The notes under the pieces: generated by a model
Seen by the model: only the letters and a program-made list of their open reading frames with translations
Databases searched by the model: none
What the model was told of the DNA's origin: nothing
Sequence record: OP617745.1
DNA: 64,000 nt
Reading direction: 5' to 3' (one strand)
In this document: piece by piece, positions 1-64,000 of the stretch
Numbering within the stretch: position 1 is the first letter of the stretch
Layout of the letters: every line of letters starts with the position of its first letter
Made by a program: the position numbers and the translations under genes

Positions 1-110
1 ATTATATGTCAGATGGTACACCATATGACGTTACTGTTACAGTACTGAAACCTGAAGTTAATGATCTTGAAGGTTTAAAACAGTGCTACGCATACCAAAC
101 ACGTAGTTAA
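1..110 (+). CDS. 3' end of a gene entering from the left edge (partial, unknown product)
   Basis: Open frame ...YMSDGTPYDVTVTVLKPEVNDLEGLKQCYAYQTRS ends at TAA 108-110 and is followed by a terminator hairpin. Confidence 0.55.
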   Translation, partial: YMSDGTPYDVTVTVLKPEVNDLEGLKQCYAYQTRS

Positions 111-119
111 TATATTAAA

Positions 120-148
120 GGCAGAGATGTACTTCTCTGCCAATTTTT
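120..148 (+). terminator. Rho-independent terminator
   Basis: GGCAGAGA-tgtact-TCTCTGCC then AATTTTT. Confidence 0.7.
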
Positions 149-179
149 AATTCAAAACAAAATAAGGTTTAGTAGATAT

Positions 180-1040
180 ATGAAATTATATTTTTTATTT
201 TCTTTTGCTGAAGATATGTATGGATTTGCAGAAGTTGCAGAAAGTGATGGAATCTCATCACATACCAGGCATCAAAAACACCCACATGAGTTTTATAATA
301 ATTTATTCATGTTTATGCAATATAAAATTTTCTCATCTGAATTTGATAATTTAGATCACCCATGGGAATTACCTTTAATTGATATTCCAGACGAATACGT
401 ATTTCAGTTCATGTTAATGGGTCTGGAAGACTATGACTTAGTTGTTTATAACTACAGAACTAAACGCATTATGCTTGGAACTCACGATAGTTCCATTGTA
501 TATGTTTCAAGTACCAATGATGAGTTAGCGTCTGATGAAGGTAATTATAGAAAATCTTATGGTTATATAGAAAATGATAATGATTTTATTTTAGATTTTC
601 GTGTATCAGAAGAAGAAAGAAGAAAAAGAGAAACTTATCAAGTGGAGTTAAAACCAGATAATGGTTATAATGAAATTTTGGAAGTACTTAAACCATACTA
701 CCTTGATATTGTTTATAAGAAATATAAACGCCTGCTAAATCATCTTAGCGAAAAAGAACCAATTGGTTTTGAAACCAATTCATTACGTAATAGCATCATA
801 TTTCCACCTAGAGTAATGAAATATGGTGAAGTTTCTAAACACAAGATGAAACTATATCCCGATGATATTGAAGTTCTATATCATTCGTGGTTGAATAATG
901 ATGAACTATATGTAGAAAATAAAAAGTTAATGCGTATAAGTAATAATGATGATAGATTGCTACAAGCGTGGTATAATGATTCATATTCTGCATTTACTGA
1001 CAGTAATTCTGAGTATTGGAAGAACACAGGACAAAAATAA
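180..1040 (+). CDS. Hypothetical protein (286 aa)
   Basis: Long ORF between two terminators; no motif recognised. Confidence 0.75.
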   Translation: MKLYFLFSFAEDMYGFAEVAESDGISSHTRHQKHPHEFYNNLFMFMQYKIFSSEFDNLDHPWELPLIDIPDEYVFQFMLMGLEDYDLVVYNYRTKRIMLGTHDSSIVYVSSTNDELASDEGNYRKSYGYIENDNDFILDFRVSEEERRKRETYQVELKPDNGYNEILEVLKPYYLDIVYKKYKRLLNHLSEKEPIGFETNSLRNSIIFPPRVMKYGEVSKHKMKLYPDDIEVLYHSWLNNDELYVENKKLMRISNNDDRLLQAWYNDSYSAFTDSNSEYWKNTGQK

Positions 1041-1043
1041 ACC

Positions 1044-1071
1044 AAGGACGGCGTAAAAACCGTCCTTTTTT
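1044..1071 (+). terminator. Rho-independent terminator
   Basis: AAGGACGG-cgtaaaaa-CCGTCCTT then T-run directly after the stop codon. Confidence 0.8.
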
Positions 1072-1119
1072 AATACATAAATATCTGAACGAAAAATAGA
1101 TTTAAGATATAATGTTTAT

Positions 1120-1740
1120 AATTACAAGGATGTTGGATGCACAGGATGTGCATACACTAAAAACCTGATCCACTCGAAACAAGTAGAGGGCAGATGAGTA
1201 TACCAACAATACGCCGTGTAGAGGATACCCGTTTAGGCGAGTCGACACGTTAAAGGGCAAAGGTAGCACGATTGCCCCAATCTCTCAGGAGATTGATAGG
1301 ACGCGAATCCAGTTAAGTCTGGACATTAAGTGTAAAAGGGAGATTATTTTCTTTTAGATATTTTGGAAATAATCACAGTATTGAATTGCTTGAATAGTTC
1401 GGTACTGAAGTGCAAGTATGTTTAAACTTGTGACCGTTGCATGTGACTGCGATAAGGGGAAACCGGGCAACCCGCCTCTGCCTAAATAAATTGAATTTAT
1501 TAGAATTCGCAATTCAAGGAATTTCGACAGCTACGAGCTTCAAGGCTTAGCTTTTTTATTTCTCTTCCCCTCCCTGTGGGGGGATGAAAATATCTCGTGC
1601 AAACGCCTTCAAGTATTGAAATTCACGAAGTGAATTGAAATTACTTGTTCTGTAGTCGAACGACAGTGAGACGTGAGAACAAGTAATTTCTGCATGTATC
1701 AACGAAGTGCAAACGGAGTTGATACATAGCACTTTAAAAC
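1120..1740 (+). ncRNA. Candidate large structured non-coding RNA or structured cis-element
   Basis: No ORF in the track over ~740 bp; much higher GC than the flanks; many stems (ATGCACA/TGTGCAT, CGTGT/ACACG, GGGCAA/TTGCCC, CAATCTC/GAGATTG, TCCAG/CTGGA, GAAATTACTTGTTCT/AGAACAAGTAATTTC, ATGTATCAAC/GTTGATACAT); TATAAT at ~1108. Confidence 0.55.
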
Positions 1741-1782
1741 ATTATTGAATTCAATAATTAATATTATTATGGTTTTAAAGAA

Positions 1783-2379
1783 ATGAATTTAGAAGAACAG
1801 AAGAAAATCGCTTCAAGAAAACAAAAGAAAGGGATTGATATTAAGTACTACAATACTGATTTTGATTTAGTACTAAATCCAGATACCACATTTAGTGGAT
1901 ATGTAGTAAGAACAGAAAAAAATACATTGTCAAATATTAAAGAATATGAAAATGGAAAAGAGATTGGAATCATTTCATTTAGACCTACACAAACCCCCAC
2001 CATAGATGTTGTTCGTTATAAAAGCTATTATGAAGAACGATACGTAAATGGAAATCTTTCTTTGCAATTCAATATAACATGTGATTCATTATTCGGTGAA
2101 TATATAAAATATGATCAAAATGGTGATATTTTAATGAGATATTACTATAATAATAATGTTAATTGTACTGAAGAAATCATGGATTTTATTGGATTTAATG
2201 GTACAATTGAAGAGTTTAAATATTATACATTTAAAGAAGATGAAGAATTTAATATTTTAATGCGTTATGGGAGTCACTTTAAATTATTAAAAGAACAAGA
2301 AAAAAAACCTCAGTACTTTGACGGTTTATTTGAGAGGTTATATAAAAAAAATAGGGAAATAAATGAGAAAAGGAAGTAA
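1783..2379 (+). CDS. Hypothetical protein (198 aa)
   Basis: ORF with short Y..NG/Y.ENG beta-repeat-like segments; function unknown. Confidence 0.75.
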   Translation: MNLEEQKKIASRKQKKGIDIKYYNTDFDLVLNPDTTFSGYVVRTEKNTLSNIKEYENGKEIGIISFRPTQTPTIDVVRYKSYYEERYVNGNLSLQFNITCDSLFGEYIKYDQNGDILMRYYYNNNVNCTEEIMDFIGFNGTIEEFKYYTFKEDEEFNILMRYGSHFKLLKEQEKKPQYFDGLFERLYKKNREINEKRK

Positions 2380-3007
2380 AAAAAGTGATTTAGTTCACGG
2401 ATTTGGTATAAATGATATACCTAGAGATTCAAAATTAGATAGTGATTATTATAGATGTTATGGTATATGGGTTGGATTTTTGCGTAGATGTTATAGTAAT
2501 AATAGATCTCTAAAGAATATTTCATATACAAATACTGTTGTATGTGACGAGTGGAAATACTATTCAAATTTCAAAATATGGTATTATAATAATTACATAG
2601 AAGGTTATCAAATAGATAAAGATGTAATTGGTGGTACATTAGATATATATTCACCAGAAACGTGTGCTTTCATACCTAACTTGATTAATAGCTGTATTAT
2701 TGATGGTAATAGAAAAGATAAGAGTACGCCAATTGGTGTTTCATTATCTATATATAAAAACAATGTCAAGTACAGAACCTGTATAACAAAATATGGTAAA
2801 CAATTAAAAAATTTCGGTTTATATGATAATCCGTATGATGCACATAAAATTTGGCAAATTGAAAAACGTAATTATCTTTTAGAATTAATTGATAAGTACA
2901 GTAATGATGTGGTACCAGAAGTCATTCAAGGATTACAACGACGAGTTGATATTTTGAATAATGATATTTTAAATGGAATAGAGACAAAAACAATAAGTAA
3001 AGTATAA
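2363..3007 (+). CDS. HNH-family homing endonuclease-like protein
   Basis: Phage HNH-like pattern RRCY...VCDEW..YSNF..W...IDKD...YSPETCAFIP..IN; paralogue of 4062-4739. Confidence 0.75.
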   Translation: MRKGSKKSDLVHGFGINDIPRDSKLDSDYYRCYGIWVGFLRRCYSNNRSLKNISYTNTVVCDEWKYYSNFKIWYYNNYIEGYQIDKDVIGGTLDIYSPETCAFIPNLINSCIIDGNRKDKSTPIGVSLSIYKNNVKYRTCITKYGKQLKNFGLYDNPYDAHKIWQIEKRNYLLELIDKYSNDVVPEVIQGLQRRVDILNNDILNGIETKTISKV

Positions 3008-3020
3008 GGATTATACAATC

Positions 3021-3539
3021 ATGGAAGAAGAAAAGAAAGATAAACATGCCGTACATTTTACAGGTGGTCATGATATATGGACTACTCCACTTGATTTTTT
3101 TAAGAAATTAGATGATGTTTGGCATTTTACATTAGATAGTGCTTGTGTAAAAGAAACTGCGTTATGCTCTAAGTACTATACACCAGAAACTGATGGTTTA
3201 TCTCAGGATTGGGGGAACGAAATTGTATGGTGTAATTGTCCTTACAGTGATATAAAAACTTGGTTATCTAAGTGTGCAGATGCGTATAAAAAAGGTGCTA
3301 CCGTACTGATATTAGTTCCTGCTCGTACCGAGACTATTGCATTTCAAAATTATGCTATGCCAATTGCTGATTGTATTACCTTTATTAAAGGTAGATTAAA
3401 ATTTGGTGATCCTGCTAATCCAGAACGTAAAACAACTAGTGCACCGTTCCCATCATGTCTAATAGTACTGGATAAGAATCTAACACAAGCGAAAATAGAT
3501 TGCCTAAAATCTTTAGGAAACACTATGGTTAACATATGA
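3021..3539 (+). CDS. Phage Dam-type DNA N6-adenine methyltransferase
   Basis: W.TP..FF, FTLD.AC, DGLSQDW, motif IV variant NCPY, LVPART, FIKGRLKF, SAPFPS. Confidence 0.85.
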   Translation: MEEEKKDKHAVHFTGGHDIWTTPLDFFKKLDDVWHFTLDSACVKETALCSKYYTPETDGLSQDWGNEIVWCNCPYSDIKTWLSKCADAYKKGATVLILVPARTETIAFQNYAMPIADCITFIKGRLKFGDPANPERKTTSAPFPSCLIVLDKNLTQAKIDCLKSLGNTMVNI

Positions 3540-4090
3540 ATAAATGTATAATTACTTTTGGTAGAATAAATCCAATTCATTTAGGTCATGGGATTTTATT
3601 CAATAAAGTACAAGATATTAGTACTGAATTAAATGCAGATTTTCGAATTTATCTCAGTACTACACAAGATCCAAAGAAAAATCCACTTCCACCTAATCTA
3701 AAACAATATTACACTTCAAATTTTTATCCAAACATTAAAGATGTATTGAGTACTGAAAGTAATGTAATTAATATTATGCAAGATTTGGATTCTCAGTACA
3801 GTGATATTATTTTTGTTTGTGGATCAGATCGAATAAATTCCTTTAAAAAAGCACTTGACAGTGCCAATGGAAAATTATATAATTTCGATTCAATAGAAGT
3901 AATTCAGGCTGGGATTGAAAGAGAATGTAGCAAATATAGTAGTACTGCAATGCGTTCATATGCACTTGGTGGCGATTATAAATCTTTCAGTACCTTTTTA
4001 CCTGGCAAAGATGTTTATTTAAAAGAACAACTATTTGAAGACGTACAGAGATACATGAGAGATGGGTATAATGGTAGCAAAAGGAAGTAA
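3536..4090 (+). CDS. Cytidylyltransferase-like (HxGH) nucleotidyltransferase
   Basis: TFGRINPIHLGH, VCGSDR, SSTAMR motifs. Confidence 0.8.
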   Translation: MNKCIITFGRINPIHLGHGILFNKVQDISTELNADFRIYLSTTQDPKKNPLPPNLKQYYTSNFYPNIKDVLSTESNVINIMQDLDSQYSDIIFVCGSDRINSFKKALDSANGKLYNFDSIEVIQAGIERECSKYSSTAMRSYALGGDYKSFSTFLPGKDVYLKEQLFEDVQRYMRDGYNGSKRK

Positions 4091-4739
4091 AAAAGGAGAT
4101 CTGGTGTATGGAATAGGTATTAATGACGTATATGGTGATTGTATAAGAACTAGTGAATTTATAATTGTTTATAGTGCATGGAAAGGTATGTTACAAAGAT
4201 GCTATTCTCCTATATGGTTAGAAAAACATCCTAGTTATATTGGGACTAAAGTATGTGATGAATGGAAATATTATTCCAATTACAAGAGTTGGCATTTAAA
4301 CAATTACATTGAAGGATATGAATTGGATAAAGATATTATTGATGGAAAATCTAAAATTTATTCACCATATACATGCTCGTTCGTACCTCCATTAATTAAT
4401 ACATGTATATTGGATGGTGGTAATACTAGCTATTCTTCTCCATATCCACTGGGTGTTTCTTATCATAAGAAAGCGAAACAAATGAAAAATGAACGTTCAC
4501 GCCCATATGAAACTAATATAACTCTTTATGGTAAAAGAAAAAACTTAGGTTCATTTAAAACACCAGAAGAAGCACATAAAGCATGGCAATTTACAAAACG
4601 TGATTATTTATTGGAATTGATTAATAAGTACTGTAATGATGTAGTACCAGAAGTAATTCAAGGGCTTCAACGACGTGTTGATATTCTCAATTATGATATT
4701 AAAAATAGCAGAGAAACCAAATCGCTGAGTAAAGTATAA
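4062..4739 (+). CDS. HNH-family homing endonuclease-like protein
   Basis: QRCYS...VCDEWKYYSNY...LDKD...YSPYTCSFVP..IN; C-terminus near-identical to 2363-3007. Confidence 0.75.
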   Translation: MGIMVAKGSKKGDLVYGIGINDVYGDCIRTSEFIIVYSAWKGMLQRCYSPIWLEKHPSYIGTKVCDEWKYYSNYKSWHLNNYIEGYELDKDIIDGKSKIYSPYTCSFVPPLINTCILDGGNTSYSSPYPLGVSYHKKAKQMKNERSRPYETNITLYGKRKNLGSFKTPEEAHKAWQFTKRDYLLELINKYCNDVVPEVIQGLQRRVDILNYDIKNSRETKSLSKV

Positions 4740-4793
4740 AAATATTAATACATGATTATTTAATGTATTAATATTTTTTTGAGAGGGTATAAA

Positions 4794-5084
4794 ATGGTAT
4801 TATTCAACATAGCAGCATTACATTGGGATAATAATGAAAAAACTGGATTTCGTCAAATCTCTGTTACTTATGAAGGTAAACAAATCATAAGTATTATCTC
4901 TAATAAAACCCTTGGGATATGGGGTTCTCGAATAGTACCTCTTGGATTCAGTTATAATAAAGATGAAGTACAAATGTTAAGTACTTTATATAAGAATATA
5001 GAGTGTATTATGAATTTTCTTGAACAAGATATAGTACTTAATCAGGATGCAGTACTTGACTTTTTGGAAAATATTAATGTATGA
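4794..5084 (+). CDS. Hypothetical protein
   Basis: ORF; ATG at 4794 follows GAGGG. Confidence 0.65.
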   Translation: MVLFNIAALHWDNNEKTGFRQISVTYEGKQIISIISNKTLGIWGSRIVPLGFSYNKDEVQMLSTLYKNIECIMNFLEQDIVLNQDAVLDFLENINV

Positions 5085-5337
5085 TATAACTTGTGTCTTT
5101 CAAGAAGCATGGCTGTCAGGCACTTATGATTTAGAAGTGATCGATGGTATTAAAATGTGGATTATAAAGAGTTCGACGCCTTTTAGTCCAGTAATAAAAA
5201 GTAAATTAAAATATGCAAGTGATGAATATTTAGATTGTACAATAAAAACAAAAAACATTAACTATAATGGAAAAATAATTTTTCTTGGTAATGAACATTT
5301 GTTTTATATTTTTAAAGAGGAATACAATGAATACTAA
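5077..5337 (+). CDS. Hypothetical protein
   Basis: ORF overlapping the previous stop; probable ATG at 5077. Confidence 0.6.
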   Translation: MYDITCVFQEAWLSGTYDLEVIDGIKMWIIKSSTPFSPVIKSKLKYASDEYLDCTIKTKNINYNGKIIFLGNEHLFYIFKEEYNEY

Positions 5338-5932
5338 TAGTAATACTTATTTTCGTTATCTACGTCTGGGTCTATCTCTTCGTCCAGTACGTGGTTATTG
5401 TGATGATCTGGAAGATTTTGAATACGCGTGGGCTGTTCATTGTGAAAATGTACAATACGTACTTAATGATTTTGGTGAATTTGAAAAAGATAATGATTCA
5501 ACTTCAATGATGAATGCGATTGACAATCTTGATTGTATTGCTAATTCAGATCGTCATGAAACAGTACTTGCAGTACAGAAATATATTGAAAGCAATCTGA
5601 GCAAGCCAGTTTGGTGCATGGTAAGCACTGAAGAACAACTTGGAATTACTTTTGGTACTGAAGATGGTTATGTTGCACAATTAATTATGGATTTCAGTAC
5701 TGAAGAAAAATTCATTTCTTATCGTGATAAAATTTATCAAGCACTATTACGCAGTGGTATCAGTGAAGATCAAGTACCAGAAATTGCACCAATGAAAGAT
5801 TTCTTCCTTATCCCAAGTGATGAAAAATATGATGCAATGTTTTATAAAATGAATGTGCCAGGTGTTATTGTTGAACATTTTGACGATGATAATACTGAGT
5901 GGTTGGACTTGGGTGATGACGAAGACTATTGA
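5327..5932 (+). CDS. Hypothetical acidic protein
   Basis: ATG at 5327 after GAGG; highly-expressed-style codons; acidic C-terminus. Confidence 0.75.
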   Translation: MNTNSNTYFRYLRLGLSLRPVRGYCDDLEDFEYAWAVHCENVQYVLNDFGEFEKDNDSTSMMNAIDNLDCIANSDRHETVLAVQKYIESNLSKPVWCMVSTEEQLGITFGTEDGYVAQLIMDFSTEEKFISYRDKIYQALLRSGISEDQVPEIAPMKDFFLIPSDEKYDAMFYKMNVPGVIVEHFDDDNTEWLDLGDDEDY

Positions 5933-6080
5933 TGATTTTTATTGCTTTATAGAAAATACAACTGCACTACTGGAATATTTTGATAATACTCCTTATCATA
6001 AAATAATAGTGCAGGTTTATGATGATCTTTTTTATGAATATGGTAACTATTTTGATTGGTTCGCACATCTTAGTACATAA
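5916..6080 (+). CDS. Small hypothetical protein
   Basis: In-frame ATG at 5916 within track ORF 5853-6080; fills a gap in the operon. Confidence 0.4.
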   Translation: MTKTIDDFYCFIENTTALLEYFDNTPYHKIIVQVYDDLFYEYGNYFDWFAHLST

Positions 6081-6345
6081 CTTTTTATTACTTCTTAATA
6101 ACAAAATACAAATTAACTATATTTTCAGAGATGATCCTTTATATAAAAATGAAATCTCTGATATATACAAGAATATGACAACTGAAATCTATCATTATTA
6201 CATGAATAAAAAATTCAAGTGCTATTATATCAAAGGAATTGTAAAACCAGCAAGGTTATATATATGCACTAAAAATGATATGGTGAGTAAAGTTATAGAT
6301 ATCAAAGATTTAAAAGATGAGGTTCTTAGGGATGAATGGTACTGA
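6019..6345 (+). CDS. Small hypothetical protein, ~90-aa array family (start uncertain)
   Basis: Helical N-terminus then MNKKFK...GIV beta-rich C-terminus ending IDIKDL. Confidence 0.6.
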   Translation: MMIFFMNMVTILIGSHILVHNFLLLLNNKIQINYIFRDDPLYKNEISDIYKNMTTEIYHYYMNKKFKCYYIKGIVKPARLYICTKNDMVSKVIDIKDLKDEVLRDEWY

Positions 6346-6649
6346 ATGTGTGAAAAAGAAAATAGAATTTATACAAATGACGTGTAAGGTAATTTTCGAT
6401 TTAGTACACAATACCAATATACCAACCTTGTTCAAAGAAGAATTATTATTAAGTACTGAGGTTATTTTTGAAGAATATTTCAGTACTAAATTGTATTTAA
6501 ATTATGGTAATTTTTACAAAATTCACGGCTTTACTATAAGTAGTTCAAATGGAAGTGTTTATATTTTAACTTCATTTGGTCATTTCGAATTAACAGAAAG
6601 TACTGTAAAAAATTTTTATGAATATCCATCAAAAATGAGAGTAAATTAA
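6332..6649 (+). CDS. Small hypothetical protein, possible array family
   Basis: ORF overlapping both neighbours; similar helix+beta layout. Confidence 0.6.
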   Translation: MNGTECVKKKIEFIQMTCKVIFDLVHNTNIPTLFKEELLLSTEVIFEEYFSTKLYLNYGNFYKIHGFTISSSNGSVYILTSFGHFELTESTVKNFYEYPSKMRVN

Positions 6650-6849
6650 TGAAAAAATGTTCGTGTTGTGGATCTACTCAAATTGCACGTTTTCGATTAG
6701 ATTCTGATTGGGCCGTTGGTTGTGGTGATTTCTACCCAGTTAATGATGATTCAGAATATACTGAAGAACAACTGAAAGATTTTGATAATAGTTGGAGACC
6801 AGATTTTGAGTTTCTATATTGTTTGAATTGTAATTCGGTACAGGAATGA
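6649..6849 (+). CDS. Small zinc-ribbon-like protein
   Basis: CSCCGS at the N-terminus and CLNC at the C-terminus. Confidence 0.7.
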   Translation: MKKCSCCGSTQIARFRLDSDWAVGCGDFYPVNDDSEYTEEQLKDFDNSWRPDFEFLYCLNCNSVQE

Positions 6850-7115
6850 TTAAACCACATTATCATTGTATTCACTACTTAGGAACGACTATTTGTAATG
6901 AATTTACGAAAAATAAACATCATCAATTCAGTACTGTAATACGTGATATATTGTTATACATTGAAAAAGAATTAACATTATTTTATAAAAATACCGTATA
7001 TACTTATTGTAATAAAAAGTACAAAATACTCAATTTATCATTTGATGATAGAGGATTTTTATATGTAATGAGTACTGAATATTATACTCATTTGGTTCTG
7101 CATACGGATTTATAA
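6846..7115 (+). CDS. Small hypothetical protein, array family
   Basis: ATGA overlap; IRDILLYIEKELTLFY resembles IRSILDNIEDELNVLY of the next ORF. Confidence 0.65.
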   Translation: MIKPHYHCIHYLGTTICNEFTKNKHHQFSTVIRDILLYIEKELTLFYKNTVYTYCNKKYKILNLSFDDRGFLYVMSTEYYTHLVLHTDL

Positions 7116-7384
7116 TGAACAAACAATTATTATACTGTAAAGTGGTTTATTACTTGACTAATTCAGTACTGAATATGAATAACACACATTTTAACTATTC
7201 ACTCTGTATTAGAAGTATTCTAGATAACATAGAAGATGAACTAAATGTGTTATATACTGGAAAAACATTCACAAAAAACAATATCCGACACAAATGTAAT
7301 GGTATTGTTATAACATATGGTCGTATATTTGCTTTATACGGTATACGTTACACTTGCTATTTTCATAGGGCCAAATTTAAATGA
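7115..7384 (+). CDS. Small hypothetical protein, array family
   Basis: TAATG overlap; similar to the previous ORF. Confidence 0.65.
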   Translation: MNKQLLYCKVVYYLTNSVLNMNNTHFNYSLCIRSILDNIEDELNVLYTGKTFTKNNIRHKCNGIVITYGRIFALYGIRYTCYFHRAKFK

Positions 7385-7998
7385 AAACAGATTATTCAAA
7401 ACTAAGAACAAAACTTTATGGAATTATAGAGGGACTATCTCTAATCGATCCAAAGTACTATGAATTACGTCGTTTACTTGCATTCGCCGAACAATATCAT
7501 TGTAATACACGCAAAGATGGTTCTGAAGAATTCTCTCATCAATTACAAATGCTTGGATTGGCTCTTACGCTTCATGAATCGATGTGTAAGCCGTTTGAAG
7601 TATACATGGCAATTGTATCTCATGATTTAATCGAAGACTATCCAGAAGCTTCTGAAACGCTTGAGATGTTATTCCCTGATGTAATCCAATATAGTCGCAA
7701 ACTGGCTAAATTTAAAGATTCAAATACTGATGAAGATTCGTACTATGGATACTTTAATCAGCTTGCTAATTGTCAAGTATGTTCAATTGTAAAACTCGTA
7801 GATAGAGTGCACAATTTGAGTACCGCACCTGGTGTATTCAGTACTGAAAAAATTATAAGTTATTGTGATGAAACTGATAAGTATTTCTTTGATATGATAA
7901 AAAAATCCAAAGTTATGTTCAATCAACGTTCAGCTTATGAAGTTCTAAAATTCATGTTGAATACTGAAGTCAGTACTATCAGGAATTTATTAAAATGA
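7381..7998 (+). CDS. HD-domain hydrolase of the RelA/SpoT hydrolase (small alarmone hydrolase/Mesh1-like) type
   Basis: AEQYH...RKDGS..F.H, HDLIEDY, VKLVDRVHNL motifs. Confidence 0.8.
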   Translation: MKTDYSKLRTKLYGIIEGLSLIDPKYYELRRLLAFAEQYHCNTRKDGSEEFSHQLQMLGLALTLHESMCKPFEVYMAIVSHDLIEDYPEASETLEMLFPDVIQYSRKLAKFKDSNTDEDSYYGYFNQLANCQVCSIVKLVDRVHNLSTAPGVFSTEKIISYCDETDKYFFDMIKKSKVMFNQRSAYEVLKFMLNTEVSTIRNLLK

Positions 7999-8201
7999 AA
8001 ATAGTTTTAGAATTTGCATTTATTATTTTTGGTTTCATTTGGTTCACTGCTATTTCAATTTTTGCTGGATATCTCATTATTAAACCGGATATGTTGATTT
8101 TCTACTGGATTTTGACTTTAATTGCATTCATCAGTGTTGTCTATTTGTCTTATAAACTGGTATATCTATATGCAGATGAAATCAAAAAATATAACACTTA
8201 G
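7995..8201 (+). CDS. Small membrane protein (two TM helices)
   Basis: Two long hydrophobic stretches. Confidence 0.65.
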   Translation: MKIVLEFAFIIFGFIWFTAISIFAGYLIIKPDMLIFYWILTLIAFISVVYLSYKLVYLYADEIKKYNT

Positions 8202-8234
8202 TTGGTTTTATGTTGAAAAGATTTAAAATCGATA

Positions 8235-8264
8235 TTGAATAAACATTTCTCCTTGTGATATAAT
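8235..8264 (+). promoter_or_regulatory. Sigma70-like promoter
   Basis: TTGAAT-N18-TATAAT with an extended -10 TG. Confidence 0.55.
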
Positions 8265-8308
8265 ACTATATGTAAAAGGATTTTACATAAGCACAAGGAG
8301 AGTCAAAG

Positions 8309-9037
8309 ATGATAGATAATTTAGCATTTGCATCCGAAATGGCTAATCAGTTGAACATGAGTAATTTTCAGAGTCTTACACCAGTGATGGCGGAATATGC
8401 TGTTGCTCATGCCACCTGTGGTGAACAAGTTGGATCAGCAAATTTATTAGCTGATGTATTCAGTACTGTACAAAGTACCCAATACAGTGTTAAAATGTAT
8501 AGGGATAAGTTTGTACAGTTGTATATGCTTGATGTAATAAAAGAAGAACCAGAATGGACTGATTTTATTATTGAACGTAGGATTAGTGGTGTTTCTAATC
8601 CAGATAAAGATGCAGTACAAGTATTTGATGAAATACTTCAAGATGTATATAGTAATGAACAAAAAAGTCTAAATCAATACAATGTACGTTCTACCAAGAC
8701 AGTGCTCGTGGGATTTGATGAAGATGAAGAATATTACTATTTTCGTTGTACTGAAGTAGATTTTAAATACGAAACTCCCAGTACAGTTAAAGTTAAAGAA
8801 TTTACTGAAAAGAGTAAAAACTTCAAAAAACATTCTTCTAATATTAGTAATATAGTTGGTTATAATAAAGATGGTATTGACATATATCAATGGGTACACC
8901 CAAATAACTCAACTTATACCAGATGTTTAAAGAAACGTTATAATTTAAAACAAGAAGAATCATTTTATTTTAAGATAAAGAAGCATTCCTATCAACGACC
9001 TGATGAATCAGTGTTACTTGGTATGATTTACTTCTGA
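8309..9037 (+). CDS. Hypothetical protein (242 aa)
   Basis: AAGGAG RBS, own promoter and terminator. Confidence 0.8.
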   Translation: MIDNLAFASEMANQLNMSNFQSLTPVMAEYAVAHATCGEQVGSANLLADVFSTVQSTQYSVKMYRDKFVQLYMLDVIKEEPEWTDFIIERRISGVSNPDKDAVQVFDEILQDVYSNEQKSLNQYNVRSTKTVLVGFDEDEEYYYFRCTEVDFKYETPSTVKVKEFTEKSKNFKKHSSNISNIVGYNKDGIDIYQWVHPNNSTYTRCLKKRYNLKQEESFYFKIKKHSYQRPDESVLLGMIYF

Positions 9038-9045
9038 TTTTAGTC

Positions 9046-9079
9046 GTCCAGTACAATATAAGTACTGGACATTTTTTTT
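9046..9079 (+). terminator. Rho-independent terminator
   Basis: GTCCAGTAC-aatataa-GTACTGGAC then T8. Confidence 0.8.
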
Positions 9080-9090
9080 AAGGTAAAAAA

Positions 9091-9369
9091 TTGAATATAT
9101 TACAAAAAGTCAATTTATTTGGAAAAGCGTATGTAAATGCTTTTTATGATATTGATAAACGTTATGAATATGCTAATTTTTTAAATAGAGAAATTGAATT
9201 TAGTAGAATGAATAGGTTATTGTCTGGTAAACGAGTAACTATTATTTTTAATGGTTATCAGGGATATATTAATCAAATTCGCCATCTAGATAAGAAAATT
9301 TTTGCATTCGTTTATACTAATAATGGAAATTTATTGGTTAATGTATCTTTTTTGGAATTGATTGAATGA
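9091..9369 (+). CDS. Small hypothetical protein, array family
   Basis: Helix + LLSGKRV...GYINQI...VNVSFLELIE. Confidence 0.65.
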   Translation: MNILQKVNLFGKAYVNAFYDIDKRYEYANFLNREIEFSRMNRLLSGKRVTIIFNGYQGYINQIRHLDKKIFAFVYTNNGNLLVNVSFLELIE

Positions 9370-9650
9370 AATTAATAGACCAAGTTATTCTTTATAAGAA
9401 AGTATTTGATTATATGGAAGATTTTCTTGATGGTACACATTATGAATGTTGCATTTATGTTACATGGAAAAAGAATGTAATGGAAATAGAAAAAGCTACT
9501 ATTTCTAAAATAGTTCGAGTAAAAAGCCTTGATATTATCGGTACTATCATTGAACTTAATATAGGAAGATATTTTGCATTTTTTGGTGTAAAAGTACCTG
9601 AAAACGATTTTGCTCTTATAATTTCATTAGATGATATTGAGTTTCTTTGA
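9366..9650 (+). CDS. Small hypothetical protein, array family
   Basis: Helix + KIVRV...GTIIEL...ISLDDIEFL. Confidence 0.7.
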   Translation: MKLIDQVILYKKVFDYMEDFLDGTHYECCIYVTWKKNVMEIEKATISKIVRVKSLDIIGTIIELNIGRYFAFFGVKVPENDFALIISLDDIEFL

Positions 9651-9679
9651 GTTTTATCTATTTGGTAATATAAAATATT

Positions 9680-9991
9680 ATGGATAAATTACACAAAGCA
9701 GTATTATTTTTAAAAGCATATAGCTATGAGTACTTACAAAGTCATGGAAAATGGAATGGTAGTTATAATGATTTGTATTCATCTGTTTTTCTTAATGAAG
9801 TAAATCTTGTGATATCAGAAGTACAAAAATTATATGAAAGAAAACTTGTGCATACGAGATTTGGTATTGGAATTATTATTAGTATATTTTGCTTCACACA
9901 CGGTTCCTTTTCAGTTACAATCAAAATAATAGTAGAAGGCAAACCACAAACAATAGTATTAAAATTAAGTGAGATATATCTGGATGAATGA
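9680..9991 (+). CDS. Small hypothetical protein, array family
   Basis: Helix + LYERKLV...GIIISI...LKLSEIYLDE. Confidence 0.7.
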   Translation: MDKLHKAVLFLKAYSYEYLQSHGKWNGSYNDLYSSVFLNEVNLVISEVQKLYERKLVHTRFGIGIIISIFCFTHGSFSVTIKIIVEGKPQTIVLKLSEIYLDE

Positions 9992-10256
9992 ACATTTTAA
10001 TAGAATACAATTAATCACCCAACTTCTACAAATGGTTGATGACACATTTGATGAATTAAAAAATAATCTTATGAATAAGAAAATCAAATGTAAGGTATAT
10101 ATGAATGATGGTGATTATTTCGATATGCGTGAAGTTGAAGTAACTGGAATTGTTACTAATATTACTTTGTATGAATATGATCTAACTATTACAGTGAAAA
10201 TCGACGAAGGTCGTGAATATTACGTTTGTAATCAACATATTGAGGTGGTTGAATGA
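9984..10256 (+). CDS. Small hypothetical protein, array family
   Basis: Helix + LMNKKI...GIVTNI...HIEVVE. Confidence 0.7.
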   Translation: MNEHFNRIQLITQLLQMVDDTFDELKNNLMNKKIKCKVYMNDGDYFDMREVEVTGIVTNITLYEYDLTITVKIDEGREYYVCNQHIEVVE

Positions 10257-11398
10257 GTTTAGTAGAAATCTATAATGATTTAATGAATTTAGTACAAAAT
10301 AATGAAGCATTTGAATATAAAGATCAGCGTTCAATTGGCGGTGGTTTGTATAGAATCTTTTCTTATCGAATGGCCTCATATACTGATTTCTGTGAACCTA
10401 ATGCCAAAGAAACACGAGGTTCAATGTGGGAAATCAATGAAGATGGTACTATGATTCGTTGTGCAGCACGTACTATGAATAAATTTTTTAACGCATATGA
10501 AAACCCATTCACAATGTTTGATAAAAATATGCTTAGTACTGAAATTGAAGTGGCGATGGATAAACGAGACGGTTCTATTATCAGTACTTTCAGAGATAAT
10601 GACGGAATTATTCGTTGTAAATCTCACACTTCTCTATCTTCAGAACACGCAATTAATAGTAATGCTATCATGCGTCCTGGTTCTAGTTTATATCAATACG
10701 TAGAAGAAGCTGAACTTCAACAATATACCGTGAACCTCGAATATACTTCACCTGAATATCGTATTGTATTGCCATATCAGAGCGAGAAACTGACTGTATT
10801 GAACGTTCGTCATCGAATCACTGGTGAACTACTGTGTGGTGAAAAACTGCGTCAGAAGTTTCCTATGCTCGCTATGCGTAGCACTAATATTATAAATGGT
10901 CAGAACATTGCCAGTAATTTTCCAATGCGTACTACAGTACTTGAAACGGTGGAAGCAGTAAAAGGAATGCGAGACATTGAAGGATTTGTGGCAGTACTGA
11001 AAGATGGTACAATGTTTAAAATTAAAACAGATTGGTACTGTGCTTTGCATTTTAATAAGGATAGTATTAATGTTGATTCTAGACTTTATGAATCAGTGCT
11101 ACAAGGTGCAAGTGATGATTTAAGGCAAATGTTCTCTAATGATCAGTATTGTCTTGATAAGATTAAAAGGATGGAAGATTTAGTATTCAGTACTTATAAT
11201 TCTTTTGAAAAATTTGTTAACGATTTTTACAATGAATTTAAACATTTAGAACGCAAAGAATATGCACTAAAAGTACAGAAACTGTTACCGAAAGAATTAA
11301 ATCATCAGGGTTATGCTTTCTCTTTGTATAACAATAAACCATTTGATTTAAAGGAAAACATGATCAAATACAGCAAAGAAGTATTAAAAGATTTCTAA
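10253..11398 (+). CDS. rnlA: RNA ligase 1 (T4 Rnl1/gp63-like)
   Basis: YRIFSYRMAS, ETRG, KFFN..ENPF, motif I KRDGS, IEGFV, FKIKTDWY. Confidence 0.9.
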   Translation: MSLVEIYNDLMNLVQNNEAFEYKDQRSIGGGLYRIFSYRMASYTDFCEPNAKETRGSMWEINEDGTMIRCAARTMNKFFNAYENPFTMFDKNMLSTEIEVAMDKRDGSIISTFRDNDGIIRCKSHTSLSSEHAINSNAIMRPGSSLYQYVEEAELQQYTVNLEYTSPEYRIVLPYQSEKLTVLNVRHRITGELLCGEKLRQKFPMLAMRSTNIINGQNIASNFPMRTTVLETVEAVKGMRDIEGFVAVLKDGTMFKIKTDWYCALHFNKDSINVDSRLYESVLQGASDDLRQMFSNDQYCLDKIKRMEDLVFSTYNSFEKFVNDFYNEFKHLERKEYALKVQKLLPKELNHQGYAFSLYNNKPFDLKENMIKYSKEVLKDF

Positions 11399-11410
11399 TA
11401 AGGACACCAA

Positions 11411-11584
11411 ATGAAGAAAAGGAATTCGTGGAGTACTCCTGAAGAATATAGGAAGATTCAGTGTTATTTTGATACAATACACAAAGAAAAATCCAGTTCA
11501 GGAGTACGAAAAAACAGAAATAAAATTAATACTAAAAAGAAAGAACGTATATATTCTTTAGAACGCCATACAAGAGAAGCTTAA
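11411..11584 (+). CDS. Small basic hypothetical protein (57 aa)
   Basis: Read manually; ATG after AAGGAC; below the track length cut-off. Confidence 0.45.
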   Translation: MKKRNSWSTPEEYRKIQCYFDTIHKEKSSSGVRKNRNKINTKKKERIYSLERHTREA

Positions 11585-11597
11585 ACGGGAGATTATT

Positions 11598-11810
11598 ATG
11601 AAAGTACAAATTCAGCACAGTATTGTTCAAGACATGTCAGTGGTTAAATTTAACAATCTTCATGATTTTTTTAGATGTATTGACTTTCTCGATAATTCAT
11701 GTTTAGAATATGATATGATAAAATACAGTTCAGTTCTTGATACTGCCAGTATCAGAGTGAATGAATTGGTACTACATAAATTTAGCAAACGTTTCGGGAT
11801 TGGGAAATGA
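11598..11810 (+). CDS. Small hypothetical protein
   Basis: GGGAG RBS; ORF. Confidence 0.65.
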   Translation: MKVQIQHSIVQDMSVVKFNNLHDFFRCIDFLDNSCLEYDMIKYSSVLDTASIRVNELVLHKFSKRFGIGK

Positions 11811-12073
11811 TTATGTATGAAAAATTTATATCAACTAAAGAAATGCTTCAAAGGTTGATTGACGATAATGACAAAGAAATTATAAGGTATTACACTGGAA
11901 AAAAAGTAAAAATTTCTGCTGAACTCCTTGAGGAACTCGAATTGGAATCAGAGGATGATACTGTATGGACTATATATGCAGTCACTGTATTCGATGATTG
12001 TCTATTTTTTGATGTAGAACACGGTGATGATGATTTACAAGATTTAGAAATAGATGATCTTATATTTCTTTGA
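11807..12073 (+). CDS. Small hypothetical protein, array family
   Basis: YYTGKKVKI...TIYAV...LEIDDLIFL. Confidence 0.7.
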   Translation: MIMYEKFISTKEMLQRLIDDNDKEIIRYYTGKKVKISAELLEELELESEDDTVWTIYAVTVFDDCLFFDVEHGDDDLQDLEIDDLIFL

Positions 12074-12081
12074 GAATAAAA

Positions 12082-12348
12082 ATGAATACAGAACAAGCTA
12101 TTAGTACTATTGAAAATTTAAATAACACTTTAGGAATTCTTGAAAAAATTAAGTTAGATGTTGAATATCAAGTACAAAATTTATTTTTGAATAAGAAAGC
12201 ATTATTCAAGGATGGCACTGAAGGATATATTGTCGAGTTGTTTTCTGAAAATGTAAACCTACCTTATGATTTTCAATTTCTTGTTCGTTCAGAAGGTGGA
12301 TACTTAGATTATATATATGAGGCAAAAGATTTTGTGCAATTCATCTAA
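12082..12348 (+). CDS. Small hypothetical protein, array family
   Basis: Helix + LFLNKKA...GYIVEL...KDFVQFI. Confidence 0.7.
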   Translation: MNTEQAISTIENLNNTLGILEKIKLDVEYQVQNLFLNKKALFKDGTEGYIVELFSENVNLPYDFQFLVRSEGGYLDYIYEAKDFVQFI

Positions 12349-12574
12349 AATAATTAAGCAGTACGAACAATACGTAACTATGCTTGAAACCATGAATGCG
12401 GAATTAGAAGTTTCTGCATTTAATTCTGTACATAGATACTTTATAAATCGTCCAGTACTTTATAAAAATAATGAATATAGAATTCAAAATGTATTCAGAG
12501 ATGAAGAAAGTACTATTATTTTTCTACTGTATAATAATATATATGTGGATTATACTGAAGTAACGTTTATTTAA
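12317..12574 (+). CDS. Small hypothetical protein, array family
   Basis: Helix + YFINRPV...YRIQNV...VDYTEVTFI. Confidence 0.65.
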   Translation: MRQKILCNSSKIIKQYEQYVTMLETMNAELEVSAFNSVHRYFINRPVLYKNNEYRIQNVFRDEESTIIFLLYNNIYVDYTEVTFI

Positions 12575-12585
12575 AGGACATAATA

Positions 12586-13530
12586 ATGCCAACAATCACA
12601 TTAACAGTTGGACTTCCGGGGTGTGGTAAGACTACATGGGCTGTTGAAGAAGTTCGAAGATCTAAAAGTAAAACGGTAAATATCAACCGTGATGATATGC
12701 GAGAAAGTATGGCTGGTTCTCATGAGAATTATAAATTCAAAGATGATAATGAGAAGTACATAGACGCTATGCAAATTGCAGCAGCAGATACAGCAGCAAA
12801 GAATAAGTGGAATATTATTATTTCAGATACCAACCTAAAGTTATCTATCCGAAAGAAATGGAAAGATTGGGCTAAAGCCAATGGCTATGATTACAAAGAA
12901 AAGAATTTCTTTGATGACTTTGTAGCAAAAAGTACTTCAGGTGCAGATGTTCATCAGTACTTTAAAATTAAAGAATTTGTAAAACAATGCAAAGACTATA
13001 ATTTACTTCGCTACAAATCAGTACCTGAATCGGTAATTGATACAATGGCTGATTCTTATTTGTATAGTACTATGCCAGTTCCTTCTATTCAGAAAGATTC
13101 GATGTATGATTTTAGTACTGAATATATCATTGTTGATATTGATGGTACTTTAGCACATAGGGGAAATCGCAACCCATATGATGAAAGTACTGTACTGGAA
13201 GATACACCAGATCTTGAAGTTATTCGTTCAGTACTGGCTGAAGTGAACCATCATAAACGAAAGGTTATTATCATGAGTGGTCGTCATGAAACTTGTGCAA
13301 AAGACACTCGTTTGTGGCTCCATGAAAATGGAGTTCCATTTGAATATCTTTTCATGCGTTCAGAAAATGACAATCGCCCTGATGATGTGGTAAAATATGA
13401 ATTGTACATGAAACATGTTGCACCATATTACAATGTAGTTAAAGTTTATGACGACCGCCAAAGCGTCTGTCAAATGTGGCGTAAACTATTGAAATTGAAA
13501 GTATTTCAGGTTGATGTTGGAAATTTTTGA
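12586..13530 (+). CDS. pseT: Polynucleotide 5'-kinase/3'-phosphatase (T4 PseT-like)
   Basis: P-loop GLPGCGKTT, NRDDMR; HAD domain DIDGT, SGR, DDR. Confidence 0.92.
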   Translation: MPTITLTVGLPGCGKTTWAVEEVRRSKSKTVNINRDDMRESMAGSHENYKFKDDNEKYIDAMQIAAADTAAKNKWNIIISDTNLKLSIRKKWKDWAKANGYDYKEKNFFDDFVAKSTSGADVHQYFKIKEFVKQCKDYNLLRYKSVPESVIDTMADSYLYSTMPVPSIQKDSMYDFSTEYIIVDIDGTLAHRGNRNPYDESTVLEDTPDLEVIRSVLAEVNHHKRKVIIMSGRHETCAKDTRLWLHENGVPFEYLFMRSENDNRPDDVVKYELYMKHVAPYYNVVKVYDDRQSVCQMWRKLLKLKVFQVDVGNF

Positions 13531-13630
13531 TGATTATTGAAGGGGAACACTTGATCCCCTTCTCTTCTTTTGATAAAATAGAACTACAAATAGAAAAATA
13601 ATCAAGACTCGGTACTTGGAATAAGAAAAA

Positions 13631-13897
13631 ATGAAACAATTTTATGAACACTGGAAGATGTTATTTAATAGTACAGAGTCGTTGTACTGGAATAGATATT
13701 ATTCCGGTTGTATCAATGAATTGTATAATCATTTTTTATATGAAGCTACTTCATCATTAAAAGGACAAACAGTTCAACACAATGTCTACGGTGAGTGCAG
13801 AATTGCAAGAGTTTATTCTTTTTATGATGATGAACTATTTTGTACAACATATTCGAATTTATACAGAATGGATGTAAAATTGCGAGATTTAATTTAA
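13631..13897 (+). CDS. Small hypothetical protein, array family
   Basis: Helix + LKGQTVQH..YG.CRI..V...VKLRDLI. Confidence 0.7.
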   Translation: MKQFYEHWKMLFNSTESLYWNRYYSGCINELYNHFLYEATSSLKGQTVQHNVYGECRIARVYSFYDDELFCTTYSNLYRMDVKLRDLI

Positions 13898-14199
13898 TGA
13901 ATTTATCAGAATGTATAAAATTGACTAAATTTTTAGATTCAGTGAATGATCGTATGTTTGAGGAATTTTGTGATAATACTGAATATTTAAATATAGTAAT
14001 GTGTATTTTTCATAAACATTTAAATGGGTATATTGATGAACTGAATAAAAAACTAAAAAACAGAGAACTTTTCGTGTATGGTTTAGGTTATTGTGTAATT
14101 TATGATGTTTATCGTTCGATACACGGTGAATTAAAATGTACAGTAACATTTGAAAATGAATATCATAATGTCTATATGAAATACTCAAAACTTGTATGA
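13897..14199 (+). CDS. Small hypothetical protein, array family
   Basis: TAATG overlap; ELNKKLKNREL...G.CVI.DV. Confidence 0.7.
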   Translation: MNLSECIKLTKFLDSVNDRMFEEFCDNTEYLNIVMCIFHKHLNGYIDELNKKLKNRELFVYGLGYCVIYDVYRSIHGELKCTVTFENEYHNVYMKYSKLV

Positions 14200-14489
14200 A
14201 TAAAATAAAATCACTTGATATTGCTTATACCCTATTTTATATCAAAGATCATATAGATGACTCTTTTTACAAAGTTATAGTCGATTATACAGAGAATTTA
14301 ATACAAGAACTTAACACAATACTTATTGGTAGTGACTGTATTGTTAAACCATCTGGTGTTGAATTCAAAGCTACAATTGATTCAATATTGTTTAGTTCTA
14401 TTTCTGGTTTAGTATATAAAGTGACTGAAAATACTAAATCATTTTATAGTTATCGTTATGTTAATCCATTAAAAATTGAGTTCTTATGA
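14196..14489 (+). CDS. Small hypothetical protein, array family
   Basis: ELNTILIGSDC...ATIDSI...VNPLKIEFL. Confidence 0.7.
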   Translation: MNKIKSLDIAYTLFYIKDHIDDSFYKVIVDYTENLIQELNTILIGSDCIVKPSGVEFKATIDSILFSSISGLVYKVTENTKSFYSYRYVNPLKIEFL

Positions 14490-14761
14490 AATCACTCAAA
14501 GAAGATATTAATTTCAAATTATTATCAGTACTGAAAGAACATACTTTTAGTAACCCACTTTGTCAAGATTTACTTAATTCAATATATTATAATAAAATTA
14601 CCAAATATGTTGATAATAAATGTTATTTTATTCATGACAAAGAAAAAGTATGCTCAACCATAAATGGGTTTTATGTATCCAAAAACGGTGATGTTTTATG
14701 TTATTTGTATCATAATAAAACATACAATTTTATAGAATTAAAGGATGTATATATTGAATAG
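14486..14761 (+). CDS. Small hypothetical protein, array family
   Basis: Helix + YVDNKC...STINGF...IELKDVYIE. Confidence 0.7.
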   Translation: MKSLKEDINFKLLSVLKEHTFSNPLCQDLLNSIYYNKITKYVDNKCYFIHDKEKVCSTINGFYVSKNGDVLCYLYHNKTYNFIELKDVYIE

Positions 14762-15041
14762 TATTCAGGATGATATAGAAAGGAGAATATACTTCATTGT
14801 AGTGTGTTATAAAAGAAAATACACTACGCAGTACTATAAAATTTCTGGAATGCAAGATTAAATTTAGAAATTAAAAACATATTATACTATCAGAGGATAT
14901 TGTGATGGATTCTTATTTAGATGAATTGATTATTGATTTACTAGTTTCTTCAGTACTATCACGACGTGGTGAAAAAAAATCACGCAAATACAATAAAGAA
15001 AAATTTGATGATTATTTGCGTGATTTTCTGGGAAGATTCAG

Positions 15042-15227
15042 ATGAATCAACATCAAGATTACAAATATCATAAGCTGCTTGATGAATTCACAGAAAATAT
15101 AAAAATGTATGGGGTGCTAAAACAGATAGAAACAAAACATAAAACAGGAGACTATTTCAATAAAAGATGTAATTCAATTATAAAGAGATTTGTTACAGAA
15201 AGTAATTTTATTATTAAAGGAAAATAA
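15042..15227 (+). CDS. Small hypothetical protein
   Basis: Short ORF within the operon. Confidence 0.5.
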   Translation: MNQHQDYKYHKLLDEFTENIKMYGVLKQIETKHKTGDYFNKRCNSIIKRFVTESNFIIKGK

Positions 15228-15434
15228 TTTATGGATATTGATGATACGTATTTGTATAATCTTGAATTAGTGAGAGTTGGTGTATTGTTGACCACTTATT
15301 ATACTAACTACAAATGTATTAATTCTGTTATAAATTCTATACTTGATTCATGGGTATATTATAGTTCCAGATTACTATAATGATTAATTTAAATTTAAGT
15401 TACAAAACACATAACTTCGAAAGTATAAAATTTG

Positions 15435-15734
15435 ATGAATAAAATAAATGACGCATATCATACTTGGGAAATGCTTTTTGACTTAACTGATGATTTTTAT
15501 CCAAGTAACTATTCAAATGTTTATTATGAAGTATATAAAAATTATTATTCAGAACTTAATAATTATGTCAAAGGAACTAAAGTTGAACTTATATTATTAT
15601 ATTCAGTGAGTCCTTCAAAACTAGGAACTGTTAATTCAATAAATGTGACACCATTTGGATTACACTTTGAAATAGAACTGTGCCATAATTCAGTAATAGT
15701 TTTCCGTGAATATTGTGAAATAAAAGAATGTTAA
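15435..15734 (+). CDS. Small hypothetical protein, array family
   Basis: ELNNYVKGTKV...GTVNSI. Confidence 0.7.
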   Translation: MNKINDAYHTWEMLFDLTDDFYPSNYSNVYYEVYKNYYSELNNYVKGTKVELILLYSVSPSKLGTVNSINVTPFGLHFEIELCHNSVIVFREYCEIKEC

Positions 15735-15748
15735 TATGTGGGGTTATC

Positions 15749-16009
15749 ATGAATTTAAAAACTGATATAGAATATTTCAATTTACTTATGTCATTAGTAA
15801 ATGAACAATTGGAGCACATGAATAATACTTATAAAAATACAAATGTATTAATAGATTCATATAAACAAAATTTATATGATGAAGAGGGGAGTATTTTATC
15901 ATTTGATATTTCGGATAAAGACGTAACATTAATGATAAGTGTTCAATACAGTAACAGTTGGTTTGGTCGTTTAAACTCAGAATATCATGATTTTGTGATC
16001 AAAAAATAA
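15749..16009 (+). CDS. Small hypothetical protein, array family
   Basis: MNNTYKNTNV...GSILSF. Confidence 0.65.
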   Translation: MNLKTDIEYFNLLMSLVNEQLEHMNNTYKNTNVLIDSYKQNLYDEEGSILSFDISDKDVTLMISVQYSNSWFGRLNSEYHDFVIKK

Positions 16010-16018
16010 CAAAAAATA

Positions 16019-16047
16019 TTGCAATGGCTTCTATTGTGTTGTATAGT
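16019..16047 (+). promoter_or_regulatory. Sigma70-like promoter
   Basis: TTGCAA-N17-TATAGT. Confidence 0.55.
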
Positions 16048-16142
16048 CTGTGTATCAGTCTCACTGATGGATGTAAAATAAAAATTGAATATTTTTCGTA
16101 TCAATGATATAGTGTTATAAACATATAAAAGAGGAAATAAAA

Positions 16143-16814
16143 ATGATCGCTATCTGGTTTATTATGGTTATTCTTGTCGGTGTTTGGGCTAATGCATGTG
16201 GTCGTAGTGGTATTTTATTCGGTCTGCTGTCACTAATTTTGTCACCACTGATTGGTGCAATTGTGCTTCTTTGTGCTGGTAAAAAAGTTGTTGCAACACA
16301 ACCACAAAATATGCAACCAATTCAGAACATCGTAATTCATACCAACGGTACTACTCCATCAGAAGTACAAGTAACAACTGATACTACTGTACTGGAAAAA
16401 GAAGACGAATCTGATAAAAAAAAAGATCAAAGTCTTGAACCCGTAGAAGCAACCGAAGTATCTGAAATAGTAAATGAGGTTGTTGAATCTTCTCCAAAAG
16501 AAGATAATACGAATCCAGTACCAGTTACTAAACAAAAGAGAGCACAACAAGCGAAAAAAGCACGTACTGTTAAAAAGAAATCAAGTACTGTTGGTGCAAC
16601 TAAACAAACAAAAACAACTAAAACTGTTGTCGATGATTCCAGTGCTAAAAATACATCAAACAACAATGATAGTATTGATAGTACTTCAATCGTACCTGGT
16701 GTATCCGCTGCTGTTATTACAACCCAAATCCTAACGGAGAGTAGTTCAGTGGATAGTAGCTCTTCATACGATTCTGGGAGTTGTGACAGTTCTTCAAGTT
16801 CTTCATGTGATTAA
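16143..16814 (+). CDS. Membrane-anchored protein with a low-complexity K/T/S-rich tail
   Basis: Two N-terminal TM helices; ends SSSYDSGSCDSSSSSSCD; GAGG RBS. Confidence 0.8.
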   Translation: MIAIWFIMVILVGVWANACGRSGILFGLLSLILSPLIGAIVLLCAGKKVVATQPQNMQPIQNIVIHTNGTTPSEVQVTTDTTVLEKEDESDKKKDQSLEPVEATEVSEIVNEVVESSPKEDNTNPVPVTKQKRAQQAKKARTVKKKSSTVGATKQTKTTKTVVDDSSAKNTSNNNDSIDSTSIVPGVSAAVITTQILTESSSVDSSSSYDSGSCDSSSSSSCD

Positions 16815-16820
16815 TAAACA

Positions 16821-16850
16821 AAAGAAGCCCAAATAAGGGCTTCTTTTTAT
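16821..16850 (+). terminator. Rho-independent terminator
   Basis: AAAGAAGCCC-aaataa-GGGCTTCTTT then T-run. Confidence 0.85.
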
Positions 16851-16876
16851 TTAAGTAAAATATATTAAGGATTAAT

Positions 16877-17623
16877 ATGAGACATTATTTACAAGTAACC
16901 GTACCGGATGAGAAGGAATTATATATTGTTGGTGATATTCATGGCAATGCAAGACTGTGGGATTTAACTAAAAAAGAATTTGGAATCACTGATAATGATG
17001 TAGTATTCAGTCTAGGTGATATTGTGGATCGTGGTAAAAATAATTCCAAATTACTATTTGAATTTCTTTTTCAAGACAATCGTTATATGATTAACGGAAA
17101 TCACGAATCCATGCTCGTTGATGGATTGACTAATCGTGAATGGTATCATTGTCATATGAGTAATGGTGGAGACAAACTATACGAAGAACTTGGTCATACT
17201 GGTGTAGAATTCTTTGCTCAGTATTTAAAAGATTTACCCATGATCATAGAAATACGTTATCGTGGTATGAAAATTGGATTAGTACACGGTTGCTGTCCTT
17301 TACGTTATACAGACTGGAACGAATTTTTAACTGATAGTTCAACGTTATCTCCAAAAATTGTTGAAGAATGTATTTGGTCCAGAAATGATTTTGACTATGC
17401 AAAACAAAACAACACTTATCATTCACCAAGAATTTCCAATATTGATTATGTTATTTCAGGACATTCCCCTGTATTTGATCCACTAATTTATGGAAACCGA
17501 TGGTGGATTGATTCACAATTTAGTACTGGAGATTTGACTGTAGTACAACCAAACAGTGGAAAACTTAGATATTTTAGAAGAGAAAAGGATGCATATTCTT
17601 TTGATCGTAAACGTGGTTATTAA
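16877..17623 (+). CDS. Ser/Thr protein phosphatase family metallophosphoesterase (NinI-like)
   Basis: GDIHG, GDIVDRG, GNHE, GHSP motifs. Confidence 0.9.
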   Translation: MRHYLQVTVPDEKELYIVGDIHGNARLWDLTKKEFGITDNDVVFSLGDIVDRGKNNSKLLFEFLFQDNRYMINGNHESMLVDGLTNREWYHCHMSNGGDKLYEELGHTGVEFFAQYLKDLPMIIEIRYRGMKIGLVHGCCPLRYTDWNEFLTDSSTLSPKIVEECIWSRNDFDYAKQNNTYHSPRISNIDYVISGHSPVFDPLIYGNRWWIDSQFSTGDLTVVQPNSGKLRYFRREKDAYSFDRKRGY

Positions 17624-17635
17624 TAAGGATAAAAT

Positions 17636-18073
17636 ATGAAACTATATCTATTAGTTAACAGTTATTGTACTGGTAAACAAGCATATATTCAGGCAATGCA
17701 CGCTGGTTTTGATCTACTCATGAAATATCATGATGATTCAACCTATGGTACCAAATGTGTCGATATGATCACCGATTGGTACAATAATCATAAAACAGTA
17801 GTAGTACTGAATGCTGGTAATTCAGATATGCTTCATTATTATGAGACCATTCTTGACGCACAACAAACAGTTCCATACGATGTTTTCTGTGAACCCGGAC
17901 TGGATGGTGCCATGACTGCAATTGCAGTACTCGCCAGTACTGAAATGGTGGAAGATATGAAACACATGCGTGATGGTTTATATGATGATGTTCCTGGATT
18001 TTTTGGTGTAAAATATGGTTGTGAATTAGAAGAAATCCTAACTGACATGAGTACCATGAGAACTGCGGATTAA
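17636..18073 (+). CDS. Peptidyl-tRNA hydrolase 2 (PTH2)-like protein
   Basis: GKQAYIQAMHA, W....KTVVVL, FCEP.L....TAIAV pattern. Confidence 0.7.
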   Translation: MKLYLLVNSYCTGKQAYIQAMHAGFDLLMKYHDDSTYGTKCVDMITDWYNNHKTVVVLNAGNSDMLHYYETILDAQQTVPYDVFCEPGLDGAMTAIAVLASTEMVEDMKHMRDGLYDDVPGFFGVKYGCELEEILTDMSTMRTAD

Positions 18074-18744
18074 TGAAAATTTATAATAAAGAAACTAAAC
18101 TTTATAATAATGTTATAAAATTGTATAATTCTGAAATTAATTACTTAAAAAGCAAAGTTAAGAAACTCAAAAACAATCCAGTACTTAGAAATGAAATAAA
18201 ACGAACCAACGAATTATACATCAAAAAGGCAAAAACTGAATTATCAAAAGAACATTACACCGCTTACAGTAACTGGATGGAAGCATCCTTAAATGTAAAC
18301 AAAATAAAGCACAATTTGGGAATAAAAAGTTATTTACAACTAATAACCGATTTAGAAACACAAAAGGAATTTGTATTAAAAGAAATAGAAAACCAGTTAG
18401 GTTCAGTTTTATTTCATTTGTGTGAATTAGATGGTAATTCCTCAACGCATTATTCTTTCTTTAGTATGAATGGTGTATATATTTGGATTACCAACATCGC
18501 AACATCATATATTTTATATGATAATTTTGATTATTACAGTACTGAATTATTTGAGGAACTTATAAAGTACCTTCCCAAGAAAAATTCTGAACTGAAATTC
18601 ATTTTGCATGGTAAAAATAAGCATATAATTGTAAAAGATGATATTTTTATTCTTTTTGATGAAGTAAATTTTAACCATTTTAGTACAGGATCACTACAGG
18701 AACTATTTGAAGAAATTATAAGGATTAATAATGAGTATACCTAG
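18073..18744 (+). CDS. Hypothetical protein
   Basis: Translationally coupled ORF. Confidence 0.7.
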   Translation: MKIYNKETKLYNNVIKLYNSEINYLKSKVKKLKNNPVLRNEIKRTNELYIKKAKTELSKEHYTAYSNWMEASLNVNKIKHNLGIKSYLQLITDLETQKEFVLKEIENQLGSVLFHLCELDGNSSTHYSFFSMNGVYIWITNIATSYILYDNFDYYSTELFEELIKYLPKKNSELKFILHGKNKHIIVKDDIFILFDEVNFNHFSTGSLQELFEEIIRINNEYT

Positions 18745-19945
18745 TAAATTATACGTAGCACGTTCATATGCTGGAACAGATAAAATAAATGGAAGTATAA
18801 TCGATGCAACAAAAGATCATACTAAAGCATATCAGGATAAAAAATCCAGAGTAGATCAACGCCACCGACATAATACACTGGCTTCACTTGAACTGGATAA
18901 TGTCCCAACAAAGGGGTTCAGCGTAGTCAAACAATATAGTTATGTCAGCCGTGAATGTTTTTTTTCTATTCATCACCCAAGAGGTTTTGAATTTAGTATT
19001 TCAGTACAAAATATGATTGATTTGATTGCTAACAATAATATCATCAATGGTTCATTTGTTGATGAAATGTACTTCGATGATAAATTACAACTAATCAACA
19101 GTAATACTGAAGCGTTTGAAAAAATGAAAAAACGCGAAGAAATCAAAGAGAAGAACAAAAATACAAAAGAAAATCTTAAATGTGGTAGTGGTTTTGTTTA
19201 TCTGAAAAATGAATTCTATTACTGTGGTAAAGTTCATGCAATTAGTGTTCATGCAAACAAAGATTATGCATTAACTGATAAAAGTCGTTCATATGATTTA
19301 GTATATGATATTGGCAAGAAACTCTATTCTTTGTGTAATGATTTGAGTAAGTACCAAATTGAACAAAGAGCACTTCTTAATACAAAAACTGATTTAGAAA
19401 CAGAAGTACAGAAAGCAAATACATATTTTCAAAGTACAGTCAAAAAAGAATATGCACCTCTTTCCGACCAAAGAGAACCAGTACTAATTCATACCAAATC
19501 ATTCAAGAAATCCGACTTACGTATTCAGTACAATGATATTTCTTATTCAGAAATGTCAAACGGTGTAAATTATTTTTGTTCTAATTTATTATACTTAGCA
19601 GAATATAATAATAACACATATAGAGTGTTCTTTGGTCTTAATAAAAACTATAAGCCAGGTGTATACCGACATTATAGTAATGATTATGATATAATCAATT
19701 CTGGTAATTTTGAGATTTACTGTGCATACCCATGTACTGTATCAGAAAATACATTAGAAATGGATGTTGACATTAATAGTCATTATTCTTTTGCTATGTG
19801 GGGTGCATATAAATCACCATTCTATCCACCATCCAAGCGTTATGACGCATATAGTACCAGTTATAAAAACAAAAAAGAATTAGTTCATCTTGAACCATCG
19901 AAAACGACGCTAAAAGTTGGTCATTATTATCTACAAGGAAAGTAA
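18731..19945 (+). CDS. Hypothetical protein (404 aa)
   Basis: Long ORF; LDNVPTKGF...HPRGFEFSISVQN recalled from large-phage hypotheticals. Confidence 0.75.
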   Translation: MSIPSKLYVARSYAGTDKINGSIIDATKDHTKAYQDKKSRVDQRHRHNTLASLELDNVPTKGFSVVKQYSYVSRECFFSIHHPRGFEFSISVQNMIDLIANNNIINGSFVDEMYFDDKLQLINSNTEAFEKMKKREEIKEKNKNTKENLKCGSGFVYLKNEFYYCGKVHAISVHANKDYALTDKSRSYDLVYDIGKKLYSLCNDLSKYQIEQRALLNTKTDLETEVQKANTYFQSTVKKEYAPLSDQREPVLIHTKSFKKSDLRIQYNDISYSEMSNGVNYFCSNLLYLAEYNNNTYRVFFGLNKNYKPGVYRHYSNDYDIINSGNFEIYCAYPCTVSENTLEMDVDINSHYSFAMWGAYKSPFYPPSKRYDAYSTSYKNKKELVHLEPSKTTLKVGHYYLQGK

Positions 19946-19948
19946 AAA

Positions 19949-21364
19949 ATGAGCATTCTGTCCATTCTAAATGAAATTAAAAATACCAGTAGTACTAATG
20001 CAAAAAAAGATATCCTAAGAGAAAATAAAAATAATATTTTACTACAAAAGGTAATCAAATACGCATTGGATCCTCTTAAAGTTTATGGATATAAAAAGCT
20101 TCCAGAACCAGTCTCAGACGGTTTCAAAATGAGCCTTAATGATGCACTGGACGCACTTGACCGTATTGCTAGTCGTGAATTTACTGGTCATGCTGGCCGT
20201 GATTTTATTGCATCAGTACTTGGTTCAGTTAATGAAGATGATGCTGAAGTACTGCGTAAAGTACTATCAAAAGATCTTGAATGTGGTATTCAAGAAAAAT
20301 TGTGTAATGATGTATTTGGTAAACAATTCATCAAAGATGAACCGTATATGCGTTGTGGATTACTTGATAGTAAAAGTATTCGTGGTATTGATTTTAGCAA
20401 ATATGGATACGCGATTTCTGAATTAAAATGTGATGGATGTTACATGAATCATTCAGTAATTAATGGTTCAGTAACAAGTACCTCAAGAAATGGTCGTACT
20501 TATGATTTTCTTGGAATACGTGATGAAGAAATGAATAAACTTTCTGACATTTTAAAAAGGTTAGATACACGTTTCGATAGTGGATGTATCTTTATGGGTG
20601 AATGTTTGATGCTTGATGAATATGGAAAAATCCAAGATCGTAAAACCGGAAATGGGTTAATTCAGAAAGCAATGCGTGGTACAATTTCTATTGCTGAGGC
20701 ACATAATGTACTCTTCGTCTTCTGGGATATTGTTCCCAGAACAGCATTTGAATCTGGTGAATGGAAAGTAGAACGAAAAGAACGTAGGGAACTTTTAGAA
20801 AAAGCAATTCAAGAACTAAACAGTACTTATATTCGTATGGTTGAATATAAGAAAGTGACTAATCTAAAAGAAGCATTTGATTATAATACTGAACTTATGA
20901 CTCGTGGTGAAGAGGGTTCAGTGCTAAAATGTGAATCTGGATACTGGAAGTCACATACTTCACCCAAACAATTAAAAATGAAACTAAAGATGCAGGTAGA
21001 TTTACGCATTAAAGGTTTTAATGAAGGTGAAGGTAAGCGTAAAGGTATGCTAGGTTCATTGATTTTGGAATCTGATGAAGGTGAGTTAGAAGTTTCCTGT
21101 GGTACTGGAATTAAAGAAAAAGATGAAGAATGGACATTCCAAACTATTTGGAATAATCGTGATAAATTAATGGGTGCTATCGTGACAGTTGAAACTAATG
21201 ATATTATTCAAGATAAGCGTACAAATAAACCATCTTTATTTTTACCAGTTTTTCAAGAATTTCGATTTGATAAACAAACTTGCGACTCGTATGAACGAAT
21301 TTTGGAAATTCGTGAAAGTGCAGTAGAAGTATTCAGTAAACAACTTATTGGATCATTAAAATAA
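19949..21364 (+). CDS. lig: ATP-dependent DNA ligase (T4 gp30-like)
   Basis: Motif I ELKCDG, FVFWD, EEGSVLK, KMK, C-terminal OB-fold LFLPVF.EFRFDK. Confidence 0.93.
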   Translation: MSILSILNEIKNTSSTNAKKDILRENKNNILLQKVIKYALDPLKVYGYKKLPEPVSDGFKMSLNDALDALDRIASREFTGHAGRDFIASVLGSVNEDDAEVLRKVLSKDLECGIQEKLCNDVFGKQFIKDEPYMRCGLLDSKSIRGIDFSKYGYAISELKCDGCYMNHSVINGSVTSTSRNGRTYDFLGIRDEEMNKLSDILKRLDTRFDSGCIFMGECLMLDEYGKIQDRKTGNGLIQKAMRGTISIAEAHNVLFVFWDIVPRTAFESGEWKVERKERRELLEKAIQELNSTYIRMVEYKKVTNLKEAFDYNTELMTRGEEGSVLKCESGYWKSHTSPKQLKMKLKMQVDLRIKGFNEGEGKRKGMLGSLILESDEGELEVSCGTGIKEKDEEWTFQTIWNNRDKLMGAIVTVETNDIIQDKRTNKPSLFLPVFQEFRFDKQTCDSYERILEIRESAVEVFSKQLIGSLK

Positions 21365-21413
21365 AATAAAATGGAGTACTACGGAATTGTTCTCCCTATT
21401 TTCAAGGAATGAA

Positions 21414-22784
21414 ATGTTAAAAAGTAATAAACCATTTATTGGTACAATTGATTTAAGAACTAAACCAGTAGTAGATAAAGAAATATTAGACGCTATTGCT
21501 TTATCAGAATCAGGTGATGCTGAAGCAATAACACGAAGAATTCTTAGTGAAAAATATCCATATATTGATTGGAATACCATAGATTTTAATAATCTTGAAC
21601 AAGACAATTTTAGTACTAAAATGAATAATTGCATAGGTATTGTAAGATTACGAAAGAAATCAAATAAATGGCCTATAAAACAATATGTAATGAAATGTCA
21701 AAAATGTTCAATAGATGAACAATTATTCGGATATGCTATTTATATTACGGATCGTAAAAGTATAAAAAACAACCAAGTTGGTTGTGGATGTACCAAATAT
21801 ACTAAATGGTCAAAGTATCAATATATAATTAGAATCCAAAGACAATCTATAATTGATAAGATTTTATTCATTGGATTTAATGGTGATTTTTGTGGCAAAA
21901 ATACCAAATTAAATTTATATTGTAATATACGTTTACATGGAAAATGGAATTATACTACTGTTAATAACTTTTTATCGCAAAAAGAACAAAGTTATGGATG
22001 TCCAGTTTGTAAAAAAGAATCACAAACTATTGCTGATGATATACATATAGAAAAATTTTTCAGTACTGGGAAATATAAAGATGGAACTGTATTTTGCAGA
22101 ACACATCAAAAAGAACATATATGGATATGGAAATATAAATGTCCAATATGTAGTTATGATGAATATGTTCAAAATGGTGTATGTACTGGAATTTTTGAAA
22201 TTCCACATTCTGATTTATTAAAAGGAAAATATCGCTGTCGTTGTAGTTTGGTTAAATGGACACAAGAACAAAGAGAATATCAAATTAATAGAGAATTATC
22301 AAAAAGATTATCAAAACATAAATTTATTAAATGGAAAGACGATTTTGGATATAAAAATCCTTATAGCAAATTTATATATTATTGTGAAATTAATGAAGAA
22401 TATAATGAAATATCAATAAATGAATTCATTGATGTTGGGTGTGGATGTTCTTCTTGTTATAATAGAAATCAAAAAGAAAGTTATATAAATTTAATACTTG
22501 ACAATGATATTCCAATAGCAATAAAATATGGAATTACTGTAAATCATAAAAAACGAGTATCTACACAAAATAGATATTGTATATATGATGTTAAAAATTT
22601 CGGTAAATGGGAATTTGATTCTCCATATCTATGCAAATCAGCAGAAGATGAATGTAAAAGAACATTTACAAGAGTTTTAGAAAAAAGAGAAATGAAAGAT
22701 GGATATACTGAAACCACATCAGTACTGAATCTTGAAAATATAATTGAGATTTATGAAAATTGGGGTGGAATTTATATAAAATAA
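21414..22784 (+). CDS. Homing endonuclease-like protein: Cys-rich Zn repeats plus C-terminal GIY-YIG-like domain (start 21387 or 21414)
   Basis: Several CxxC pairs; IKYGITVN.KKR..TQN...AE...K...KDGYTET; lies directly after the ligase gene. Confidence 0.65.
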   Translation: MLKSNKPFIGTIDLRTKPVVDKEILDAIALSESGDAEAITRRILSEKYPYIDWNTIDFNNLEQDNFSTKMNNCIGIVRLRKKSNKWPIKQYVMKCQKCSIDEQLFGYAIYITDRKSIKNNQVGCGCTKYTKWSKYQYIIRIQRQSIIDKILFIGFNGDFCGKNTKLNLYCNIRLHGKWNYTTVNNFLSQKEQSYGCPVCKKESQTIADDIHIEKFFSTGKYKDGTVFCRTHQKEHIWIWKYKCPICSYDEYVQNGVCTGIFEIPHSDLLKGKYRCRCSLVKWTQEQREYQINRELSKRLSKHKFIKWKDDFGYKNPYSKFIYYCEINEEYNEISINEFIDVGCGCSSCYNRNQKESYINLILDNDIPIAIKYGITVNHKKRVSTQNRYCIYDVKNFGKWEFDSPYLCKSAEDECKRTFTRVLEKREMKDGYTETTSVLNLENIIEIYENWGGIYIK

Positions 22785-22787
22785 ATG

Positions 22788-22816
22788 TTGACATTTATAA
22801 TTATCTGTTTTATAAT
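22788..22816 (+). promoter_or_regulatory. Consensus sigma70 promoter
   Basis: TTGACA-N17-TATAAT. Confidence 0.85.
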
Positions 22817-22843
22817 AAACAAGCTAAACAAAAAAGGTAAAAT

Positions 22844-23128
22844 ATGAAACGTGTAATTCTGTCTCTATCTACAGCAGTAGTGTTGGCACTGACTGGCTGT
22901 ACTGATGCAACTCAATCACAAATCATGTCACCTGGTAATATTCATCAAGTTAAATGTTATAGTGGTGGAGTAGAAATCTTTAATGATTACAGTACTGGTA
23001 AAGTGAATGATGAAAGTGGTAATGGTATTGGATATGAATCTTACTATACTAAACAATATGTAAACACATATGCAGATTGTATTGTACATACTATGCCAAA
23101 TAACTTTATTCCACCTTCTCAAAACTAA
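22844..23128 (+). CDS. Small lipoprotein
   Basis: Signal peptide with lipobox LTGC. Confidence 0.75.
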   Translation: MKRVILSLSTAVVLALTGCTDATQSQIMSPGNIHQVKCYSGGVEIFNDYSTGKVNDESGNGIGYESYYTKQYVNTYADCIVHTMPNNFIPPSQN

Positions 23129-23137
23129 GGAACAATT

Positions 23138-23166
23138 GAGAGTACTATAGTACTCTCTAATTTTTA
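23138..23166. repeat. Perfect 20-bp palindrome containing two AGTACT sites (possible terminator)
   Basis: GAGAGTACTATAGTACTCTC at 23138-23157, followed by a T-run. Confidence 0.75.
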
Positions 23167-23561
23167 TGTACATAAAAATGCTAAATTTTAGGAATAATGA
23201 TTTTATATTTACATCAACTGCATCACCACAGTCGTATTTGAATATGAATAATCTACCTTCTGGTATTATGTATCATTGTGATGTATCTACAATTTTCGAT
23301 TCCAATAATCCTGAATTTCATTTCGTTGAAAAATCAAGATATAATAACAATGTTGGTATTATCAATGGTGGATTATATGAATATGCATTTGATTACGATA
23401 AAAATTATTATGTAGCAATACCAAGTAGTAGTTTGGTGTATTCGTGTAAACTAGACAAAATAATTGGGTTTTCATGGAGTACTAAATTATTGAAATTTGA
23501 TTTGAGGATGATTGAACCAGTACTGTTATGGGATTTTATTTTGGTAATGAAATCACTTTAA
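23166..23561 (+). CDS. Hypothetical protein
   Basis: ORF, 131 aa. Confidence 0.6.
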   Translation: MYIKMLNFRNNDFIFTSTASPQSYLNMNNLPSGIMYHCDVSTIFDSNNPEFHFVEKSRYNNNVGIINGGLYEYAFDYDKNYYVAIPSSSLVYSCKLDKIIGFSWSTKLLKFDLRMIEPVLLWDFILVMKSL

Positions 23562-23677
23562 TTCTTGACAAATGAAAAAATGAAAAAATATTTAAATATT
23601 TTGAAAAAATGATTGACTTAAAATGTTTTTATATGTTACAATGTTTACATAAATCGATGAACAAAGAGGAAAATGCA

Positions 23678-24379
23678 ATGTTTGAACAATTCATGTTTGG
23701 TGGTTATGTTGATGGTACACAAGTAACAAATCAATCCATTCCATATGTGGTTGAAAAAGAGAATGGTCAAGAACGTACTTATGACCTAGCTTCTCGTATG
23801 ATGAAAGATCGTTTGATTTTTCTAGATACCGATTTCAATGACCAAATGGCACATGTTATCAAAATGCAACTTCTGTGGCTTGATTCTCAGAGTGATGAGC
23901 CTATTACTTTATATATTTGTAGTCCAGGTGGTTCTGTTGTTAGTGGACTGGGTATTGCCGATGTTGTACATTCTCTTCGCTCTCCAGTACGTACTGTAGT
24001 AATGGGTTATGCCGCTTCCATGGGTTGCTATACTCAAAGTACTATGGGTACTCCCGGTTATCGTTTGGGTGGACAACGATCCTATGTAATGTGTCACCAA
24101 GTTTCCAGTAATACTAAAGGTGTAATTATGGATCAGAAAATTTCTCTTGCTCATTCTGAACGTTTAAACACTCTATTAATGACAGAAATTGCTAACGCAG
24201 TTGGTGTTAGTTATGAACAACTACTGGAAGATGCTAATCGTGATTTGTGGTTAAATGCAGAAGAGGCTTTAAACTACGGAACGAAAGGATTTTACGATGC
24301 TATTATTTTAGATGGTAAACCAAATAACAAAGGCCAATATCGTGTAAAACGACGTAATGGTGTGGAAGATTGGGTATAA
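23678..24379 (+). CDS. clpP: ClpP-family protease proteolytic subunit
   Basis: DLASRMMKDRLIFL, SPGGSV, catalytic Ser GYAASMG, His MCHQ, Asp RDLWL; ATG 23678 after GAGGA. Confidence 0.9.
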   Translation: MFEQFMFGGYVDGTQVTNQSIPYVVEKENGQERTYDLASRMMKDRLIFLDTDFNDQMAHVIKMQLLWLDSQSDEPITLYICSPGGSVVSGLGIADVVHSLRSPVRTVVMGYAASMGCYTQSTMGTPGYRLGGQRSYVMCHQVSSNTKGVIMDQKISLAHSERLNTLLMTEIANAVGVSYEQLLEDANRDLWLNAEEALNYGTKGFYDAIILDGKPNNKGQYRVKRRNGVEDWV

Positions 24380-24442
24380 AATAGTACTGAATTATATTAA
24401 ACTTGCCCCAGTATATGGGGCATTATTTTAAATGGATTTTAA

Positions 24443-25378
24443 ATGAAAAAAAGAATATCAAAAGAACAATTTTTACAAGAGGCACATCTAAAATTTAATA
24501 GTAAGTTCATATATCTAATAAATGATAATTCTTGGACTGGAATTACTTCAATAATTGGTGTAATATGTCCTGATCATGGAATAAAATATACAACTGCATT
24601 CAATCATAGGAAAGGGTTATATGGTTGTATGGGATGCCTACACGACGCACAACGTAAAACTATAGAACAATTTATCAATGAATCAATAGATAAACATGGT
24701 AATTTATATGATTACTCTAAAGTAAAATATATCAACAAAGAAACTAAAGTATGTATTATTTGCCCAATACATGGTGAATTTTGGCAAACACCAGCAGATC
24801 ATATTAGACCATACGGTTGTAAAGATTGTGCTCGTGAAAATTCTAAAATAGGTTATGATGAATTTGTTAGACGTAGTAACATAAAACATAATAACAAATA
24901 TGATTATTCTAAAGTAGAATATAATAGATGTGATGAACGTGTTTGTATTATTTGTCCTAAACATGGCGAATTTTGGCAATTTGTAACTGGGCATATGCAT
25001 AGCGGTAATGGTTGTATTAATTGTGCTCGTGAAGAGATGTATCAATCTAAACCAGTCCTTAAAATTAAACAGTATCTATTAGAAAATAATTACAATATAG
25101 TAATGGAAAAGTCATTTAGTGATTGTAGAAATGAGAATACATTACCATTTGATTTTTATTTAGAAGAATATAATCTATGTATCGAATATGATGGTGAACA
25201 ACACTATAAATCTATTGAATTCTTTGGTGGAGAAGAAAAGCTTATTAAGCAACAACAAAATGATTCTATAAAGAATCAATATTGTAAAGACAACAATATA
25301 AATCTTTTACGTATACGATTTGATGAAGATCCTATACTTAAAATTAAAGAATACTTTAACAACATAAGGTCTATATGA
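24443..25378 (+). CDS. Homing endonuclease-like protein: CP.HGEF Zn repeats plus C-terminal PD-(D/E)XK/Vsr-like nuclease
   Basis: Three YDYSKV.Y...KVCIICP.HGEFWQ repeats; LPFDFYL...CIEYDGEQHY. Confidence 0.75.
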   Translation: MKKRISKEQFLQEAHLKFNSKFIYLINDNSWTGITSIIGVICPDHGIKYTTAFNHRKGLYGCMGCLHDAQRKTIEQFINESIDKHGNLYDYSKVKYINKETKVCIICPIHGEFWQTPADHIRPYGCKDCARENSKIGYDEFVRRSNIKHNNKYDYSKVEYNRCDERVCIICPKHGEFWQFVTGHMHSGNGCINCAREEMYQSKPVLKIKQYLLENNYNIVMEKSFSDCRNENTLPFDFYLEEYNLCIEYDGEQHYKSIEFFGGEEKLIKQQQNDSIKNQYCKDNNINLLRIRFDEDPILKIKEYFNNIRSI

Positions 25379-25656
25379 AACAATTAATTCGAAACAATAC
25401 AAATGAAGAATCCGAAATTCTAGATGATACTGAATTTCTCAGTACTGCATTAGAACAGATCAGTACTACTGCATTAAATCTCAAAGAAGTTGACGCAACT
25501 GATAAATTACTTGATGGTTTTTCAGATATTCTTGAACTTCTTAGTGAAGTACTTCTTAAAAATAATATCAATCCAAAAAATGCTTTTATTCATGCAGAAA
25601 ATCTACGTCAAGAAAAGGGAACTTTTCATGACAAGAAAGCAATTAATAAAGACTAA
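25375..25656 (+). CDS. Degenerate MazG/PRA-PH-like protein
   Basis: K.LIRN, SDILELL, LRQEKGTF pattern, but lacks the usual EE motif. Confidence 0.4.
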   Translation: MKQLIRNNTNEESEILDDTEFLSTALEQISTTALNLKEVDATDKLLDGFSDILELLSEVLLKNNINPKNAFIHAENLRQEKGTFHDKKAINKD

Positions 25657-25679
25657 CATCAATTAAAAGGAATTAGAAT

Positions 25680-26144
25680 ATGTCACAACAAGAACAATAT
25701 GAACTAGGTAAAGTATCTTTCAACAACGGTATTGTATATACTCAGGAAGAACTTAAACAATGTAATCCACTATTTCGTACTGGATATAAGGCTGCACAAC
25801 AAGCAGCGATGCTACGAAATAACAACATTTTCCCCACTGTACTCTTCGATGTTCCAAAACGTCCAGAAATTTTCAAACCAACATGGGTTGATATCATGAG
25901 TGCAATGAAACGCCCACGATACCATCGCTTACATAGTAATGAAGGCCGTTGGTTGATGTTTGGTATTGCTAAGCACATTGAAACGCGTACAAGTGAAATC
26001 AAGCGTTATAAAGACGTACTCAACATGGTGGATGAAGCATTTGACTATGTTCTCCAATATGGTTATGATGAAGGTGTATTAACGGCACAGGATTGTGAGC
26101 AATATAATTACACACCAAAACCAGTAATTGCAAATAAAGAATAA
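25680..26144 (+). CDS. Hypothetical protein
   Basis: ORF with AAGGA RBS. Confidence 0.75.
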   Translation: MSQQEQYELGKVSFNNGIVYTQEELKQCNPLFRTGYKAAQQAAMLRNNNIFPTVLFDVPKRPEIFKPTWVDIMSAMKRPRYHRLHSNEGRWLMFGIAKHIETRTSEIKRYKDVLNMVDEAFDYVLQYGYDEGVLTAQDCEQYNYTPKPVIANKE

Positions 26145-26193
26145 AATAGATCCGGTACTACACTCTATGTGGTATTTTTGAGGTAATTGTAAT

Positions 26194-26553
26194 ATGCGTA
26201 AAATTATTTGTGTTGATATGGATTATTCCGCTGATCCTCTGTGGTTAGGAATTGAAGATGTAGATGAACCAGAAAGTATTTCATTCATCAATGAATGTTT
26301 GACTGATTACGAGGATGTTTTGAGTAATGAAGTACTACACAGTTTAACTCTATTCCAATCCACATGGGAAAGTTTTCACAGTTCAAAATACAAATCTGTA
26401 TTTTCTGCATATTCTTTTCCTGGATCATTCAGTACCAAAGAATACCTGAGTACTTTAGCTTTTTTGTGTGCTTCACAAATTAAAAAAGAACACCCAGAAT
26501 GGCGTGTATTTTATACCTCAATGTATGATTATGAAAGGACTGAATTAAAATGA
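26194..26553 (+). CDS. Hypothetical protein
   Basis: GAGG RBS; ORF. Confidence 0.7.
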   Translation: MRKIICVDMDYSADPLWLGIEDVDEPESISFINECLTDYEDVLSNEVLHSLTLFQSTWESFHSSKYKSVFSAYSFPGSFSTKEYLSTLAFLCASQIKKEHPEWRVFYTSMYDYERTELK

Positions 26554-27098
26554 AATTAAAAAATGCAGATGTAAAAAACATTAGTACTAAAATTGAATAC
26601 TTGCATAAGCGTAGAATTGAACTTGCATATGAAATTAGTACTAAAGCATATAATTTAGTTAAAGGGTTATATGCCGAATATGAAAAAAATTTCAAATATA
26701 GTATTTTAAATACACTTCAATTCAAACCACAATCTTTTGATAGTTTTGAGAAAGATTTGTTTGGTGGTGGAGGATTCTATAGTACCAAAAAGAAAATTGT
26801 ACTTGATGTAGTTAATCAGACCAATCCAGGTGTTACTAGGGTGATATTTGTTGATGCTTTGTGGTTTAAAGTCAAATATACTATAACCAACGAAAAGGAT
26901 GATGATTTTATTCATCGTGCTGATACAGTAGGTCAAATTTTTGTAGATCATAATAAAGACTTTGATTTTTATAAAAAATTCCGTATTATTTCTGAATTGG
27001 GTGATATAGAATATGAAGATTCAGATTTATCCCGAATTACACGCTGGGAAAGAGAGATTGACAATATGGAATCAATTTTAGCGGATTACAATAAATGA
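26550..27098 (+). CDS. Hypothetical protein
   Basis: ATGA overlap. Confidence 0.7.
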   Translation: MKLKNADVKNISTKIEYLHKRRIELAYEISTKAYNLVKGLYAEYEKNFKYSILNTLQFKPQSFDSFEKDLFGGGGFYSTKKKIVLDVVNQTNPGVTRVIFVDALWFKVKYTITNEKDDDFIHRADTVGQIFVDHNKDFDFYKKFRIISELGDIEYEDSDLSRITRWEREIDNMESILADYNK

Positions 27099-27622
27099 TA
27101 TATCATTTAACAGAAGAACAAAGTACTGAATACTTTAACAATTTAGAAGCAGTTCTGGACTATCATAAAAAAATTCATACAGATGCATGTAATATTTTAA
27201 ATTCTTGGTATACTTTTTATAAACTGAATTTTAATAACCTACCATGGTATATGAAATTTGGTGTTTTATCATATAAAAAGTTTTTAGCATCTATTGCTAA
27301 CGATACTGGGTTAGAAATAAGAAATAAAATGTATCAATATGTAACACCACGCAATATGTCTGGATGGGTTTATAAATTAAAAATTAATAAAATCCAAAAA
27401 TTAACTGGTATTGATTTAAGTACCGAAAGTATAAATTTAGTAATTCATGCAATGCATTTTGGTTTACAATATGATAGTATGTATGATTTGTATAGAACAT
27501 TAGAAAAAATAAAAAAATATGGTTCAATTCCATATACTATTGATGAATATGATTTGAAAATTTTAGAACATGTATCATTTTTAGTACAACATTATAATAT
27601 AGAGAAATATAATGAAGCATAA
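27095..27622 (+). CDS. Hypothetical protein
   Basis: ATGA overlap. Confidence 0.7.
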   Translation: MIYHLTEEQSTEYFNNLEAVLDYHKKIHTDACNILNSWYTFYKLNFNNLPWYMKFGVLSYKKFLASIANDTGLEIRNKMYQYVTPRNMSGWVYKLKINKIQKLTGIDLSTESINLVIHAMHFGLQYDSMYDLYRTLEKIKKYGSIPYTIDEYDLKILEHVSFLVQHYNIEKYNEA

Positions 27623-28082
27623 AACATGGTTAAATATTGCTAAAGTTGTTGCTGAAGAAAGTAAATGTATTTCACACAAAGTTGGTGCAGTAATTGTAAA
27701 GAATAACAGGATTCTCAGTACTGGGTATAATGGTACAAGTTCTGGGGCAGTTAATTGTTGTGATGCGAATAGTCATTTAATTCATAATAATGAATTTCAA
27801 AATTGGGTATCAGATGAAGCTAAACATGAACATCATGAGTGGAGTAATATTCATGAAATTCACGCAGAAATGAATGCTTTATTGTATAGCTCTCCACAAG
27901 AACGACAGGGTGCAACTCTTTACAGTACAATGCAACCCTGCTATACCTGTTCTAAATTAATTGCAGGAAGTGGTATTACTAATGTAATTTATGAAAAAGA
28001 ATACCCACGTACACCACCCGAAGCAATTGAAGTTTTAAAAGATGCTGGTATTACAGTTAATAAATTATCAGATTTGGAATAA
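27612..28082 (+). CDS. cd: dCMP deaminase
   Basis: SKC...VGAVIV...STGYNG, HAEMNA, PCYTCSK. Confidence 0.92.
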   Translation: MKHKTWLNIAKVVAEESKCISHKVGAVIVKNNRILSTGYNGTSSGAVNCCDANSHLIHNNEFQNWVSDEAKHEHHEWSNIHEIHAEMNALLYSSPQERQGATLYSTMQPCYTCSKLIAGSGITNVIYEKEYPRTPPEAIEVLKDAGITVNKLSDLE

Positions 28083-28149
28083 TTATTTTAACATAATAAA
28101 TGTACTTTTGGATTATATACAATTAGTATCTTTTGAGTTAAAATAATAC

Positions 28150-28184
28150 AAAAAAGGAGAACTATAAAGTTCTCCTTAATTTTT
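28150..28184. terminator. Bidirectional terminator
   Basis: AAGGAGAACT-ataa-AGTTCTCCTT between convergent genes, A-run on the left, T-rich on the right. Confidence 0.75.
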
Positions 28185-28187
28185 AAA

Positions 28188-28826
28188 TTATTCTACTGTG
28201 ACTTCAACAGTATCAGTTTTGCTTCCATCATTGGTGGTTACAGTTATAGTTGCAGTACCAGTAGCTACATATGAAACTAGCCCAGTACTATCTACAGTAC
28301 AAACACCCACTGCACTGGAAGACCATGTAACAGATTTATCGGTTGCATCCAATGGTAGTACTGAAACGCTTAATTGCTCAGTGCCGCCGACTGCACCAGT
28401 AAGAGTTTTTGGTGAAACAGTAACGCTTTCTACATGAACGACTGGTGGTTTTACGTTAGTGCGTCTAAAAATAAATCCACCATTATCCAACTTGACTTTG
28501 TTGAGTTGGTAGAGTATACTGAATCCCTCGACACCGGTTTTTGGGTCAGATTCTTTGATACAAAAGGTATTTACTGCTAGTGAATCAGCAATATCTTCGT
28601 CAGCATCGGAATATTTTAGTGCTACCAGATTTGAATCGCGGTGAACTAGTCTAATAAATGTATAAACAGTTCCATCTGTGGAAATCAAATCATACACATC
28701 AAAAGTTCTTTGTTTGTATACAAATAGGTCGCCAACATGAACTGTACCATTAACATTTGCCGCAGTGACTTTCAATCCATCAACAACAAACGGATAATGG
28801 TTTTGTTTTGCGATAACACGTGCCAT
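28188..28826 (-). CDS. Ig-like (Big_2) domain protein, probably virion-associated
   Basis: C-terminal VESVTVSP...EQLSVSVLP.DATDKSVTWSSS..VCTVDSTGLV...GTATITVTT.DG. Confidence 0.85.
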   Translation of the reverse strand: MARVIAKQNHYPFVVDGLKVTAANVNGTVHVGDLFVYKQRTFDVYDLISTDGTVYTFIRLVHRDSNLVALKYSDADEDIADSLAVNTFCIKESDPKTGVEGFSILYQLNKVKLDNGGFIFRRTNVKPPVVHVESVTVSPKTLTGAVGGTEQLSVSVLPLDATDKSVTWSSSAVGVCTVDSTGLVSYVATGTATITVTTNDGSKTDTVEVTVE

Positions 28827-28925
28827 TATTTTCTCCCTTTTATAAAAACTTGTAAACGTTATTAAATTTATGTTTATTATAAAATTTTATATAACCTTAC
28901 TATTATTTACCAATTTAGAGGAAAT

Positions 28926-29522
28926 ATGTTTATTGTACTAAAAGAATTTTTATATAATACATTAATTGCTTTTTCACTTATTTTCCCATCACATGATATT
29001 CAACAGAATGTAACTGTAAACGATAGTAACGTATTAATTTTTAATACGAAAATAAACGACGAATCAGTACAAAGAGCGGAAACATTATATAAGAAATATA
29101 AGTACAAAACCATTTCTATTACCTCACCTGGAGGTGATGTGAATTCTAGTTTTGAATTAGCAGTCTTTGCTTCTGACCATAATATTAAAGTTCATGTACC
29201 ACAGTACTGTGCCAGTGCATGTACAGTTATATTTTTTGCTGCTGATAAACAAAACAGGGTTATGGATAAAGATGCTATTATCGCTATTCATAATGTTTCG
29301 GTTGTGGCTAATAATGATATTTCTGGTAATGAAACCATATCTATCAATACTGCCATGGATTTAATGAAAGATACATCAGAAATCGTAGCATCTATGTATA
29401 GTTTATATGCATATGTTGGTATTCCAGGTGAAATCCTGATGAGAACAAGCACTATGCACGGAGCTGATTCTTATCAAATAACAAAAAAACAACTCCAAAT
29501 GTGGGGCATTTTAGAAAAATAA
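28926..29522 (+). CDS. ClpP/crotonase-fold peptidase-like protein
   Basis: TSPGGDV, CASAC (Ser), IAIHN (His); hydrophobic N-terminus. Confidence 0.7.
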   Translation: MFIVLKEFLYNTLIAFSLIFPSHDIQQNVTVNDSNVLIFNTKINDESVQRAETLYKKYKYKTISITSPGGDVNSSFELAVFASDHNIKVHVPQYCASACTVIFFAADKQNRVMDKDAIIAIHNVSVVANNDISGNETISINTAMDLMKDTSEIVASMYSLYAYVGIPGEILMRTSTMHGADSYQITKKQLQMWGILEK

Positions 29523-29609
29523 ATCTGTACAAGAATATCATTTGTGATATAATAATTAAACAGAGAGTGATGTAGCTCTCTTTTATATAGCTTAGGGAGT
29601 ACTAAGACA

Positions 29610-30674
29610 ATGAAAGAAAAAGTTTATGTATATATTGGACGTTTCCAAATTCCACATATTGGTCATGAAGAAGTCCTCAAACATGCAATCAAAATTGCAG
29701 ATCGTGTTATCATTCAGGTCGGTTCAAGTGAACTGGCTCGTGATCCAAAAAACCCATTCACGTTTGAAGAACGTAAGTCAGTACTAGAAGAAATTACAAA
29801 ACGTGTAGCTCAAGATGAATGGAATAAAGGTCGAACTGTTAAAATCGATATTATGCCATTACATGATTATGTATATGATAATAATGCATGGCTAAAAGAA
29901 GTACAGGATAATGTTAAAACATGTACTTCAAGTAATGATATTACTATTACCGGTTGTCGTAAAAATGGTGATACCAGTACTGAATATCTTAACTATTTTC
30001 CTCAATGGAAAAATGACTTCATTAACGAAGTACAAAGTAATGCAAAAGGTACTATTAGTAGTACTGAACTACGCGAAGCTTTTTTTGTCTCTGGTAAAGT
30101 TCCAACTGAATTTGTTTCAAAAGAAACAACAGAATTTCTAGAAAATTTTGTCAGTACTAAACCCGATGTATTCGATAATCTTATTAAAGAATATGAATTC
30201 ATTAATCGTTATATTGAACAAATGAAAGAAGCACTACCTTATGATATTCCATTTATTTGTGGTGATGCTGTAGTCATTAGTTGCGGGCATGTTTTACTTG
30301 GTCGCAGGAGAACATTTCCATCAAAAGGTTCTTTGTGTTTACCGGGGGGTTTTTTTCAAAGTTGGGATGATAAAGATCAAATTGATACTGCAATTCGTGA
30401 ACTAAAAGAAGAAACAAAAATTGATGTTCCTGAAAAAGTTCTTCGTGGTAATATTATAAAAACTGAAGATTTTACTGATATGAATCGTTCTCTCCGCTGG
30501 CGTATTCTTACTAAAGCAGTGTTGATACAATTACCAGATACTACTTTACCAAAAGTTAAAGGTAGTGATGATATGTGTAATGCTCAATGGATTCCATTGA
30601 GTGATATTGAAAAATATCGAGATCAATTTTTTGAGGACCATTATTCAATTATTAATAATTTGTTAAATTTATAA
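29610..30674 (+). CDS. nadM: Bifunctional NMN adenylyltransferase/ADP-ribose pyrophosphatase (NadM-Nudix)
   Basis: GRFQIPHIGH, ISSTELR, Nudix box LPGGF...AIRELKEET, GSDD. Confidence 0.92.
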   Translation: MKEKVYVYIGRFQIPHIGHEEVLKHAIKIADRVIIQVGSSELARDPKNPFTFEERKSVLEEITKRVAQDEWNKGRTVKIDIMPLHDYVYDNNAWLKEVQDNVKTCTSSNDITITGCRKNGDTSTEYLNYFPQWKNDFINEVQSNAKGTISSTELREAFFVSGKVPTEFVSKETTEFLENFVSTKPDVFDNLIKEYEFINRYIEQMKEALPYDIPFICGDAVVISCGHVLLGRRRTFPSKGSLCLPGGFFQSWDDKDQIDTAIRELKEETKIDVPEKVLRGNIIKTEDFTDMNRSLRWRILTKAVLIQLPDTTLPKVKGSDDMCNAQWIPLSDIEKYRDQFFEDHYSIINNLLNL

Positions 30675-30727
30675 CAATGAAATAACATATAAAACGTGGG
30701 AAAAGGATTTCCCCATAAGAGATAACA

Positions 30728-32152
30728 GTGAGAGTTATAAAAACGAAATATAATTATGATTTTTATTATATATTGCCTGATGATTTAAAATCAGAACATA
30801 AATTGCATTCTAAAAAGATAATAGATGATATAATAAAGTTAAATATACCAAATTTGAAAGTTATTGGAATTAATATAAAGTATGAAGATGAATATTCTCT
30901 TAATAAAAAAGATACTAGATTATTAATAGAATATAAAAATATATTATATACACCTAAATATACATCAATAACAAAATCTTTTCGTGGTACAATAGAAGTT
31001 GATAGAAATAATATATATTATTATTTGTATTCAAAACGACCATTTGAAATACATAAATTAGAAATTGTAGATATTCCTAATAAATTTAAAATATTTTCAA
31101 AAGATTATATAACAATAAAATGTCATAATATAGATGTAAATGGTAATTTATGCGAATATGAATATCCAATTACATTAAACAAATTTTTATCCGATAAACA
31201 ATGCCCCAAATGTACTGGACAACGCATTGAATCATTGGAAGAAATAAAAGAACAACTTTTAAAAAATCTACATAAAAATAATTTTGAATTAATAAGTACT
31301 TCAAGTGAAAATTATCCCAAAGAAGCAGATTTAAAAATTAAATGTTTAGATTGTGATACAATAATTAATAAAAAAGTTGTTAGTGCTAAAAATGGTAATA
31401 TTATATGTGATGTTTGTGATACATATAATAATACAAATTTTATTGAAAAAATATATAAACATACCCCATTTTCTAAAAACCCAATGCATTATTATAAAAT
31501 AGATGATATAATTAATATTTCATCTATTATTGGTAATATGTGTTATGATTGTGGTTTTGAAGATATATGTACAGTTCAAGATGCTAAAAATGGTAAAAAA
31601 TGTCAATTTTGTAAAGGAAAATATACAAATGAAAATGTATATTTTCGTATAAAACAAAAAAGAAATTATGAATCTGAAGGTATTAAAATAATTAATATAC
31701 CTGACGTAAATGAAAAAGGGGTTTATACAAAAATACATTATTTGTGTAAACGTAACCATGATTGTTATATGTCAATATCAAAATTTAATTTAGGTCAAAA
31801 CTGTAAAAAATGCTTAAAATATGAATTATCATATGGTGAAAAAGAAATAGCATCATTATTAGAATATTCTAATGTATCATATATAGAGGAATATAAATTT
31901 GATGACTGTAGAAATATTTTTCAATTACCATTTGATTTTTATTTACCTGAATTAAATATTTGTATAGAATATGATGGTGAACAGCATTTTAAATCAATAC
32001 CATTTTATGGCGGGGATGATAAATTTAAGAAACAACAAAATAATGATCAAATTAAAAATCAGTACTGTGAAGATAACAACATCAGACTGATAAGAATTCG
32101 TTATGATGAAGACCCAAAAGAAATATTGACACGAGAGGGTATCATCAAGTAA
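30728..32152 (+). CDS. Homing endonuclease-like protein: CxxC repeats plus C-terminal PD-(D/E)XK/Vsr-like nuclease
   Basis: C-terminal LPFDFYLPELNICIEYDGEQHF closely matches 24443-25378; lies between nadM and NAMPT. Confidence 0.75.
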   Translation: MRVIKTKYNYDFYYILPDDLKSEHKLHSKKIIDDIIKLNIPNLKVIGINIKYEDEYSLNKKDTRLLIEYKNILYTPKYTSITKSFRGTIEVDRNNIYYYLYSKRPFEIHKLEIVDIPNKFKIFSKDYITIKCHNIDVNGNLCEYEYPITLNKFLSDKQCPKCTGQRIESLEEIKEQLLKNLHKNNFELISTSSENYPKEADLKIKCLDCDTIINKKVVSAKNGNIICDVCDTYNNTNFIEKIYKHTPFSKNPMHYYKIDDIINISSIIGNMCYDCGFEDICTVQDAKNGKKCQFCKGKYTNENVYFRIKQKRNYESEGIKIINIPDVNEKGVYTKIHYLCKRNHDCYMSISKFNLGQNCKKCLKYELSYGEKEIASLLEYSNVSYIEEYKFDDCRNIFQLPFDFYLPELNICIEYDGEQHFKSIPFYGGDDKFKKQQNNDQIKNQYCEDNNIRLIRIRYDEDPKEILTREGIIK

Positions 32153-32229
32153 AAAGAATTATTACACAGAGTAATAATAAATCAGAGAACGTAGTAGTTC
32201 TCTAACTTAAACTAAGGGAGTCTTAGAAA

Positions 32230-33702
32230 ATGAAAAACGTAAATCCAAATGTAAACTTTATTTTAAACTGCGACAGCTATAAGATTCAACATAGAAAAAT
32301 GCTCAAAAAGCATGTTGATGGTTATTACAGTACTATTGTACCTCGTAAAAGCTCTCCACATAGCAACCATGTAGTTGTGGCTGGTTTACAATACACAATT
32401 AATACCTATATCAATATTCAGATTACCAAAGAAGATGTTGATGAAGCTGAAATTGAAATTCGTGAACAAGGTTCACGTTTTGACCGCACTATTTGGGACA
32501 AAATCGTCAATGAGTTTGGTGGTAAAGTTCCAGTAAAAATTAGTGCTATTAAAGAAGGTACAGTTGTTCCAGTTCAATCAGTAGTTTGTGTTGTTGAAGC
32601 TAAAGATGAGTTTGCATTTTTGGCTAGTTATATTGAAACTTGTATTCAACGTGGTGTATGGTATAGCAGTACTGTAGCATCTGAATGTCGTGCAATGAAA
32701 AAAATTCTTGCTGATGTAATGCAACGTCATGCTGGTCATAAGAATGTAGATTATCATTTCCACAACTTTGGAGATCGTAGTGCAACTTGTTTTGAACATG
32801 CATATGTAGCTGGTATGGCACATGCAATTATGTTCAATGGTTCGGATAGTTTAACTTCCAATCGTTATATTAAAGCTCACTATAATACTACCAAAGCGTA
32901 TCTGAGTTCAGTTGACGCTACTGAACATAGCGTTATGTGCAGTAATAGTGATGCTGAACATCGCAATGATTATGGTGCAGCAGTAATGGCGGTAGATCAT
33001 TGGGAAGAACAAGTTACAATGTGGGAAGAAGATGGATTAGGTGTACCAGTAACTTCATGTGTTATTGATACTTATAATGATTATCGCTTTGTCCGTGACT
33101 TTATCGGTACTAAATTAAAAGACCGTATTGTTGAAATTGGCAAACGAGGTGGTCGCTTTGTTCTTCGTCCTGATTCACGAATTCCTAAAGAAATTTGTAT
33201 TGATGTAATCGAAATTCTTATGGAAAAGTTTGGTTATACTATTAACGAACATGGCTACAAAGTACTACCACCATATATTGGAGTAATTCAAGGTGATGGT
33301 GTTAATTTCGATAGTATTCATGAAATTCTAGATATTCTTGATGAAAAGAAATTATCCCTTGAAAACATTGTATTTGGTTGTGGTACCAAATTGGTTAACC
33401 CTGAACGTGGTCGTGATCTTTATAGTTGGTCAATGAAAGGTACTGCACAACACATCGAAGATGAACGTGAATGGCAAGACCTATTCAAAGATCCAGCAGG
33501 TGAACCAGGCAAACGTTCACATAAAGGGCGTGTAGTAACCTGGAAATGTAAAGTATCTGGTAAGATTTTTGTTGATCGTGATGATCTTGATAAAGTTAAT
33601 CATTTCATTGAAAATCTACTTGTACCAATGTATGACTGCGGTAAAATTATGAATTTCAGTACTTTTGATGAAGTTCGTGAGCGTGCTAACGTAGGTATCT
33701 AA
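32230..33702 (+). CDS. nadV: Nicotinamide phosphoribosyltransferase (NAMPT/NadV)
   Basis: DSYK..H, HNFGDR, TEHSV, VIDTY, RPDS, IQGDGV, KDP...KRS.KG. Confidence 0.92.
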   Translation: MKNVNPNVNFILNCDSYKIQHRKMLKKHVDGYYSTIVPRKSSPHSNHVVVAGLQYTINTYINIQITKEDVDEAEIEIREQGSRFDRTIWDKIVNEFGGKVPVKISAIKEGTVVPVQSVVCVVEAKDEFAFLASYIETCIQRGVWYSSTVASECRAMKKILADVMQRHAGHKNVDYHFHNFGDRSATCFEHAYVAGMAHAIMFNGSDSLTSNRYIKAHYNTTKAYLSSVDATEHSVMCSNSDAEHRNDYGAAVMAVDHWEEQVTMWEEDGLGVPVTSCVIDTYNDYRFVRDFIGTKLKDRIVEIGKRGGRFVLRPDSRIPKEICIDVIEILMEKFGYTINEHGYKVLPPYIGVIQGDGVNFDSIHEILDILDEKKLSLENIVFGCGTKLVNPERGRDLYSWSMKGTAQHIEDEREWQDLFKDPAGEPGKRSHKGRVVTWKCKVSGKIFVDRDDLDKVNHFIENLLVPMYDCGKIMNFSTFDEVRERANVGI

Positions 33703-33708
33703 TATATT

Positions 33709-33942
33709 TTGGAGAGTCATTATGGCTCTCCAATCTTTTTAATTAAAGTAATAAAGGTATATAATGTGTTTATTGGTTTTAAAATAGTTATTATCTTCTT
33801 TATATGGTTTATTACATATCAAATAATTGAAGAAATCAGTACTAAATTCTCTTCAGATAATTTCTTAGTAGACGTTTGTTTATTATCGATTGCAGTACTG
33901 GGATTTTTGATCATACCAGTTATATTTTCATATTTTATATAA
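33709..33942 (+). CDS. Possible small membrane protein
   Basis: Hydrophobic ORF; start uncertain. Confidence 0.35.
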   Translation: MESHYGSPIFLIKVIKVYNVFIGFKIVIIFFIWFITYQIIEEISTKFSSDNFLVDVCLLSIAVLGFLIIPVIFSYFI

Positions 33943-33948
33943 AAAATG

Positions 33949-33977
33949 TTGACATTTTTTTCTTCATAAGATATAGT
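33949..33977 (+). promoter_or_regulatory. Sigma70 promoter
   Basis: TTGACA-N17-TATAGT. Confidence 0.75.
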
Positions 33978-34011
33978 ATAGATATCAACAATTAACAACG
34001 GATATCAAAAA

Positions 34012-34278
34012 ATGTTCCAACATCTTTTGGATTTTTTCTGTACTGTAAACATTGAAAAACAAGCTAAGTTCATTATTGCAGAACTGGTCTGGTTTTACTT
34101 AGGTGGCCTAGTAATCACACTGTGTGCATTTTTACATAGTGATATTAATCTTGGTATTTCCTATGCCAAAAGTGAGAATAAACCATCATTACTACTAAAG
34201 TTTATTAGATGTTTATTGTACTTAGCGTATATCTTATATATTGTTGGATTTTTTGGTGTATATTATGTAATTCATTAG
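34012..34278 (+). CDS. Small membrane protein
   Basis: Two hydrophobic segments; downstream of the promoter. Confidence 0.7.
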   Translation: MFQHLLDFFCTVNIEKQAKFIIAELVWFYLGGLVITLCAFLHSDINLGISYAKSENKPSLLLKFIRCLLYLAYILYIVGFFGVYYVIH

Positions 34279-34288
34279 GAATTAATCG

Positions 34289-35026
34289 ATGATTAGTACT
34301 AAATTCATTAAAAAAGCTGGTGATAAAAGATTACTAATCATTTCTGGAAATGGATTGTCAATGGATAGTGGTTTTGATTTATATGATATTCCTGATAATT
34401 TTCAGATAAATGATGTATGTAATATTGCCAGTTTAGGTACAAAATATCACGTAGTACATTCTTATTATAATACTCTTAGAGTTAAATTAAAAGATATTGA
34501 ACCAAACGAAATGCATTACTATATTAAATCATTACAAGATGAGTATGGTGATAACTTTTTACACATGACCAGTAATGTAGATGATTTATATACAAGAATT
34601 GGTGGCACTGAATTAAAATTACATGGTAATATTAAAGAGGTTATAGAAAACTACACCGCTGATGGTTCTGAAATAGAAATAAAAGAATTAGGTTATGAAC
34701 CATATATTCCATGTAGTGGTATTTTTTCTAAACCCGGTGTTACATTAATTGGTGAGTTCCATAGTTATTTTTATGGATATAAAACCCCAATTTATGAAGA
34801 ACGAAATGAAATACTAAAATCATTAAATGAAAATGATACTGTAGTAGTAATTGGAAGTTCTGATTCAGTACTGAAATGGAGCCATTTAATAAATGAGAAA
34901 TGTTACACAGTACTAATCAATATAAGAAAAAATGAAAACGATCATCGTTTCAATGAACGAATTTATAAATCTTGTTCCAAATCTGTATTAGATTTATCTG
35001 GAATAATTTCAAAAAGGATGGTATAG
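34289..35026 (+). CDS. Sir2/sirtuin-family protein (divergent)
   Basis: IISGNGLSMDSG (GAGxS variant), EPN..H, TSNVDDL, catalytic LHG, KPGV, VIGSS. Confidence 0.8.
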   Translation: MISTKFIKKAGDKRLLIISGNGLSMDSGFDLYDIPDNFQINDVCNIASLGTKYHVVHSYYNTLRVKLKDIEPNEMHYYIKSLQDEYGDNFLHMTSNVDDLYTRIGGTELKLHGNIKEVIENYTADGSEIEIKELGYEPYIPCSGIFSKPGVTLIGEFHSYFYGYKTPIYEERNEILKSLNENDTVVVIGSSDSVLKWSHLINEKCYTVLINIRKNENDHRFNERIYKSCSKSVLDLSGIISKRMV

Positions 35027-35580
35027 TGGAAAAAATTGATTTCGGTAAAAGAAGTACCAGAGCCGATTTTGCTTTTTGTTGGATTTTTGCCAGAGATTGT
35101 ACTCCATACTCTGGATATGATGATCAACTTGGAATTGATAAAGTAAATTTAGTACTAGCACAATTACGTTTTGATGGTTGCATTGGGGCGTGTGGTGGTA
35201 TGGTGGAAAGTGATGATAATTCATTAGAAGAAGCTGTACAGCGTGAAGTACTGGAAGAAATTGGTTATACTGTTGATTTAACACATTTAAAACCACTTCT
35301 AAGCTTGCGTTTACCATCAGGCAGCCATTGTCATAGCTATAGTTATGAAGTTGATTACAATGAATTACAAAGCATTAGAGATGGTGCTTATAGAGGAATG
35401 CATTTCAATCCAGAATGTGCTGGTGTGAATCTTTTACATATTTCAAGATACACAAAAGGTTATGGAAATGAATGTGGATATAATGTATTATTAGAACAAC
35501 ACTGGAGTGGTACATCAAAAGAAGAATTTATGTACCTTGTAGAGACAGAAAATCTATTAATTAGTTATTTGAAGGAATGA
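35026..35580 (+). CDS. Nudix hydrolase, NUDT16-like
   Basis: [17 protein letters not shown]...[14 protein letters not shown]; probable GTG start at 35026 coupled to the sirtuin stop. Confidence 0.8.
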   Translation: [184 protein letters not shown]

Positions 35581-35912
35581 TAATGGGATACCAGTTATTT
35601 TTAGATGATATTCGTGACCCATCAAAATATTATAGTACTGAAATGGTACTATGTAGATCTTATGATGAAGCTGTCAAATATGTAGAAGAACATGGAATTC
35701 CAGAATTTATCAGTTTTGACCATGACCTTGGAGATACTTCTGATAATGAAAAAACTGGTTATTCATTTGCTAAATTTTTGATTGATTATATGATTGATAA
35801 TGGTATCAGTACTGAATTCAAATATAATATTCATAGCTCAAATCCAGTAGGTGCAGATAATATCGATTCTTATCTAAAAGCTGGTTTTAAATATCTAAGA
35901 GAAAATATGTAA
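35577..35912 (+). CDS. Cyclic-phosphate-processing receiver-like domain protein
   Basis: LFLDDIRDP, RSYDEA, ISFDHDLG, KTGY, HSSNPVG. Confidence 0.7.
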   Translation: MIMGYQLFLDDIRDPSKYYSTEMVLCRSYDEAVKYVEEHGIPEFISFDHDLGDTSDNEKTGYSFAKFLIDYMIDNGISTEFKYNIHSSNPVGADNIDSYLKAGFKYLRENM

Positions 35913-36232
35913 TGAGTATTAGTAATCATATTTTTGCATGTTTTATTAGTATATGTATATGTTCTGTTGTTGGTGGATTGTGGTATAATTCAATGAGGTA
36001 CGAAAAACACAATATTAGATATAATTCAGTTAAAGTTGTTGGTATTGGTCAATGTTCCAATAAAAGAAAAAGTTCGAGTGCCGAGTGTGCTTTTTGGTAC
36101 GAAGATGGAAATTCTACACAATTTGCAATTTCAGATAATCCAGTTTCAATTGGTCAAATTGTTTATCAAATGTGCTGGACAGAAAAGGCTCGTGGTGATA
36201 GATGTTATGTAAATTACCAAACGAGTAAGTAA
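35912..36232 (+). CDS. Membrane-anchored hypothetical protein
   Basis: N-terminal TM helix, four Cys in the C-terminal domain. Confidence 0.7.
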   Translation: MSISNHIFACFISICICSVVGGLWYNSMRYEKHNIRYNSVKVVGIGQCSNKRKSSSAECAFWYEDGNSTQFAISDNPVSIGQIVYQMCWTEKARGDRCYVNYQTSK

Positions 36233-36243
36233 ATGGAGAATAT

Positions 36244-37182
36244 ATGGCAGCAAAAAGAATTAAACATCCTACACAGAAATATTTAAAGGAATGTTTTGAT
36301 TATGATTCCAGTACTGGTAATTTGATTTGGAAAAACAGACCATTATCACATTTTGAAAATGAATGTGCTCAAAATATAACAAATTCAATGATGTGTGGAA
36401 AAGTTGCTGGTTCAAAAGACAAACATCCAAAAAGTGATACATTATATTATGTAATAATTAAAGTTAATAATAAAGATTATTATGCTCATTGTTTAATTTG
36501 GATTTGGTTACATGGTGAGTTACCAGATGATGAAGTTATTGATCATGATGATGGTGATGGTACCAATAATAGAGAAATAAATCTTATTAAGAGAGGTTTC
36601 AATGATAATGTAAGAAAAGGTAAAATGAGAAATGACAATATATCTGGATTTCGTGGAGTTTCTTATATTGAAAAAAGAAATAAATGGAAATCGGCAATAT
36701 CGATCAATAATATAAAAATACAGTTGGGATATTTTGATGATGTTATAATTGCAGCTAGATATTATGCGACTGCTTTTCTTATTCATTCAGGTGAAAAATA
36801 TAAATTCAACTCATCATCTGTTATAGAATATAATAATTCTGAACCTGAATATATTAAAATTAAATCTATATTACATAATAAATTGAATAACATTAAAACA
36901 ATTCGTCCTGATAATACGTCTGGTATTACAGGTGTTTATTTTTTAAAACGTGATAATAAATGGATTGCTAAATCTTTACATGATGGAAAATACATACCAC
37001 ATATCACAACAGCCGATAAAAACTTAGCTATACGTTATATTATAACTGCTGATGTTATTTTTGGTAAAAGAGATATAAATGATGAACAAGAATGCTTCAA
37101 TATAAATTCAAAGGAGTATAAAGAAATAAAGAATAAAATTAATGAATATATTAGTAAATTTCAGTTAAAATCTTTGATCTAA
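36244..37182 (+). CDS. HNH homing endonuclease with AP2-like DNA-binding domains
   Basis: YDSSTGNLIWK, AHCLIWIWLHG...IDHDDGDGTNNR.INL, two N.SG..GV repeats. Confidence 0.85.
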   Translation: MAAKRIKHPTQKYLKECFDYDSSTGNLIWKNRPLSHFENECAQNITNSMMCGKVAGSKDKHPKSDTLYYVIIKVNNKDYYAHCLIWIWLHGELPDDEVIDHDDGDGTNNREINLIKRGFNDNVRKGKMRNDNISGFRGVSYIEKRNKWKSAISINNIKIQLGYFDDVIIAARYYATAFLIHSGEKYKFNSSSVIEYNNSEPEYIKIKSILHNKLNNIKTIRPDNTSGITGVYFLKRDNKWIAKSLHDGKYIPHITTADKNLAIRYIITADVIFGKRDINDEQECFNINSKEYKEIKNKINEYISKFQLKSLI

Positions 37183-37230
37183 ATACATATGAGAACAAAA
37201 TTGTTCTCCACAACAATATAAGGATATATT

Positions 37231-38688
37231 ATGGCTAAGAAGTACGTCATCGATACTAATATTATCATCCGTGATAGCTCTTCAATTACAGCTTTTGATG
37301 GATGCTCTGTTATTATTCCATTTACAGTACTGGAAGAATTAGATCACATTAAAAGTAAAAATTTGGATGTGAGTCGAGATGCTCGTCAGGGTATTAAGGC
37401 TTTGAATGAAGTTGTTAAAGATGCTTCTTATGAAGAAATTAGTCAAACTGGTGTAGATCTTACTAAAGTTCATAAATTTTTGAGTTCAGAAAGTAAGCTT
37501 TTTATTATTACTAATGAAGAAGCTGAAGCATTGATTCGTTCTGATAAAGATAATAATAAGATTAATAAATTCCAAACTCTTATTGACAGTACTGTACCAG
37601 ATGATAAAATTATCCTTGTGGCTGCTGCAACCGATTCAGTACTAGTAACTGCTGATGTAAACATGCGAATTAAAGCTCTTTCATATAATGTTGAAGTTCA
37701 AGATTATCGACATGACGTAGTTATTGATGACGCTGATTATATGCATACTGGTACACACGAGCTTAATATTGAATTCTGGAAAGAAATAGAAAAAATTCAA
37801 GATCTAGATATGCACAGTAATCAAGAAGGTAAAAAATTATTTCATTATATTCCTAAACACCAAGTTCAACATCTATTGCCAAGTAACCTTTATGTTGGTG
37901 ATTATGTATGGGATAATGATGATAGTGATGTTCTTTTTGTGTATAATGGTATAGCAGACCGTTCTATGGAAGATGGTAGTACTGAGGGAGTTGAATATTA
38001 TTGTTTTGAAGATATTGGTAAATCTCATTCAATGAAACAAAAAGTATGGGATTTGAAAGCACGAAATATACAACAAGCATGTGCTATTAATGCTATTCTA
38101 GATCCTGAAATTTATGTAGTAGTACTTATTGGTTCCGCTGGTACAGGGAAGACTCTCATTGCACTCGGATCGTCACTCGACCTAGTACTAGAAACTAAAA
38201 AGTACAAAAAAATTATATATACACGTACTCAAGATTCTATGTTTCAGGATATTGGCTTTCTTCCCGGGAGTGCTCTTGATAAAATGCTTCCTTGGGTTGG
38301 TGGTTGTTTGGATGCTTTAGAAACACTTCACAAACATGATAAAGACCCACGAGGTAGTATTGAAGAAATCTTGGAACGAGAAGTTTTAAATTTTGAACCA
38401 TTGAATTTCATTCGTGGACGTTCGTTTGGTGATAGTATTATTATTCTTGATGAAGCACAAAACAATACTGCTGCTTCTATGAAAACTATTCTATCTCGTG
38501 GTCAAGAATCATCAAAATTCATTGTCATGGGTAACACTGGTCAGCTAGATAATAAGTACATTTCTGCTAATAGTAGTGGACTTACTTATTGCGTTGAAAA
38601 ATTTAAAGACTGGGAACATGCTCGTATCATTAAACTAGAAGGTATCGAACGTTCTCCTTTAGCAGAATTTGTTGAAAATAATTTCTAA
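37231..38688 (+). CDS. phoH: PIN-PhoH protein (PhoH2-like)
   Basis: PIN YVIDTN...VLEELD...DD.I...D.NMRIKA; Walker A GSAGTGKT; RGRSF, DEAQN, RSPLA. Confidence 0.92.
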   Translation: MAKKYVIDTNIIIRDSSSITAFDGCSVIIPFTVLEELDHIKSKNLDVSRDARQGIKALNEVVKDASYEEISQTGVDLTKVHKFLSSESKLFIITNEEAEALIRSDKDNNKINKFQTLIDSTVPDDKIILVAAATDSVLVTADVNMRIKALSYNVEVQDYRHDVVIDDADYMHTGTHELNIEFWKEIEKIQDLDMHSNQEGKKLFHYIPKHQVQHLLPSNLYVGDYVWDNDDSDVLFVYNGIADRSMEDGSTEGVEYYCFEDIGKSHSMKQKVWDLKARNIQQACAINAILDPEIYVVVLIGSAGTGKTLIALGSSLDLVLETKKYKKIIYTRTQDSMFQDIGFLPGSALDKMLPWVGGCLDALETLHKHDKDPRGSIEEILEREVLNFEPLNFIRGRSFGDSIIILDEAQNNTAASMKTILSRGQESSKFIVMGNTGQLDNKYISANSSGLTYCVEKFKDWEHARIIKLEGIERSPLAEFVENNF

Positions 38689-38752
38689 TTAACACTCAGT
38701 ACTGATATTTGTTCAAAAAGTTTTCAGTACTGAAAAATAAAATAAAAATCAC

Positions 38753-38781
38753 TTGACAGATTAACCACTTTATCCTATAAT
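38753..38781 (+). promoter_or_regulatory. Consensus sigma70 promoter with AT-rich UP element
   Basis: TTGACA-N17-TATAAT, preceded by an A-tract and a 16-bp palindrome. Confidence 0.88.
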
Positions 38782-38828
38782 AATCTCATCAACACGAAAC
38801 ACAGAAACAATAAAAGAGGAAATAAAAA

Positions 38829-39125
38829 ATGGCTAAACAAGCAAAGAAAAAAGTTCAAGAAGCTCCAGTTAAAGTTAAAAAAGCAAAAACCGAAAAACTG
38901 TCCAAAGAAGAACGCGTAAGTGCACTGTACAAAGCCGAAGCACAAACAACTCTCCAAACCCTACGCAAGAAAGGTGTGCTGACCCGCCGCCAACAACGCA
39001 TGATTGCGTACACAAAAGGTCTTGGTGGTGTCAAAGGTGTACCACTGGTAAATACCTATGAAGTGGAGAAAAAAGGCGACAAAAAAGTTGTAGTTCACAA
39101 ACTCCAACAATGGCATCGTATCTAA
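38829..39125 (+). CDS. Small Lys-rich basic protein (possible nucleic-acid binder)
   Basis: Very K/R-rich; GAGG RBS; strong promoter and terminator. Confidence 0.8.
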   Translation: MAKQAKKKVQEAPVKVKKAKTEKLSKEERVSALYKAEAQTTLQTLRKKGVLTRRQQRMIAYTKGLGGVKGVPLVNTYEVEKKGDKKVVVHKLQQWHRI

Positions 39126-39169
39126 TATAATTTCATAGTACTGTAATTATATTACAATACTTCACATTA

Positions 39170-39195
39170 AATCCCCACAAAAGTGGGGATTTTCC
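39170..39195 (+). terminator. Rho-independent terminator
   Basis: AATCCCCAC-aaaa-GTGGGGATT then TT. Confidence 0.75.
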
Positions 39196-39416
39196 TTATA
39201 TAAGGACAATGAGTATGCACCATTTATTCGAAGCTTTTTTGGATATTGTTACTTGTGTTATTCCATCTACTAAGAAAAGTACTATCATTTTTCTTGGTAT
39301 TATCCTGTTATTGACAATTGGCTATTTCCTCACTGCATAAGGAGTATAATGAAAAAATTAATCAGAGGTAGAATGACATTTCATTAAGTTAAACTAACTT
39401 AATGGAGATCATATAC

Positions 39417-39965
39417 ATGTTTTTCAACCAAACTTTCGTTTTGTATCATGACAACGGTAATGTAGAAATTACTGATGATTTATTAAAAACAGTAAAGAAA
39501 TATGGTGGTTCAGAAAAATTTCATAGTCTAATGAAATTTAATTTAGGTTCTTTTGAAGAACGAAAAAGAAAGTATTATCGTCCTAACGGATATTTTGATT
39601 ATGAATTCACAAATCATATAGGCTTTTTTCTTTGTAATGAAAAAGGATTACTTATTTCTCCTGATTTATTTTATGGTGAATATGAAGTAATCTGGAATAA
39701 GTACTGGGAACAGAGAAATCATACTCGTACTATGCATTTCAAACATAATAGATCATGGGTTCATAAACACAATAACACTCGTTATAAACACCCGCAAACA
39801 ATGAATGCTCGTAGAGCATCATGTGCAGTATTAAAAGAAGAAGGTGAACCTGAATTTCGAGGTAAACGTAAGGTACGTTCTATTCCAACGTTGTGGGATG
39901 ATAAAAAAACTCGTCACGGTACTGGATGGAAGTATAGTACAAAACGAAAACATCAATACAAATAA
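39417..39965 (+). CDS. Hypothetical protein with basic C-terminus
   Basis: R.KR....P..WDD...WK..TKRK.QYK; ATG after GGAG. Confidence 0.75.
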   Translation: MFFNQTFVLYHDNGNVEITDDLLKTVKKYGGSEKFHSLMKFNLGSFEERKRKYYRPNGYFDYEFTNHIGFFLCNEKGLLISPDLFYGEYEVIWNKYWEQRNHTRTMHFKHNRSWVHKHNNTRYKHPQTMNARRASCAVLKEEGEPEFRGKRKVRSIPTLWDDKKTRHGTGWKYSTKRKHQYK

Positions 39966-39968
39966 TCC

Positions 39969-39997
39969 AAAAGGAGAACGTAAATGTTCTCCTTTTT
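39969..39997 (+). terminator. Rho-independent terminator
   Basis: AAAAGGAGAAC-gtaaat-GTTCTCCTTTT. Confidence 0.75.
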
Positions 39998-40012
39998 CTA
40001 TTGGACAATTCA

Positions 40013-40366
40013 ATGTCAAAATATAAAAAGAAAATTTTATCAAAAATAATCCATACTGAATCACTTGAAGATGATAATTTGGATGATATTATTTCAGTAC
40101 TATTACACTGGAAAGAACAATACCCAAATGAAGAATTACGTGTTGAATATGGTTCTTGTGGTTTAGACCCTTATGGTGGATATGATGAATATTATATTAT
40201 CCGTGATTGTTTAGAAACTGATGAAGAATTTAATACAAGAGTTCAGTACGAAGAAGATAAATTAAGAACTAAAGAGCAAAAAGAAATGGAACGTTTATTA
40301 AGATGTAAAACTTTAAACGAATCCAACAAAGAAAAGTTAATCAAATATATCGAGAAATATAAATGA
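40013..40366 (+). CDS. Hypothetical protein
   Basis: ORF. Confidence 0.7.
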   Translation: MSKYKKKILSKIIHTESLEDDNLDDIISVLLHWKEQYPNEELRVEYGSCGLDPYGGYDEYYIIRDCLETDEEFNTRVQYEEDKLRTKEQKEMERLLRCKTLNESNKEKLIKYIEKYK

Positions 40367-41223
40367 ATCATATTACTGAAGAAAAAATTCTATATCACGC
40401 ATTACATAATGGATCATTTACTTTACAAAGTTGTGATTATATTGGTCATACTCAGACATGTATTGATAATCTTTTGAAATGTAAATTTATTACATGGGAA
40501 ACTAATAGTTTATGGAGTGATTACAAACATAATGATAGTTCTGAATATTATGACATAGCATTTCATCAGTATAAAATCACCGAAACAGGTGAAGTTCGTT
40601 TAGCCATTTATCGTTTAGCTTATGCACATAAGAATCATAGAGATACTTCTAAACATACGAAAAGAATGGAACAATTAACAAAAGTATTGAAACAGTATTC
40701 TCTGGATATTGATAACTTCAAAAAGAATTGTACTAAAAATGAAGTGAAAGCAATTAATTATTATAAAGAAAACTATAATAAAACGGTTGATATTGAAGAA
40801 GCAAAAGCTGTCGGTGATGCATTAAAACAAGCTATTCATCCAGTATTCAGTACTGAAAAAATTCAATCCAAAAATTCTCATCTAAATGATATTGATTTCG
40901 GTGATGTAGTACTTAATAATATGTTCCAAATGAGTTCTATGCTTGGTGAAAAAGGTTATGATAAATCCAGAACATGGGATTATGTTCTTCGTAAAATTAA
41001 TGAAGAATTAGGTGAAATGACACTTGAAATGAATGTAGCAGATGGGTTATCATATAAAGAAGCAGGGAAAGATGGCGTAAAAGGTGAAGCCGTTGATTTA
41101 GCAATTTGTGCTATGGATATGTTTGCGTTAGAATGTCCTGGTATGAGTGCTGATGAAATTGAGCGTGAATTTTTAACATACATGAACATCAAACTAGCTA
41201 AATGGAGAAAATCAATACAATGA
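40363..41223 (+). CDS. Protein with C-terminal MazG-like NTP pyrophosphohydrolase domain
   Basis: KINEELGEM...GEAVDLAICAMD acidic MazG pattern. Confidence 0.7.
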   Translation: MNHITEEKILYHALHNGSFTLQSCDYIGHTQTCIDNLLKCKFITWETNSLWSDYKHNDSSEYYDIAFHQYKITETGEVRLAIYRLAYAHKNHRDTSKHTKRMEQLTKVLKQYSLDIDNFKKNCTKNEVKAINYYKENYNKTVDIEEAKAVGDALKQAIHPVFSTEKIQSKNSHLNDIDFGDVVLNNMFQMSSMLGEKGYDKSRTWDYVLRKINEELGEMTLEMNVADGLSYKEAGKDGVKGEAVDLAICAMDMFALECPGMSADEIEREFLTYMNIKLAKWRKSIQ

Positions 41224-41522
41224 ATAAATTTATTTTTGGCATGGTCTTGATTGGTACAGTACTGTTAAGTGGTTGTGTTAGTTATTTTGAATGTGATACT
41301 TATACACAATACTTACCATTTAGTGCTAATGCACCGGAAAATTGTTATCTTGCGAATAGTGAGATTACTGTCATTAATGGTATTCCTTCATTTGAATATA
41401 TTTGCAATAAAAGAGAAGAATTACAAGAAGGTTCATCTCGTTCTCAATATTTAACTGGTTATACCCCATATAAATGGCCTGTAAGTACTGAAGATATTAT
41501 ATTCATAGGTGGTGAAGAATAA
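41220..41522 (+). CDS. Small lipoprotein
   Basis: Lipobox LLSGC. Confidence 0.7.
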   Translation: MNKFIFGMVLIGTVLLSGCVSYFECDTYTQYLPFSANAPENCYLANSEITVINGIPSFEYICNKREELQEGSSRSQYLTGYTPYKWPVSTEDIIFIGGEE

Positions 41523-41896
41523 TGCGTAAAATTGATTATGTAGCATTTTTATTAAAGGATGGTACTGTAATTGAAAAGCACATTATTCGTATGCCAGCTT
41601 ATAATGAGAAAGGATGGTATAATAGTGTAGTTAGTATTGATGCATTCAACAATCGTGAGTCCGAACGATTTTATCAAATTAGATGCGTTAAAAAGAAACC
41701 ACTTCTTGGTTTATTATGTCATTTATATCGATTAACTGAATGGGAACGTGATACACAGTTATCAACTAATCGTATGAAAAAATATGATCCTTCATATGAA
41801 CATCCTTACAATTTAGTACCATGCATTGAGCATCAAAATGTGTTTGACTTTTATAAACACATCGGGTATGATTATAAAAAGAAGCGATACATTTAA
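41522..41896 (+). CDS. Hypothetical protein
   Basis: Coupled ORF. Confidence 0.7.
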   Translation: MRKIDYVAFLLKDGTVIEKHIIRMPAYNEKGWYNSVVSIDAFNNRESERFYQIRCVKKKPLLGLLCHLYRLTEWERDTQLSTNRMKKYDPSYEHPYNLVPCIEHQNVFDFYKHIGYDYKKKRYI

Positions 41897-41907
41897 AGGT
41901 AAATTTA

Positions 41908-42483
41908 ATGAAACTTTGTAAGCATTGCCAGAAACCAAAATTCAAACATCAACGTGAAACACTGAATTGTCCAAGTCCAACTCGTTCATTGGCTGCGAAT
42001 TTTAATAGTACAACTGTATATGATGAATATGAATCCGATCCAGTACATTATGCTATTGCACAAGTACAATTGAAAGCTGATATTGCTGAAATTACTGCTG
42101 GTCTTGATGAACTTCTTGCTAAAGGTGATATTAACGAACAGTCGTATAAAATGAATTTAGCAAATGCAACTGCTAATCTTACTCGTATTGCTGAAAATAG
42201 TAAACGCGAAGAATTTGAACCTAATGCAGTACTGAATATTAACTTCAATGGTGAAAAATATTCATATAGCGTAGAATGGCGTGATAATGACTTAATCGGA
42301 ACTGATGATGCAATTTATGATCTGTACTTTAGTGATAAGTATAAAGTACAAAAAGATTCTGGTGTAGAACTGGTCATTATGGTATGTGATAATGAAAGTG
42401 GTAAACAATCTTTATGTACTTATGATCCAATTCGTGCTGAATTCAAAAGTATTGGAACTATTAATAACAATGAGGATTATTAA
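41908..42483 (+). CDS. Hypothetical protein with N-terminal CxxC
   Basis: CKHC...H...C at the N-terminus. Confidence 0.75.
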   Translation: MKLCKHCQKPKFKHQRETLNCPSPTRSLAANFNSTTVYDEYESDPVHYAIAQVQLKADIAEITAGLDELLAKGDINEQSYKMNLANATANLTRIAENSKREEFEPNAVLNINFNGEKYSYSVEWRDNDLIGTDDAIYDLYFSDKYKVQKDSGVELVIMVCDNESGKQSLCTYDPIRAEFKSIGTINNNEDY

Positions 42484-42701
42484 TGATCATCTATGCTGTT
42501 CAGGAAATTGATTTTTATACTGAAGAATACGACAATCAAAAAATTCGTAAATTATTTTTAAATTTAGACGCTGCACTTAATTATGTAAAAACTACATATG
42601 ATATTAAAATTACTAACGTTAATACATGTAAAACATATATCGAAAATGATGAAGAACGTGGAGAAGTTTCCGTTGGTATTTATGAAATGAGTGTGTTATA
42701 A
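42483..42701 (+). CDS. Small hypothetical protein
   Basis: TAATG overlap. Confidence 0.65.
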   Translation: MIIYAVQEIDFYTEEYDNQKIRKLFLNLDAALNYVKTTYDIKITNVNTCKTYIENDEERGEVSVGIYEMSVL

Positions 42702-42723
42702 TTAAATAGTTTTTAACAAACAA

Positions 42724-42842
42724 GAAAGTACTGTCACCGTGCATCTGGGTAAAATCAGTATAAGTCCGTAAAGCACAATGCAAATACTCAACAATCTCCC
42801 TACTCCTTGAGATCTACCAAAGTTGAGGGTGGTAGTACTTTC
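42724..42842 (+). ncRNA. Candidate ~120-nt structured small RNA (three-way junction)
   Basis: 15-bp closing stem 42724-42738/42828-42842 with two G-U pairs; inner stems GTGC/GCAC, CTCAAC/GTTGAG, ATCTC/GAGAT; extended -10 TGTTATAAT at 42694-42702. Confidence 0.6.
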
Positions 42843-42852
42843 ACCTTTTTAG

Positions 42853-43104
42853 ATGAGAAACATTATGATTTTATTAATTATTACTACAGTACTGTTAGGA
42901 TTATTCAATTGCTGGATTTATTCAAGAATTGAAAAGAAAGAAGGATATTGCTTTCATAGTACAAAAGATGGTCAATTGGTTTCAATGTTTAGTTTAGAAA
43001 CCCCATCAATTTGTAAATTCTTTATTCTTTTACAATTCATCCCGTTTGTTAATATTGTTTTCGCACTTTTATATTTCGTAGATATTCTTAATGGACATTT
43101 ATAA
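42853..43104 (+). CDS. Small membrane protein
   Basis: Two TM segments. Confidence 0.65.
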   Translation: MRNIMILLIITTVLLGLFNCWIYSRIEKKEGYCFHSTKDGQLVSMFSLETPSICKFFILLQFIPFVNIVFALLYFVDILNGHL

Positions 43105-43760
43105 TGAATATTAAAACAACCGCAGATAAGTACTGGTTCATTATGAACCACCCAAAGTTTTTAAATAAAAATTTCATCACACCAAAAATTGAAATTGAAC
43201 CACATAACGTATGTCCACAAACCAACAGAATTGAACCGTATGAATATTTGAATACAAAAGTCCAGTACTGGATTGAATTTTTTATCCCAGTACATGAGGA
43301 TGGAAAGTGGGATATTGCACATGATTACAAACATGATTGTGGTGGTGATACAATAGATGAAGCAATTGACTGCTTATACAATTCAGTACTAAATGAATAT
43401 GGAAATTATACACAAGAAGAATTAGACAAAAAAGAAGATGAAGTATATGATTACAAAAAATTCAAGGTTGGTGGTGCAACAATGTCATATATTTTATCTA
43501 AAATTCATGAAGACCTGTTTGAATACGCAAATGATAAAATTGTAACAGATGAAGAAGCAGAACCCTATAATAACAACACAGTTGGTTATTATGAAAACAA
43601 AATTAAAGAATTAAAAGGAACTTTAAATTCATTAATCGAATTCAAAAGAAATTCACCAAAAGAAATGCACAAAGTAATTGACAAAGACATAAAAAACGTA
43701 GAACATGACATTTTTGCGAATGAAATGAGTATTAAATTTATGGTGGATTTGGATCTATGA
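43104..43760 (+). CDS. Hypothetical protein
   Basis: Coupled ORF, 218 aa. Confidence 0.75.
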   Translation: MNIKTTADKYWFIMNHPKFLNKNFITPKIEIEPHNVCPQTNRIEPYEYLNTKVQYWIEFFIPVHEDGKWDIAHDYKHDCGGDTIDEAIDCLYNSVLNEYGNYTQEELDKKEDEVYDYKKFKVGGATMSYILSKIHEDLFEYANDKIVTDEEAEPYNNNTVGYYENKIKELKGTLNSLIEFKRNSPKEMHKVIDKDIKNVEHDIFANEMSIKFMVDLDL

Positions 43761-44125
43761 ATAAAGATCTTTCAAAATTAGTTGAAGACCTACGGAATAT
43801 GCCGAAAATTGAACAAGTTGGTTCGTTTAAACGTTTCTTAGTTATTGCACGTGCATTAGATAAAAAGGGACGTGTACTCAGTACCAAAACCAATTCATAC
43901 ACACAAACACATCCAGTACAGAAGAAGTTTGCAGTTAGGGCTGGACGGTGTGAAGCTGTATGGCTCCATGCAGAAATTCGTTGTTTGTTAGCTGCAAGAA
44001 AAGATGTTCATACATTACTAATTGCCAGAATTAACAAAGAAGGTCTTCCTGTTCCAGCAAAGCCATGTTCTGTTTGTGAACTGGCTATAAAAGAATATGG
44101 TGTAAAAAGGGTGATTTATACATGA
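43757..44125 (+). CDS. Zinc-dependent cytidine/deoxycytidylate deaminase-fold protein
   Basis: HAEIRCL and PCSVC motifs. Confidence 0.75.
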   Translation: MNKDLSKLVEDLRNMPKIEQVGSFKRFLVIARALDKKGRVLSTKTNSYTQTHPVQKKFAVRAGRCEAVWLHAEIRCLLAARKDVHTLLIARINKEGLPVPAKPCSVCELAIKEYGVKRVIYT

Positions 44126-44295
44126 AAAATATTTTTAAAAAAGAATATGATGGTGAAAGCCTTTGTGATATTCAACGCGATGTTGTTGAAGCATTCAGTA
44201 CAGTATTCAATCCAGAAATGATTGATATCCCAGTCGATGAATACGGATTTCAGGAAGGTACATTTGTTGTAAGTATTAAATGGAAGCCAGAATAA
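44122..44295 (+). CDS. Small hypothetical protein (57 aa)
   Basis: Read manually: MKNIFKKEYDGESLCDIQRD...KWKPE. Confidence 0.55.
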   Translation: MKNIFKKEYDGESLCDIQRDVVEAFSTVFNPEMIDIPVDEYGFQEGTFVVSIKWKPE

Positions 44296-44421
44296 TGCGT
44301 GATCTTATTATGTTCTTTTCTGCAATCATAGGACTATGTACTTATTATTTTTCCAATCATTATATTATAGCTATGGTATTTGCAATTATATATATTGCAC
44401 TTTACAGTACTGAAGACGAAT

Positions 44422-44447
44422 AAAAGCACCCTAGTGGTGCTTTTTTT
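44422..44447 (+). terminator. Rho-independent terminator
   Basis: AAAAGCACC-ctagt-GGTGCTTTT then T-run. Confidence 0.8.
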
Positions 44448-44579
44448 CCATTTGTACAAAATATAATCTAAGTGACTTTTTATTGATTTAAATCAAGAAT
44501 AAAATCACCTTTTAGTGATATAATATGTTAAGTAGCATTTAAATAAATCTACCACATAATAAAAAATCAAGGAAGAAAA

Positions 44580-46388
44580 ATGAATCCAAATAAATTATAT
44601 GAAGATATTGAAAATTTAATTAATAATACAAATAAGGATATTACTACTGAAAATGCTAATAAAGATGCAAAAGTAGTTAATACTCATAGAGATTTATTGG
44701 CTGGTATACTTTCTAAACATTACGCCCAAGATACGATCCCAGAAGAATTTATTAAATGGCATAATGATGGTTATGGTCACTGTCATGATTTGGATTACTG
44801 GATCTCATCATTAACTAATTGCTGTCTTATTAATTACCCAGATATGCTTAGAAATGGTTTTAAAATTGGTAGTGCTAACATTGAAGAACCAAAAAGTTTT
44901 TCTGTGGCTTGTACGGTACTAACACAGATTGTGCAAGCGGTTGCAAGTTCACAATATGGTGGACAATCATTAGCTCACATTGACAAATATTTAGAACCAT
45001 ATGTTCAAATGTCATGGAATAAACTATTAGAAAAACAAAAGAAATATAATTTAAGTACCGAATTCATTGAAGACGAATTAAAAAAAGAAGTTTATGATGG
45101 GTGTCAAACATTTTTATATCAATTAAACAGTACTGTGTCCGTGTCAGGTCAAACCCCTTTCATATCTATTAGTTTAGGTTTAAGTACTACTAAATTTGGA
45201 CGTTTAATTACTGAACAATATTTAAAAGTTCATGAAAAAGGTTTAGGTAAAGATGGCATTACTCCAGTATTTCCGAAAGTTATTTTCTTTTTAGAAGATG
45301 GTATTAATGCTAATAGTACTGATCCAAATTATGATTTAAAACAACAAGCATTACATTGTAGTTCTAAAAGAATTTATCCTGATTTTGTTAGTGTTAAATT
45401 AAATAAAGAAATCACGGGTAGTACTGCTGAAGCTGTTACTCCAATGAGTTGTCGTTCATTCCTTTCCAAATGGATAAATGAAGATGGCGAAGAGCAATAT
45501 AATGGCCGCTGCAATTTAGGGGTGGCATCAATCAACCTACCGTTAATCGCTCTTGAAAGTACGTCAGACGACGTTTTCTTTGACAAGTTACACCATCACA
45601 TGGACATGGCATATCGCTTCTTATCGCTTCGTGTAGAGCGTTTAAAAGACACAAAAGCCCGACAGAACCCAGTACTGTACATGTACGGAGCCTTAGCTCG
45701 TTTAGATCCAGATGAGACTATCGAACAACTATTTTACAATGGCAGAAGTTCCATTAGTATTGGGTATGTTGGTTTATCTGAATGTTCTGAAATTCTTAAA
45801 GGAAAAATAGACAAAGATTTTGGATTAAAAGTACTAAAATATATGCAAATGAAATGTAATCAATATAAAGAAGAAACTAATATCGCATATAGTTTATATG
45901 GAACACCAGCCGAAAGTTTGTGTTATAAATTTGCAAAAATTATTAATGAGAAATACCCCTCTGTATTGAATAGAGATTACATTAGTAATTCATTTCATTA
46001 CCCAGTTCATTATGATATTTCAATTTTCGATAAATTTGAATATGAAAGTTTATTTGGAAATATCAGTTCAGGTGGCAATATTAGTTATGTTGAAACCCCA
46101 AACCTTTCTAATAATTTAAAAGCATTAGAAACAATAGTTGATTATGCTAGTACGAAAGTACAATATTTCGGCATAAATCAACCAGTGGATCACTGCTATA
46201 AATGTGGTCATGATGGTCAGTTCAACGTAGATAAAAATGGATATAGTTGCCCGCATTGTGGTAATAATGATGAAAGTACTATATCAGTTTGCAGACGCGT
46301 TTCGGGTTATCTAGGAGCACCAAATAGTCGTCCATTCAATAAGGGGAAACAAAGTGAAGTAATAGCTCGCAAAATCCACAAATATTAA
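44580..46388 (+). CDS. nrdD: Anaerobic ribonucleoside-triphosphate reductase (class III)
   Basis: ENANKDA, H.HDLDY, NCCL, SQYGGQ, SGQTPF, PMSCRSFL, GRCNLGV, YGTPAESL, CxxC..CxxC, RRVSGYL. Confidence 0.96.
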   Translation: MNPNKLYEDIENLINNTNKDITTENANKDAKVVNTHRDLLAGILSKHYAQDTIPEEFIKWHNDGYGHCHDLDYWISSLTNCCLINYPDMLRNGFKIGSANIEEPKSFSVACTVLTQIVQAVASSQYGGQSLAHIDKYLEPYVQMSWNKLLEKQKKYNLSTEFIEDELKKEVYDGCQTFLYQLNSTVSVSGQTPFISISLGLSTTKFGRLITEQYLKVHEKGLGKDGITPVFPKVIFFLEDGINANSTDPNYDLKQQALHCSSKRIYPDFVSVKLNKEITGSTAEAVTPMSCRSFLSKWINEDGEEQYNGRCNLGVASINLPLIALESTSDDVFFDKLHHHMDMAYRFLSLRVERLKDTKARQNPVLYMYGALARLDPDETIEQLFYNGRSSISIGYVGLSECSEILKGKIDKDFGLKVLKYMQMKCNQYKEETNIAYSLYGTPAESLCYKFAKIINEKYPSVLNRDYISNSFHYPVHYDISIFDKFEYESLFGNISSGGNISYVETPNLSNNLKALETIVDYASTKVQYFGINQPVDHCYKCGHDGQFNVDKNGYSCPHCGNNDESTISVCRRVSGYLGAPNSRPFNKGKQSEVIARKIHKY

Positions 46389-46407
46389 AATGGTTAAATA
46401 ACATAAA

Positions 46408-47373
46408 ATGGATATTGTGGTATTTAATATGAAAATTAATAAAATATTAGAAAGTTTTAACAAAAAACATAATGGGAAATATACTTATAATTTTATAAAT
46501 GATAAAGATTATAAAAATAGTGATTATATAGAGATTATATGCGATGAACATGGAAAATTTGTACAACGAATTGAATTTCACAAAGAAGGCACTGGATGCC
46601 CTTCATGTGCAATTAATATAAATGCAAAAAGAAAAGTTGAAAAAGCAAAAAGTGTTTTTGAACATAAAGCCAATATAAAACATGATAACAAATATGATTA
46701 TTCAAAAGTTGAATATATTAATGCTAAAACAAATGTTATTATTATATGCAATGAACACGGAGAATTTGAAATAACACCTAATAAACATTTGAACGGTAGA
46801 GGTTGCCAAAAATGTGGAATAATTAGACGAAATGGAGTAAGGCGAAAGCCAATATCTCAATTTATCAATGAATCTAATATTATACATAATGATAGATATT
46901 ATTATAATCTTGTTGAATATACTAATACTGATAATAAAGTATGTATTATTTGTTCTGAACATGGTGAATTTTGGCAATCACCAAATCATCATATTCAAGG
47001 AAATGGTTGCCCATCTTGTAACAAATCTGGATTTAACCATTCAAGAGATAGTTATTTTTATGTTCAACAAATAGAACATGATAATAAAATAATTTCTTAT
47101 AAATTTGGTATAACCAATACAAATATAAAATCCCGTTTATATAGACAGAATCATTTATCAATTTATACGGTTACTAATATTTTTAATTTTAAATTGTTAG
47201 GTTATGAAGCATTAAAGATTGAAAATATAATAAAAGAAAAATTAGAAACTTCATTTTTATCTAAAAATGTTTTTAAAGATGGTTATACTGAAACCATAAA
47301 TCCAAAAGATATTGATAAATTAGAAAATTTAATAATAGAGTATATAACAAATGAATTATCAAACAATAATTAA
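46408..47373 (+). CDS. Homing endonuclease-like protein: C.EHGEF Zn repeats plus GIY-YIG-like C-terminus
   Basis: YDYSKVEY...ICNEHGEF repeats; YFYV...YKFGITN...SRL.RQN...KDGYTET; lies between nrdD and nrdG. Confidence 0.75.
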   Translation: MDIVVFNMKINKILESFNKKHNGKYTYNFINDKDYKNSDYIEIICDEHGKFVQRIEFHKEGTGCPSCAININAKRKVEKAKSVFEHKANIKHDNKYDYSKVEYINAKTNVIIICNEHGEFEITPNKHLNGRGCQKCGIIRRNGVRRKPISQFINESNIIHNDRYYYNLVEYTNTDNKVCIICSEHGEFWQSPNHHIQGNGCPSCNKSGFNHSRDSYFYVQQIEHDNKIISYKFGITNTNIKSRLYRQNHLSIYTVTNIFNFKLLGYEALKIENIIKEKLETSFLSKNVFKDGYTETINPKDIDKLENLIIEYITNELSNNN

Positions 47374-47809
47374 AGATGACTTAATAAATGGGGAGGGAGT
47401 TAGATGCTCCCTTTTTGTTTCGGGTTGTTCAATGGGTTGTAAAAATTGCTACAATGAAAAAGCATGGGATTATAGAAGCGGTACTGAATTCGGTACTGAA
47501 CAAGTTGAACTTATACTAAACGAATTATCTAAATCATATATATCAGGATTATCATTACTTGGTGGTGATCCACTTGCTCCAAAAAATTGTAGTACTGTAA
47601 TCGAACTATGTAAAGTTGTTAAAGAAAAATACCCAGACAAAACCATTTGGTGTTGGTCTGGGTATACATTAGAAGAGATACAAAACAATCATGCAAAAGA
47701 AATATTGCAGTACTGTGATGTATTGGTTGATGGTAAATTCATAAATGAATTAAAAGATTTATCATTACCATATAGGGGATCATCAAATCAAAGAATAATA
47801 AAATTTTAA
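47351..47809 (+). CDS. nrdG: Anaerobic RNR activating enzyme (radical SAM)
   Basis: NGEGVRCSLFVSGC...C..C, GLSLLGGDPL, WCWSGY, RGSSNQR. Confidence 0.95.
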   Translation: MNYQTIIKDDLINGEGVRCSLFVSGCSMGCKNCYNEKAWDYRSGTEFGTEQVELILNELSKSYISGLSLLGGDPLAPKNCSTVIELCKVVKEKYPDKTIWCWSGYTLEEIQNNHAKEILQYCDVLVDGKFINELKDLSLPYRGSSNQRIIKF

Positions 47810-47842
47810 TTATAAATTATTTTCTATATTATAGAACAATTT

Positions 47843-48676
47843 TCAAAACATTATCATTTTCTTAATCTCTCCATATAGAACCAGATGGCAATCTAGTTGG
47901 ACATGCTCACATGGTTCTTGAATAAAGTGTGTAAACGTTCTTCTAAGCGAGCCAGTAAAACTACTAAAATCAGCTTTTACCTGACTGGATATTCGGTAGT
48001 ACCCTGGGGGTATTAATAGTGTCGCTGAAGAATATCGGGTGTTACTTCCCAATTCAAACGTAACGTATGGACCTATCGCATCGAACGCTGCTTGAAACGC
48101 CGGAGACCAATCCCACGTGTTTGGATCTCCTGCGTCCGGTTTGTCAGTAATAAGATCTCTGAACTCCCAGACAGAGACTTTTATTGAACTTAATGCTGTA
48201 GCAACGGAATTGGCTGTAGATATAGCCGCAGCTAATGGGTTACGCTTTGAATTAACCATATAGCTTCCCAGACCATCTTCTGATGAAGCCAGATCTGCAA
48301 TTTTAACTCTATCTTGTAATGCTTGCTCTACCGTAACTCCTTGAGATGTACCAATTAGAGACGCACCATATCCAATTTGATTACTTTGTAACACAGATTT
48401 TGATAACAATAGCCCTTGAGTTAACGAAAATGTCCCAATACTTGTGACTAAAGTTAAAGTCTCTCCTGAAACACTCCAAGATATAGTTGTACCAGTAGCT
48501 GTTCCGCGATACCAACATGTTTCAGTACTTTCATCATATAAAACAATATATGGATTTATAAGTACTGAAGTAGATAGATATCCTACCGAAGATTTTTCAA
48601 TACCAAAGATTCTAGCTATAGATTCCTTATTAGTTTCTTTTGATACTGAGCCTTTTGGCTGAGTTAATTTATTCAT
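47843..48676 (-). pseudogene. Truncated tailspike/tail fibre (N-terminal adaptor intact, catalytic domain missing)
   Basis: Same N-terminus as 51889-54048; stops about 45 aa after the IPPGYYRI beta-helix entry with an unrelated-looking tail. Confidence 0.6.
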
Positions 48677-48708
48677 TATTATAATTTCTCCAAATATAAT
48701 TATATTAA

Positions 48709-48716
48709 TATTTATA
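48709..48716 (-). promoter_or_regulatory. T4-type late promoter TATAAATA
   Basis: TATAAATA on the minus strand ~33 nt upstream of the ATG; same context at 50983, 54077 and 58119. Confidence 0.7.
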
Positions 48717-48749
48717 ATATAAAAACACTATATCTATACATTTTTTATA

Positions 48750-50954
48750 TTAATAAGTACTATTATAACTTGCACCAGTTACAGTGATATAAAGAACTCC
48801 TGCACCTGAAGAAGTTATTGTTGGTGTTGTACTATCCGGCCAACTCACAGTAAATGTATTTGATCCGGCATAAACTTGATCTAAAACTGTTATTGTTGGA
48901 GTAGATGTTGCATTAAGTTTTATCAGACGACAGGACATTGCCCCAATAACAGAAGAGATATACAGTGTATATGCCCCTGCCAGACCTGCTTGATCTGGAT
49001 AAAGAGAATGACTGCCTGCTGCTGATACCTGAACACTATACGATGCAATTCCAGTAGATGTAGGTTTAGGTAATCTCTCAGAATAAGAACTTTCATAAGT
49101 AAGTTGACTACCTGCTACACAAGCTGCATATTCAAAACTTAAAGTAGATCCAGAATCGCCAACATTGATAGAAATGTCGTGATAAAGGTCATCAGTTGTA
49201 GCCACCACTGTACAGTAGTATTTTTGACCTCTCTTAACCCATGCACCAGAGTACGTAGTGACTGTACCTCCTGCGGATGTACAAGTGACTGTAACCCCAG
49301 AAGAAGTACCTACTGAATTCGCTGTAAATATATACGTTCTGGTAGATGCATACTGTCTAAAATTTGTCCCAAAAGAGGCTGCCGTTCCTGTGGAAGTTAC
49401 TGTACGCCCTGCATTAGCATTTACTGAACAATTCGTAAAATTCCAACCACGAGGAATACTGTTTGTAGGATGACGATACGCCCAGCCAGGATTAGGTACA
49501 AGGTTTTCTCTTATTGGTTCTGAAGTATATGATCTTGTAGAGTTAATTACCTTACCTGTTATAATACAAGAAGTACCTGCCCTATTATCAGTAGGTTCTG
49601 GACAATGTACACTAGTGGTGTCTATGACATATCCAGATGACGTTTGAAAATTAATTAGATAAGGAGGTTTAGAAGTAACTATAGACGATGAAGATTGGAA
49701 ATCACAATCCGTTACAAATACTTTTGAAATTAAATTGTTAGTAGTTTTTCTGAGAATAATATAACCAGAGTCACCATCAGCAACAGTAGTTCCAGCGTTT
49801 GACGCATTATCACCAATAACTTTAATACTGTTTAATGTAATAACAGAATCACCAGCAGTGTCATTATCAACAACACAACCAGTCTGGTCAAAAAGTCCCA
49901 ACTGTACAGTCAATATTCCAAGATAAGATGTTCCTGATTTGTTAACAATTGCTCGCTTATGGCAAAATGTATGGCAATCGAAAACATTACTTCCATCATG
50001 ATCTGTCAGGGTCAGGAATACTCTGTTATCATCTACTAAACATCTCCACATAGCTTCGGCAGGACGAACCACGTTCGGGTTAGCATGACAAGACTCTATG
50101 CGGTTAATATCACGAGACCCAGTAATTTGGAAGTCACGTTCCATGCAGAAGCCGTAGTTCTGGAACAGGAAATGCGAACCACCAGTCGAGACTACAAAAT
50201 TTTTCATCCCATAATATACACAGTTAGTTACATTTAAGAAACTAGTGGAAGAAATAGCAGTTCCGTAATTTAGAATATTTGCCTTACTCGTCGCAGACCA
50301 ATTTTGTAAAGGAGCACCAAATACTATACCTGTGAATGTACAAAGTTGACCACAATTAAACCAAATATTATCCCCTGTGCTACCGTACCATAAAAAGGCA
50401 GAGTCTAGGGGGTTAGCCGCTCTTTCCGCAGGTGTACTTCCAGATAAAGAAGAAGTTCCACCACCTTGTTGAAATTTATTAGATCTAGAGCCTTCAAAAG
50501 TAATCTGTGGTGGAATAGTATGTGTATTTTTAATTTTGTATATTTTAGAAAAAAGTTTAATAACAGGATAGCCATTATTCACTGCATATGATGTTGCTGC
50601 GTCAATTGCATCATCCCAATATTCATCACCATCTTTATGAAATTGTTCAAGAGTAATATATGTATTAATTTCATCCAAGCTTGTTTTTTTATTTAAATTA
50701 TAAGTACCTAAATCAGTAACAAGAGACATTGTGTTTTCTGAAATACTCCATGAAATTGGTGTACCGGTGGCGGCACCAACATTCCAACATGTAGTTGTTT
50801 TTGAATCATATAATACCAGTGTAGTACTAGAGATTTCATGTTTATTAGACAAATATTGAATATTTTCTGGAGAAATTCCATATATTAATGAAATACTAGT
50901 TTTTGTTGTATGAATCGCAGACGATCCTTTTGCTTGTGTTAAATCGGTTGACAT
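48750..50954 (-). CDS. Tailspike/putative polysaccharide depolymerase
   Basis: Conserved N-terminal adaptor (LTQAKGS), DDAIDAA..., beta-helix-like repeats, C-terminal NL.PNP carbohydrate-binding-like domain. Confidence 0.8.
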   Translation of the reverse strand: MSTDLTQAKGSSAIHTTKTSISLIYGISPENIQYLSNKHEISSTTLVLYDSKTTTCWNVGAATGTPISWSISENTMSLVTDLGTYNLNKKTSLDEINTYITLEQFHKDGDEYWDDAIDAATSYAVNNGYPVIKLFSKIYKIKNTHTIPPQITFEGSRSNKFQQGGGTSSLSGSTPAERAANPLDSAFLWYGSTGDNIWFNCGQLCTFTGIVFGAPLQNWSATSKANILNYGTAISSTSFLNVTNCVYYGMKNFVVSTGGSHFLFQNYGFCMERDFQITGSRDINRIESCHANPNVVRPAEAMWRCLVDDNRVFLTLTDHDGSNVFDCHTFCHKRAIVNKSGTSYLGILTVQLGLFDQTGCVVDNDTAGDSVITLNSIKVIGDNASNAGTTVADGDSGYIILRKTTNNLISKVFVTDCDFQSSSSIVTSKPPYLINFQTSSGYVIDTTSVHCPEPTDNRAGTSCIITGKVINSTRSYTSEPIRENLVPNPGWAYRHPTNSIPRGWNFTNCSVNANAGRTVTSTGTAASFGTNFRQYASTRTYIFTANSVGTSSGVTVTCTSAGGTVTTYSGAWVKRGQKYYCTVVATTDDLYHDISINVGDSGSTLSFEYAACVAGSQLTYESSYSERLPKPTSTGIASYSVQVSAAGSHSLYPDQAGLAGAYTLYISSVIGAMSCRLIKLNATSTPTITVLDQVYAGSNTFTVSWPDSTTPTITSSGAGVLYITVTGASYNSTY

Positions 50955-50982
50955 TATAATTCTCCAAATATAATTATAATAA

Positions 50983-51020
50983 TATTTATAAAGAAAAAGC
51001 CTCCATTTGGAGGCTTTTTA
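50983..51020 (-). promoter_or_regulatory. Terminator hairpin plus late promoter TATAAATA
   Basis: AAAAAGCCTCC-attt-GGAGGCTTTTT (50994-51019) next to TATAAATA (50983-50990, minus). Confidence 0.75.
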
Positions 51021-51199
51021 TTTTTTAAATTATATGATAAGTATATGTTATAACAATTTCTAATGTTGTTAAACTTGGTTAAAATAATAAAGAGAAAGTT
51101 GGTTGATGTTTCTGAATATGATGTAGGTGCTTCTGTAAGCAATGCTTGCTGGAATCACACTCGTAGCGATGCAACTATTGATGAGTGATTTAAGCTTCT

Positions 51200-51516
51200 A
51201 GTTAAGTTCTACTTCTGTCTGAAAAAGTAGTGGAGGCCAATCGTAATTGTAGAGCTGTTCTATCAAATGGAGAGAAGTCCAAAACTCAACGTAAGCCGAA
51301 AGAATCCAATCCAGTGTCTGCTGTAGACTTCAAACCTTTGCTACTTACAGTAACCAAGACATTAGGATGCTTGCTATAGTCAGTAAAGGTTTTAGGTTCA
51401 CCCCCAATACCATTGACGATCACATCATAGCCATTATTCTTAGTGTACTTACTTGTACTAGTCCATTCAGATACCGAAAGCATTCCTAAAAATGCTGTTA
51501 CTTGTTTACTAATCAT
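51200..51516 (-). pseudogene. Decayed lambda-R-like lytic transglycosylase (endolysin)
   Basis: AFLGML..SE...NNGYDVIV...FTDYS.HP..LV...LKSTA matches lambda R; stop at 51286; DFSP.DRTALQL continues in frame after the stop. Confidence 0.75.
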
Positions 51517-51536
51517 AAGAGTAACTCCTATCATAA

Positions 51537-51560
51537 AACCCCGTCCTTTATAGACGGGGG
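51537..51560 (-). terminator. Rho-independent terminator
   Basis: CCCCGTC-tataaag-GACGGGG then TTTT on the minus strand, after the 88-aa ORF. Confidence 0.6.
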
Positions 51561-51611
51561 ATATTCAGATTTCAGAAAATTAGAGGTACTCTACTCCCCA
51601 ATCAGGAAGCA

Positions 51612-51878
51612 TCAACCACTAAAACTGGATTCTAGTGAGGTTTCTGCCTGTACCAGCAGGTTATCTAATCCATCATGGTGGAAGGAATAAGTAATTATCC
51701 CTTCACCAATCCCTTCAGCTTTTACACTGAACTGAACCTCAGCTACCCCTGCTGCAACTGAATTCACAATAATTGCTTCATATGTAACGTTCAGCGTTTC
51801 ACTATTAGATGGTTTAACTATGCCAAGTTCAGGATAGTTTTTAACAACTGAACACTGTTTTGATATTGTAAATGACAT
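51612..51878 (-). CDS. Small tailspike-associated protein
   Basis: MSFTISK...; starts 11 nt after the tailspike stop. Confidence 0.65.
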   Translation of the reverse strand: MSFTISKQCSVVKNYPELGIVKPSNSETLNVTYEAIIVNSVAAGVAEVQFSVKAEGIGEGIITYSFHHDGLDNLLVQAETSLESSFSG

Positions 51879-51888
51879 TTTTTTATCC

Positions 51889-54048
51889 TTACGCGATTGC
51901 ACGCGAGTAAATTTTAGCGATTGTACTACCTTCAGTAACTGAAGAAAAAGTACAGTTATAGTGGTTTAGGATATAAGCAAGGCCAAGCCCGCTTATATTC
52001 GATCCCTGAATTATGTTCATATTTGATAATGAGCATGAATTCAGCGATAGTTTTACTACACCAGCCATCTGAGCAGGAGACACCAGGAACGGTTTATAAG
52101 TGACGTCACTTCCTGATATCGTACAGTTATTAAATGAAACCCCACAGTCACCATAAACATAAACCAGAGCACCAAATGCAATGGCTGCTGCACTTGTTGA
52201 TGAGGATAGCGTTAGAGTAATATTCAAGTTTTTGAATGAAATCCTTCCATCCTTAACCCCAACTCCTGATAGCCAGCCTGAATTTTCACCAATAACCAAA
52301 GTTGGCTTGGTTGTTGTATCACCAATAACCTGAATGTCAAAATTCTGGAAGAAGCGACTATTTGGCTGTAATCCATCTGAGTAGTATTTGGTTGTTGTTA
52401 CCGTATTACCAGCAGCAATATAAATCCTGTTTTTATAATTTGGCTGGCAGCGAAGCAATGCCTCCTGCAATGTTTTAACTGGGTAGCTTGAGCTATAGCC
52501 GTTATAACTGTCATCACCGGATGCCGAGATATAGATATCGCAATAACCAGAAAACTGAGAGTAACAGTTAAAAATAACTTTGCTAGGATATGCAATTTTC
52601 ATCCTGGTTCGCATGTCACCAGCATGTTTTACAACCAACTTACTAGAGCCAGGGCAGTTATATGGGTCAACAGTCTGGCTAAAGTAGTTAGTATTGGTCA
52701 TGTCAATACTTGCTGAGTTTGCAGCAGACCCTGACAAAAACACCATGCGTGTAGTAGCTGCTGCCCCTTTGTTATTGTAAAAATAACCAGGGGTCATACT
52801 CATTACGCACTCCATGAGGGCGTAGCATTCTTCCTCGATATTCTCAAAGTAAGTTCCGTGCTCGGAACCGCCCTGGCATCTGTGAAGCCTGTAGCCATTT
52901 TGAGAGTTTTCTAGTGTGCAATCCTTAAAATGTGGGGATGACCATGAACCAGCCACACAAGCTGTCCAGGCTTGTCTTGTTGAATACCCATAGAATTCAG
53001 GGAAATCAGTAAACCACGGAAGTGGGTTTGGCCCCTGGGTAGTCTGGAAATAGCAGTTATCAAACATCCATGTCGTAACATTATTTCTCAGTGTCAGAGC
53101 AATTGTTGCAGTCCTGAAAATGCAATCCCTGAAAGCACCATTCCACGTACAGGTGAGGTTCGCCCCAACGGCTGCTCGGGATGTAATGCGTGCACAGATG
53201 CTATTGAGTACGGCACCATGTGTGAGGCGGAAATTAAAAATCCCCTTCAGGGAAGTATTGGCACCAGCAACAACGGAGAAATTTTCCAACAGTAACCCAG
53301 GGCAGCGAGTGATTTCTCGCCTGTCGCTCGCACTGGCAGAATATGAGTCAATCTTTGCTGCGTGCGTACCTGTTTGATCAAGGTTTAGTGATTCAAATGC
53401 ATAACCATCCTGCATGGAAAAATCTGGTATGAACTTTGTGAAATTATTCGTTGGATCACCCAAATAAGATTGTGCAATTCCACTCATTCGGAGATAAGGC
53501 GGAATTATCATAGTTCTGGTGAAACGATACCTCCCCGGTAGCATCAAATAATATTTAACAGTTGCCCCTCGAGCATCAGTATCAGAAACATTTCCCTGCC
53601 ACACGAAATCAACACAAGCATTCATTGCAGCTTGCAATGCATCAGAATCGTCAGCAACACCATCTCCCACGGCTCCAAACATCTCCGGTGTGACCCACTT
53701 GATAGCATCGCCGACAAAGCCACCTTGTGTAAGACCAACCATTCCGGCACCATCACTTGAAGCTAGGTTTTGGCGAAGGTTAGCTAATTCTAGCTTATAT
53801 ACTCCTGATGAAGTAACCAAAGACAACCCAGTCTCCAATACAGTCCAACTAGTAGGCGTGCCTGAAGCTTCACCTCTAAACCAACAAGTTTGTGTGTTTT
53901 CATCATATAAAATTGTATATAAGTCTACTTCTACTGAAGTAGATAGATATCCCACCGAAGATTTTTCAATTCCAAAGATTCTAGCTATCGATTCCTTATT
54001 CGTTTCTCTCGTAACTGAGCCTTTTGGCTGAATTAACATATTTGCCAT
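51889..54048 (-). CDS. Tailspike/putative depolymerase with a GC-rich passenger region
   Basis: Adaptor QPKGSV..ETNKESIARIFG; WVTPEMFGAVGDGVADDSDALQAA pectate-lyase-3-like entry; beta-helix. Confidence 0.85.
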   Translation of the reverse strand: MANMLIQPKGSVTRETNKESIARIFGIEKSSVGYLSTSVEVDLYTILYDENTQTCWFRGEASGTPTSWTVLETGLSLVTSSGVYKLELANLRQNLASSDGAGMVGLTQGGFVGDAIKWVTPEMFGAVGDGVADDSDALQAAMNACVDFVWQGNVSDTDARGATVKYYLMLPGRYRFTRTMIIPPYLRMSGIAQSYLGDPTNNFTKFIPDFSMQDGYAFESLNLDQTGTHAAKIDSYSASASDRREITRCPGLLLENFSVVAGANTSLKGIFNFRLTHGAVLNSICARITSRAAVGANLTCTWNGAFRDCIFRTATIALTLRNNVTTWMFDNCYFQTTQGPNPLPWFTDFPEFYGYSTRQAWTACVAGSWSSPHFKDCTLENSQNGYRLHRCQGGSEHGTYFENIEEECYALMECVMSMTPGYFYNNKGAAATTRMVFLSGSAANSASIDMTNTNYFSQTVDPYNCPGSSKLVVKHAGDMRTRMKIAYPSKVIFNCYSQFSGYCDIYISASGDDSYNGYSSSYPVKTLQEALLRCQPNYKNRIYIAAGNTVTTTKYYSDGLQPNSRFFQNFDIQVIGDTTTKPTLVIGENSGWLSGVGVKDGRISFKNLNITLTLSSSTSAAAIAFGALVYVYGDCGVSFNNCTISGSDVTYKPFLVSPAQMAGVVKLSLNSCSLSNMNIIQGSNISGLGLAYILNHYNCTFSSVTEGSTIAKIYSRAIA

Positions 54049-54076
54049 TTATAATTCTCCAAATAAATTATAATAA

Positions 54077-54111
54077 TATTTATAATAAAAAGCCCCTGGT
54101 AAGGGGCTTTT
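54077..54111 (-). promoter_or_regulatory. Terminator hairpin plus late promoter TATAAATA
   Basis: AAAAAGCCCCT-ggta-AGGGGCTTTT next to TATAAATA (54077-54084, minus). Confidence 0.75.
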
Positions 54112-54121
54112 GTTGTTTTAT

Positions 54122-57100
54122 TTAAAATACATTAGAAGAAGTTATATCATCTGTAGTATCATACTCAATTTCAATTTGAAACCTACTACCTTTGACGTCG
54201 GACCACAAAAATCTATATGTGCTATCAGTGGATGTTTGTGATTGTAATATAAAATAATAGTTAACAACTGAATTGGAATCGGTAAAAGAACCACATTCAT
54301 ATGCAACCGGATTTATTTTTATTGTCCTAGTAATCGAATTATCATCTGTTATAGTAAAAGTTGTAGAAGTAATAACAATTGGTTTCACAGGCCCATATGT
54401 ATTAAGAGAATAACTTGTGTTACTAGAAATAATAGGTGCATAAATTTTATTAAATCCAATAACAACCGGTTCGGAACCACCAGTTGCTCTATTACTTGCG
54501 TCAAATACAATTTTCATTTTAACACGATTACCAATTCTCTCCATAAAAACACGTTTTGATGGCGTCGTTACTATAGTACTGGAACTACTGGTTGGAATAC
54601 CAGCGTATAATGTCATTTGTGAACTAACATCCTTTTCAAAATATTTCCAATAATATTTAGAATCAACTGTTCCAGTTGAATTTGGAATAAACTTCTGTGG
54701 GGGCGTTTGGTAAACATCAGGTGACATTTGTTCCACAATAACGGATGAACCAGAACCGTTGTCAACAATAGTCCTTCTCATTCGGTTTTTATAACCATTA
54801 TCATTTCTGGCAACAGTTCGGGCGGAACCAAACAAACCCAATGTGTTAACAGGAAATCCATTCATTATAACGACACTACCCTCACCACCCCAATATTCGG
54901 AATAAGTTTTATTGCCAGGCCAGTTGTCAGCACCAGAAGTAACAAAATCATTTGATCCACCAACAACTGTTCCACCATCGCGTGTCAATTTACAACCTTG
55001 TTCAATATAAGCAGTGCCTATAATACAACCAGGAACATTCAACTCACTAGAATCATTATAAGTGGTTAATACAGCGGCTCGGCTACATCCCCATGTTTTT
55101 AATGATAACACTTCATTTAGGATGTGGTAACGATGATATCTACCCATTTGTGACAATGCACGTTTCGAAATTCCCAAAAACGGACTATCAGTATATAAAG
55201 TACTGGTTGACGTTAAATTAGTACCAGTATTAGTACATCTTCCACCATCAGCAGTTCTTTTTGAATTATCATTTTTATAAAAATACGTATTAAAGAAAGT
55301 ATCAATTTTTGAAAATATATCACTACTTCCCCAATAAGTATCATTACTGTATTCAAGAGATTCAATTTTAACAAAATCGCACCATCCAATACAATACACA
55401 TCAGTACCATCAACATAAGGTGGAACACCCTTTCCTGTATTAGAACCACTAATATCATTCCTAGTTAGCCACCAACCACCTATTGTAAAGCCACTTGCAC
55501 AATTTGTCATTCTTATTTTTTTAATAGTTGAGCGATCACCACCCAACCAACTCATTGCAATTCCACAATTATTAAATTGTAATACTCCCCATGTTACTGA
55601 ACCAACTACACCATCAGCAACAATTCCAATAGCCGCATTTTTAATTGTAAAACCGTCAAATTCAATATTTGCAATATCACTATTCATTCTGTTTATAGAA
55701 CCAACTGCGGCTTTATATGTTCCGTCCCAATTCCTAACTCGCAAACAAATACCAATCGTTTGGTTGATATCAACAGTACTTTGATCCCACAAAAAATTTA
55801 ATGAATTACTTGCAATACCCGATGATTTCAAAGAAACACCAGATGGCCAATTTAATCCAACGGCCATTCTGTATTCTGGTTCTGGTGTTAATGTAACTTC
55901 ACCAGTTCTTCTAGTATCGTATGTTCCATCATCAAATGGCATTACAAAATCATAACCCAATGAAGGTTTAATATTATAATTACCACTAAAATATACAGTA
56001 CTAGCACCAATATCTTTCGCTTTCTGTGCCGCTGCCGCGAAGGCGGGACTCCAATCGTTTGGATCGGTTACTAAATTCTTAAATGATTCTACTGTTATAA
56101 TTTTATATAATGCATCTTGTACAGTTCCTGATTGTGACAAATAAACCAGACTTGCACCTTCTCCATCCTCTGTGGACTGTAAATTATCATTAAACTCATT
56201 TAAGTTATTAATATTTTCTTGAACAGTTTTATTGTTTTCAGTACCAATCAATGATGCTCCAGTAGTTGATGACAATATAGTTGTATCAACTTTGTTATTA
56301 AGTGTTTGTTGTAGATCACTACCATCAGGAGTTCCTATTATAGATGTACCAACATTGGATGATAGCGTTGATTTACTAACAAATTGAGAAGATGCATTAT
56401 CATAAGTCAAATATGGATTTGTATTGAAAACCAATTTACCAAGAATTGCAATAAAATTATCACCAGTTTGTAATGCACCATTTAAATTGACGTATTGCCC
56501 ATCAATTGTGTAGTGATTTAAATTTACGCTTTGAAGAATACCATTAATAAAAATAGTAATACTACCAAAATTATACGGAACGAAGATTCTAGTTACATTA
56601 TCAGAGGTTGCAGTATAAGTCCATGTAATAACGTCTTTGTTTGAATCTAATTTATAAAATGGTACGCCGGGTACTGTACCAAGAGTTCCTGTACCAGTCC
56701 ATACAGTACCGTCCACTGGATATAACCAGTACTGGTTCACAGTTGATGTACTACCAACTGTCCACATTTTCAGTGATCTTCGTGGCAATCCAAAAGCTAC
56801 TTCAATACTCGGTAAATGTGGTTGCCATTTTAAATTTATACCTTCATTTTTTAATGAATTTTTTAATTCCTGTAGTTCTTCTGCGGTTGCATAGGAAGTT
56901 AAATCTGCTTTGGTTACTAAATTACTGTTCTGTACTGGAGAGTTATAAACAATAACATGAATATCATCTCCTAATTGTAAAGGAGAACTTAACGTAACTT
57001 CAGTACCGTTTAATATATAAGCACCGCTGTCTGGATTTTGCAAAACACCATTGATAAAAACTTGCAATTCACTAAAATTAAAATAAGGTATATTTAGTTT

Positions 57101-58084
57101 ATTATTCGATTCATCGGTTATGGTACTGGTATAACTGGCATTAACACTATCAATGAATTTTGGATCATTCAATGTAACAAAAACATTATCATTTTCATCC
57201 AAAGACGAAATAAATGATAAAGTTGTGCCTGATACACTATATGCATTATCGTATTGTAAAACACCATTGATATAAACAAGACCATCATCAAACTCACCAG
57301 GTAAAGTAAAATCGGTTTGATCTTGAGATGCAAGAGCAGTAAATGAAACCAAGTCAGTCTCATTACCAAGAACAAGAATATCATCATTTAAATACAATTT
57401 ATCACCAAGAGTGATAGTACTTCCAGAAACAGTATACGAATCTGGATATTGCAAAATACCATTAATAAAAACAAAATTAGTTTTTTTGGTAAATGGTAAC
57501 ACAATAACAGTTTGATCTTCGGTTGCAGTTGCAGTAAATTCTTCATTATCAGTGTTGGTTGTGTCTTCACCAACAACAACATAAATGGTATCACCTGTAC
57601 TTAATTTGGAATTAAATGTTACAGTACCACCAAATGTTTGGTAAGATAAACCTGGATATTGTAGTACACCGTTAACATAGATAATTGCTTTTTTGAAATC
57701 TAGATTAGGAACCGTAAATTGAGTTTGTCCGGCAGCGGCGATAGAACTCCACGTTACTGTAGTTTTGGATGAATCAAAGATAGTAACCCAATCCGAATCG
57801 TTAACATCGTTAACGACTCTCATCATCAATTTCACTGGTGCTGAATCAGTGTCTTTCCAATCGCCAGTATTAAAAGAAAACATCCCAGCGATATTTTCTT
57901 GTTTACCAAAATTTGTTACTAAAGTATTACTTGCTAAATCTGTAGTGCTTTCATCAATTTCATTTATTGTGAATTTTCCTTTAGGCATAATTTTAGAATC
58001 TGATAACTTTTCATTATCAAATATCACTCCACCTTTAAGGGATGCATCAACTGCTGATAGTGATCCTTTAAATTTAAATGCCAT
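54122..58084 (-). CDS. Large tail fibre/tailspike with five ~55-aa repeats and C-terminal beta-helix
   Basis: Five FING.LQ...Y...G..L...GD repeats, W.PHLP..EVA.GLP domain, DWSPAFAAA entry into the beta-helix. Confidence 0.85.
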
Positions 58085-58118
58085 TTCATAATCCTTTTAA
58101 AATTAAAAATTTATAATG

Positions 58119-58155
58119 TATTTATAACGAAAAAGCCCCCACAAGGAGGCTTTTT
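58119..58155 (-). promoter_or_regulatory. Terminator hairpin plus late promoter TATAAATA
   Basis: AAAAAGCC...GGCTTTTT (58130-58155) next to TATAAATA (58119-58126, minus). Confidence 0.75.
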
Positions 58156-58156
58156 C

Positions 58157-60832
58157 TTATACTGAAGTTCCTGAAGAATCCACCCATCCAGTATTGTCAG
58201 CATTTCTCCAAATAGGTTTGTTTATAGTAGTGTCAAAATATTGCATCCCAGTTGTTGCAGCCGTGGAAGGTCTCTCAGCGGTAGTACCAGAATAAACACG
58301 CACTACATCTCCAACTTCTCTCCATATAGTAGCTGATGTTTTTATAAATTTATAAACTCTACCAACCACCATTGTTTTATTTGAATTTTTTGCAAAATTA
58401 TTAATTAAGAATGTTGAACTATTAACCAACGTCACGGATGCAGTAGCATTTAAATATACATCAACTTCCTGACCTATCATACCACCAACAAATCCTGTTA
58501 TTTGTGATAACGATGTTGTTGAAATAGAAATAACACTAACACCATCTACATTTGGTGTTGTGGTAGCATTCGATGAAATTGTTAATAATCCATTAGTTGG
58601 TGTGTATTCAACGCCATATGTCAATGGAGAATTTATCCATCCATTTTTATCACCATAAGAAAAACATTGATTTATCCAAGGTTTTAATCTAAGTGATAGA
58701 TAATCAACATTAGAAAAATCAAATCCATAACTATGCAAACGTTGTGTACCAGTTCCATCAACTGGTGCATTGTCAGTCCATGCTAAACAATTACTTAATA
58801 ATAATCTTGATGCAGAATCCAATGCACCAAAAGCTGGATATAGACCATCACCAGTTCTAGAATTATTATATGAATGACAATTAACCATTTGTACACCATT
58901 TAAAAGATAACCAGGACCAACATTATTATCTGCACGTGAATCAGAAATTTTGTGATGAACGGAACTAGCAGATATATATATACCAGTTTCTGATATTTCA
59001 CCCATTAATCCTGAAATATAATGATTATTTCCTGATATTTTAATTCCACATATATAAGGAGACGAATTGGTAATTGAGTTAAGTCCTTTTACTTGGGCAT
59101 TTCCCTCAATTCTGTGTATTTGACAATCTGATGCACCTGATATTTCAATAGTTCCGACATAATCAGTTCTGATTCTATTTTTTAAACATTCGTTGGCGAT
59201 AACATCCTCTATTAATCCAATATTACCACTAACTTCTAAACCTTGATCTTGAAAACCATAAAAACTACAAGATTTAACGCAAAATTCAGGACCACGTAAT
59301 CTTACCCCACCGGTACTATTAATAGCATCAGTAGCATCAAAATCTATTCCAATAATACCAAAACTTCTGGATGATACATCATTTTGGCTATTAGTTTCTG
59401 ATTTTATAATCCAATCATTGGAAAAATTCCTGAATCTCGTTCCATATGGTCTAGATGGGTTTCCCGGAGTGCCATAAGTCCAAGGTAAGGAACGACGAAC
59501 TGAACCATTTCTACTACCAATAAGCACCACATATTGCTTAGTAACTATATTACAATAATATTGCCCAGGTGGACACTCAATTACTGCTCCACCCAATGAA
59601 TTTGCTTGATTGATGGCATTTTGTATATATACAGACAAATCACCTTCATATGTATAATTTCTAATACCATCATGCAATTCTGGTGGTATGAATTCAAATA
59701 ATGATAACTTATTTTGGTATAAATCATATAGAGTAGATTTATAATTATTAGAAAACATAGAACTTTTATAATTTATATTACTCAACCCATCATCATTGGA
59801 AAATGAATTGTTAAAGTTGGAAAAAATATCAATATTTTGTTGCACAGAAGTACCATTATTGGTATTAATGTTTTTAGAAGCATCATATGATAATAAATCA
59901 TTTTTCAAAACATAGTCATCACTTTGTACAACAATATCACCAAGCATTATAATAATTTCATCATCTTGGTATAATTCTTCTGAAAAAGTAATTACTCTAT
60001 CAGCTCCTACACTATAAGCAGTACTGGGATTCTGTAAAACGCCATTAATATATACAATAGCAGTACTGAAATCATATGGCACTTGAATTGTTGTTTGGCC
60101 TTGCATTGCATTAGCTGTGTAAATTCTATTAAGTTTATCATTAGTACTGATATTCGGATTACCAATAAAAACATATAATAAATCACCAGCTTCTAATTCA
60201 GTAGTGAATGTTAATGTGCTACCCGATACGGCGTAATTCAATCCAGGTAATTGAATTGAACCATTAACAAATACAGTTATAGTACTGAATGTGAATGGAA
60301 TATTAAAATCAGTTTGACCATCGGTTGCTGATGCAGAATATGTTTTAATACTTGCATTAAAATTTGGAGTAATTTTTTCAAAACCAGTACTGGTTTCAGG
60401 GGTACTACCAAGAACACCAACCCCATTCCACACTGTACCATCAGTGTATAACCAATAATCATCTGATGTTGCAGTAGTACCAGATTTCCACATTTTTAAT
60501 GAATTTTTAGTTAGTCCATAAGCAACTTCAACAGTAGGGAGATGTGCGTTCCAGTCCAGAGTTAAACCCTCTGTTTCCATTTTTTCTTTTAATTTGCTGT
60601 ATATAACCGGAACCCAAGAAGTATCTGAAATACCACCATCAGTATTTGGATTATTAGTACTGGTAATATGAGGTAATGTACCTTTCCATACATATCCAGT
60701 TTTAATTGAAGTTACTGGATCTGTATAATATAAAATTTGGTTGTTTGATACTAATCGTTTGTTAATAACAAAGTCACCAGCATCAATTAGTGCACCTGAA
60801 ATATTTGTTGCACTTAAATTGTTCAATGACAT
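58157..60832 (-). CDS. Tail fibre/tailspike (putative depolymerase)
   Basis: N-terminal GY.WKG.LPH and W.AHLP domains, two FVNG.IQ repeats, CPPGQY beta-helix, C-terminal GTTAERP...YFDTT..KPIW motif; ATG 60832 after GAGG. Confidence 0.85.
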   Translation of the reverse strand: MSLNNLSATNISGALIDAGDFVINKRLVSNNQILYYTDPVTSIKTGYVWKGTLPHITSTNNPNTDGGISDTSWVPVIYSKLKEKMETEGLTLDWNAHLPTVEVAYGLTKNSLKMWKSGTTATSDDYWLYTDGTVWNGVGVLGSTPETSTGFEKITPNFNASIKTYSASATDGQTDFNIPFTFSTITVFVNGSIQLPGLNYAVSGSTLTFTTELEAGDLLYVFIGNPNISTNDKLNRIYTANAMQGQTTIQVPYDFSTAIVYINGVLQNPSTAYSVGADRVITFSEELYQDDEIIIMLGDIVVQSDDYVLKNDLLSYDASKNINTNNGTSVQQNIDIFSNFNNSFSNDDGLSNINYKSSMFSNNYKSTLYDLYQNKLSLFEFIPPELHDGIRNYTYEGDLSVYIQNAINQANSLGGAVIECPPGQYYCNIVTKQYVVLIGSRNGSVRRSLPWTYGTPGNPSRPYGTRFRNFSNDWIIKSETNSQNDVSSRSFGIIGIDFDATDAINSTGGVRLRGPEFCVKSCSFYGFQDQGLEVSGNIGLIEDVIANECLKNRIRTDYVGTIEISGASDCQIHRIEGNAQVKGLNSITNSSPYICGIKISGNNHYISGLMGEISETGIYISASSVHHKISDSRADNNVGPGYLLNGVQMVNCHSYNNSRTGDGLYPAFGALDSASRLLLSNCLAWTDNAPVDGTGTQRLHSYGFDFSNVDYLSLRLKPWINQCFSYGDKNGWINSPLTYGVEYTPTNGLLTISSNATTTPNVDGVSVISISTTSLSQITGFVGGMIGQEVDVYLNATASVTLVNSSTFLINNFAKNSNKTMVVGRVYKFIKTSATIWREVGDVVRVYSGTTAERPSTAATTGMQYFDTTINKPIWRNADNTGWVDSSGTSV

Positions 60833-61357
60833 ATTAAACCTCATCTAAAAGTTTATGTATAGTATTATTTATGATGCTCATTAGAACTAAATACATGAAA
60901 GCAAATGCAAACTAAGAGGTTTTTGACATGTCTTTAAGTAATTTAAGCTCAAGTAATAGTAATGGGGCATTTCTTGATTATGGAGAATTCAGAAGTGGTG
61001 TTTATATCCAAACATCAAATCAGATTTTGTACTTCACTGATGAAAATGGAAATAAAGTAGGTTATCAGTGGAAGGGACTTTTGCCTCACACAACAACAAC
61101 AAATGATCCAAATACTGATGGTGGTATTTCAGATACTGCTTGGTGTAGTATTGTTGGTAGTGGTTTTATTGAAAAATTATCAAAAGAAGGAATTGATTTA
61201 AGTTGGAAAGCACACTTACCAACAGTTGAAGTTTCTTACAATTTACCACATAAATCACTAAAAATATGGGAAGAAGGTACGATTAGTACTGATAATGATT
61301 ATTGGTTATACCCAGGGGATGGTACCGTATGGAATGGGGTTGGTGTTCTTGGTAGTA
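60403..61357. repeat. Perfect 28-bp inverted repeat (60403-60430 / 61330-61357)
   Basis: TGGAATGGGGTTGGTGTTCTTGGTAGTA and its reverse complement. Confidence 0.9.
60620..61137. repeat. Perfect 32-bp inverted repeat (60620-60651 / 61106-61137)
   Basis: ATCCAAATACTGATGGTGGTATTTCAGATACT and its reverse complement. Confidence 0.9.
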
Positions 61358-63903
61358 TTCCAGATGTACCTTTTAAGCAAATTGTACCACAAAATAATGT
61401 AATAGAATGGAGTGCAATTGCAACAGAAGGACAAAACCAATTTACTGTACCATATGAATTCACAAATATATCAGTTTTTATTAATGGATTATTACAGAAT
61501 AAAAGTACTGGTGGATATATGGTTAATGGCAGTACCGTTACATTAAATGGTTCATTGAAAGCTGGTGATGATATTCATGTAGTAATATCAAATATCCCTA
61601 TTAAAAATATAAATTATATTACTGATGTTGAATTATCACAACCTGATACAGCCAATAAAATAGGTCTTTTACATGGTGGAAAAGTACAAGATTTACAAAA
61701 ATTTCTTTCATTTGATATGTTTAATATAGATAAAACTGGAAGTACCGATGTTACTTCTAAAATTGAAAATGTTTTCTCTATTGCTAATAACTTTGGATTG
61801 GAAGTTATACAAAACGATGGGGTGTACCTGATTTCTGGTAATTTCAGTATTCCCGTTAAATATGGTTTCGATCTTTCTGGTGCTAAGTTTCTACTTGCTG
61901 CAAATACTACTGGTCAATTTTTGATAAGCCAGAGTAAAAAACCTACTACCTATGATTCTACAAGTGCTCTTGTAACGGCAATGAATGCAAAGGCAAGTAC
62001 AGATTTTGTCGCTGGTAATGGGATTTTAACTTCGTTGAAGGATAGTACTGTTCTTAACAACAGTATGCTGTTTATGTTAGGTGCAGATGATCTATTACAG
62101 TACACTGGTAATGCCTCACCCACCAAATGGCGTCACGTAAGTAACCTGTATCATTATGGCCTTCTTGCTGTGCCTTTTAAATATGGTGTTTCTGCACTTA
62201 CTTCAGTATATTCCTTACCTATTGCAGACAGCGTAACTGTTTGTAAGTTGCCAATCATTGACTTGCAGAACAACCCCCACACTATTCTGTTTGCATTTAA
62301 CGGTATTACAAGGTATGAGATTCATGAGGGAACCTGCATTAATAAAGCCCAGTCTCAAGTTGGTATTTTCCATATGGCATCCCTTACCAACTACTCTCTT
62401 GTAAACATTTATGTTATGAGAGATACTCATCCTACTGTTTCTTATTCAGATGCAGGTATGACACAGCAGGCAGCATCATACACGCTAAACTATGGGCGAG
62501 GCACAGATCTTACTGTCTATCACAGTGGGAGTCAGGGATATGGATGGGGGGCAACTGGCGGTGGGGATATTATAGCTAATACAAGATTCTTGTATTCAAA
62601 CTTTAACAGGTTTGACTCACACAACCCAATACTTGGATATTTCGATGCAATTGATTGTACTTTTGGTGTTGGTGGTCTTGCTGTAGCAGGCTTTGGTACG
62701 ATTAATATTGTTAGACCTCGTTTTTCACGAAACCCTAACAGTAATGACCCTTTTGGTGGGAATTTGCCTATGTATTTCAGGATTCGTGAAACCCACGGTG
62801 GCTGGTTTGATGGATCACTAAATATTACAGATATGGTAGTAGACGGTGTGGACACTATTCTACCCAACTTTGTGGAAGCCCCACAAATTAGTGATACACA
62901 ATTACCAGCAGGAAGTCCTGTGCAGCCTTGGGCCTTTAAACATATCTATATTGATGGATTGGAATTTACTACACCTAAAGTAGGCAGACGCTTGAATAAG
63001 TTCCATTCCCACTCTGGGCCATACTCTAGTGGGACTTATCACCCAAAAAGTATTATTATTAAGCGTCTTAAATACAATTGCCAAGGAAGTGCAGACCCTG
63101 AACAGGATGCTTTAGTTTTTGATATCACTAATGCTAAACAACAGACATTTAATACAGCAGCAAACCATGTAGCTATTGAACCTGCTACTACTGAGATTGT
63201 ATTGGAGGATTGTGAAGTAGCTTCTCTTGTGTTTAAGAGAAGTGCCATAGCCGCATCCCATTGTGTAGATGTAACCTTAGTAAGGTTGTCCCCATCACAA
63301 CCAGATGGGGATTACCCAGTAATTCATACTAATTTGAAAGGTAGATACAAAGCTATTGATTCTAAAATTGGTGGCTTTGATGATAGTGCCTTTGGTGTAC
63401 CTACTGCACATACATTGATGTTTGATCAAGTAAGCTGTATCAACAAGCATAAGGGTACAGACCTTCCCTATAAACTGGCGGGGGGATATCCTCACGACTT
63501 TACTTCCGTGGGTACTACCTTCATTGGTAACTACTCACGAGCAGAGGTAACTGCTCAGAACACAAACCTTGGACAGTGGTCATCTCTTGATGGGTGTAAG
63601 TATTATACGAAGGAGGGGGGAATCACCACTCACCTGATGATGTGGTCAGGTAATATCGGTTCAACACAGACTGACATTAATATAAGCATCCATGATGGGA
63701 ATACCTTACTATCCTCATTAATCCTTGATAGTAAGATTATATTTGATGAGATGAGGTTATGTAATGTGACTGGTATAGTTGGACGACAACTGTACAACCC
63801 ATCTTCTGGGGGTTACTACTACAATGTGGCAAGGAATGGGCATAGAGTTAATATCAATTCAGGTGCAGGGTCTGCATCAATTAGAGAAATACATGTCAAA
63901 TAA
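60928..63903 (+). CDS. Tail fibre/tailspike, paralogous N-terminus to 58157-60832
   Basis: Same N-terminal domains, one FING.LQ repeat, then a beta-rich passenger; GAGG RBS; CTAAATA upstream. Confidence 0.85.
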   Translation: MSLSNLSSSNSNGAFLDYGEFRSGVYIQTSNQILYFTDENGNKVGYQWKGLLPHTTTTNDPNTDGGISDTAWCSIVGSGFIEKLSKEGIDLSWKAHLPTVEVSYNLPHKSLKIWEEGTISTDNDYWLYPGDGTVWNGVGVLGSIPDVPFKQIVPQNNVIEWSAIATEGQNQFTVPYEFTNISVFINGLLQNKSTGGYMVNGSTVTLNGSLKAGDDIHVVISNIPIKNINYITDVELSQPDTANKIGLLHGGKVQDLQKFLSFDMFNIDKTGSTDVTSKIENVFSIANNFGLEVIQNDGVYLISGNFSIPVKYGFDLSGAKFLLAANTTGQFLISQSKKPTTYDSTSALVTAMNAKASTDFVAGNGILTSLKDSTVLNNSMLFMLGADDLLQYTGNASPTKWRHVSNLYHYGLLAVPFKYGVSALTSVYSLPIADSVTVCKLPIIDLQNNPHTILFAFNGITRYEIHEGTCINKAQSQVGIFHMASLTNYSLVNIYVMRDTHPTVSYSDAGMTQQAASYTLNYGRGTDLTVYHSGSQGYGWGATGGGDIIANTRFLYSNFNRFDSHNPILGYFDAIDCTFGVGGLAVAGFGTINIVRPRFSRNPNSNDPFGGNLPMYFRIRETHGGWFDGSLNITDMVVDGVDTILPNFVEAPQISDTQLPAGSPVQPWAFKHIYIDGLEFTTPKVGRRLNKFHSHSGPYSSGTYHPKSIIIKRLKYNCQGSADPEQDALVFDITNAKQQTFNTAANHVAIEPATTEIVLEDCEVASLVFKRSAIAASHCVDVTLVRLSPSQPDGDYPVIHTNLKGRYKAIDSKIGGFDDSAFGVPTAHTLMFDQVSCINKHKGTDLPYKLAGGYPHDFTSVGTTFIGNYSRAEVTAQNTNLGQWSSLDGCKYYTKEGGITTHLMMWSGNIGSTQTDINISIHDGNTLLSSLILDSKIIFDEMRLCNVTGIVGRQLYNPSSGGYYYNVARNGHRVNINSGAGSASIREIHVK

Positions 63904-63912
63904 GGAATATAA

Positions 63913-64000
63913 ATGTTTAAACAAGTTAAAGATACTGAAGTAACATTGTTATTCAATGGAAATTGTAGTATAGGAAAAATTACAATTCCTTTGACTATCT
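63913..64000 (+). CDS. 5' part of a gene leaving the window (partial)
   Basis: AAGGA RBS, ATG at 63913, open to the edge. Confidence 0.55.
   Translation, partial: MFKQVKDTEVTLLFNGNCSIGKITIPLTI

Follow-up and report, generated by a model that had tools for sequence, protein, structure and literature searches.

The palindrome AGTACT is iterated throughout a clade of RaK2-like giant phages with genomes of about 350 kb, in which it occurs at ~3 copies per kb, amounting to about 1,000 copies per genome, or one about every 350 bases, more than 10 times the chance expectation. We tentatively favor the reading of AGTACT as a lineage-specific highly iterated palindrome that may serve as the site of a phage-encoded symmetric factor marking DNA as self; the protein that would read the word, the phage origin of that protein and its role are inferred from sequence features. 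The analysis centers on 64,000 nt of the Klebsiella jumbo phage KP13-7, a RaK2-like phage (record OP617745.1), and this whole stretch is hereafter termed the window. The whole window is phage DNA (KP13-7).

The window holds 157 copies of AGTACT, whereas dinucleotide-preserving shuffles give 14.78 ± 3.98 and none of 100 reached the observed number (largest shuffle count, 28), which bears out the roughly 10-fold over-representation claimed in a first-pass annotation of the same DNA. An earlier tally of about 28 copies in the first 10 kb agrees with the 29 counted in positions 1-10000, and the density persists to ~48 kb as had been supposed, with 138 copies (2.9 per kb) in positions 1-48000, falling to 1.2 per kb between 48 and 64 kb. 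Likewise, the many copies said to extend to CAGTACTG number 42 in the window, against 0.63 ± 0.8 expected. When 6-mers in positions 1-48000 are ranked by z-score, AGTACT comes first and is the only enriched palindrome, the runner-up among those present more than 5 times reaching an O/E of 1.26; the annotation had allowed that other palindromes might be equally enriched, which they are not. A general enrichment of palindromes is thus ruled out, the remaining ones being neutral or avoided, and GTAC is ruled out as the true unit since its occurrences outside AGTACT (208) match expectation (about 203). GC content is 31.5% for the window and 28-31% for positions 1-48000. Spacing of AGTACT is near Poisson (CV 0.92), neither regularity nor clustering was found in the window, and gaps of up to 3.7 kb are tolerated; no local requirement for the word is therefore visible.

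Table 1. Features of the KP13-7 window that bear on the distribution of AGTACT
Feature	Position in window	Strand	Description
High-density stretch	1..47809	.	138 AGTACT (2.9 per kb), 38 of them as CAGTACTG; record positions 186001-233809; early/metabolic genes, nearly all on the + strand
Conserved ORF	1783..2379	+	Immediately precedes the Dam gene in other genera (synteny)
Dam-family (PF05869) N6-adenine methyltransferase	3021..3539	+	Pfam E 4e-28
Terminator-like hairpin	9046..9079	+	Stem arms GTCCAGTAC and GTACTGGAC, T run after; fold -15.4 kcal/mol
Homing-endonuclease-like ORF	21414..22784	+	One of six with reduced AGTACT density
Further homing-endonuclease-like ORFs	2363-3007, 4071-4739, 24443-25378, 30728-32152, 36244-37182
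Perfect 20-bp intergenic palindrome	23138..23157	.	GAGAGTACTATAGTACTCTC; two AGTACT copies
Repeated TCAGTACTGA	38696..38733	.	Two copies, 28 bp apart, in the gap after a PhoH-like gene
Tail-fiber/depolymerase block	47843..63903	.	GC 36%; 19 AGTACT in 15.3 kb, 1.24 per kb
Receptor-binding (depolymerase) module	51323..53955	-	GC 42-44%; zero AGTACT

The excess works on DNA, not on codons or dipeptides. As first noted, copies lie inside genes as well as between them, 141 being in coding sequence and 16 intergenic (1.5 expected intergenic, ~10-fold), and the intergenic density is 1.4 times that in coding sequence. The annotation had considered that the enrichment might vanish upon synonymous codon shuffling; within-gene shuffles instead yielded 46.6 ± 5.8 coding copies (maximum 65 in 500 shuffles) against the 141 present, with an excess in the AGT/ACT frame (83 vs 32.6), the xAG/TAC/Txx frame (14 vs 2.6) and the xxA/GTA/CTx frame (44 vs 11.4). 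Among over-represented dipeptides Ser-Thr ranks first (176 vs 99), with Val-Leu and Gln-Tyr likewise raised. A cause at the level of RNA or translation, be it a codon-pair or dipeptide preference or the formation of transcript hairpins between palindrome copies, would accord with the AGT/ACT frame holding 83 of the 141 coding sites and with the location of three intergenic copies within hairpin stems or palindromes, but it is very unlikely: the excess outlasts synonymous shuffling, appears in every frame and peaks intergenically, the flanks are mirror-symmetric despite the placement of nearly all genes on one strand, and terminator-like structures hold just 3 of the 16 intergenic sites. As the main cause it is refuted by the synonymous shuffle together with the intergenic excess. 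A promoter or terminator element is also ruled out, only 3 of 16 intergenic copies being in hairpins and 141 sites being intragenic. Among individual intergenic sites, the 3' arm of the terminator-like hairpin overlaps the AGTACT at 9061-9066, the 20-bp palindrome contains the sole GAGTACTC of the window, and the paired copies of TCAGTACTGA lie upstream of a TTGACA-containing stretch.

The sequences flanking the word carry further information. At position -1, C is raised 3.2-fold and G is reduced to 0.2-fold, with the mirror image at +1, and the flank preferences are symmetric and mutually independent, giving a symmetric weighted consensus of TT-C-AGTACT-G-AA with G strongly disfavored immediately 5' of the core. 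Such mirror symmetry suggests that the word is recognized in double-stranded form by a symmetric reader. One-mismatch neighbors are raised at the outer positions only (NGTACT 70 vs 30; inner variants about 1.0-fold), and source depletion of the very-short-patch-like type, sought among these neighbors, was not seen.

Across 300 kb of clade DNA, AGTACT is present 809 times against 70.5 expected. It is enriched in RaK2 (three loci), slurp01, GAP32, Serratia BF and 18 of 18 IMG/VR relatives, and the strongest excess (159 vs 15) belongs to phage XaC1 of Xanthomonas, a non-enteric host; T4 and E. coli have no excess. The word is identical in sequence to a ScaI-type restriction site and behaves as an avoided one in PA5oct (Pseudomonas host; 4 vs 29 expected), XacN1 (0 in 40 kb), ICP1 (4 vs 13.7 expected) and Phi109 (0 vs 10 expected), whereas in the RaK2-like clade it is enriched ~11-fold rather than avoided. 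Neither an endonuclease nor a methyltransferase of ScaI type was identified in the annotation and window ORFs searched. Phages are a textbook case of palindrome avoidance, and clade DNA lacks GCGC (0 vs 113 expected) as well as CTGCAG (PstI), CAGCTG (PvuII) and GCATGC (SphI); AGTACT therefore opposes a strong avoidance regime within the very same genomes, and the earlier remark that its enrichment runs counter to the norm is upheld. We conclude that the excess is phage-intrinsic and ancient. The literature searched contained no mention of the motif in the RaK2-like clade.

A host factor merits consideration because AGTACT is also the core of the sequence bound by the enterobacterial nucleoid-occlusion protein SlmA (PMC3020112), which, like any other host protein with such a site, might be used or titrated by the phage. 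The SlmA-binding sequence of E. coli, GTGAGTACTCAC, has the same 6-bp core, a palindromic 12-bp architecture and dispersed chromosomal sites; the hosts of the clade are mostly Enterobacterales, PA5oct on Pseudomonas is without the excess, and the avoidance of G at -1 is seen in the enteric phages and not in XaC1. However, the flanks are incompatible: SlmA binding requires G1 and T2 followed by a purine (PMC3020112), whereas the phage word prefers C at position 3 and has no G1, and the window holds 0 matches to GT.AGTACT.AC and 1 to GAGTACTC. Nor is the trait confined to phages of SlmA-bearing hosts, XaC1 on Xanthomonas being the most enriched. Xanthomonas is not known to encode SlmA. T4, whose host is E. 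coli, lacks the excess. The flanks and XaC1 thus largely refute SlmA or another enteric host factor, and we give this origin for the word hardly any credence.

While abundance is maintained across the lineage, single AGTACT sites turn over. In comparison with RaK2, conservation of AGTACT 6-mers is 85.8% vs 79.4% (p 0.04), and third positions within AGT/ACT have changed in 5 of 120 cases against 55 of 516 elsewhere (p 0.016). In comparison with slurp01 (Asteriusvirus), 19 of 69 sites (27%) are positionally shared, 2.6 times the 10.5% baseline for other 6-mers (p 6e-5), density is equal in the DNA compared (69 copies in KP13-7 and 70 in slurp01), and at 26 of 34 Ser-Thr sites slurp01 encodes something other than Ser-Thr.

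Imported DNA is depleted of the word. The lowest densities are found in the homing-endonuclease-like genes (1.17 per kb for the six ORFs pooled) and in the tail-fiber/depolymerase block, where the gene at 58157-60832 has 6 copies in its first 900 nt, encoding the N-terminal region, and 0 in the other 1775 nt. The receptor-binding module within this block (2.6 kb) shares 89-92% identity with unrelated Klebsiella phages whose genomes measure 49-144 kb and was recently exchanged. E. coli, as a host, has 0.22 copies per kb vs 2.9 per kb in the phage. The claim that AGTACT marks native phage DNA consequently stands in a refined sense, the word being sparse in homing-endonuclease-like genes and the depolymerase block and missing from the exchanged module.

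The first-pass annotation had also named the methyltransferase at 3021 as a possible cause, a suggestion that comparison with characterized enzymes does not support. The protein is 49% identical over the full length (E 3e-46) to M.Phi93DAM, an enzyme shown experimentally to make G6mATC (PMC4190342); on this homology it is probably GATC-specific and hence unlikely to be the AGTACT reader. Its closest homologue outside the clade resides in Phi109, whose genome has 0 AGTACT, and the PDB holds no relative of the Dam-like enzyme. More broadly, AGTACT might be the target of this or another phage modification enzyme, with dense modification protecting or marking the DNA, but we consider this quite unlikely. 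Consistent with it, the Dam-like gene is retained at a constant position across the enriched clade, XaC1 included; ~1,000 ScaI-type sites would presumably have to be shielded in a genome from which other 6-bp palindromes are purged; and methylation-insensitive enzymes have been reported, as data not shown, to be the only ones that cut RaK2 DNA (PMC3622015). Against it, beyond the GATC specificity of M.Phi93DAM and the lack of AGTACT in Phi109, the other two of the three known RaK2 modification enzymes (Dam-like, C5 and Mom) are poor candidates. The C5 methyltransferase is DNMT3-like, so presumably CpG-specific, and AGTACT contains no CpG, while the Mom-like protein is not clade-wide, most Asteriusvirus genomes lacking it, and ICP1 is AGTACT-depleted although it carries Mom; both are rejected as determinants. 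Moreover, the Dam alleles of KP13-7 and RaK2 are 69% identical while motif and flanks are unchanged, a weak argument given that the genomes diverged recently. For the conserved ORF at 1783..2379, an AlphaFold2 model (pLDDT 76) predicts beta-hairpin repeats plus helices and has no match in the PDB at E <= 0.001; a nuclease or DNA-binding partner appears excluded by the lack of such a fold in the model. A Pfam/PHROGs scan of 36 window ORFs returned no DNA-binding reader candidate.

A force on double-stranded DNA, not on proteins, holds AGTACT at ~3 per kb. New copies keep arising in all frames and intergenically, including where they alter the encoded amino acids, and existing copies are lost more slowly than other 6-mers; long-resident DNA is therefore marked and recent imports are unmarked. 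Under the reading that we favor, the word would be recognized by a phage-encoded symmetric (dimeric) DNA-binding or DNA-modifying factor acting genome-wide on phage DNA, for which AGTACT would be the self mark, and selection would bear on overall density rather than on particular positions.

Molecular drive through biased repair or gene conversion, a mechanism already put forward for HIP1 of cyanobacteria, offers a functionless route to the same end, in which a phage repair or recombination activity would preferentially fix heteroduplexes toward AGTACT and the word would build up with residence time; we judge it somewhat unlikely. Turnover is high and density constant across genera, copies are gained even where amino acids change, gain is gradual in resident DNA and density low in imported DNA, the bias of one-mismatch variants to outer positions is HIP1-like, and spacing is Poisson, all of which accord with drive. 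However, no near-cognate source word is depleted (AGTATT, the deamination product, is at 39 vs 38), no Vsr/MutH-like gene or matching methyltransferase is present in ~210 kb of annotation, equivalent to ~60% of one clade genome, and the 1.4-fold intergenic density is below what unconstrained drive might give. Selection and biased repair would leave identical static patterns and are inseparable by sequence alone.

By analogy, AGTACT is best read as a phage counterpart of the cyanobacterial highly iterated palindromes. HIP1 (GCGATCGC) and its alternates are likewise short palindromes found about once per 0.3-1 kb throughout a lineage, in every coding frame as well as intergenically, whose sites turn over while abundance is kept, whose one-base variants are biased to outer positions and which are scarce in imported DNA; Elhai reportedly described the outer-position enrichment of HIP1 one-mismatch variants in 2015. 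AGTACT shares with HIP-type words an order-of-magnitude excess, a presence in non-coding DNA and in each reading frame that codon use does not explain, and abundance preserved despite turnover. The two differ in carrier (a virus for AGTACT, a cell for HIP1), in core (an AT-rich 6-mer with weighted flanks vs a GC-rich 8-mer) and in the purging of other palindromes by the phage genome. Additionally, cyanobacteria encode a methyltransferase matching the inner sequence of HIP1, whereas the three known modification enzymes of RaK2 appear not to fit AGTACT.

AGTACT also resembles Chi and the USS/DUS words in its strong genome-wide excess, its intragenic placement with effects on protein sequence and its depletion in foreign DNA; as in a self-recognition word, it is raised in resident and depleted in imported DNA. 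Chi and USS/DUS act as density-dependent self signals for a dedicated machine, a helicase-nuclease or an uptake receptor, whereas AGTACT is linked to none; they are asymmetric, and Chi is strand-oriented, whereas AGTACT and its flanks are mirror-symmetric; and AGTACT is 3-15 times as dense as Chi. AGTACT might nonetheless be a palindromic Chi-like signal of self-identity: a phage-encoded factor, recognizing the word at high density, would spare or process phage DNA, and host DNA would be degraded or disregarded. The absence of GCGC would be the other half of the scheme, for example through a GCGC-cutting phage nuclease. Host DNA has 13-fold fewer AGTACT per kb than the phage, and about 7 GCGC per kb where the phage has none, but we regard this scheme as unlikely.

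The clade comprises therapeutically relevant jumbo phages of Klebsiella, E. coli, Cronobacter, Serratia, Erwinia and Xanthomonas, which have driven many restriction-type sites to zero and yet carry ~1,000 copies of one palindrome that biases their proteins. In practical terms, AGTACT density distinguishes long-resident stretches from newly acquired ones, among them the depolymerase modules by which host range is determined, and predicts an unusual ScaI fingerprint. If biased repair is the cause, these phages would for the first time bring the unsolved HIP1 problem into a virus, with drive testable by mixed infections. If a reader protein exists, AGTACT would represent a new genome-wide viral self mark and its reader a new sequence-specific DNA-binding or DNA-modifying activity.

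The segment 18000-40000 is a 100% match to Klebsiella phage KP13-7 (OP617745.1, genus Alcyoneusvirus, 357,701 bp) and the window corresponds to positions 186001-250000 of that record; therefore, the entire window is phage DNA. It contains 157 copies of AGTACT, whereas dinucleotide-preserving shuffles give 14.78 ± 3.98; 29 of the copies fall within the first 10 kb and 138 within 1-48000, where the word ranks first among 6-mers by z-score and is the sole enriched palindrome. The hexamer is the unit, because GTAC tetramers outside AGTACT match their expectation. Its flanks are mirror-symmetric and roughly independent of each other: C stands at 3.2 times and G at 0.2 times background at position -1, the wider context is weakly T-rich 5' and A-rich 3', CAGTACTG is present in 42 copies (0.63 expected), and a loose 12-bp consensus, TTCAGTACTGAA, is matched exactly at 6 places. 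Spacing is approximately Poisson (CV 0.92).

The excess is not a coding artefact. Under the record's own gene annotation, 141 sites are genic and 16 intergenic, where composition predicts only 1.5. The enrichment reported in the first-pass annotation survives synonymous codon shuffling within each gene (141 sites vs 46.6 ± 5.8, maximum 65 in 500 shuffles), and the excess holds in every frame: AGT|ACT (83 vs 32.6), xAG|TAC|Txx (14 vs 2.6) and xxA|GTA|CTx (44 vs 11.4). This null is conservative, since the protein sequence and codon usage that it retains were themselves shaped by the motif. Ser-Thr is the top over-represented dipeptide (176 vs 99), with 47% of such pairs spelled AGTACT (15% expected), and Val-Leu and Gln-Tyr are raised too. 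Together, these results indicate a pressure that acts on DNA and is strong enough to skew the encoded proteins.

AGTACT is in excess both genome-wide and across the clade of RaK2-like jumbo phages, including IMG/VR relatives retrieved via their DNA ligase; in the comparison genomes, from other phages and from E. coli, the word is neutral or avoided. Enrichment in Xanthomonas phage XaC1 makes the trait a property of the phage lineage, not of an enterobacterial host. In PA5oct, XacN1, ICP1 and Phi109, which are unrelated or distantly related phages, it ranks with the most strongly avoided palindromes.

AGTACT counts in the clade and in comparison genomes
Genome	Region	Observed	Expected
RaK2	homologous region	141	10.9
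RaK2	100-150 kb	114	10.8
RaK2	150-200 kb (50 kb)	125	
Escherichia phage slurp01 (Asteriusvirus)		140	12.6
Cronobacter phage GAP32 (Mimasvirus)	50 kb	114	
Serratia phage BF (Eneladusvirus)		132	10.7
IMG/VR relatives (18/18)		6.5-14x excess	
Xanthomonas jumbo phage XaC1		159	15
PA5oct	two 50-kb regions	3 and 1 (total 4)	about 14.6 each (total 29)
XacN1	40 kb	0	
T4		12	9
ICP1		4	13.7
Lactococcus phage Phi109		0	10
E. coli K-12	50 kb	11	

The same genomes lack other words altogether. In 300 kb of clade DNA, GCGC (113 expected), CTCCTC/GAGGAG on both strands (37), GCATGC (27), CAGCTG (23), CTGCAG (23) and TCCGGA (19) are all at zero, which looks like very strong restriction-site avoidance and renders the 11-fold excess of a ScaI-type site (809 vs 70.5) all the more pointed. 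GCGC is absent from the window (22.6 ± 4.4 expected), from 18/18 IMG/VR relatives and from XaC1, and numbers 47 in PA5oct, 44 in T4 and 357 in E. coli per 50 kb; its absence is co-distributed with the AGTACT excess. GGATCC has one copy in the window. PA5oct shows neither the excess nor the GCGC gap; its genes for GTP cyclohydrolase I and QueD suggest 7-deazaguanine DNA modification, an anti-restriction strategy other than site avoidance. TAAATA/TATTTA is also depleted in the window (66 vs 173) and similarly in slurp01 and BF, as expected if spurious T4-type late promoters (TATAAATA) are avoided, and GAC-containing words (GACA, AGAC, AGTC, GTCA) are depleted about 2-fold in all three genera.

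A genome so careful over restriction sites would be expected to protect 1,000 ScaI-type sites, and among several options the first-pass annotation had named the methyltransferase at 3021, a Dam-like enzyme (PF05869) whose position is conserved across the clade. This enzyme shares 49% full-length identity (E 3e-46) with its nearest characterised relative, M.Phi93DAM, which makes G6mATC as established by SMRT sequencing and DpnI/DpnII digestion (PMC4190342), and its closest homologue outside the clade resides in a genome with zero AGTACT; although such identity leaves its specificity uncertain, we consider it improbable that AGTACT is a methyltransferase target. The KP13-7 and RaK2 alleles are only 69% identical in genomes that are nearby about 93-97% identical; the KP13-7 allele recurs unchanged in phages Muenster and phiKp_21, and its catalytic motif is NCPY, not NPPY. 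Other candidates for a protein recognizing the word fit poorly. RaK2 ORF194, a C5 cytosine methyltransferase, matches the catalytic domain of animal DNMT3A/3B along its whole length (E 2e-22), and far more closely than it matches bacterial M.HhaI or M.HaeIII, in keeping with a mention of CpG methylation in RaK2 (PMC3622015); AGTACT contains no CpG. Most Asteriusvirus genomes lack the RaK2 Mom-family protein, whose ICP1 homologue belongs to an AGTACT-poor genome. The site of SlmA, the enterobacterial nucleoid-occlusion protein, has the same 6-bp core (PMC3020112), but the flanks and XaC1 contradict it. The conserved ORF directly upstream of the Dam-like gene was modelled (pLDDT 76) as a beta-hairpin-repeat protein with no significant match in a PDB search, and domain scans of 36 window ORFs returned no DNA-binding candidates.

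Features of the window and of two comparison loci
Feature	Coordinates	Remarks
Small/medium genes, ~83	1-47.8 kb	nearly all +; RNA ligase, polynucleotide kinase, DNA ligase, ClpP, dCMP deaminase, NAD-salvage pair, Sir2, PhoH, NrdD/G
Dam-like enzyme	3021-3539	+
Six homing-endonuclease-like ORFs	2363-3007, 4071-4739, 21414-22784, 24443-25378, 30728-32152, 36244-37182	HNH fragments, CapR domain, DUF723, HNH_3+AP2; 1.17 AGTACT per kb
NAD-related cluster	29610-30674, 32230-33702, 34289-35026, 35583-35912	
Large tail-fibre/depolymerase genes	47.8-64 kb	GC higher; 1.24 AGTACT per kb
Receptor-binding/depolymerase module	51323-53955	AGTACT = 0
Gene with uneven sites	58157-60832	six AGTACT in first 900 nt, 0 in remaining 1775 nt
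RaK2 ORF194 (locus L011)	16708-17601	C5 cytosine methyltransferase
PA5oct GTP cyclohydrolase I + QueD (locus L033)	18449-19724	

The proposal that AGTACT marks native phage DNA proved right in one sense. Genes conserved in two other genera carry 3.45 sites per kb, those conserved in one 2.70, and those without an ortholog in the two compared loci 2.57; density is low in the homing-endonuclease-like ORFs and the tail-fibre/depolymerase block, and the shared module has no sites. This module is 89-92% identical in nucleotide sequence to unrelated small and medium Klebsiella phages of 49-144 kb, several of them (KP13-2, -16, -26 and -27) isolated on the same strain, KP13, and represents a recent exchange of a host-range module. 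The change near 48 kb is a module boundary within the phage, not a phage-host junction. Several homing-endonuclease-like ORFs are missing from RaK2 at equivalent places, and the Dam-cytidylyltransferase pair lies between two HNH C-terminal fragments that are paralogous to each other. The NAD-related genes (NMN adenylyltransferase/Nudix, nicotinamide phosphoribosyltransferase, Sir2-like and a small cREC_REC, or cyclic-phosphate processing receiver, domain protein) likely counter NAD-depleting defences.

KP13-7 and RaK2, which diverge by about 5-7%, have 110 sites in common, with 19 more exclusive to KP13-7 and 17 to RaK2. AGTACT is slightly better conserved than 6-mers on average (85.8% vs 79.4%, p 0.04), and its synonymous third positions changed in 5/120 cases inside AGT|ACT vs 55/516 for the same codons elsewhere (p 0.016). 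Across 21.9 kb of codons aligned with slurp01 (identity 56% in amino acids and 47% at third positions), the two phages carry 69 and 70 sites, only 19 at the same position (27.5% vs 10.5% for all 6-mers, p 6e-5), and 26/34 KP13-7 Ser-Thr sites are not Ser-Thr in slurp01. Present sites are therefore moderately protected, new ones come by amino-acid change, and density stays constant while most sites are replaced.

The turnover, Poisson spacing and toleration of 3.7-kb gaps argue that density is maintained, not particular sites, and the mirror symmetry of core and flanks argues for a symmetric factor recognizing duplex DNA. The base preferred at -1 shifts among clade members (A or C in BF and XaC1, with G tolerated only in XaC1), as expected from a co-evolving reader of the word, although plain phylogenetic inertia explains the shift too. 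Constancy across differing hosts argues that the factor, or a repair bias, is phage-encoded; a by-product of biased repair or conversion, like the cyanobacterial HIP1, is an explanation that we rank second and think rather unlikely. Under every version, the sequence pattern alone is established and function is what we infer from it. Known precedents are the highly iterated palindromes of cyanobacteria and the over-represented self-identifying words (Chi, USS/DUS) of bacteria; AGTACT would be a phage counterpart of the former. Our literature search found no report of such an iterated word in any phage, nor of AGTACT in this clade. The reading that we tentatively place first is that AGTACT may be a selected genome-wide recognition word, a self mark for a putative phage factor, whereby a symmetric, phage-encoded protein would recognize it on duplex DNA and selection would hold its overall density, not its individual positions.

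Follow-up and report, generated by a model that had tools for sequence, protein, structure and literature searches.

What is encoded, if not protein, by the longest gap without an open reading frame (ORF) in a 64-kb stretch of jumbo phage DNA? The stretch (64,000 nt; hereafter the window) derives from Klebsiella phage KP13-7, of the genus Alcyoneusvirus (OP617745.1), and the gap lies near its start, at positions 1041-1782. An earlier reading of the sequence alone had described this gap as the largest without an ORF and as more GC-rich than its flanks, and both observations were upheld: with an ORF cut-off of ≥80 amino acids it is, at 742 nt, the longest in the 64 kb, and 200-nt windows within it have GC fractions of 0.40-0.44 vs. 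0.27-0.31 in the flanking DNA. Its overall GC fraction of 0.38 makes it the only GC-raised gap, the other eight ORF-free gaps having values of 0.31 or less. Within it, positions 1085-1760 constitute a self-contained non-coding module, composed of a conserved promoter and approximately 600 nt of folded sequence, which corresponds to positions 187,040-187,790 of the KP13-7 record.

The Locus and its Promoter

The upstream gene (CDS 180-1040) ends in an intrinsic terminator on the + strand, which had been placed at 1044-1071 and was located at 1044-1067 (a stem of 8-9 bp with five G-C pairs) followed by a T run; it insulates the element from upstream transcription. On the 3' side the next gene occupies positions 1783-2379. 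An nhmmer profile constructed from 55 copies of the element matched the + strand at 1150-1752 (E 1.6e-87), and this copy is the only one in the window.

The TATAAT noted previously at ~1108 is the -10 hexamer (1108-1113) of a + strand promoter at 1085-1113, with CTGAAC (1085-1090) as the -35 hexamer and a spacer of 17 nt. A promoter of the form TG(A/G)AAC or GGGACA, 17 nt and (TGn)TATAAT was found in all homologues with enough upstream DNA, and the motif is scarce in the window, with one to three matches when both strands are counted. In phage CBB, a class of promoters with a -35 element of TGAAACG has been reported upstream of DNA-synthesis genes (PMC5259590), and the promoter of the element matches this class. 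We infer from sequence that the element is transcribed: initiation is predicted near A1120, and the predicted structured RNA of ~615 nt would extend over 1120-1735 of the + strand, both of its ends being estimates. A shorter RNA of ~435 nt, ending at a U run at 1552-1557, is possible. Copies of the kind designated type A have a strong terminator besides their own promoter. The literature search returned no transcript, R-loop or replication data, and no RNA-seq, for RaK2-like phages.

Non-coding Nature and Searches for Known RNA Families

The proposal that the region is non-coding was confirmed by the presence of ~14.5 stop codons per + strand frame in 620 nt and by gap lengths that are mostly not multiples of three; the median longest ATG-initiated ORF in copies of the element is 46 amino acids. 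As the sequence-only reading had also supposed, no named RNA family could be assigned. Searches with cmscan and Rfam 15 gave no matches in the whole window at the gathering threshold and no meaningful match at E<10, and neither ROOL nor GOLLD was returned at E<10 for window positions 1000-1850 together with five other copies. Nine other loci, four of them bacterial and lacking any match at the gathering threshold, gave terminator-like sRNA or chance matches to Rfam, none of which recurred in the element. ARAGORN identified no tRNA or tmRNA genes in the window.

Specific candidates were discarded on similar grounds. For a tmRNA- or tRNA-like molecule, ARAGORN was empty and the sole related match was a chance one to mt-tmRNA (17.4 bits vs. 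a gathering threshold of 65); the Rfam models of RNase P RNA gave no match even at E<10; and a group I intron is at odds with an element that is intergenic, has its own promoter, interrupts no host gene and has no Rfam match. Short-string resemblances to RNase P J11/12, group I R/S, the hammerhead and tmRNA were borne out by no model. The family is likewise undescribed in Rfam 15, in the literature searches, and in the papers on RaK2, CBB and UE-S1, and the element belongs to a large structured RNA family that is new to Rfam 15 and the literature searched.

Distribution and Arrangement of the Family

Homologues were found in 72 records of RaK2-like phages, at ~130 IMG/VR and metagenome loci, and in four bacterial genomes. 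IMG/VR was scanned with a 44-nt degenerate pattern and family comparisons were made with nhmmer profiles; a simpler signature, GACCGTT N18-34 AACCCGC, was too loose, giving chance matches, and was superseded by the 44-nt pattern. The phage carriers belong to Alcyoneus-, Asterius-, Mimas- and Eneladusvirus and their relatives, and a diverged subfamily is present on contigs, with genes for T4-like portal and baseplate proteins on one of these. Phage Sharanji, a carrier of the family, infects E. coli K-12. Both the multiplicity of copies and their occurrence in bacterial islands lie beyond what the sequence-only reading had seen.

Each phage genome has two to five diverged copies, all on one strand in 12 genomes. 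KP13-7 has two on the same strand of its 358-kb genome, the present one at ~187.4 kb of the record and the second 89.4 kb upstream, at ~98.0 kb. In five-copy genomes, such as those of GAP32 and CBB, the copies are spaced 52-84 kb apart, more evenly than expected (P = 0.0004-0.005 for the minimum gap; P = 0.0002-0.002 for the CV), these genomes being syntenic relatives, whose regular spacing amounts to little more than a single evolutionary event observed several times. The five paralogues are ~55-65% alike, and each genome position is occupied by its own orthologue cluster across genera, which implies that no copy is redundant. No partner gene is consistently adjacent, the flanking genes varying among copies. 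The downstream gene is on the same strand in 46 of 56 copies and opposite in the other 10, which include one entire orthologue group. Approximately 10 type A copies, situated between the endoVII and baseplate hub genes, have both neighbor genes on the opposite strand, and downstream of them lie an opposite-strand gene and a bidirectional terminator.

Conserved Fold of the Element

RNAfold gave the + strand a free energy of -191 kcal/mol (z = -5.8 against dinucleotide shuffles), and the - strand a z of -6.5. Covariation was assessed over 92 pairs in 55 copies (alignment A2), with shuffles and partners slid by one to three columns as controls. The earlier claim of at least ten stems proved to be far above chance, and most of the stems listed are real: 92.7% of cells are paired vs. 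78.4% in shuffled alignments (none of 500 reaching the observed value) and 37-40% with slid partners. Compensatory changes were found in 51 of the 92 pairs; the covariation score is 0.42 vs. 0.165 shuffled and 0.07-0.09 slid, and double-change cells number 720 vs. 203 and 63-121, respectively. RNAalifold identified 36 of 53 pairs as compensatory. The covariation among homologues that had been suggested as a check was found to be strong, together with conservation. On the + strand, G-U pairs outnumber A-C pairs 2.6-fold (353 vs. 137), which speaks for this being the folded strand. Its fold comprises at least 14 helices and at least one pseudoknot, with strongly conserved unpaired stretches between them.

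At the 5' end of the RNA (all features that follow are on the + strand unless stated, with helix numbers from A2), helix P1, UGUUGG/CCAACA (1131-1136/1203-1208; helix 1), has seven of its eight pairs changed on both sides, with up to six pair types, and reads CUGAUUGA/UCAAUCAG, CAGUGUGG/CCACAC or GACAACGG/CCGUUG in other copies. P1 encloses two hairpins. The first (1137-1153), listed earlier as ATGCACA/TGTGCAT, holds as a hairpin but not as conserved sequence, since other copies differ at the same place. The second, CUG..CC.CUC/GAG.GG..CAG (1165-1193; helix 2), has compensatory changes in seven of eight pairs (for example, AU25 CG11 GC10; CG30 UA20) and a conserved loop, GAAA(C)AAGUA, and is directly followed by conserved AUGAGUA (1194-1200). 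Helix CGUGU/ACACG (1215-1219/1245-1249; helix 5) is paired in 100% of cells, with four of five pairs compensatory (AU30 UA13 CG2 GC2; GC42 CG9; UA35 AU20), and encloses conserved GA(G/A)GA(U/A)ACCCG. The hairpin GGGCAA/UUGCCC (1255-1260/1272-1277; helix 7), preceded by conserved (A)UAAAG, is compensatory at all seven pairs (GC38 UA8 CG5; AU26 GC19 CG8). P1 and these last two helices had all been listed from the sequence, and each is now seen to carry compensatory changes in the 55 homologues; the listed TCCAG/CTGGA also matches a covarying helix (helix 9). Two others stand in part: CAATCTC/GAGATTG (1278-1295) is present but confined to Alcyoneusvirus copies, and GATTATTT/AAATAATC (1343-1376) forms a hairpin that is variable, other copies having hairpins of different sequence there.

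Between these two lies unpaired AAGGGAG (1336-1342), which is invariant in the 55 copies and kept in the variant-B subfamily. An RNAfold-predicted hairpin at 1376-1407 (helix 11) has six of seven pairs compensatory; CUUGAAU (1389-1395), in its loop and 3' part, has an alternative partner in AUUCAAG (1512-1518). The hairpin UGCAA/UUGUG (1411-1432; helix 12) is compensatory at four of five pairs. The core junction (1432-1511), which includes GACCGUU at 1432-1438, is formed by helices UGCGA/UCGCA (1448-1452/1507-1511) and AGGGG/CCUCU (1455-1459/1475-1479), a hairpin at 1482-1503, and a pseudoknot helix, GUUGC/GCAAC (1436-1440/1467-1471). The last is paired in 55/55 copies (CG29/UA26; GC51/AU3/GU1), with a perfectly correlated CG/UA change, the 44-nt motif at 1432-1475 being the search pattern and its fixed letters invariant by construction. 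Helices 14 and 15 of the junction have none of 55 cells broken and three to five pair types.

Downstream of the core is a weak terminator-like hairpin (1529-1552; -7.4 kcal/mol) with a run of six U residues (1552-1557), which occurs in some homologues only: the corresponding A2 columns (~660-690) are filled in part of the copies, and the hairpin is missing in several orthologue groups. A hairpin predicted at 1563-1591 has a C-rich side and a G6 run (1578-1583), followed by conserved AUGAAAAU; GGGG and its flanking letters are invariant, and helix 19 varies by G-U wobble alone. Alignments revealed direct repeats of CUUCAAG (1538-1544 and 1607-1613) that change in step between lineages, both reading CGUCAG, UGUCAG, GUGUCA or ACGAAG elsewhere. 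At the 3' end are a hairpin with a 15-bp stem (1637-1690; -26.4 kcal/mol) and conserved CGAACGA in its loop, and a last hairpin (1691-1731; -17.5 kcal/mol) that covaries (UA20/AU19; AU20/UA19). The 3' edge, before the gene at 1783-2379, is marked by an 18-bp A+T palindrome without assigned strand, ATTATTGAATTCAATAAT (1741-1758), which could be the terminator stem of the RNA or an easily melted stretch. A further 3' helix, GAUG/CGUC (A2 columns 720-724/746-749), is mostly invariant yet lost in the window and in variant B, and was not counted. Modules at the periphery are movable: the ACAAUAUAGAUCCGUCC-type hairpin, for one, occupies one or the other of two sites, or is present in duplicate.

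Carriage by Defense Islands

The element is also carried by 8-12 kb integrative defense islands of the Enterobacterales, and it is the only DNA common to these islands and the jumbo phages. Genes for an integrase, CI/Cro, a small resolvase and LprI are found in the islands alongside defense cargo, the latter being DarT(G) with a UvrD-like protein, ThsB-TIR with STAND (Thoeris-TIR), or PDC-S73. No recognizable replication initiator gene was found in the islands; their 233/286-aa proteins, which gave no matches, could be replication initiators, and the presence of a resolvase hints that the islands pass through a phase as episomes or concatemers. Comparison of island DNA with plasmids gave no match, and metagenome contigs showed no terminal repeats that would reveal circular episomal forms. 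In 5/5 island contexts, the element is located 0.4-2.4 kb from the edge with its direction of transcription inward. In two island types it faces cI and runs in the same direction as the cro-X-LprI genes on the far side, and the copies of islands L217 and L218 are convergent with their neighbors. This sharing suggests a previously unnoticed tie between defense islands and jumbo phages, be it hitch-hiking, sensing or decoy.

A Candidate RNA-Primed Replication Origin

The sequence-only reading had offered either a large ornate non-coding RNA or an origin element. A covarying non-coding RNA fold has been borne out and both functions are still entertained, with weight moving toward an origin on account of the number of copies, their spacing and shared strand, and their presence in defense islands. 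The pattern of the copies hints at such a role, and the module is best read as a cis-acting, RNA-primed replication origin, at a probability of roughly 40%. RNA polymerase would initiate at the TGAAAC-type promoter, of the class also present ahead of the DNA-synthesis genes of CBB, and the folded transcript, with its G6 block following a C-rich/U-rich stretch, would stay on the template as an R-loop. Processing of the R-loop would then provide a primer and a helicase-loading site for a T4-like replisome, and replication forks would travel in the direction of transcription. Several co-oriented origins, one every 52-84 kb, would allow fast copying of a 350-kb genome, while an infecting jumbo phage may amplify, and perhaps package, islands with an inward-pointing copy at their edge.

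A position-dependent role in cis is favored by the restriction of copies to one strand per genome, even against both neighbor genes in type A, by their spacing in five-copy genomes, and by the presence of one orthologue per position. For an origin in particular argue the promoter class common to DNA-synthesis genes, as at T4 oriF and oriG; the conserved G-run block after the C/U-rich stretch; the sharing of the element, and of no other DNA, between the phages and islands that have a resolvase and no recognizable initiator; and the inward transcription of the island copies from the edge.

Several observations weigh against an origin. The pseudoknot, the invariant unpaired sequence and the movable peripheral modules exceed the needs of any known primer RNA and fit a ribozyme or the RNA of an RNP; T4 origins need no RNA fold. 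With two copies 89 kb apart in 358 kb, the Alcyoneusvirus arrangement implies that even coverage is not required, and the even spacing elsewhere counts for little more than one observation given the synteny of the five-copy genomes. The GC-skew analysis proposed earlier as a check for an origin, run over the window, gave no change at the element, and the skew reverses its sign near 48 kb, where the genes lie on the - strand. The unmatched 233/286-aa island proteins may themselves be the initiators. Also, an extended -10 may fire with host polymerase alone, and an integrated origin would then be harmful unless phage proteins were needed downstream. Searches for origin features found no clear RNA I-like antisense gene and no iterons, and the literature retrieved does not address how replication is started in the 350-kb genomes of RaK2-like phages.

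More broadly, and only tentatively, a new class of ornate RNA may be the core of origins, or of another chromosome-tethered machine, spaced regularly on one strand of 350-kb jumbo phages and captured by small, CI/Cro-controlled defense islands of Enterobacterales so that an infecting phage amplifies, activates or mobilizes the island. If true, this would connect a large structured RNA with the architecture of phage genomes and with phage-satellite or defense-island parasitism.

Alternative Functions

The main rival, a real but doubtful possibility, is that the element produces a large ornate RNA that works in trans and represents a new class akin to ROOL, GOLLD and OLE, be it a ribozyme, the scaffold of an RNP, a particle that assembles itself, or an anti-defense or regulatory RNA, with the paralogues as specialized versions and the island copies as decoys, counter-measures or performers of the same task for the island. 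The size of the element, its many helices and pseudoknot, and the persistence in widely diverged phages of over 100 unpaired nucleotides that hardly vary would be expected of such an RNA, as would peripheral hairpins that shift position or double, a behavior characteristic of the modules that make tertiary contacts in large RNAs. Also in keeping with it is the organization of the element as an independent transcription unit, which begins at a promoter of its own and, in type A copies, is closed by a strong terminator, and GOLLD and ROOL are likewise phage-associated. However, a trans-acting RNA does not predict the even spacing (P = 0.0002-0.005), the common strand against local gene direction, or the retention of each paralogue at its own position; it leaves the inward-pointing placement at island edges unexplained, and there is no consistently adjacent gene for a partner protein.

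A cis-acting transcription element, conferring processive antitermination in the manner of HK022 put or acting as the leader/attenuator of a long downstream gene block, is unlikely. In the islands, it would permit read-through over cI into the cro operon upon jumbo-phage infection, consistent with the two island types in which the element faces cI and points the same way as cro-X-LprI. The succession of promoter, structured core and, in many copies, terminator-like hairpin and U run (1529-1557) agrees with this proposal, as does the same-strand downstream gene of 46/56 copies, and the co-varying direct repeats could act as an alternative-pairing switch. The put RNA of HK022 is promoter-proximal, structured, active in cis only and in one orientation, and known antitermination RNAs are ~70-120 nt long, whereas the element has 600 nt. 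A put-like RNA would precede its target genes and share their direction, yet ~10 type A copies point away from any downstream gene, preceding opposite-strand genes and a bidirectional terminator (10/56 downstream genes are opposite); moreover, the L217 and L218 copies are convergent with their neighbors and the terminator-like hairpin is missing from several orthologue groups.

That the functional form is DNA, as a structured single-strand initiation site or protein-binding architecture, and the RNA incidental, is very improbable. Displaced single-stranded DNA could likewise adopt the hairpins, folding of the - strand is no weaker than that of the + strand (z of -6.5 vs. -5.8), and the positional pattern suits a DNA element, but in every copy transcription from the conserved promoter would cross the full element, the + strand has 2.6 times as many G-U-type pairs as A-C, and, one pair of short repeats excepted, neither iterons nor recurrent protein-site motifs were observed. 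Finally, it is scarcely credible that the element is the remnant of a protein gene or belongs to a known RNA family, be it the group I introns, tmRNA, RNase P, ROOL, GOLLD or a riboswitch: size is all that favors such a view, against which stand ~14.5 stops per + frame and negative Rfam 15 and ARAGORN searches.

Comparison with Known Systems

The plasmid ColE1 is replicated from RNA II, a folded primer of 555 nt, with no need for a Rep protein. In ColE1/pMB1, a G-rich RNA segment has been implicated in maintenance of the hybrid, replication proceeds unidirectionally along transcription, and multimers have to be resolved. The element resembles RNA II in having its own promoter and a folded RNA of ~550-600 nt, here a predicted transcript, and thus fits the description of a promoter-driven pre-primer RNA of several hundred nucleotides with a conserved fold; the likeness could explain how a small mobile element replicates without an initiator. 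In contrast to ColE1, there is no homology, the fold is far more conserved and elaborate, the carrier is a phage with a T4-like replisome and not a Pol I-dependent plasmid, and no RNA I-type antisense regulator is evident. On the - strand between 900 and 2000 no promoter-like site was found; a terminator-like site is present on that strand at 1187-1169, its A run not being conserved in other copies.

An origin of phage T4 consists of a replication-class promoter and a downstream priming transcript, and several are present per genome: at oriF(uvsY) and oriG(34) a middle-mode promoter drives an R-loop, and oriE (RNAE) is a further origin. T4 also replicates and packages plasmids into which one of its origins has been placed. 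The replisome lineage is related, and these plasmids parallel what is proposed for the islands. T4 origin transcripts, however, have no conserved fold, are not mutually homologous and are unevenly spaced, whereas copies of the element are homologous and highly structured.

PA5oct, a relative of the RaK2 group of jumbo phages, was shown by RNA-seq to produce ORF-less lncRNAs of 236-619 nt, of which ncRNA004 (619 nt) is transcribed from the + strand between - strand genes (PMC7318152). The element is similarly ORF-less and of similar size, and ncRNA004 is likewise flanked by opposite-strand genes. As homologues the PA5oct lncRNAs were rejected, the best matches to the family profile in nhmmer having E values of 3.5 and 7.2, and they provide no transcript evidence for the family.

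ROOL and GOLLD are large ornate RNAs often found in phages and prophages. The element is like them in its length of ~600 nt (GOLLD being larger), its many conserved helices, pseudoknots and extensive conserved unpaired sequence, and its linkage to phages with no fixed neighbor gene. It differs in having no match in Rfam 15, in being multi-copy, co-oriented and regularly spaced, in always possessing its own conserved promoter, and in its occurrence in defense islands. Structured RNAs that are both large and highly conserved are rarely encountered, and almost all classes discovered to date have led to new biology. The present family has unusually clean comparative support, and its two to five copies on a single strand, regularly spaced in the five-copy genomes and with one orthologue per position, provide a handle that ROOL, GOLLD and OLE lacked.

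Setting and non-coding nature of the element

In Klebsiella phage KP13-7 (OP617745.1), an Alcyoneusvirus and RaK2-like jumbo phage with a genome of 357.7 kb, two hypothetical genes on the + strand (180-1040 and 1783-2379; window position 1040 is position 187,040 of the record) border a gap (1041-1782) that is unannotated in the records of KP13-7, RCIP0023, RaK2 and K64-1 (AB897757); small hypothetical ORFs are called within it by two records, NC_027399 of K64-1 and that of Muenster. The sequence-only reading had described a GC-rich, multi-stem gap, the largest free of ORFs, bounded by a terminator and a promoter-like signal, and this description was borne out: the gap ranks first across the 64 kb; at 0.38 it alone has raised GC (other gaps, ≤0.31); an intrinsic terminator (1044-1067) ends the preceding gene; the promoter has TATAAT (1108-1113, + strand) preceded by CTGAAC (1085-1090) with a spacer of 17 nt; and the majority of the proposed stems were found in place or close by. 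The folding energy of the + strand is -191 kcal/mol (z = -5.8).

The window holds a single copy of the element, and the promoter class TG(G/A)AAC-N15-18-TAnAAT recurs in it only at 18772-18801 (+) and 8656-8683 (+). Just 3' of the element, genes 3021-3539 and 3536-4090 (+), the second encoding an HxGH-type motif, hold the positions of the annotated methyltransferase and putative nucleotidyltransferase genes of Klebsiella phage fENko-Kae01, whose own RNA copy lies in a matching gene neighbourhood and is thus a positional orthologue of the window copy.

Among 55 copies, about 14.5 stop codons per + frame in 620 nt, a median longest ATG-ORF of 46 aa and alignment gap lengths that are mostly non-multiples of three show the element to be non-coding, as had been proposed. 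ARAGORN found no tRNA or tmRNA. The earlier statement that no named family could be assigned also stands: Rfam 15 gave no match at gathering scores in the whole window, and at E<10 only chance matches, none repeated among other copies. With no description in Rfam or the searchable literature, the element is a new family among the large structured RNAs of bacteria and phages. RNA-seq-supported 'lncRNAs' are reported from the related jumbo phage PA5oct of Pseudomonas (PMC7318152); these loci (L220 764-999 and 14452-14902; L221 1117-1735) were rejected as family members, having no homology (nhmmer E 3.5-7.2). PA5oct ncRNA004 resembles the element in size and in placement against neighbouring genes.

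Covariation and conserved structure

Alignment A2 (MAFFT, 55 copies) was made without fitting to any structure. RNAalifold predicted 53 pairs from it, 36 with compensatory double changes. With a 92-pair structure, 92.7% of cells were paired, compared to 78.4% on shuffling (observed value reached in 0/500) and 37-40% when partners were slid by 1-3 columns; the covariation score was 0.42 (0.165 shuffled, 0.07-0.09 slid), and double-change cells numbered 720 (203 shuffled, 63-121 slid), letters fixed in the search pattern being invariant by construction and the covarying positions having been left free. Several helices, such as 1448-1452/1507-1511 and 1455-1459/1475-1479, pair without a single broken cell across the 55 sequences, each using 3-5 pair types; all 55 copies also pair at a pseudoknot helix (1436-1440/1467-1471), where CG and UA are perfectly correlated. 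The promoter and the excess of G-U over A-C pairs (353 versus 137) together mark the + strand as functional.

The helices are separated by long unpaired stretches of nearly invariant sequence (GAUGAG, AAACCCG, CGGCAAUGCGGC, AUAAAG, GAUAGA, AAGGGAG, GGGGGGAUGAAAAU and CAAAYC), and peripheral hairpin modules occupy alternative positions among copies. The 3' half carries direct repeats CUUCAAG at 1538-1544 and 1607-1613 (also 1513-1518), the equivalents of which change in concert in at least four lineages (CGUCAG, UGUCAG, GUGUCA, ACGAAG). Such concerted change suggests that the repeats pair alternatively with one shared partner, and they may form a switch around a terminator-like hairpin and a G6 hairpin.

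Distribution in jumbo phages

By blastn, the element was found in 72 phage records, all of RaK2-like jumbo phages (hosts: Klebsiella, Escherichia, Salmonella, Yersinia, Erwinia, Pectobacterium, Cronobacter, Serratia and Xanthomonas), at 2-5 places each; ten homologous gaps could be aligned along ~650 nt, and their -10 region was invariant. A 44-nt degenerate pattern derived from 1432-1475 matched 59 IMG/VR, 74 metagenome and 4 bacterial genome loci, further copies were recovered with an independent 3' motif, and a profile HMM showed nearly all retrieved copies to be full-length. A diverged subfamily, variant B, occurs on contigs of 0.42-0.46 GC (metagenome contigs L239, L243, L249, L267, L271, L281, L282 and L292) and retains the promoter, AAAGGGAG, the core GACCGUUGC...GCAACCCGC, and GGGGGGAUGGAAAU. 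On L243 it adjoins a T4 baseplate-protein gene, with a T4-like portal gene near; this placement recalls the endonuclease VII/baseplate-hub site that one of the orthologue groups occupies in GAP32 and 121Q.

In 12 genomes, one strand carries every copy of a genome, a rule kept even by the orthologue group between the endonuclease VII and baseplate hub genes, both of which lie on the opposite strand. KP13-7 and RaK2 have two copies each, the second of KP13-7 at record positions 97,609-98,354 on the same strand as the window copy. GAP32, CBB, Serratia BF and two metagenomic genomes have five copies 52-84 kb apart, an even spacing (P(min gap) 0.0004-0.005; P(CV) 0.0002-0.002) that amounts to about a single observation because these genomes are syntenic. 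Paralogues within a genome are only ~55-65% identical, and across genera the copies at a given genome position form an orthologue cluster of their own.

Bacterial defence islands

Full-length copies were also found in four bacterial genome records, one of them the complete Serratia fonticola GTA-SR07 chromosome, in integrative islands of 8-12 kb (L218 61-4700, S. fonticola NZ_CP183218.1; L289; L296 2496-13206, Silvania hatchlandensis JAMGZK010000045.1; L297-L299 3287-11750). Metagenome contigs and additional assemblies yielded the same islands. These copies lie 0.4-2.4 kb inside the edge of the low-GC island beside normal chromosome (thiM/TPP riboswitch, rof-tilS, miaB or ytfL-cysQ) and are predicted to be transcribed inward; the promoter TGAAAC-N17-TATACT is kept in two of three island types. 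Beside the island end in S. fonticola are two rof copies, 97.7% identical (L218 4775-5038 and 5227-5490), which may be a duplication made by integration into rof.

The conserved core comprises an integrase, a CI-like S24 repressor, a Cro-like protein, a 233/286-aa protein without matches, LprI and a small resolvase, with no recognisable replication initiator or capsid gene; L289 has an integrase of the tyrosine type, and L216/L296 have a large serine recombinase in its place. The anti-phage cargo is interchangeable: DarT with ADP-ribosylglycohydrolase and a UvrD/GajB-like helicase; a ThsB-like TIR protein with a STAND NTPase (PDC-S60); or PDC-S73. The islands have only the element in common with jumbo phages, and share nothing with plasmids. 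We know of no precedent for the element's genomic arrangement or for its link to defence islands.

Proposed function

The reading tentatively preferred, at a probability of about 40%, is that the element may be an RNA-primed origin module, whose RNA would prime DNA replication in cis, because a cis-acting origin accounts for how the copies are spaced, for their shared strand, for the keeping of each paralogue at its position and for the inward placement at island edges. Against it, the Alcyoneusvirus genomes carry just two copies, which lie close together, and no signal of an origin came from GC skew in the window. Over ~47800-60900, skew goes negative and GC climbs to 0.33-0.43, where a block of long - strand ORFs begins (47843-60844); this fits skew linked to transcription rather than a replication terminus. 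Conservation of the RNA also exceeds the needs of known primers and would be explained by an ornate RNA acting in trans, a somewhat less probable alternative that, in pure form, leaves unaccounted for the four features of arrangement that favour an origin. Action of the element in cis on transcription was retained as a third, clearly less probable alternative.

Support for an RNA-primed origin also comes from the promoter class, which is found before DNA-synthesis genes of phage CBB (PMC5259590). This class has a parallel in oriF and oriG of T4. The islands, lacking recognisable replication genes but having a resolvase, likewise fit an origin, and find their parallel in ColE1, where the plasmid itself encodes no replication function other than a folded RNA of 555 nt, RNA II.

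Follow-up and report, generated by a model that had tools for sequence, protein, structure and literature searches.

Gene organisation of the locus

The window, i.e., the whole stretch of 64,000 nucleotides from sequence record OP617745.1, belongs to the genome of Klebsiella phage KP13-7, a jumbo phage resembling RaK2 and K64-1 (Alcyoneusvirus). Between positions 6019 and 16009, it holds 17 small ORFs of 85-110 aa, all on the + strand; the preliminary description of this DNA counted about 18, but its own list contains 17, all of which were found. Their starts are as listed there or lie in-frame a few codons upstream (6317/6332, 9969/9984, 12070/12082, 13840/13897, 15432/15435, and 15728/15749). 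Translational coupling, said to apply to most of them, is roughly right, with eight of the 17 overlapping the preceding gene by 1-8 nt and three further ones by 14-62 nt. The ORFs do flank an HD hydrolase, Rnl1, and PseT, the last two being identified by Pfam and the first by a weak match. These and other features of the locus are as follows:

7381-7998, + strand: HD-domain phosphohydrolase, 205 aa (Pfam HD_4/HD matches weak, under the curated cut-off), with orthologues in five other phages, the CBB copy being annotated HD
9046-9070, + strand: terminator-like hairpin between transcription units (consensus scan only)
10253-11398, + strand: RNA ligase 1 (Rnl1; Pfam RNA_lig_T4_1 and T4_Rnl1_C)
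12586-13530, + strand: polynucleotide kinase/phosphatase (PseT; Pfam HAD_PNKP 1e-43, AAA_33)
13539-13562, + strand: terminator-like hairpin directly past PseT (consensus scan only)
16820-16847, no strand assigned: palindromic terminator-like hairpin at the end of the array (consensus scan only)

The enzymes around the array comprise Dam, a cytidylyltransferase, the HD protein, Rnl1, PseT, a Ser/Thr phosphatase, a PTH2-like hydrolase, and a DNA ligase. Their order from Dam to DNA ligase is kept across genera, and the same slots between them are filled by different small ORFs in other genera.

Family membership of the small proteins

Pairwise identity among window members is indeed very low, with a median of 16%. 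Decoy-controlled iterative profiles were run over all 296 small ORFs of the KP13-7 genome, with reversed sequences as decoys, and gathered 29 KP13-7 genes into one family, every one on the + strand, namely (i) 13 in the window array, (ii) 15 in another array, which lies 24-36 kb upstream, seven of which form a BLAST-level paralogue group by themselves, and (iii) one outlier. A further 17 members were found in the syntenic region of coliphage 121Q. None of the decoys came under the inclusion threshold in any of the 11 rounds of whole-genome iteration, nor was any minus-strand ORF recruited. The single expanded family first proposed is borne out by this profile search of the genome and its relatives, and is larger than was then noted. 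The layout said to be shared by its members is above chance for most of them, since 12 of the 17 candidates outrank all reversed-sequence decoys in leave-one-out profiles. The evidence differs from one member to the next:

5853-6080, + strand: possible weak member, 75 aa, absent from the earlier list (E 0.027-0.061, close to the decoy floor; unrecognised in the leave-one-out profile test, E 0.5)
6019-6345, + strand: family member, 108 aa, robust tier (leave-one-out E 9e-4, zero decoys above; recruited in whole-genome iteration); the actual start may lie further downstream, because its first ~25 residues are strongly hydrophobic and one in-frame stop occurs in the counterpart of RaK2
6332-6649, + strand: candidate member, 105 aa, missed by the family profile (E 12), with weak hints from pairwise z 3.8-4.6 to two 121Q members and hhalign 13.8 against a control maximum of 10.7
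6846-7115, + strand: family member via its neighbour 7115, 89 aa (blastp/phmmer E 1.6e-4, 35% identity over 52 aa), inside the cascade cluster; missed by the large profile built without it (E 0.34)
7115-7384, + strand: family member, 89 aa, robust tier (leave-one-out E 1e-5; hhalign to subfamily A E 9e-4, 46 columns)
9091-9369, + strand: family member, 92 aa, TTG start, supported tier (leave-one-out E 0.024, above all decoys), joining the whole-genome iteration as late as round 7 and absent from the smaller run
9366-9650, + strand: family member via 13631/15435, 94 aa (included by jackhmmer from 13631 and from 15435); leave-group-out score beats all 23 controls, and the large profile built without it misses it (E 0.61)
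9680-9991, + strand: family member, 103 aa, supported tier (leave-one-out E 0.003; pairs with 13897); a variable allele (pN/pS 0.58-0.70; 87% identity in the metagenomic variant)
9984-10256, + strand: family member, 90 aa, immediately upstream of Rnl1 (leave-one-out E 0.019); positional orthologue of 121Q gp437 (L002_11696; phmmer E 1e-4, z 7.9)
11807-12073, + strand: probable family member, 88 aa, strongly acidic (pI 4.1 and net charge -17; E 0.022-0.026, above every decoy, the inclusion threshold never being passed; hhalign 16.9 against a control maximum of 10.7)
12082-12348, + strand: structural relative, 88 aa, without sequence link (single-sequence AlphaFold2 model; family profile E 2.7)
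12317-12574, + strand: candidate member, 85 aa, 80 aa in the K64-1 annotation (leave-one-out E 0.28, 3 decoys above; hhalign 13.1, over controls; similarity to 12082 weak, z 2.8)
13631-13897, + strand: family member, 88 aa, robust tier (leave-one-out E 4e-5; blastp to 15435 E 4.6e-4)
13897-14199, + strand: family member, 100 aa, robust tier (leave-one-out E 3e-4; pairs with 9680 and 121Q L002_15398)
14196-14489, + strand: family member, 97 aa, robust tier (leave-one-out E 1e-5)
14486-14761, + strand: family member, 91 aa, robust tier (leave-one-out E 7e-5), inside the strict cascade cluster
15042-15227, + strand: possible short member, 61 aa, absent from the earlier list (family profile E 0.02-0.06, above all decoys), with L002_15222 as orthologue in 121Q
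15435-15734, + strand: family member, 99 aa, robust tier (leave-one-out E 8e-9; matched by the 121Q gp422-425 profile); the most variable allele (pN/pS 0.76-0.97 against RaK2 and L017; 81% aa identity)
15749-16009, + strand: family member, 86 aa, robust tier (leave-one-out E 8e-6; leave-group-out z 8.1)

From these sequence comparisons, one small gene is present in KP13-7 in about 29 strongly diverged copies, 13 to 17 of which are grouped tightly around the RNA-repair enzymes. The family has no sequence match in Pfam, NCBIfam, PADLOC, or the PDB, and no relatives outside the genus were found in 1.84 billion proteins; neither the family, its two arrays, nor its presence in 121Q-like phages was found described in the literature consulted.

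Predicted fold and structural neighbours

The C-terminal half had been proposed to form a small SH3/KOW-like beta-barrel behind a helical N-terminus, and both AlphaFold2 and Foldseek agree with it. Modelled alone, 12082 (pLDDT 88) is predicted to have a helix at residues 3-35 and five strands, with a helical turn preceding the last one; 9366, modelled from the paralogue alignment (pLDDT 66), has two helices and five strands in the same order. The fold class is drawn from these two models, the second at low confidence, in which the N-terminal helix spans 33-43 residues. Over about 50-57 residues, the PDB neighbours include eS4-KOW (1.8 A), the 53BP1 Tudor domain (2.0-2.5 A), and R67 DHFR (TMt 0.65-0.70), and further Hfq/Sm, Rof/YaeO, and HspQ, i.e., uniformly SH3-like barrels; it is on this uniformity that the class rests, because the Foldseek hits in the PDB do not reach significance by E-value (best 0.011). 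The 12082 model also matches proteins of RaK2, slurp01, and PBECO4. Among BFVD entries, an 80-aa protein whose accession belongs to the series of the 12082 orthologue (TM 0.67/0.72 to the 12082 model) is, judging by its length, presumably the 12317 product. In the family alignment, the conserved positions are chiefly hydrophobic core, together with two glycines and one tyrosine (Tyr 81%, Ile 74%, Tyr 64%, Phe 55%, Gly 53% and 51%), many columns are at least 90% hydrophobic, and no conserved polar constellation hinting at catalysis was seen.

The models resemble the SH3-like small beta-barrel (SBB) superfold (KOW, Tudor/chromo, Sm/Hfq, R67 DHFR, NdhS/PetP), namely a strongly bent five-stranded barrel of ~50-55 residues with a short helical turn ahead of the last strand (Foldseek probabilities 0.98-1.0, rmsd 1.8-2.8 A, TM normalised by target <= 0.74, E-values not significant). 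Unlike the families of this superfold, the phage proteins have no Pfam, NCBIfam, or PDB sequence membership and add a helical N-terminal extension of 35-45 residues.

Such a fold raises an alternative to host-protein binding, i.e., Sm/KOW/Tudor-type binders of nucleic acids, which might form rings and would act on RNA together with the repair enzymes or on transcription. Small beta-barrels frequently oligomerise and bind RNA (bioRxiv 10.1101/140376), the Sm/Hfq fold also runs from an N-terminal helix into five strands, Hfq, archaeal Sm, and Gemin6/7 are full-length structural matches, NusG-KOW and ribosomal KOW domains are among the neighbours, and the genes are interspersed with Rnl1 and PseT. 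We nonetheless consider it unlikely: none of the members hits LSM, KOW, or another barrel family in Pfam, the phage helix is three to four times longer than the short Sm helix, and the second array has no RNA-repair genes adjoining. Moreover, of the 17 candidates, nine have an acidic pI (4.1-6.3) and just four a basic one, a poor fit to uniform nucleic-acid binding. Across the candidates, pI spans 4.1 to 9.5, so that the protein surfaces differ.

It could also be argued that there is no single family but a few small paralogue groups among unrelated ORFans, alike since small AT-rich phage proteins often read “helix then strands.” BLAST joins only three pairs among the 17 ORFs; 6332, 12082, and 12317 have no significant sequence link and stay out of reach of every profile; 6846 and 9366 are tied to the family through direct (single) links only and are lost when left out; for the late recruits 9091, 9984, and 6019, membership hinges on transitive links and on the threshold; and one jackhmmer run drifted into the cytidylyltransferase, a caveat that iteration over a small database can mislead. 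Against this reading, which we find improbable, stand the reversed decoys, which never passed inclusion, and the 12 candidates found by profiles built without them. The family profile did not match any of 23 other small window ORFs of similar size and composition, nor any of 18 clusters of orthologous small ORFs taken from other genera, whereas the 121Q gp422-425 paralogue profile independently matched 15435, 7115, and 6317. Structure prediction, finally, gave 12082 the family architecture despite its lack of a sequence link. The small-protein family is real and undescribed.

Divergence and selection

The preliminary description considered the family fast-diversifying, which holds across genera and not within the genus. 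Across genera, divergence is far above that of the enzymes, as only one orthologous pair is still detectable (9984/121Q gp437, 26/83 identical) next to an Rnl1 at 64% identity. Within the genus, the 17 ORFs are real genes under purifying selection (pN/pS 0.19-0.35 for array genes against 0.06-0.13 for neighbours), and all nine sequenced genomes, as well as a metagenomic variant, share gene content, order, and lengths; neither ongoing copy-number change nor general positive selection was seen. With a constraint 2-6 times lower than that of their neighbours and different small ORFs in the same slots of other genera, the copies might be viewed as largely dispensable leftovers of old duplications with little present function. 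This seems quite improbable given pN/pS values well under 1, the constant order and lengths, and frames that are open for all 17 genes in K64-1, RaK2, and L017, save for two genes whose overlapping 5' portions each contain a single in-frame stop.

Proposed function and comparison with known systems

The chances appear about even that the array is part of an old, lineage-specific expansion of small proteins serving as variable-surface, non-virion binders for host takeover or counter-defence. This expansion belongs to two groups of jumbo phages, RaK2-like (Alcyoneusvirus) and 121Q-like (Asteriusvirus). The proteins measure ~85-105 aa; ~35-45 residues, predicted to form one or two helices at the N-terminus, lead into an SH3-like barrel of five strands that reaches the stop codon. 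The ~29 KP13-7 copies, in two tightly packed same-strand arrays, would stem from old duplications and have diverged to ~16% identity. The analysis supports the family with its size and fold class, the purifying selection, and the absence from the virion clusters, whereas expression timing, binding role, and partners are inferred. The proteins would be soluble and, from their gene context, probably co-expressed with the RNA-repair and DNA-modification genes. With one scaffold and differing surfaces, each copy may bind its own partner, i.e., a host protein or a nucleic acid, and thereby serve host takeover or counter-defence. The preliminary description suggested host-protein binders or anti-defence decoys as possible roles; a search of the defence-system library with the family gave nothing significant.

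Jumbo phages have many small virion-associated proteins without known function, and some small-barrel proteins decorate capsids. A role in the virion, assembly, or DNA packaging, e.g., as internal or decoration proteins, is nonetheless highly improbable, as the arrays lie amid genes of nucleotide and RNA metabolism, on the other strand from the window's tail-spike genes, and the RaK2 structural proteins, detected or predicted, fall in an ~82-kb cluster and a ~20-kb tail-fibre cluster outside the gp448-479 region, with all virion proteins found by MS in these two other clusters (PMC3622015).

As for binders of diverse partners, Rof/YaeO, which binds Rho, and HspQ, a Lon specificity factor, are likewise single small barrels and work by binding a host protein; the matches of 12082 to them are weak (E 0.08-0.12, TM about 0.4-0.5) and without sequence similarity, and they may serve as an analogy for mode of action only. 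In Iyer et al., the ~35-copy zinc ribbon of Bacillus phage G similarly appears as dozens of diverged small-domain copies in one giant genome, mostly without database homologues, whereas the KP13-7 fold is a helix with an SH3-like barrel. The locus also recalls the plastic regions of T4-type phages, with a conserved enzyme backbone (Dam, cytidylyltransferase, HD, Rnl1, PseT, phosphatase, ligase) and slots of small, same-strand, often overlapping ORFs that differ between genera; unlike those regions of small early genes, most slot genes of KP13-7 form one family rather than unrelated ORFans. Constant gene content within the genus is unlike what is expected of an actively cycling counter-defence repertoire. 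From fold and context, these proteins would most likely act as binding modules outside the virion, in host takeover or counter-defence.

Genomic setting of the array

The region matched Klebsiella phage KP13-7 (OP617745.1, 357,701 bp), a RaK2/K64-1-like jumbo phage of the genus Alcyoneusvirus, at 100% identity, base 1 of the window being genome base 186,001, and the whole 10 kb is covered at 97-98% identity in RaK2, K64-1, Muenster, RCIP0023 and other Alcyoneusvirus genomes. The window has a GC content of 25-34% and its genes lie on the + strand until about 48 kb. The 17 small ORFs singled out in the preliminary description, designated here by their window start positions and all on the + strand, were each present at the same or a close in-frame start, with products of 85-110 aa. 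Translational coupling, which had been proposed for most of them, is roughly borne out, the overlap with the preceding gene being 1-8 nt in eight ORFs and 14-62 nt in three more. Pfam matches near the array comprise Rnl1, PseT/PNKP, a metallophosphatase and a PTH2-like hydrolase, and the enzyme genes within or next to it are as follows:

7381-7998, + strand, HD protein (weak Pfam HD matches only)
10253-11398, + strand, Rnl1 (Pfam)
12586-13530, + strand, PseT/PNKP (Pfam)
16877-17623, + strand, metallophosphatase (Pfam)

The enzyme order in the window, i.e., Dam, cytidylyltransferase, HD, Rnl1, PseT, Ser/Thr phosphatase, hydrolase, and DNA ligase, is kept in six other phages, namely the coliphage 121Q (Asteriusvirus), CBB, Munch, fENko-Kae01, Kaldavass, and XbC2, the Rnl1 of which is 60-64% identical. 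Terminator-like hairpins at 9046-9070, 13539-13562, and 16820-16847 split the array into three units. Scanning the array region for Rfam families, tRNAs and DNA repeats returned no RNA gene, no tRNA and no nucleotide-level repeat matching the paralogues; a sigma-70 promoter scan of this AT-rich DNA was uninformative, shuffled sequences giving more matches than the real one.

For the so-called HD hydrolase (7381-7998), the top Pfam match is HD_4, a RelA/SpoT-type hydrolase domain, at a score below the curated cut-off (E 0.006), and on such a sequence match a role resembling that of a small alarmone hydrolase would be conceivable. Three small genes of the array (6649-6849, 11411-11584, and 11598-11810) are outside the family: one encodes 66 aa with two Cys-x-x-Cys pairs and is annotated as TFIIS-like in K64-1, while the other two encode 57 and 70 aa and are common to all six other phages, the 70-aa protein sharing 47 of its 70 residues with the 121Q counterpart, in contrast to the fast-diverging family.

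Evidence for a single paralogous family

At the pairwise level, BLAST and phmmer link the candidates in three pairs only, i.e., 6846/7115 (E 1.6e-4), 13631/15435, and 9680/13897. Across genera, the sole orthologous pair still detectable by these methods is 9984 and gp437 of 121Q, with 26 of 83 residues identical beside an Rnl1 at 64% identity; BLAST-level orthologues of the other candidates were found in none of the six other phages, whereas such orthologues exist for the enzymes and for three other small genes. Local jackhmmer searches delineated a subfamily comprising 9366, 9680, 13631, 13897, 15435, and three 121Q ORFs, 9366 being included from both 13631 and 15435. One run from 15435 was discarded following drift into the cytidylyltransferase, and the iterations thereafter were all monitored with decoys. 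A cascade controlled by reversed sequences united 6846, 7115, 13631, 14486, and 15435 with gp422-428 of 121Q.

Profile searching of the genome and its relatives, a check of the kind put forward in the preliminary description, was carried out as a whole-genome iteration on all 296 KP13-7 ORFs of 50-140 aa from both strands and on the other phages' small ORFs, with the reversed sequence of each as its decoy. It converged on 29 KP13-7 and 17 121Q members, with zero decoys below the inclusion threshold over 11 rounds, and recruited none of the minus-strand ORFs and none of the ORFs of the other five phages. In KP13-7, these members are distributed into (i) an upstream array of 15 (genome 155.6-168.3 kb), (ii) the window array, with 13 (6019-16009), and (iii) a single outlier at 123.0 kb. 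The upstream array (genome 155,585-168,295, i.e., 19585-32295 of L010, the locus upstream of the window) is larger, same-strand and tightly packed, and 7 of its 15 members form a BLAST-level paralogue group by themselves. The membership of late recruits is threshold-dependent. The sequences bridging the family came from KP13-7's own genome, the public databases holding none.

Because iteration can reinforce itself, a leave-one-out run was performed, in which the profile was rebuilt from the remaining members and the omitted candidate then scored. Twelve of the 17 candidates were recognised by the profile of the others with no decoy above them (E 8e-9 to 0.024), namely 15435, 15749, 14196, 7115, 13631, 14486, 13897, and 6019 (E 8e-9 to 9e-4), followed by 9680, 9984, 11807, and 9091 (E 0.003 to 0.024). 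The profile did not recognise 6846, 9366, 6332, 12082, and 12317; among these, 6846 is supported by a direct link to 7115 and 9366 by the jackhmmer links, 6332 reaches a pairwise z of 3.8-4.6 against 121Q members, and 12082 and 12317 reach 2.8 against each other. When aligned with the family alignment by hhalign, 11807, 6332, 12317, and 9091 outscored every reversed sequence and each of the 23 window controls; 12082 did not outscore the controls and, by the leave-one-out profile, is without a sequence link to the family. Positional orthology of 11807, 12082, and 12317 with the 121Q ORFs L002_13652 and L002_13913 was rejected, the pairwise signal being absent. When the family was compared, profile against profile, with 18 small-ORF ortholog clusters of CBB, Munch, fENko-Kae01, Kaldavass, and XbC2, no relation emerged (probability <0.4% each), a result which limits it to RaK2-like and 121Q-like phages and doubles as a specificity control.

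The conserved columns, i.e., Tyr (81%), Ile (74%), a second Tyr (64%), Phe (55%), two Gly (53 and 51%), and an Asp near the C-terminus (41%), correspond to the motifs originally noticed in the sequence, and many alignment columns are at least 90% hydrophobic. That a single paralogous family exists is considered highly probable, and its suspected expansion is borne out by the 29 copies of the whole-genome iteration and by the 12 of 17 ORFs recovered on leave-one-out. With about 29 copies, or about 5% of the genes, it represents a lineage-specific expansion of a protein combining a helix with a small barrel, inherited from an ancestor shared with 121Q-like phages; the expansion is old enough for identity among paralogues to have fallen to about 16%, in keeping with the very low identity first noticed.

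Predicted fold

Structures were modelled for two of the 17 candidates, i.e., 9366 from a paralogue alignment and 12082 from its single sequence. The 9366 model (pLDDT 66) presents helices at residues 3-18 and 27-45, then five strands, and the 12082 model (pLDDT 88) a helix at 3-35, then five strands (39-42, 47-55, 64-69, 76-80, and 84-87 by DSSP) with a helical turn ahead of the last; a helix-then-five-strand predicted architecture is common to both models. In the SH3-like small beta-barrel, five or six short strands make up a barrel that is closed and bent and spans about 50-60 residues (bioRxiv 10.1101/140376), a description which the 12082 model fits, the 9366 model being similar to it. Foldseek matches in the PDB cover the C-terminal 50-57 residues and are uniformly SH3-like small barrels, with a probability of 0.98-1.0 and an rmsd of 1.8-2.8 Å, the best E-value being 0.011 and none reaching 0.001 or less. 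These neighbours include the eS4 KOW domain (1.8 Å), the 53BP1 and PHF1 Tudor domains, R67 DHFR (TMt 0.65-0.70), Hfq/Sm, Rof/YaeO, PetP, and HspQ. The initial guess of an SH3/KOW-like barrel is consequently supported at the level of the fold class, by two models and their structural neighbours.

In a viral structure library, the 12082 model matched its own orthologue and several further proteins, including a RaK2 protein of 90 aa as well as proteins from slurp01 and PBECO4, two 121Q-like phages. Another match, an 80-aa protein of the same accession series as the 12082 orthologue (TM 0.67/0.72 to the 12082 model), is, judging by its length alone, probably the neighbour 12317.

Database and literature context

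None of the 17 candidates matched the KOW, Tudor, LSM, or SH3 families of Pfam above the curated cut-off, the marginal Pfam matches concerning one member each, i.e., DUF1653 (E 0.026) and MSSS-SH3 (E 0.095). Searches of Pfam, NCBIfam, PADLOC, and PDB sequences gave nothing significant for the family; three single-member PADLOC matches to defence systems (E 0.003-0.013) are regarded as noise, and five weak single-member PHROGs matches all lack an assigned function. A profile built on five members and run against 1.84 billion representatives retrieved the members' own clusters only, and 11 sequences queried by word-indexed search among 5.8 billion proteins retrieved only Alcyoneusvirus orthologues. 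Scanning IMG/VR with Rnl1 for phages of intermediate divergence returned only RaK2 itself and one relative (62% identity).

In the literature, the RaK2 paper reports that about 10% of the gene products are paralogues and states no more on them, paralogues go unmentioned in a 2026 Asteriusvirus genome paper, and a jumbo-phage survey describes other expansions, among which the present family is absent. One of these, the zinc ribbon of phage G (about 35 copies), differs from the KP13-7 family, a helix plus small barrel in about 29 copies. As expected beforehand, the members all carry unrelated hypothetical-protein annotations. The family is therefore undescribed, with a known fold class and in a known type of genomic setting.

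Selection and variation

As a group, the candidates have a pN/pS of 0.19 against K64-1, 0.35 against RaK2, and 0.29 against L017, a metagenomic Alcyoneusvirus variant, the neighbouring genes having 0.10, 0.06, and 0.13, respectively. The candidates are thus coding and constrained, yet 2-6 times less so than the enzymes. Two allelic hotspots, 9680 (9680-9991) and 15435 (15435-15734), reach a pN/pS of 0.6-1.0, with a protein identity to L017 of 87 and 81%, respectively, against 97-99% in the flanks; as read from the sequences, this variability could reflect recombinational allele exchange or local diversifying selection. Gene order and product lengths in L017 are as in KP13-7, and no copy-number variation was seen among nine sequenced relatives with full coverage of the region and L017.

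Other features of the window and genome

With at most one mismatch allowed, the window contains 22 copies of the palindromic 12-mer TTCAGTACTGAA, against 0.23 expected (e.g., at 5693, 7162, 7837, 34864, 38723, and 40846), and the 358-kb genome about 132, with the greatest density at 86-186 kb. Its sites lie within ORFs, in various frames, and in intergenic DNA, two copies being directly upstream of a promoter-like site at about 38,700-38,790. Enrichment of the motif extends to the loci of 121Q, CBB, Munch, Kaldavass, and XbC2. The motif may be a site at which a phage protein binds or modifies the DNA.

A paralogous gene pair (2363-3007 and 4062-4739, about 215-225 aa), related to a CBB gene annotated as HNH endonuclease, flanks Dam-cytidylyltransferase; 4062-4739 has no Pfam match. 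Both genes are missing from K64-1 at those positions, suggesting homing-endonuclease insertions specific to KP13-7. Beside the inserted endonuclease-like gene, two small genes (4794-5337) have a DNA identity to L017 of only 64-68%, against 97-99% for the flanking genes, and no megablast match in K64-1 and RaK2; this looks like a locally replaced segment.

Other paralogue groups occur in KP13-7, i.e., (i) a BLAST-level group of 18 proteins of 194-667 aa scattered over the whole genome, with window copies near 21414, 24443, 31484, and 46408, and (ii) a separate group of eight proteins of 277-1320 aa, encoded at genome 233.8-255 kb (window 47.8-64 kb and beyond) and likely corresponding to the known RaK2-like tail spikes or fibres. 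In addition, about 25 consecutive same-strand genes encoding 135-200 aa (L010 34425-47494, genome 170.4-183.5 kb), of which BLAST groups small subsets only, may be another very diverged expansion; Munch and fENko-Kae01 have similar-sized gene arrays upstream of Rnl1.

Possible role of the family

A function in the virion finds little room in the data on RaK2, a close relative of KP13-7, where particle mass spectrometry and structural annotation place every virion protein detected in other clusters (PMC3622015). The family genes sit outside these clusters, among DNA-modification, RNA-repair, and nucleotide-metabolism genes. The main rival explanation is a nucleic-acid-binding, Sm/KOW-like role tied to the RNA enzymes. 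Against it, the members are mostly acidic (pI range of the candidates 4.1-9.5) and the second array lies away from the RNA enzymes. The hallmark of Sm/Hfq proteins is a ring formed via beta4-beta5 pairing together with the Sm1/Sm2 motifs; the candidates gave no LSM Pfam match. At the acidic extreme, 11807-12073 (88 aa, pI 4.1, net charge about -17) carries long Asp/Glu runs, a composition which recalls DNA-mimic proteins, as a resemblance only.

Signal peptides are absent from the family proteins, and the conserved positions are inferred to be core positions, with no polar constellation conserved. Family members would be putative binding modules for host takeover or counter-defence, with one partner each, and such partner-specific modules are the most likely role overall, for which we give about even chances. 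The underlying mechanism of a binding repertoire, in line with the host-protein binders or anti-defence decoys first suggested, is proposed tentatively, at somewhat under even chances. The fullest version is rather doubtful: the two arrays would form a library of about 29 binders built on a fixed scaffold, i.e., a helical arm and an SH3-like barrel, with diversified surfaces, each neutralising or redirecting a different host factor or defence sensor, and would be kept together, as one block, in jumbo phages of the RaK2-like and 121Q-like groups, other families taking their place in sister genera.

With this family, about 5% of the genes of a 358-kb phage, now annotated as unrelated hypotheticals, collapse into a single family of recognisable fold. 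This makes RaK2-like and 121Q-like phages, several of them under study as candidates for therapy against Klebsiella and E. coli, simpler to annotate and provides a compact, defined set of proteins for structural and expression work. Should the members prove to bind different host factors, they would exemplify how one small scaffold can give rise to many specificities in nature.

Follow-up and report, generated by a model that had tools for sequence, protein, structure and literature searches.

A conserved folded RNA at the head of DNA-precursor genes in RaK2-like giant phages

Does a short folded segment in the genome of Klebsiella phage KP13-7 give rise to a free small RNA that masks ribosome-binding sites, or does it belong to the messenger RNA of the genes that follow it? 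The former had been suggested in the original prediction, which described a compact three-way junction displaying an anti-Shine-Dalgarno (anti-SD) loop. We analysed the 64-kb stretch of KP13-7 DNA that contains the segment (hereafter the window). According to our analysis, positions 42724-42842 (120 bases) are a genuine folded RNA, apparently undescribed and common to the RaK2-like giant phages, and a leader controlling the downstream DNA-precursor genes is more likely than a free, SD-blocking small RNA.

The sequence features on which the prediction was built are all in place, and RNAfold returned the same three-way junction on the + strand at -32.5 kcal/mol. The assignment to this strand also holds, with a fold z score of -2.84 relative to shuffles (1 of 200 was equally stable) vs -1.0 for the reverse strand, which folds no better than its shuffles. 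The parts of the element, all on the + strand, are as follows:

42724-42738, + strand: 5' strand of P1 (GAAAGUACUGUCACC), read from the sequence and by RNAfold, with nine covarying pairs in the family
42739-42744, + strand: joining strand J1/2, GUGCAU, of which GUGC is invariant in 22 of 22 sequences
42745-42758, + strand: P2 hairpin, CUGG/(U)CAG with loop GUAAAAU, from the alignment and the covariation count
42759-42769, + strand: near-invariant unpaired strand UAUAAGUCCGU, from the alignment
42773-42781, + strand: mini-hairpin P2b, GCA-CAA-UGC, read by eye
42787-42792, + strand: 5' strand of P3, CUCAAC; by covariation, 7 of 7 pairs change on both sides
42794-42813, + strand: hairpin P3a, AUCUC/GAGAU, which shows the invariant CCCUACUC (42798-42805), from RNAfold and the alignment
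42814-42820, + strand: conserved unpaired CUACCAA, from the alignment
42822-42827, + strand: 3' strand of P3, GUUGAG, from RNAfold and covariation
42828-42842, + strand: 3' strand of P1 (GGUGGUAGUACUUUC), read from the sequence, by RNAfold and by covariation

A Blast search retrieved the element from 34 phage records and from several metagenome contigs, all of them RaK2-like jumbo phages; the phage records belong to Alcyoneusvirus, Eneladusvirus, Mimasvirus, EJP2 and unclassified phages, and homologues are also present in IMG/VR and metagenome contigs. Not one copy was detected in 185,579 bacterial and archaeal genomes. The RaK2 copy is 98.6% identical to that of KP13-7 over the element. When 1 kb served as blastn query, the element was the sole part still aligning to the distant Erwinia phage Hallingskeid, and this conservation, together with the covarying stems, is the strongest evidence that the element is more than a chance fold. 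Covariation was assessed on a homologue set of 22 distinct sequences, to which EJP2 and XbC2 were then added. Across the 22, covariation supports P1 and P3: pairing was seen in 97.1% of cells, vs 34-51% with slid partners, two-sided changes occur in 16 of 25 pairs, and the observed score was reached by none of 500 shuffles. RNAalifold gave the same P1, P2 and P3. While the stems vary, with a P1 of 10-15 bp, about 45 unpaired positions in joining strands and loops are invariant. A covariance model built from the family (R1) finds each locus to hold a single copy, with scores of 102-131 bits for the coding strand vs 17-20 bits for the reverse; EJP2 scores 78.6 bits.

Among the predicted stems, P1 (15 bp in KP13-7, including two G-U pairs), the CUGG/CAG hairpin and P3 are kept in related phages, but the outer P2 helix is not. 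This helix, GUGC/GCAC, is present in KP13-7 (42739-42742/42773-42776); beyond the KP13-7 lineage, GCAC is found just in the homologues L009, L011 and L040, by coincidence. The relatives carry in its place a tiny, separately covarying hairpin, P2b, which reads CUC-AUA-GAG, CGC-ACA-GCG or AGC-UUA-GCU and, in the GAP32 type, GC-N6-GC; in KP13-7 it overlaps the GCAC at 42773-42776. P2b is weakly supported, since it is a by-eye reading of just 2-3 bp. The inner hairpin (CTGG at 42745-42748, TCAG at 42755-42758) is paired in 100% of sequences, its sole variation being G-C to G-U, and its loop is A-rich in all of them. The 3' strand of P3 directly adjoins P1 with no spacer, so the two helices probably stack. 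The outer stem of P3 is likewise kept throughout, but its inner hairpin P3a (ATCTC at 42794-42798, GAGAT at 42809-42813, loop CCTACTCCTT at 42799-42808) is not predicted to be stable outside the KP13-7/RaK2 lineage and Hallingskeid. For 16 of 22 members no structure is predicted in this region, so that P3 effectively ends in one large loop, at whose tip the C-rich sequence is predicted to be unpaired in all members. Of the 22 aligned sequences, 21 keep the ACC of CUACCAA unchanged, and by eye its ACCA core is kept in L055 and EJP2. A switch between AUGCA and UGCAU had also been proposed; this pairing is not conserved, and we reject it because RaK2 reads AUGUC at this place.

The idea of a new motif was borne out, as a search of Rfam 15 yielded no gathering-level match anywhere in the window. 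At E up to 10, positions 42400-43100 returned noise only (Afu_182, with 15 bits vs a gathering score of 65), and six other members run against Rfam gave no consistent family. No model of the known self-cleaving ribozymes (hammerhead, twister, pistol, hatchet, HDV-like) matched at E up to 10, and ARAGORN found neither tRNA nor tmRNA in the window. In the literature searched we found no description of the element and no structured regulatory RNA described for RaK2-like jumbo phages. The element is a member of a previously uncatalogued structured-RNA family specific to these phages. Its distribution is narrow, spanning one phage supergroup. A K-turn in P1 was considered and dropped, as the A-G mismatch is C-G in KP13-7 and the 3-nt bulge is absent. 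When all column pairs were scanned for complementarity kept in the family, in search of pseudoknots, only 3-nt options and GCCG/UGGC were left; two pseudoknots proposed by eye (GUAU/AUAC and ACGC/GCGU) fail in Hallingskeid, L009 and fENko.

The element lies on the same strand as its neighbouring genes in all loci examined. In KP13-7 its surroundings are as follows:

42673-42702, + strand: putative sigma-70-like promoter with -35 TTGGTA, 18-nt spacer and extended -10 TGTTATAAT, from a promoter scan
42843-42864, + strand: linker with ACC, U5 (42846-42850) and a weak SD (GAG), from the promoter/terminator scan and flank comparison
42865-43104, + strand: gene of a 79-aa membrane protein, the first downstream, with an in-frame ATG also at 42853
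43104-43760, + strand: gene of the phrog_16370 protein, 218 aa
43757-44125, + strand: dCMP deaminase gene
44580-46388, + strand: gene of the anaerobic ribonucleotide reductase NrdD, with which the conserved block ends

In every locus examined the element heads a block running from phrog_16370 over dCMP deaminase to nrdD, the downstream genes being phrog_16370, dCMP deaminase, a thymidylate kinase or AAA protein, and nrdD; MazG-like genes lie upstream of the element. The gene slot directly after the element differs among phages. Wherever this could be checked, the phrog_16370 gene lies 0-1.7 kb 3' of the element, directly next to it in most genomes, whereas extra genes are placed in between in KP13-7 as well as in four or more other lineages. 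These insertions keep the element at the head of the block, which fits control of the unit rather than of a single gene. Conversely, phrog_16370 occurs without a nearby element in 121Q-type Asteriusviruses and in Vibrio and Shewanella phages (121Q, JNE01, Vibrio 11895-B1, Shewanella 1/4).

The flanks bear on whether the element is a transcript of its own. The promoter scan found TTGGTA-18-TATAAT with an upstream TG (10 of 12 matches), and the predicted promoter, which is seen in KP13-7/RaK2, ends about 22 nt upstream of P1; its TGTTATAAT (42694-42702) runs across the TAA (42699-42701) with which the upstream ORF (42483-42701) stops. Yen9-04 has a TATAAT hexamer, and no comparable match was seen by eye upstream of the other homologues. 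In loci lacking the promoter the upstream coding sequence ends a few to about 25 nt before P1, and in the annotated BF, Yen9-04 and fENko loci the stop lies 6-8 nt ahead of it. The U-run gives way to UUAAC or AAUUAA in relatives, the family consensus of the linker being YUUUAAKU followed by the SD. The extended -10 and the U-run had thus been read correctly in KP13-7 but are not conserved in the family; judged from the sequences, the putative promoter and the U-run are lineage-specific and lie outside the conserved element. A terminator scan found no terminator-like site and no GC-rich hairpin within or after the element, and in every genome examined a start codon follows 13-32 nt past P1.

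Given these observations, we posit that the element acts in cis, in one way or another, which we hold to be somewhat more probable than its opposite. That it is a new cis-acting leader with a riboswitch-like aptamer for a small-molecule effector is a narrower claim, which we put forward tentatively. The element would be transcribed within an mRNA, as leader or intercistronic region. Its architecture comprises a long closing P1, an invariant P2 with A-rich loop, a tiny variable P2b and a P3 that abuts P1; the invariant CCCUACUC and (C)UACCAA are displayed in the large loop at the end of P3. The invariant core may form a compact tertiary pocket for the effector, whose occupancy would shift the output of the downstream cistrons, via access to the nearby ribosome-binding site (RBS) or via polarity. 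A small molecule would be the favoured effector, with a metabolite of nucleotide metabolism as the obvious candidate. In its most specific form, the proposal is a new giant-phage riboswitch class in which a (deoxy)nucleotide-pathway metabolite, bound by the invariant junction and loops, tunes a dNTP-supply operon to the state of the infected cell; taken as a whole, this version is unlikely. The operon so understood would consist of phrog_16370 (possibly related to a dGTPase inhibitor), dCMP deaminase, dTMP kinase and NrdD.

The element shows the covarying stems and the invariant junction and loop nucleotides expected of a riboswitch aptamer, and its place is the 5' leader of metabolic genes with a coherent function, of which the first varies. 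Against such a switch, no expression platform was found by the terminator scan, the RBS accessibility analysis or the alternative-pairing scan. P1 is present in every predicted fold, the predicted RBS is mostly open with P1 formed (unpaired probability 0.39-0.90), and the sole conserved alternative pairing seen is the 4-bp GCCG/UGGC. The long, always formed P1, the mostly open RBS, the narrow distribution and the variable next gene also speak against this reading, as do the phages named above that carry phrog_16370 with no element nearby. In GAP32-type members a weak pairing of UUUCUUUU with GAGAGGAA was noticed by eye only.

The closest known systems of this kind are the purine and 2'-deoxyguanosine riboswitches (RF00167 and relatives), of which the 2'-dG class is found ahead of ribonucleotide reductase genes in Mesoplasma florum. 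The element resembles them in its junction helices closed by P1, its covarying stems and invariant joining strands, and its place in the mRNA leader of DNA-precursor genes. It differs in giving no RF00167 match, in having no conserved complementary pair of P2 and P3 loops, in its P1 of 10-15 bp vs a few pairs, and in its extra mini-hairpin and conserved loop of about 25 nt; in addition, no expression platform was found for it, and it is restricted to jumbo phages.

Steric control by a protein would suit the stable P1 and the open RBS better than a refolding switch does. The element would then serve as a translational operator or ribonucleoprotein, with a protein of phage or host origin bound to the invariant loops and the rigid rod of P1 and P3 and blocking or trapping the ribosome at the SD 5-15 nt away; refolding would be unnecessary. 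P1 and P3, if stacked, would offer a helix of about 21 bp. Autoregulatory leaders of this type include the T4 gene 32 and gene 43 operators, ribosomal-protein leaders and the E. coli thrS operator, and the element shares with them a structure placed a few nucleotides before the SD without refolding and, in most genomes, a candidate binder encoded directly downstream. This candidate is the phrog_16370 protein. Its N-terminal domain was modelled with AF2 (pLDDT 88, pTM 0.80) in an alpha-beta-beta-beta-alpha topology, which is a dsRBD-like fold. The C-terminal half forms a helical hairpin, which dominated the whole-protein fold search. The top 50 structural matches of the domain model were mostly dsRBDs, at Z 4.5-6.0 over 65-83 residues, a range the tool calls a common arrangement; Foldseek matches were weak (E 0.2-1), and T7 Gp1.2, a dGTPase inhibitor protein, matches the domain equally well. 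In the alignment, the basic KKxAK motif at the start of helix 2 is missing and replaced by an acidic D-T-x-(D/E)-E-A (D-T-x-E-E-A), so that, unlike the proteins of autoregulatory leaders, the candidate has no basic RNA-binding motif. Pfam, PHROGs, a PDB sequence search and the ESM Atlas yielded no identity for it, and a likeness to HicB/UPF0150 (GGxTxEEA motif) is not claimed, as no tool supported it. Furthermore, phrog_16370 is present in many phages without the element, and other genes intervene in several lineages including that of KP13-7. We consider a protein-binding operator unlikely.

That the element is a free small RNA regulating translation in trans, through pairing of its C-rich loop with SD regions such as that in the nadM leader, appears improbable. 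The idea draws on the good extended -10 promoter of KP13-7 and RaK2, the U5 placed 3 nt after P1, and the invariant CCCUACUC, unpaired in all members; furthermore, UACUCCUU of KP13-7 can pair with AGGGAGUA at 29594-29601, the SD of a nadM-like gene. Such a mechanism is known from the trans-acting UCCC-loop sRNAs of Staphylococcus, whose C-rich loops pair with SDs, and the element resembles these in its invariant C-rich, G-poor single strand at a helix tip. In contrast to them, it is embedded in an operon without conserved promoter or terminator, and its invariant CCCUACUC is not a canonical anti-SD. Only CCCUACUC is invariant in the supposed anti-SD loop; the SD-complementary CCUU is found just in the KP13-7 lineage and in contig L042. 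Nor were targets enriched in the 64-kb window, where AGGGAGTA, on which the nadM link had been based, occurs once vs 0.78 times expected by chance, GAGTAGGG with one mismatch 12 times vs 14.2 expected, and TTGGTAG 14 times vs 7.4, which is marginal; complements of the invariant loop were not enriched, and neither of two 14-nt extended complements exceeded chance. Also against a free-standing transcript are the lineage-specific promoter, the upstream stop close before P1 in most relatives, the lack of a GC-rich terminator hairpin and the start codon that follows everywhere. A wastewater metatranscriptome contig covering 42695-42926 runs into the next gene, although this is weak evidence, with a depth of 2.4 and neither transcript ends nor direction readable.

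Slightly less probable still is a role in RNA processing or stability, in which the P1+P3 rod would be a site for RNase III or another nuclease, a protective 5' structure or a new self-cleaving ribozyme, separating and stabilising cistrons of a polycistronic early or middle transcript. The element is intercistronic, with close neighbours on the same strand on either side, its AU-rich helix of 14-15 bp abuts one of 6-7 bp, and the A/U-rich, semi-conserved YUUUAAKU lies directly 3' of P1. The early transcript of phage T7 carries RNase III processing sites, to which the element is similar as a conserved intercistronic helix of about two turns in a phage polycistronic mRNA. Unlike those sites, it has a large invariant multi-helix core, and a nuclease site needs neither some 45 invariant unpaired nucleotides nor an invariant P2; the ribozyme models, as noted, did not match. 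The last alternative, a functionless chance fold or protein-coding remnant, draws on a small hypothetical ORF annotated across the element in three records and is for practical purposes refuted by the compensatory changes in 16 pairs, besides indels that are not multiples of three, the strand asymmetry of the model scores and the absence of a conserved ORF.

In covariation and invariant core, the family bears comparison with validated riboswitches, and it heads genes for DNA-precursor supply. Should the element sense a metabolite, it would add a new pair of ligand and RNA and show directly how nucleotide pools are monitored by a giant phage; should it bind a protein, it would define a new translational operator of phages. 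In both cases it offers a compact target of 120 nt that is easy to test and comes with natural compensatory mutants. To our knowledge, few structured regulatory RNAs of phages' own are known. Several RaK2-like jumbo phages of Klebsiella, E. coli, Salmonella and Erwinia are under study for therapy. The Pseudomonas jumbo phage PA5oct, related to the RaK2 group, expresses ncRNA001-004, defined by RNA-seq, 236-619 nt long and in two cases located in terminal repeats, which, in a comparison by description only, resemble the element in being non-coding (PMC7318152).

The folded RNA at 42724-42842 (+) belongs to a genuine family of structured RNAs carried by RaK2-like jumbo phages, a conclusion that we regard as strongly supported, and the family is apparently new to the literature. 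A literature search, with the bulk catalogue PMC10690425 lying outside it, found no description of it; the nearest reported items are the PA5oct ncRNAs (PMC7318152). The surrounding 1 kb matches Klebsiella phage KP13-7 at 100% identity (OP617745.1, a 357.7-kb genome of the genus Alcyoneusvirus; subtracting 186,000 from a record coordinate gives the window coordinate). There the element occupies an unannotated gap separating two plus-strand genes:

42483-42701, + strand, upstream gene
42673-42702, sigma-70 promoter from a promoter scan (TTGGTA, 18 nt, TATAAT, TG upstream)
42865-43104, + strand, downstream gene for a small protein, called membrane protein in related records

For the downstream ORF, ATG occurs in frame at both 42853 and 42865; the record takes 42865, and a strong Shine-Dalgarno sequence (SD) precedes neither. 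Further upstream, 232 bases at 42234-42467 are exchanged for 856 other letters in a close relative's wastewater contig, and phage RCIP0023 likewise aligns there in two pieces; this suggests that the end of gene 41908-42483 is polymorphic for an insertion or deletion.

All sequence features listed in the original prediction were found where it had placed them, and its three-way junction is the fold that RNAfold returns for 42715-42852 (-32.5 kcal/mol, z -2.84, equalled by 1 of 200 shuffles). The reverse strand reaches a z of only -1.0, and the G-U pairs of helices P1 and P2 are compatible with the plus strand only. A scan reported no terminator-like site at the element.

For the distant Erwinia phage Hallingskeid, a 1-kb blastn query aligned solely over 42723-42847, exactly the element, whose copy there is intergenic and on the coding strand. 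More homologues were collected by blastn with three different family members, by scanning IMG/VR, JGI metagenomes and GTDB genomes with the invariant core as an exact pattern, and by retrieving loci via the neighbouring protein. The RNA is present in 34 phage records, with carriers in the RaK2, K64-1, Muenster and KP13-7 group, Serratia BF, Erwinia pEa_SNUABM phages, Kaldavass and Hallingskeid, Yersinia fHe-Yen9-03/04, Cronobacter GAP32, Pectobacterium CBB, Xanthomonas XbC2, Klebsiella fENko-Kae01, Salmonella Munch, 7t3, SE_PL and PHA46, and Escherichia EJP2, as well as in several uncultivated jumbo-phage contigs. Among 185,579 bacterial and archaeal genomes, the eight pattern matches were all GC-rich chance occurrences without the downstream motifs; within the reach of these scans, the family is confined to phages.

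A covariance model of 22 distinct sequences, its P1/P2/P3 structure set by hand, matched each locus exactly once, with 102-131 bits on the coding strand versus 17-20 bits on the other; further members scored 78.6 (EJP2) and 127.7 bits (XbC2). On the alignment fitted to this model, 97.1% of cells pair, a figure that drops to 34-51% once the 3' partners are shifted by 1-3 columns. Both sides change in 16 of 25 pairs (P3 7/7, P1 9/14), and none of 500 shuffles matches the observed covariation score; covariation in related phages thus upholds P1 and P3. P3, CUCAAC/GUUGAG in KP13-7, becomes CAGGGU/ACCCUG, CAUUGA/UCAAUG, CUGGAAU/AUUCCAG or CAGAGAG/CUCUCUG in relatives. P2 (CUGG/CCAG, with UCAG in KP13-7) shows no variation in the family and, because it never varies, is conserved yet not proven by covariation. 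RNAalifold recovered all three helices, an agreement that is not fully independent since its alignment was already fitted to the model. P1 occurs in two sequence forms, one being GAAAGUACU.../...AGUACUUUC, whose AGUACU core is palindromic, and the other GAGAAAUACAA/UUGUAUUUCU, both conserved more than pairing alone requires. Small hypothetical proteins are annotated over the element in NC_027399.1 (316564-316701), MK773491.1 (locus L026, 2872-3000) and PP191103.1 (135400-135519); given the covariation and non-triplet indels, these calls are probably spurious.

The original structural observation was a good one, and the family comparison redraws parts of it. The outer P2 pairing GUGC/GCAC is not a family feature, as GCAC is missing from most relatives; the P2-P3 interval instead holds a putative mini-hairpin of 2-3 bp with compensatory changes (GCA/UGC, CUC/GAG, CGC/GCG, AGC/GCU), so that a drawing with P1, P2, P2b and P3 round a junction suits the element better. 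The joining strands are long and invariant, in order GUGC, UAUAAG(U/A)CCGU and AAUAC-like. The inner P3 helix AUCUC/GAGAU is stable in KP13-7 and RaK2, but for 16 of 22 members no structure at all is predicted inside P3, which in them ends in a loop of ~22-27 nt; Hallingskeid has a shorter UCC/GGA hairpin. The loop contains an invariant CCCUACUC and a near-invariant (C)UACCAA. Neither the anti-SD target nor the switch is supported by this comparison: the conserved part of the proposed anti-SD loop is CCCUACUC only, the CCUU that gives it its anti-SD look being confined to the KP13-7 lineage and contig L042, and the AUGCA/UGCAU alternative is broken in RaK2, 98.6% identical across the element. 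When every pair of columns was scanned, no pseudoknot proved to be conserved, a 4-bp GCCG/UGGC being the sole recurrent alternative pairing.

By our reading, the RNA is carried within an mRNA. It lies on the coding strand in all loci, with the next start codon 13-32 nt past P1 and, in annotated loci, the upstream stop codon 6-23 nt ahead of it. The sigma-70 promoter is present in KP13-7 and RaK2, with a TATAAT hexamer in Yen9-04, and the U-run 3' of P1 is exchanged in relatives for other A/U-rich sequence (consensus YUUUAAKU); promoter and "terminator" are therefore not family features. MazG-like, GroES and TyrRS genes lie upstream. The conserved downstream order is phrog_16370 (hypothetical protein, 210-230 aa across phages), dCMP deaminase, thymidylate kinase or AAA protein, and anaerobic ribonucleotide reductase. 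A 9-bp hairpin between T-runs, terminator-like on either strand, lies at 44422-44444 between small ORFs and nrdD (44580). In most phages phrog_16370 directly follows the RNA; inserted between them are a 79-aa membrane protein in KP13-7, a 73-aa protein in Hallingskeid, a 126-aa protein in fENko and 7t3, a SAM methyltransferase plus another gene in XbC2, and other genes in loci L019 and L021. The RNA keeps its head-of-block position in all these lineages.

We posit that the element would most likely act in cis, binding an effector as the leader of an operon for dNTP supply. That it is a riboswitch is possible, and we propose it tentatively. Thermodynamic folding of 18 members, with the next start codon included in each, gave P1 every time, left the SD window largely open (unpaired probability 0.39-0.90) and revealed no conserved alternative that would sequester the SD or form a terminator. 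As modelled, the formed P1, the open SD and the lack of a platform alternative count most against the riboswitch interpretation; the predicted folds would fit a factor acting by its bulk beside the SD.

A protein-binding operator is unlikely, and as an operator for phrog_16370 (43104-43760, +) it is a rival rather than the lead explanation. This protein, within the dNTP-metabolism block, has a helical hairpin after a dsRBD-like N-terminal domain; neither Pfam nor a PDB sequence search matched it, and nothing useful came from Atlas. Residues 1-107 are modelled by AlphaFold as alpha-beta-beta-beta-alpha (pLDDT 88, pTM 0.80), and in an unbiased structural search dsRNA-binding domains made up most of the top 50 (DCL4, RNase III, DGCR8, PKR, Staufen, ADAR; Z 4.5-6.0 over 65-83 residues), with weak agreement from Foldseek. 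However, such Z values fall where the tool warns of a mere common arrangement, an acidic motif stands where dsRBDs have their basic RNA-contact motif, and the protein occurs without the RNA nearby in 121Q, JNE01 and Vibrio and Shewanella phages of ~130 kb, the latter also having the N-terminal domain. The domain also resembles T7 Gp1.2, an inhibitor of host dGTPase (Z 5.8).

The trans-acting sRNA originally proposed is distinctly unlikely. Across the 64-kb window, sequences complementary to the invariant loop show no enrichment: if one mismatch is allowed, GAGTAGGG occurs 12 times versus 14.2 expected, and 14-nt extended complements show no excess over chance. The nadM-like gene (start 29610), named as a speculative target, has AGGGAGTA at its SD (29594-29601), a chance-level match (1 versus 0.78 expected). 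As originally noted, the SD in its leader (29584-29612, +), AGGGAG, is looped out by a CUUAG/CUAAG hairpin. Public "RNA" runs with the element are wastewater libraries available as contigs, and so without ends or direction; one metatranscriptome contig (42695-42926) extends into the next gene at a depth of just 2.4. A processing element or ribozyme is very improbable.

The slot after the RNA is a gene-insertion hot spot (42843-43104 in the window; homologous loci L002, L005, L019, L021 and L067), and the insertions directly after it include a small protein starting SYRTYKQWKKKGRQV.
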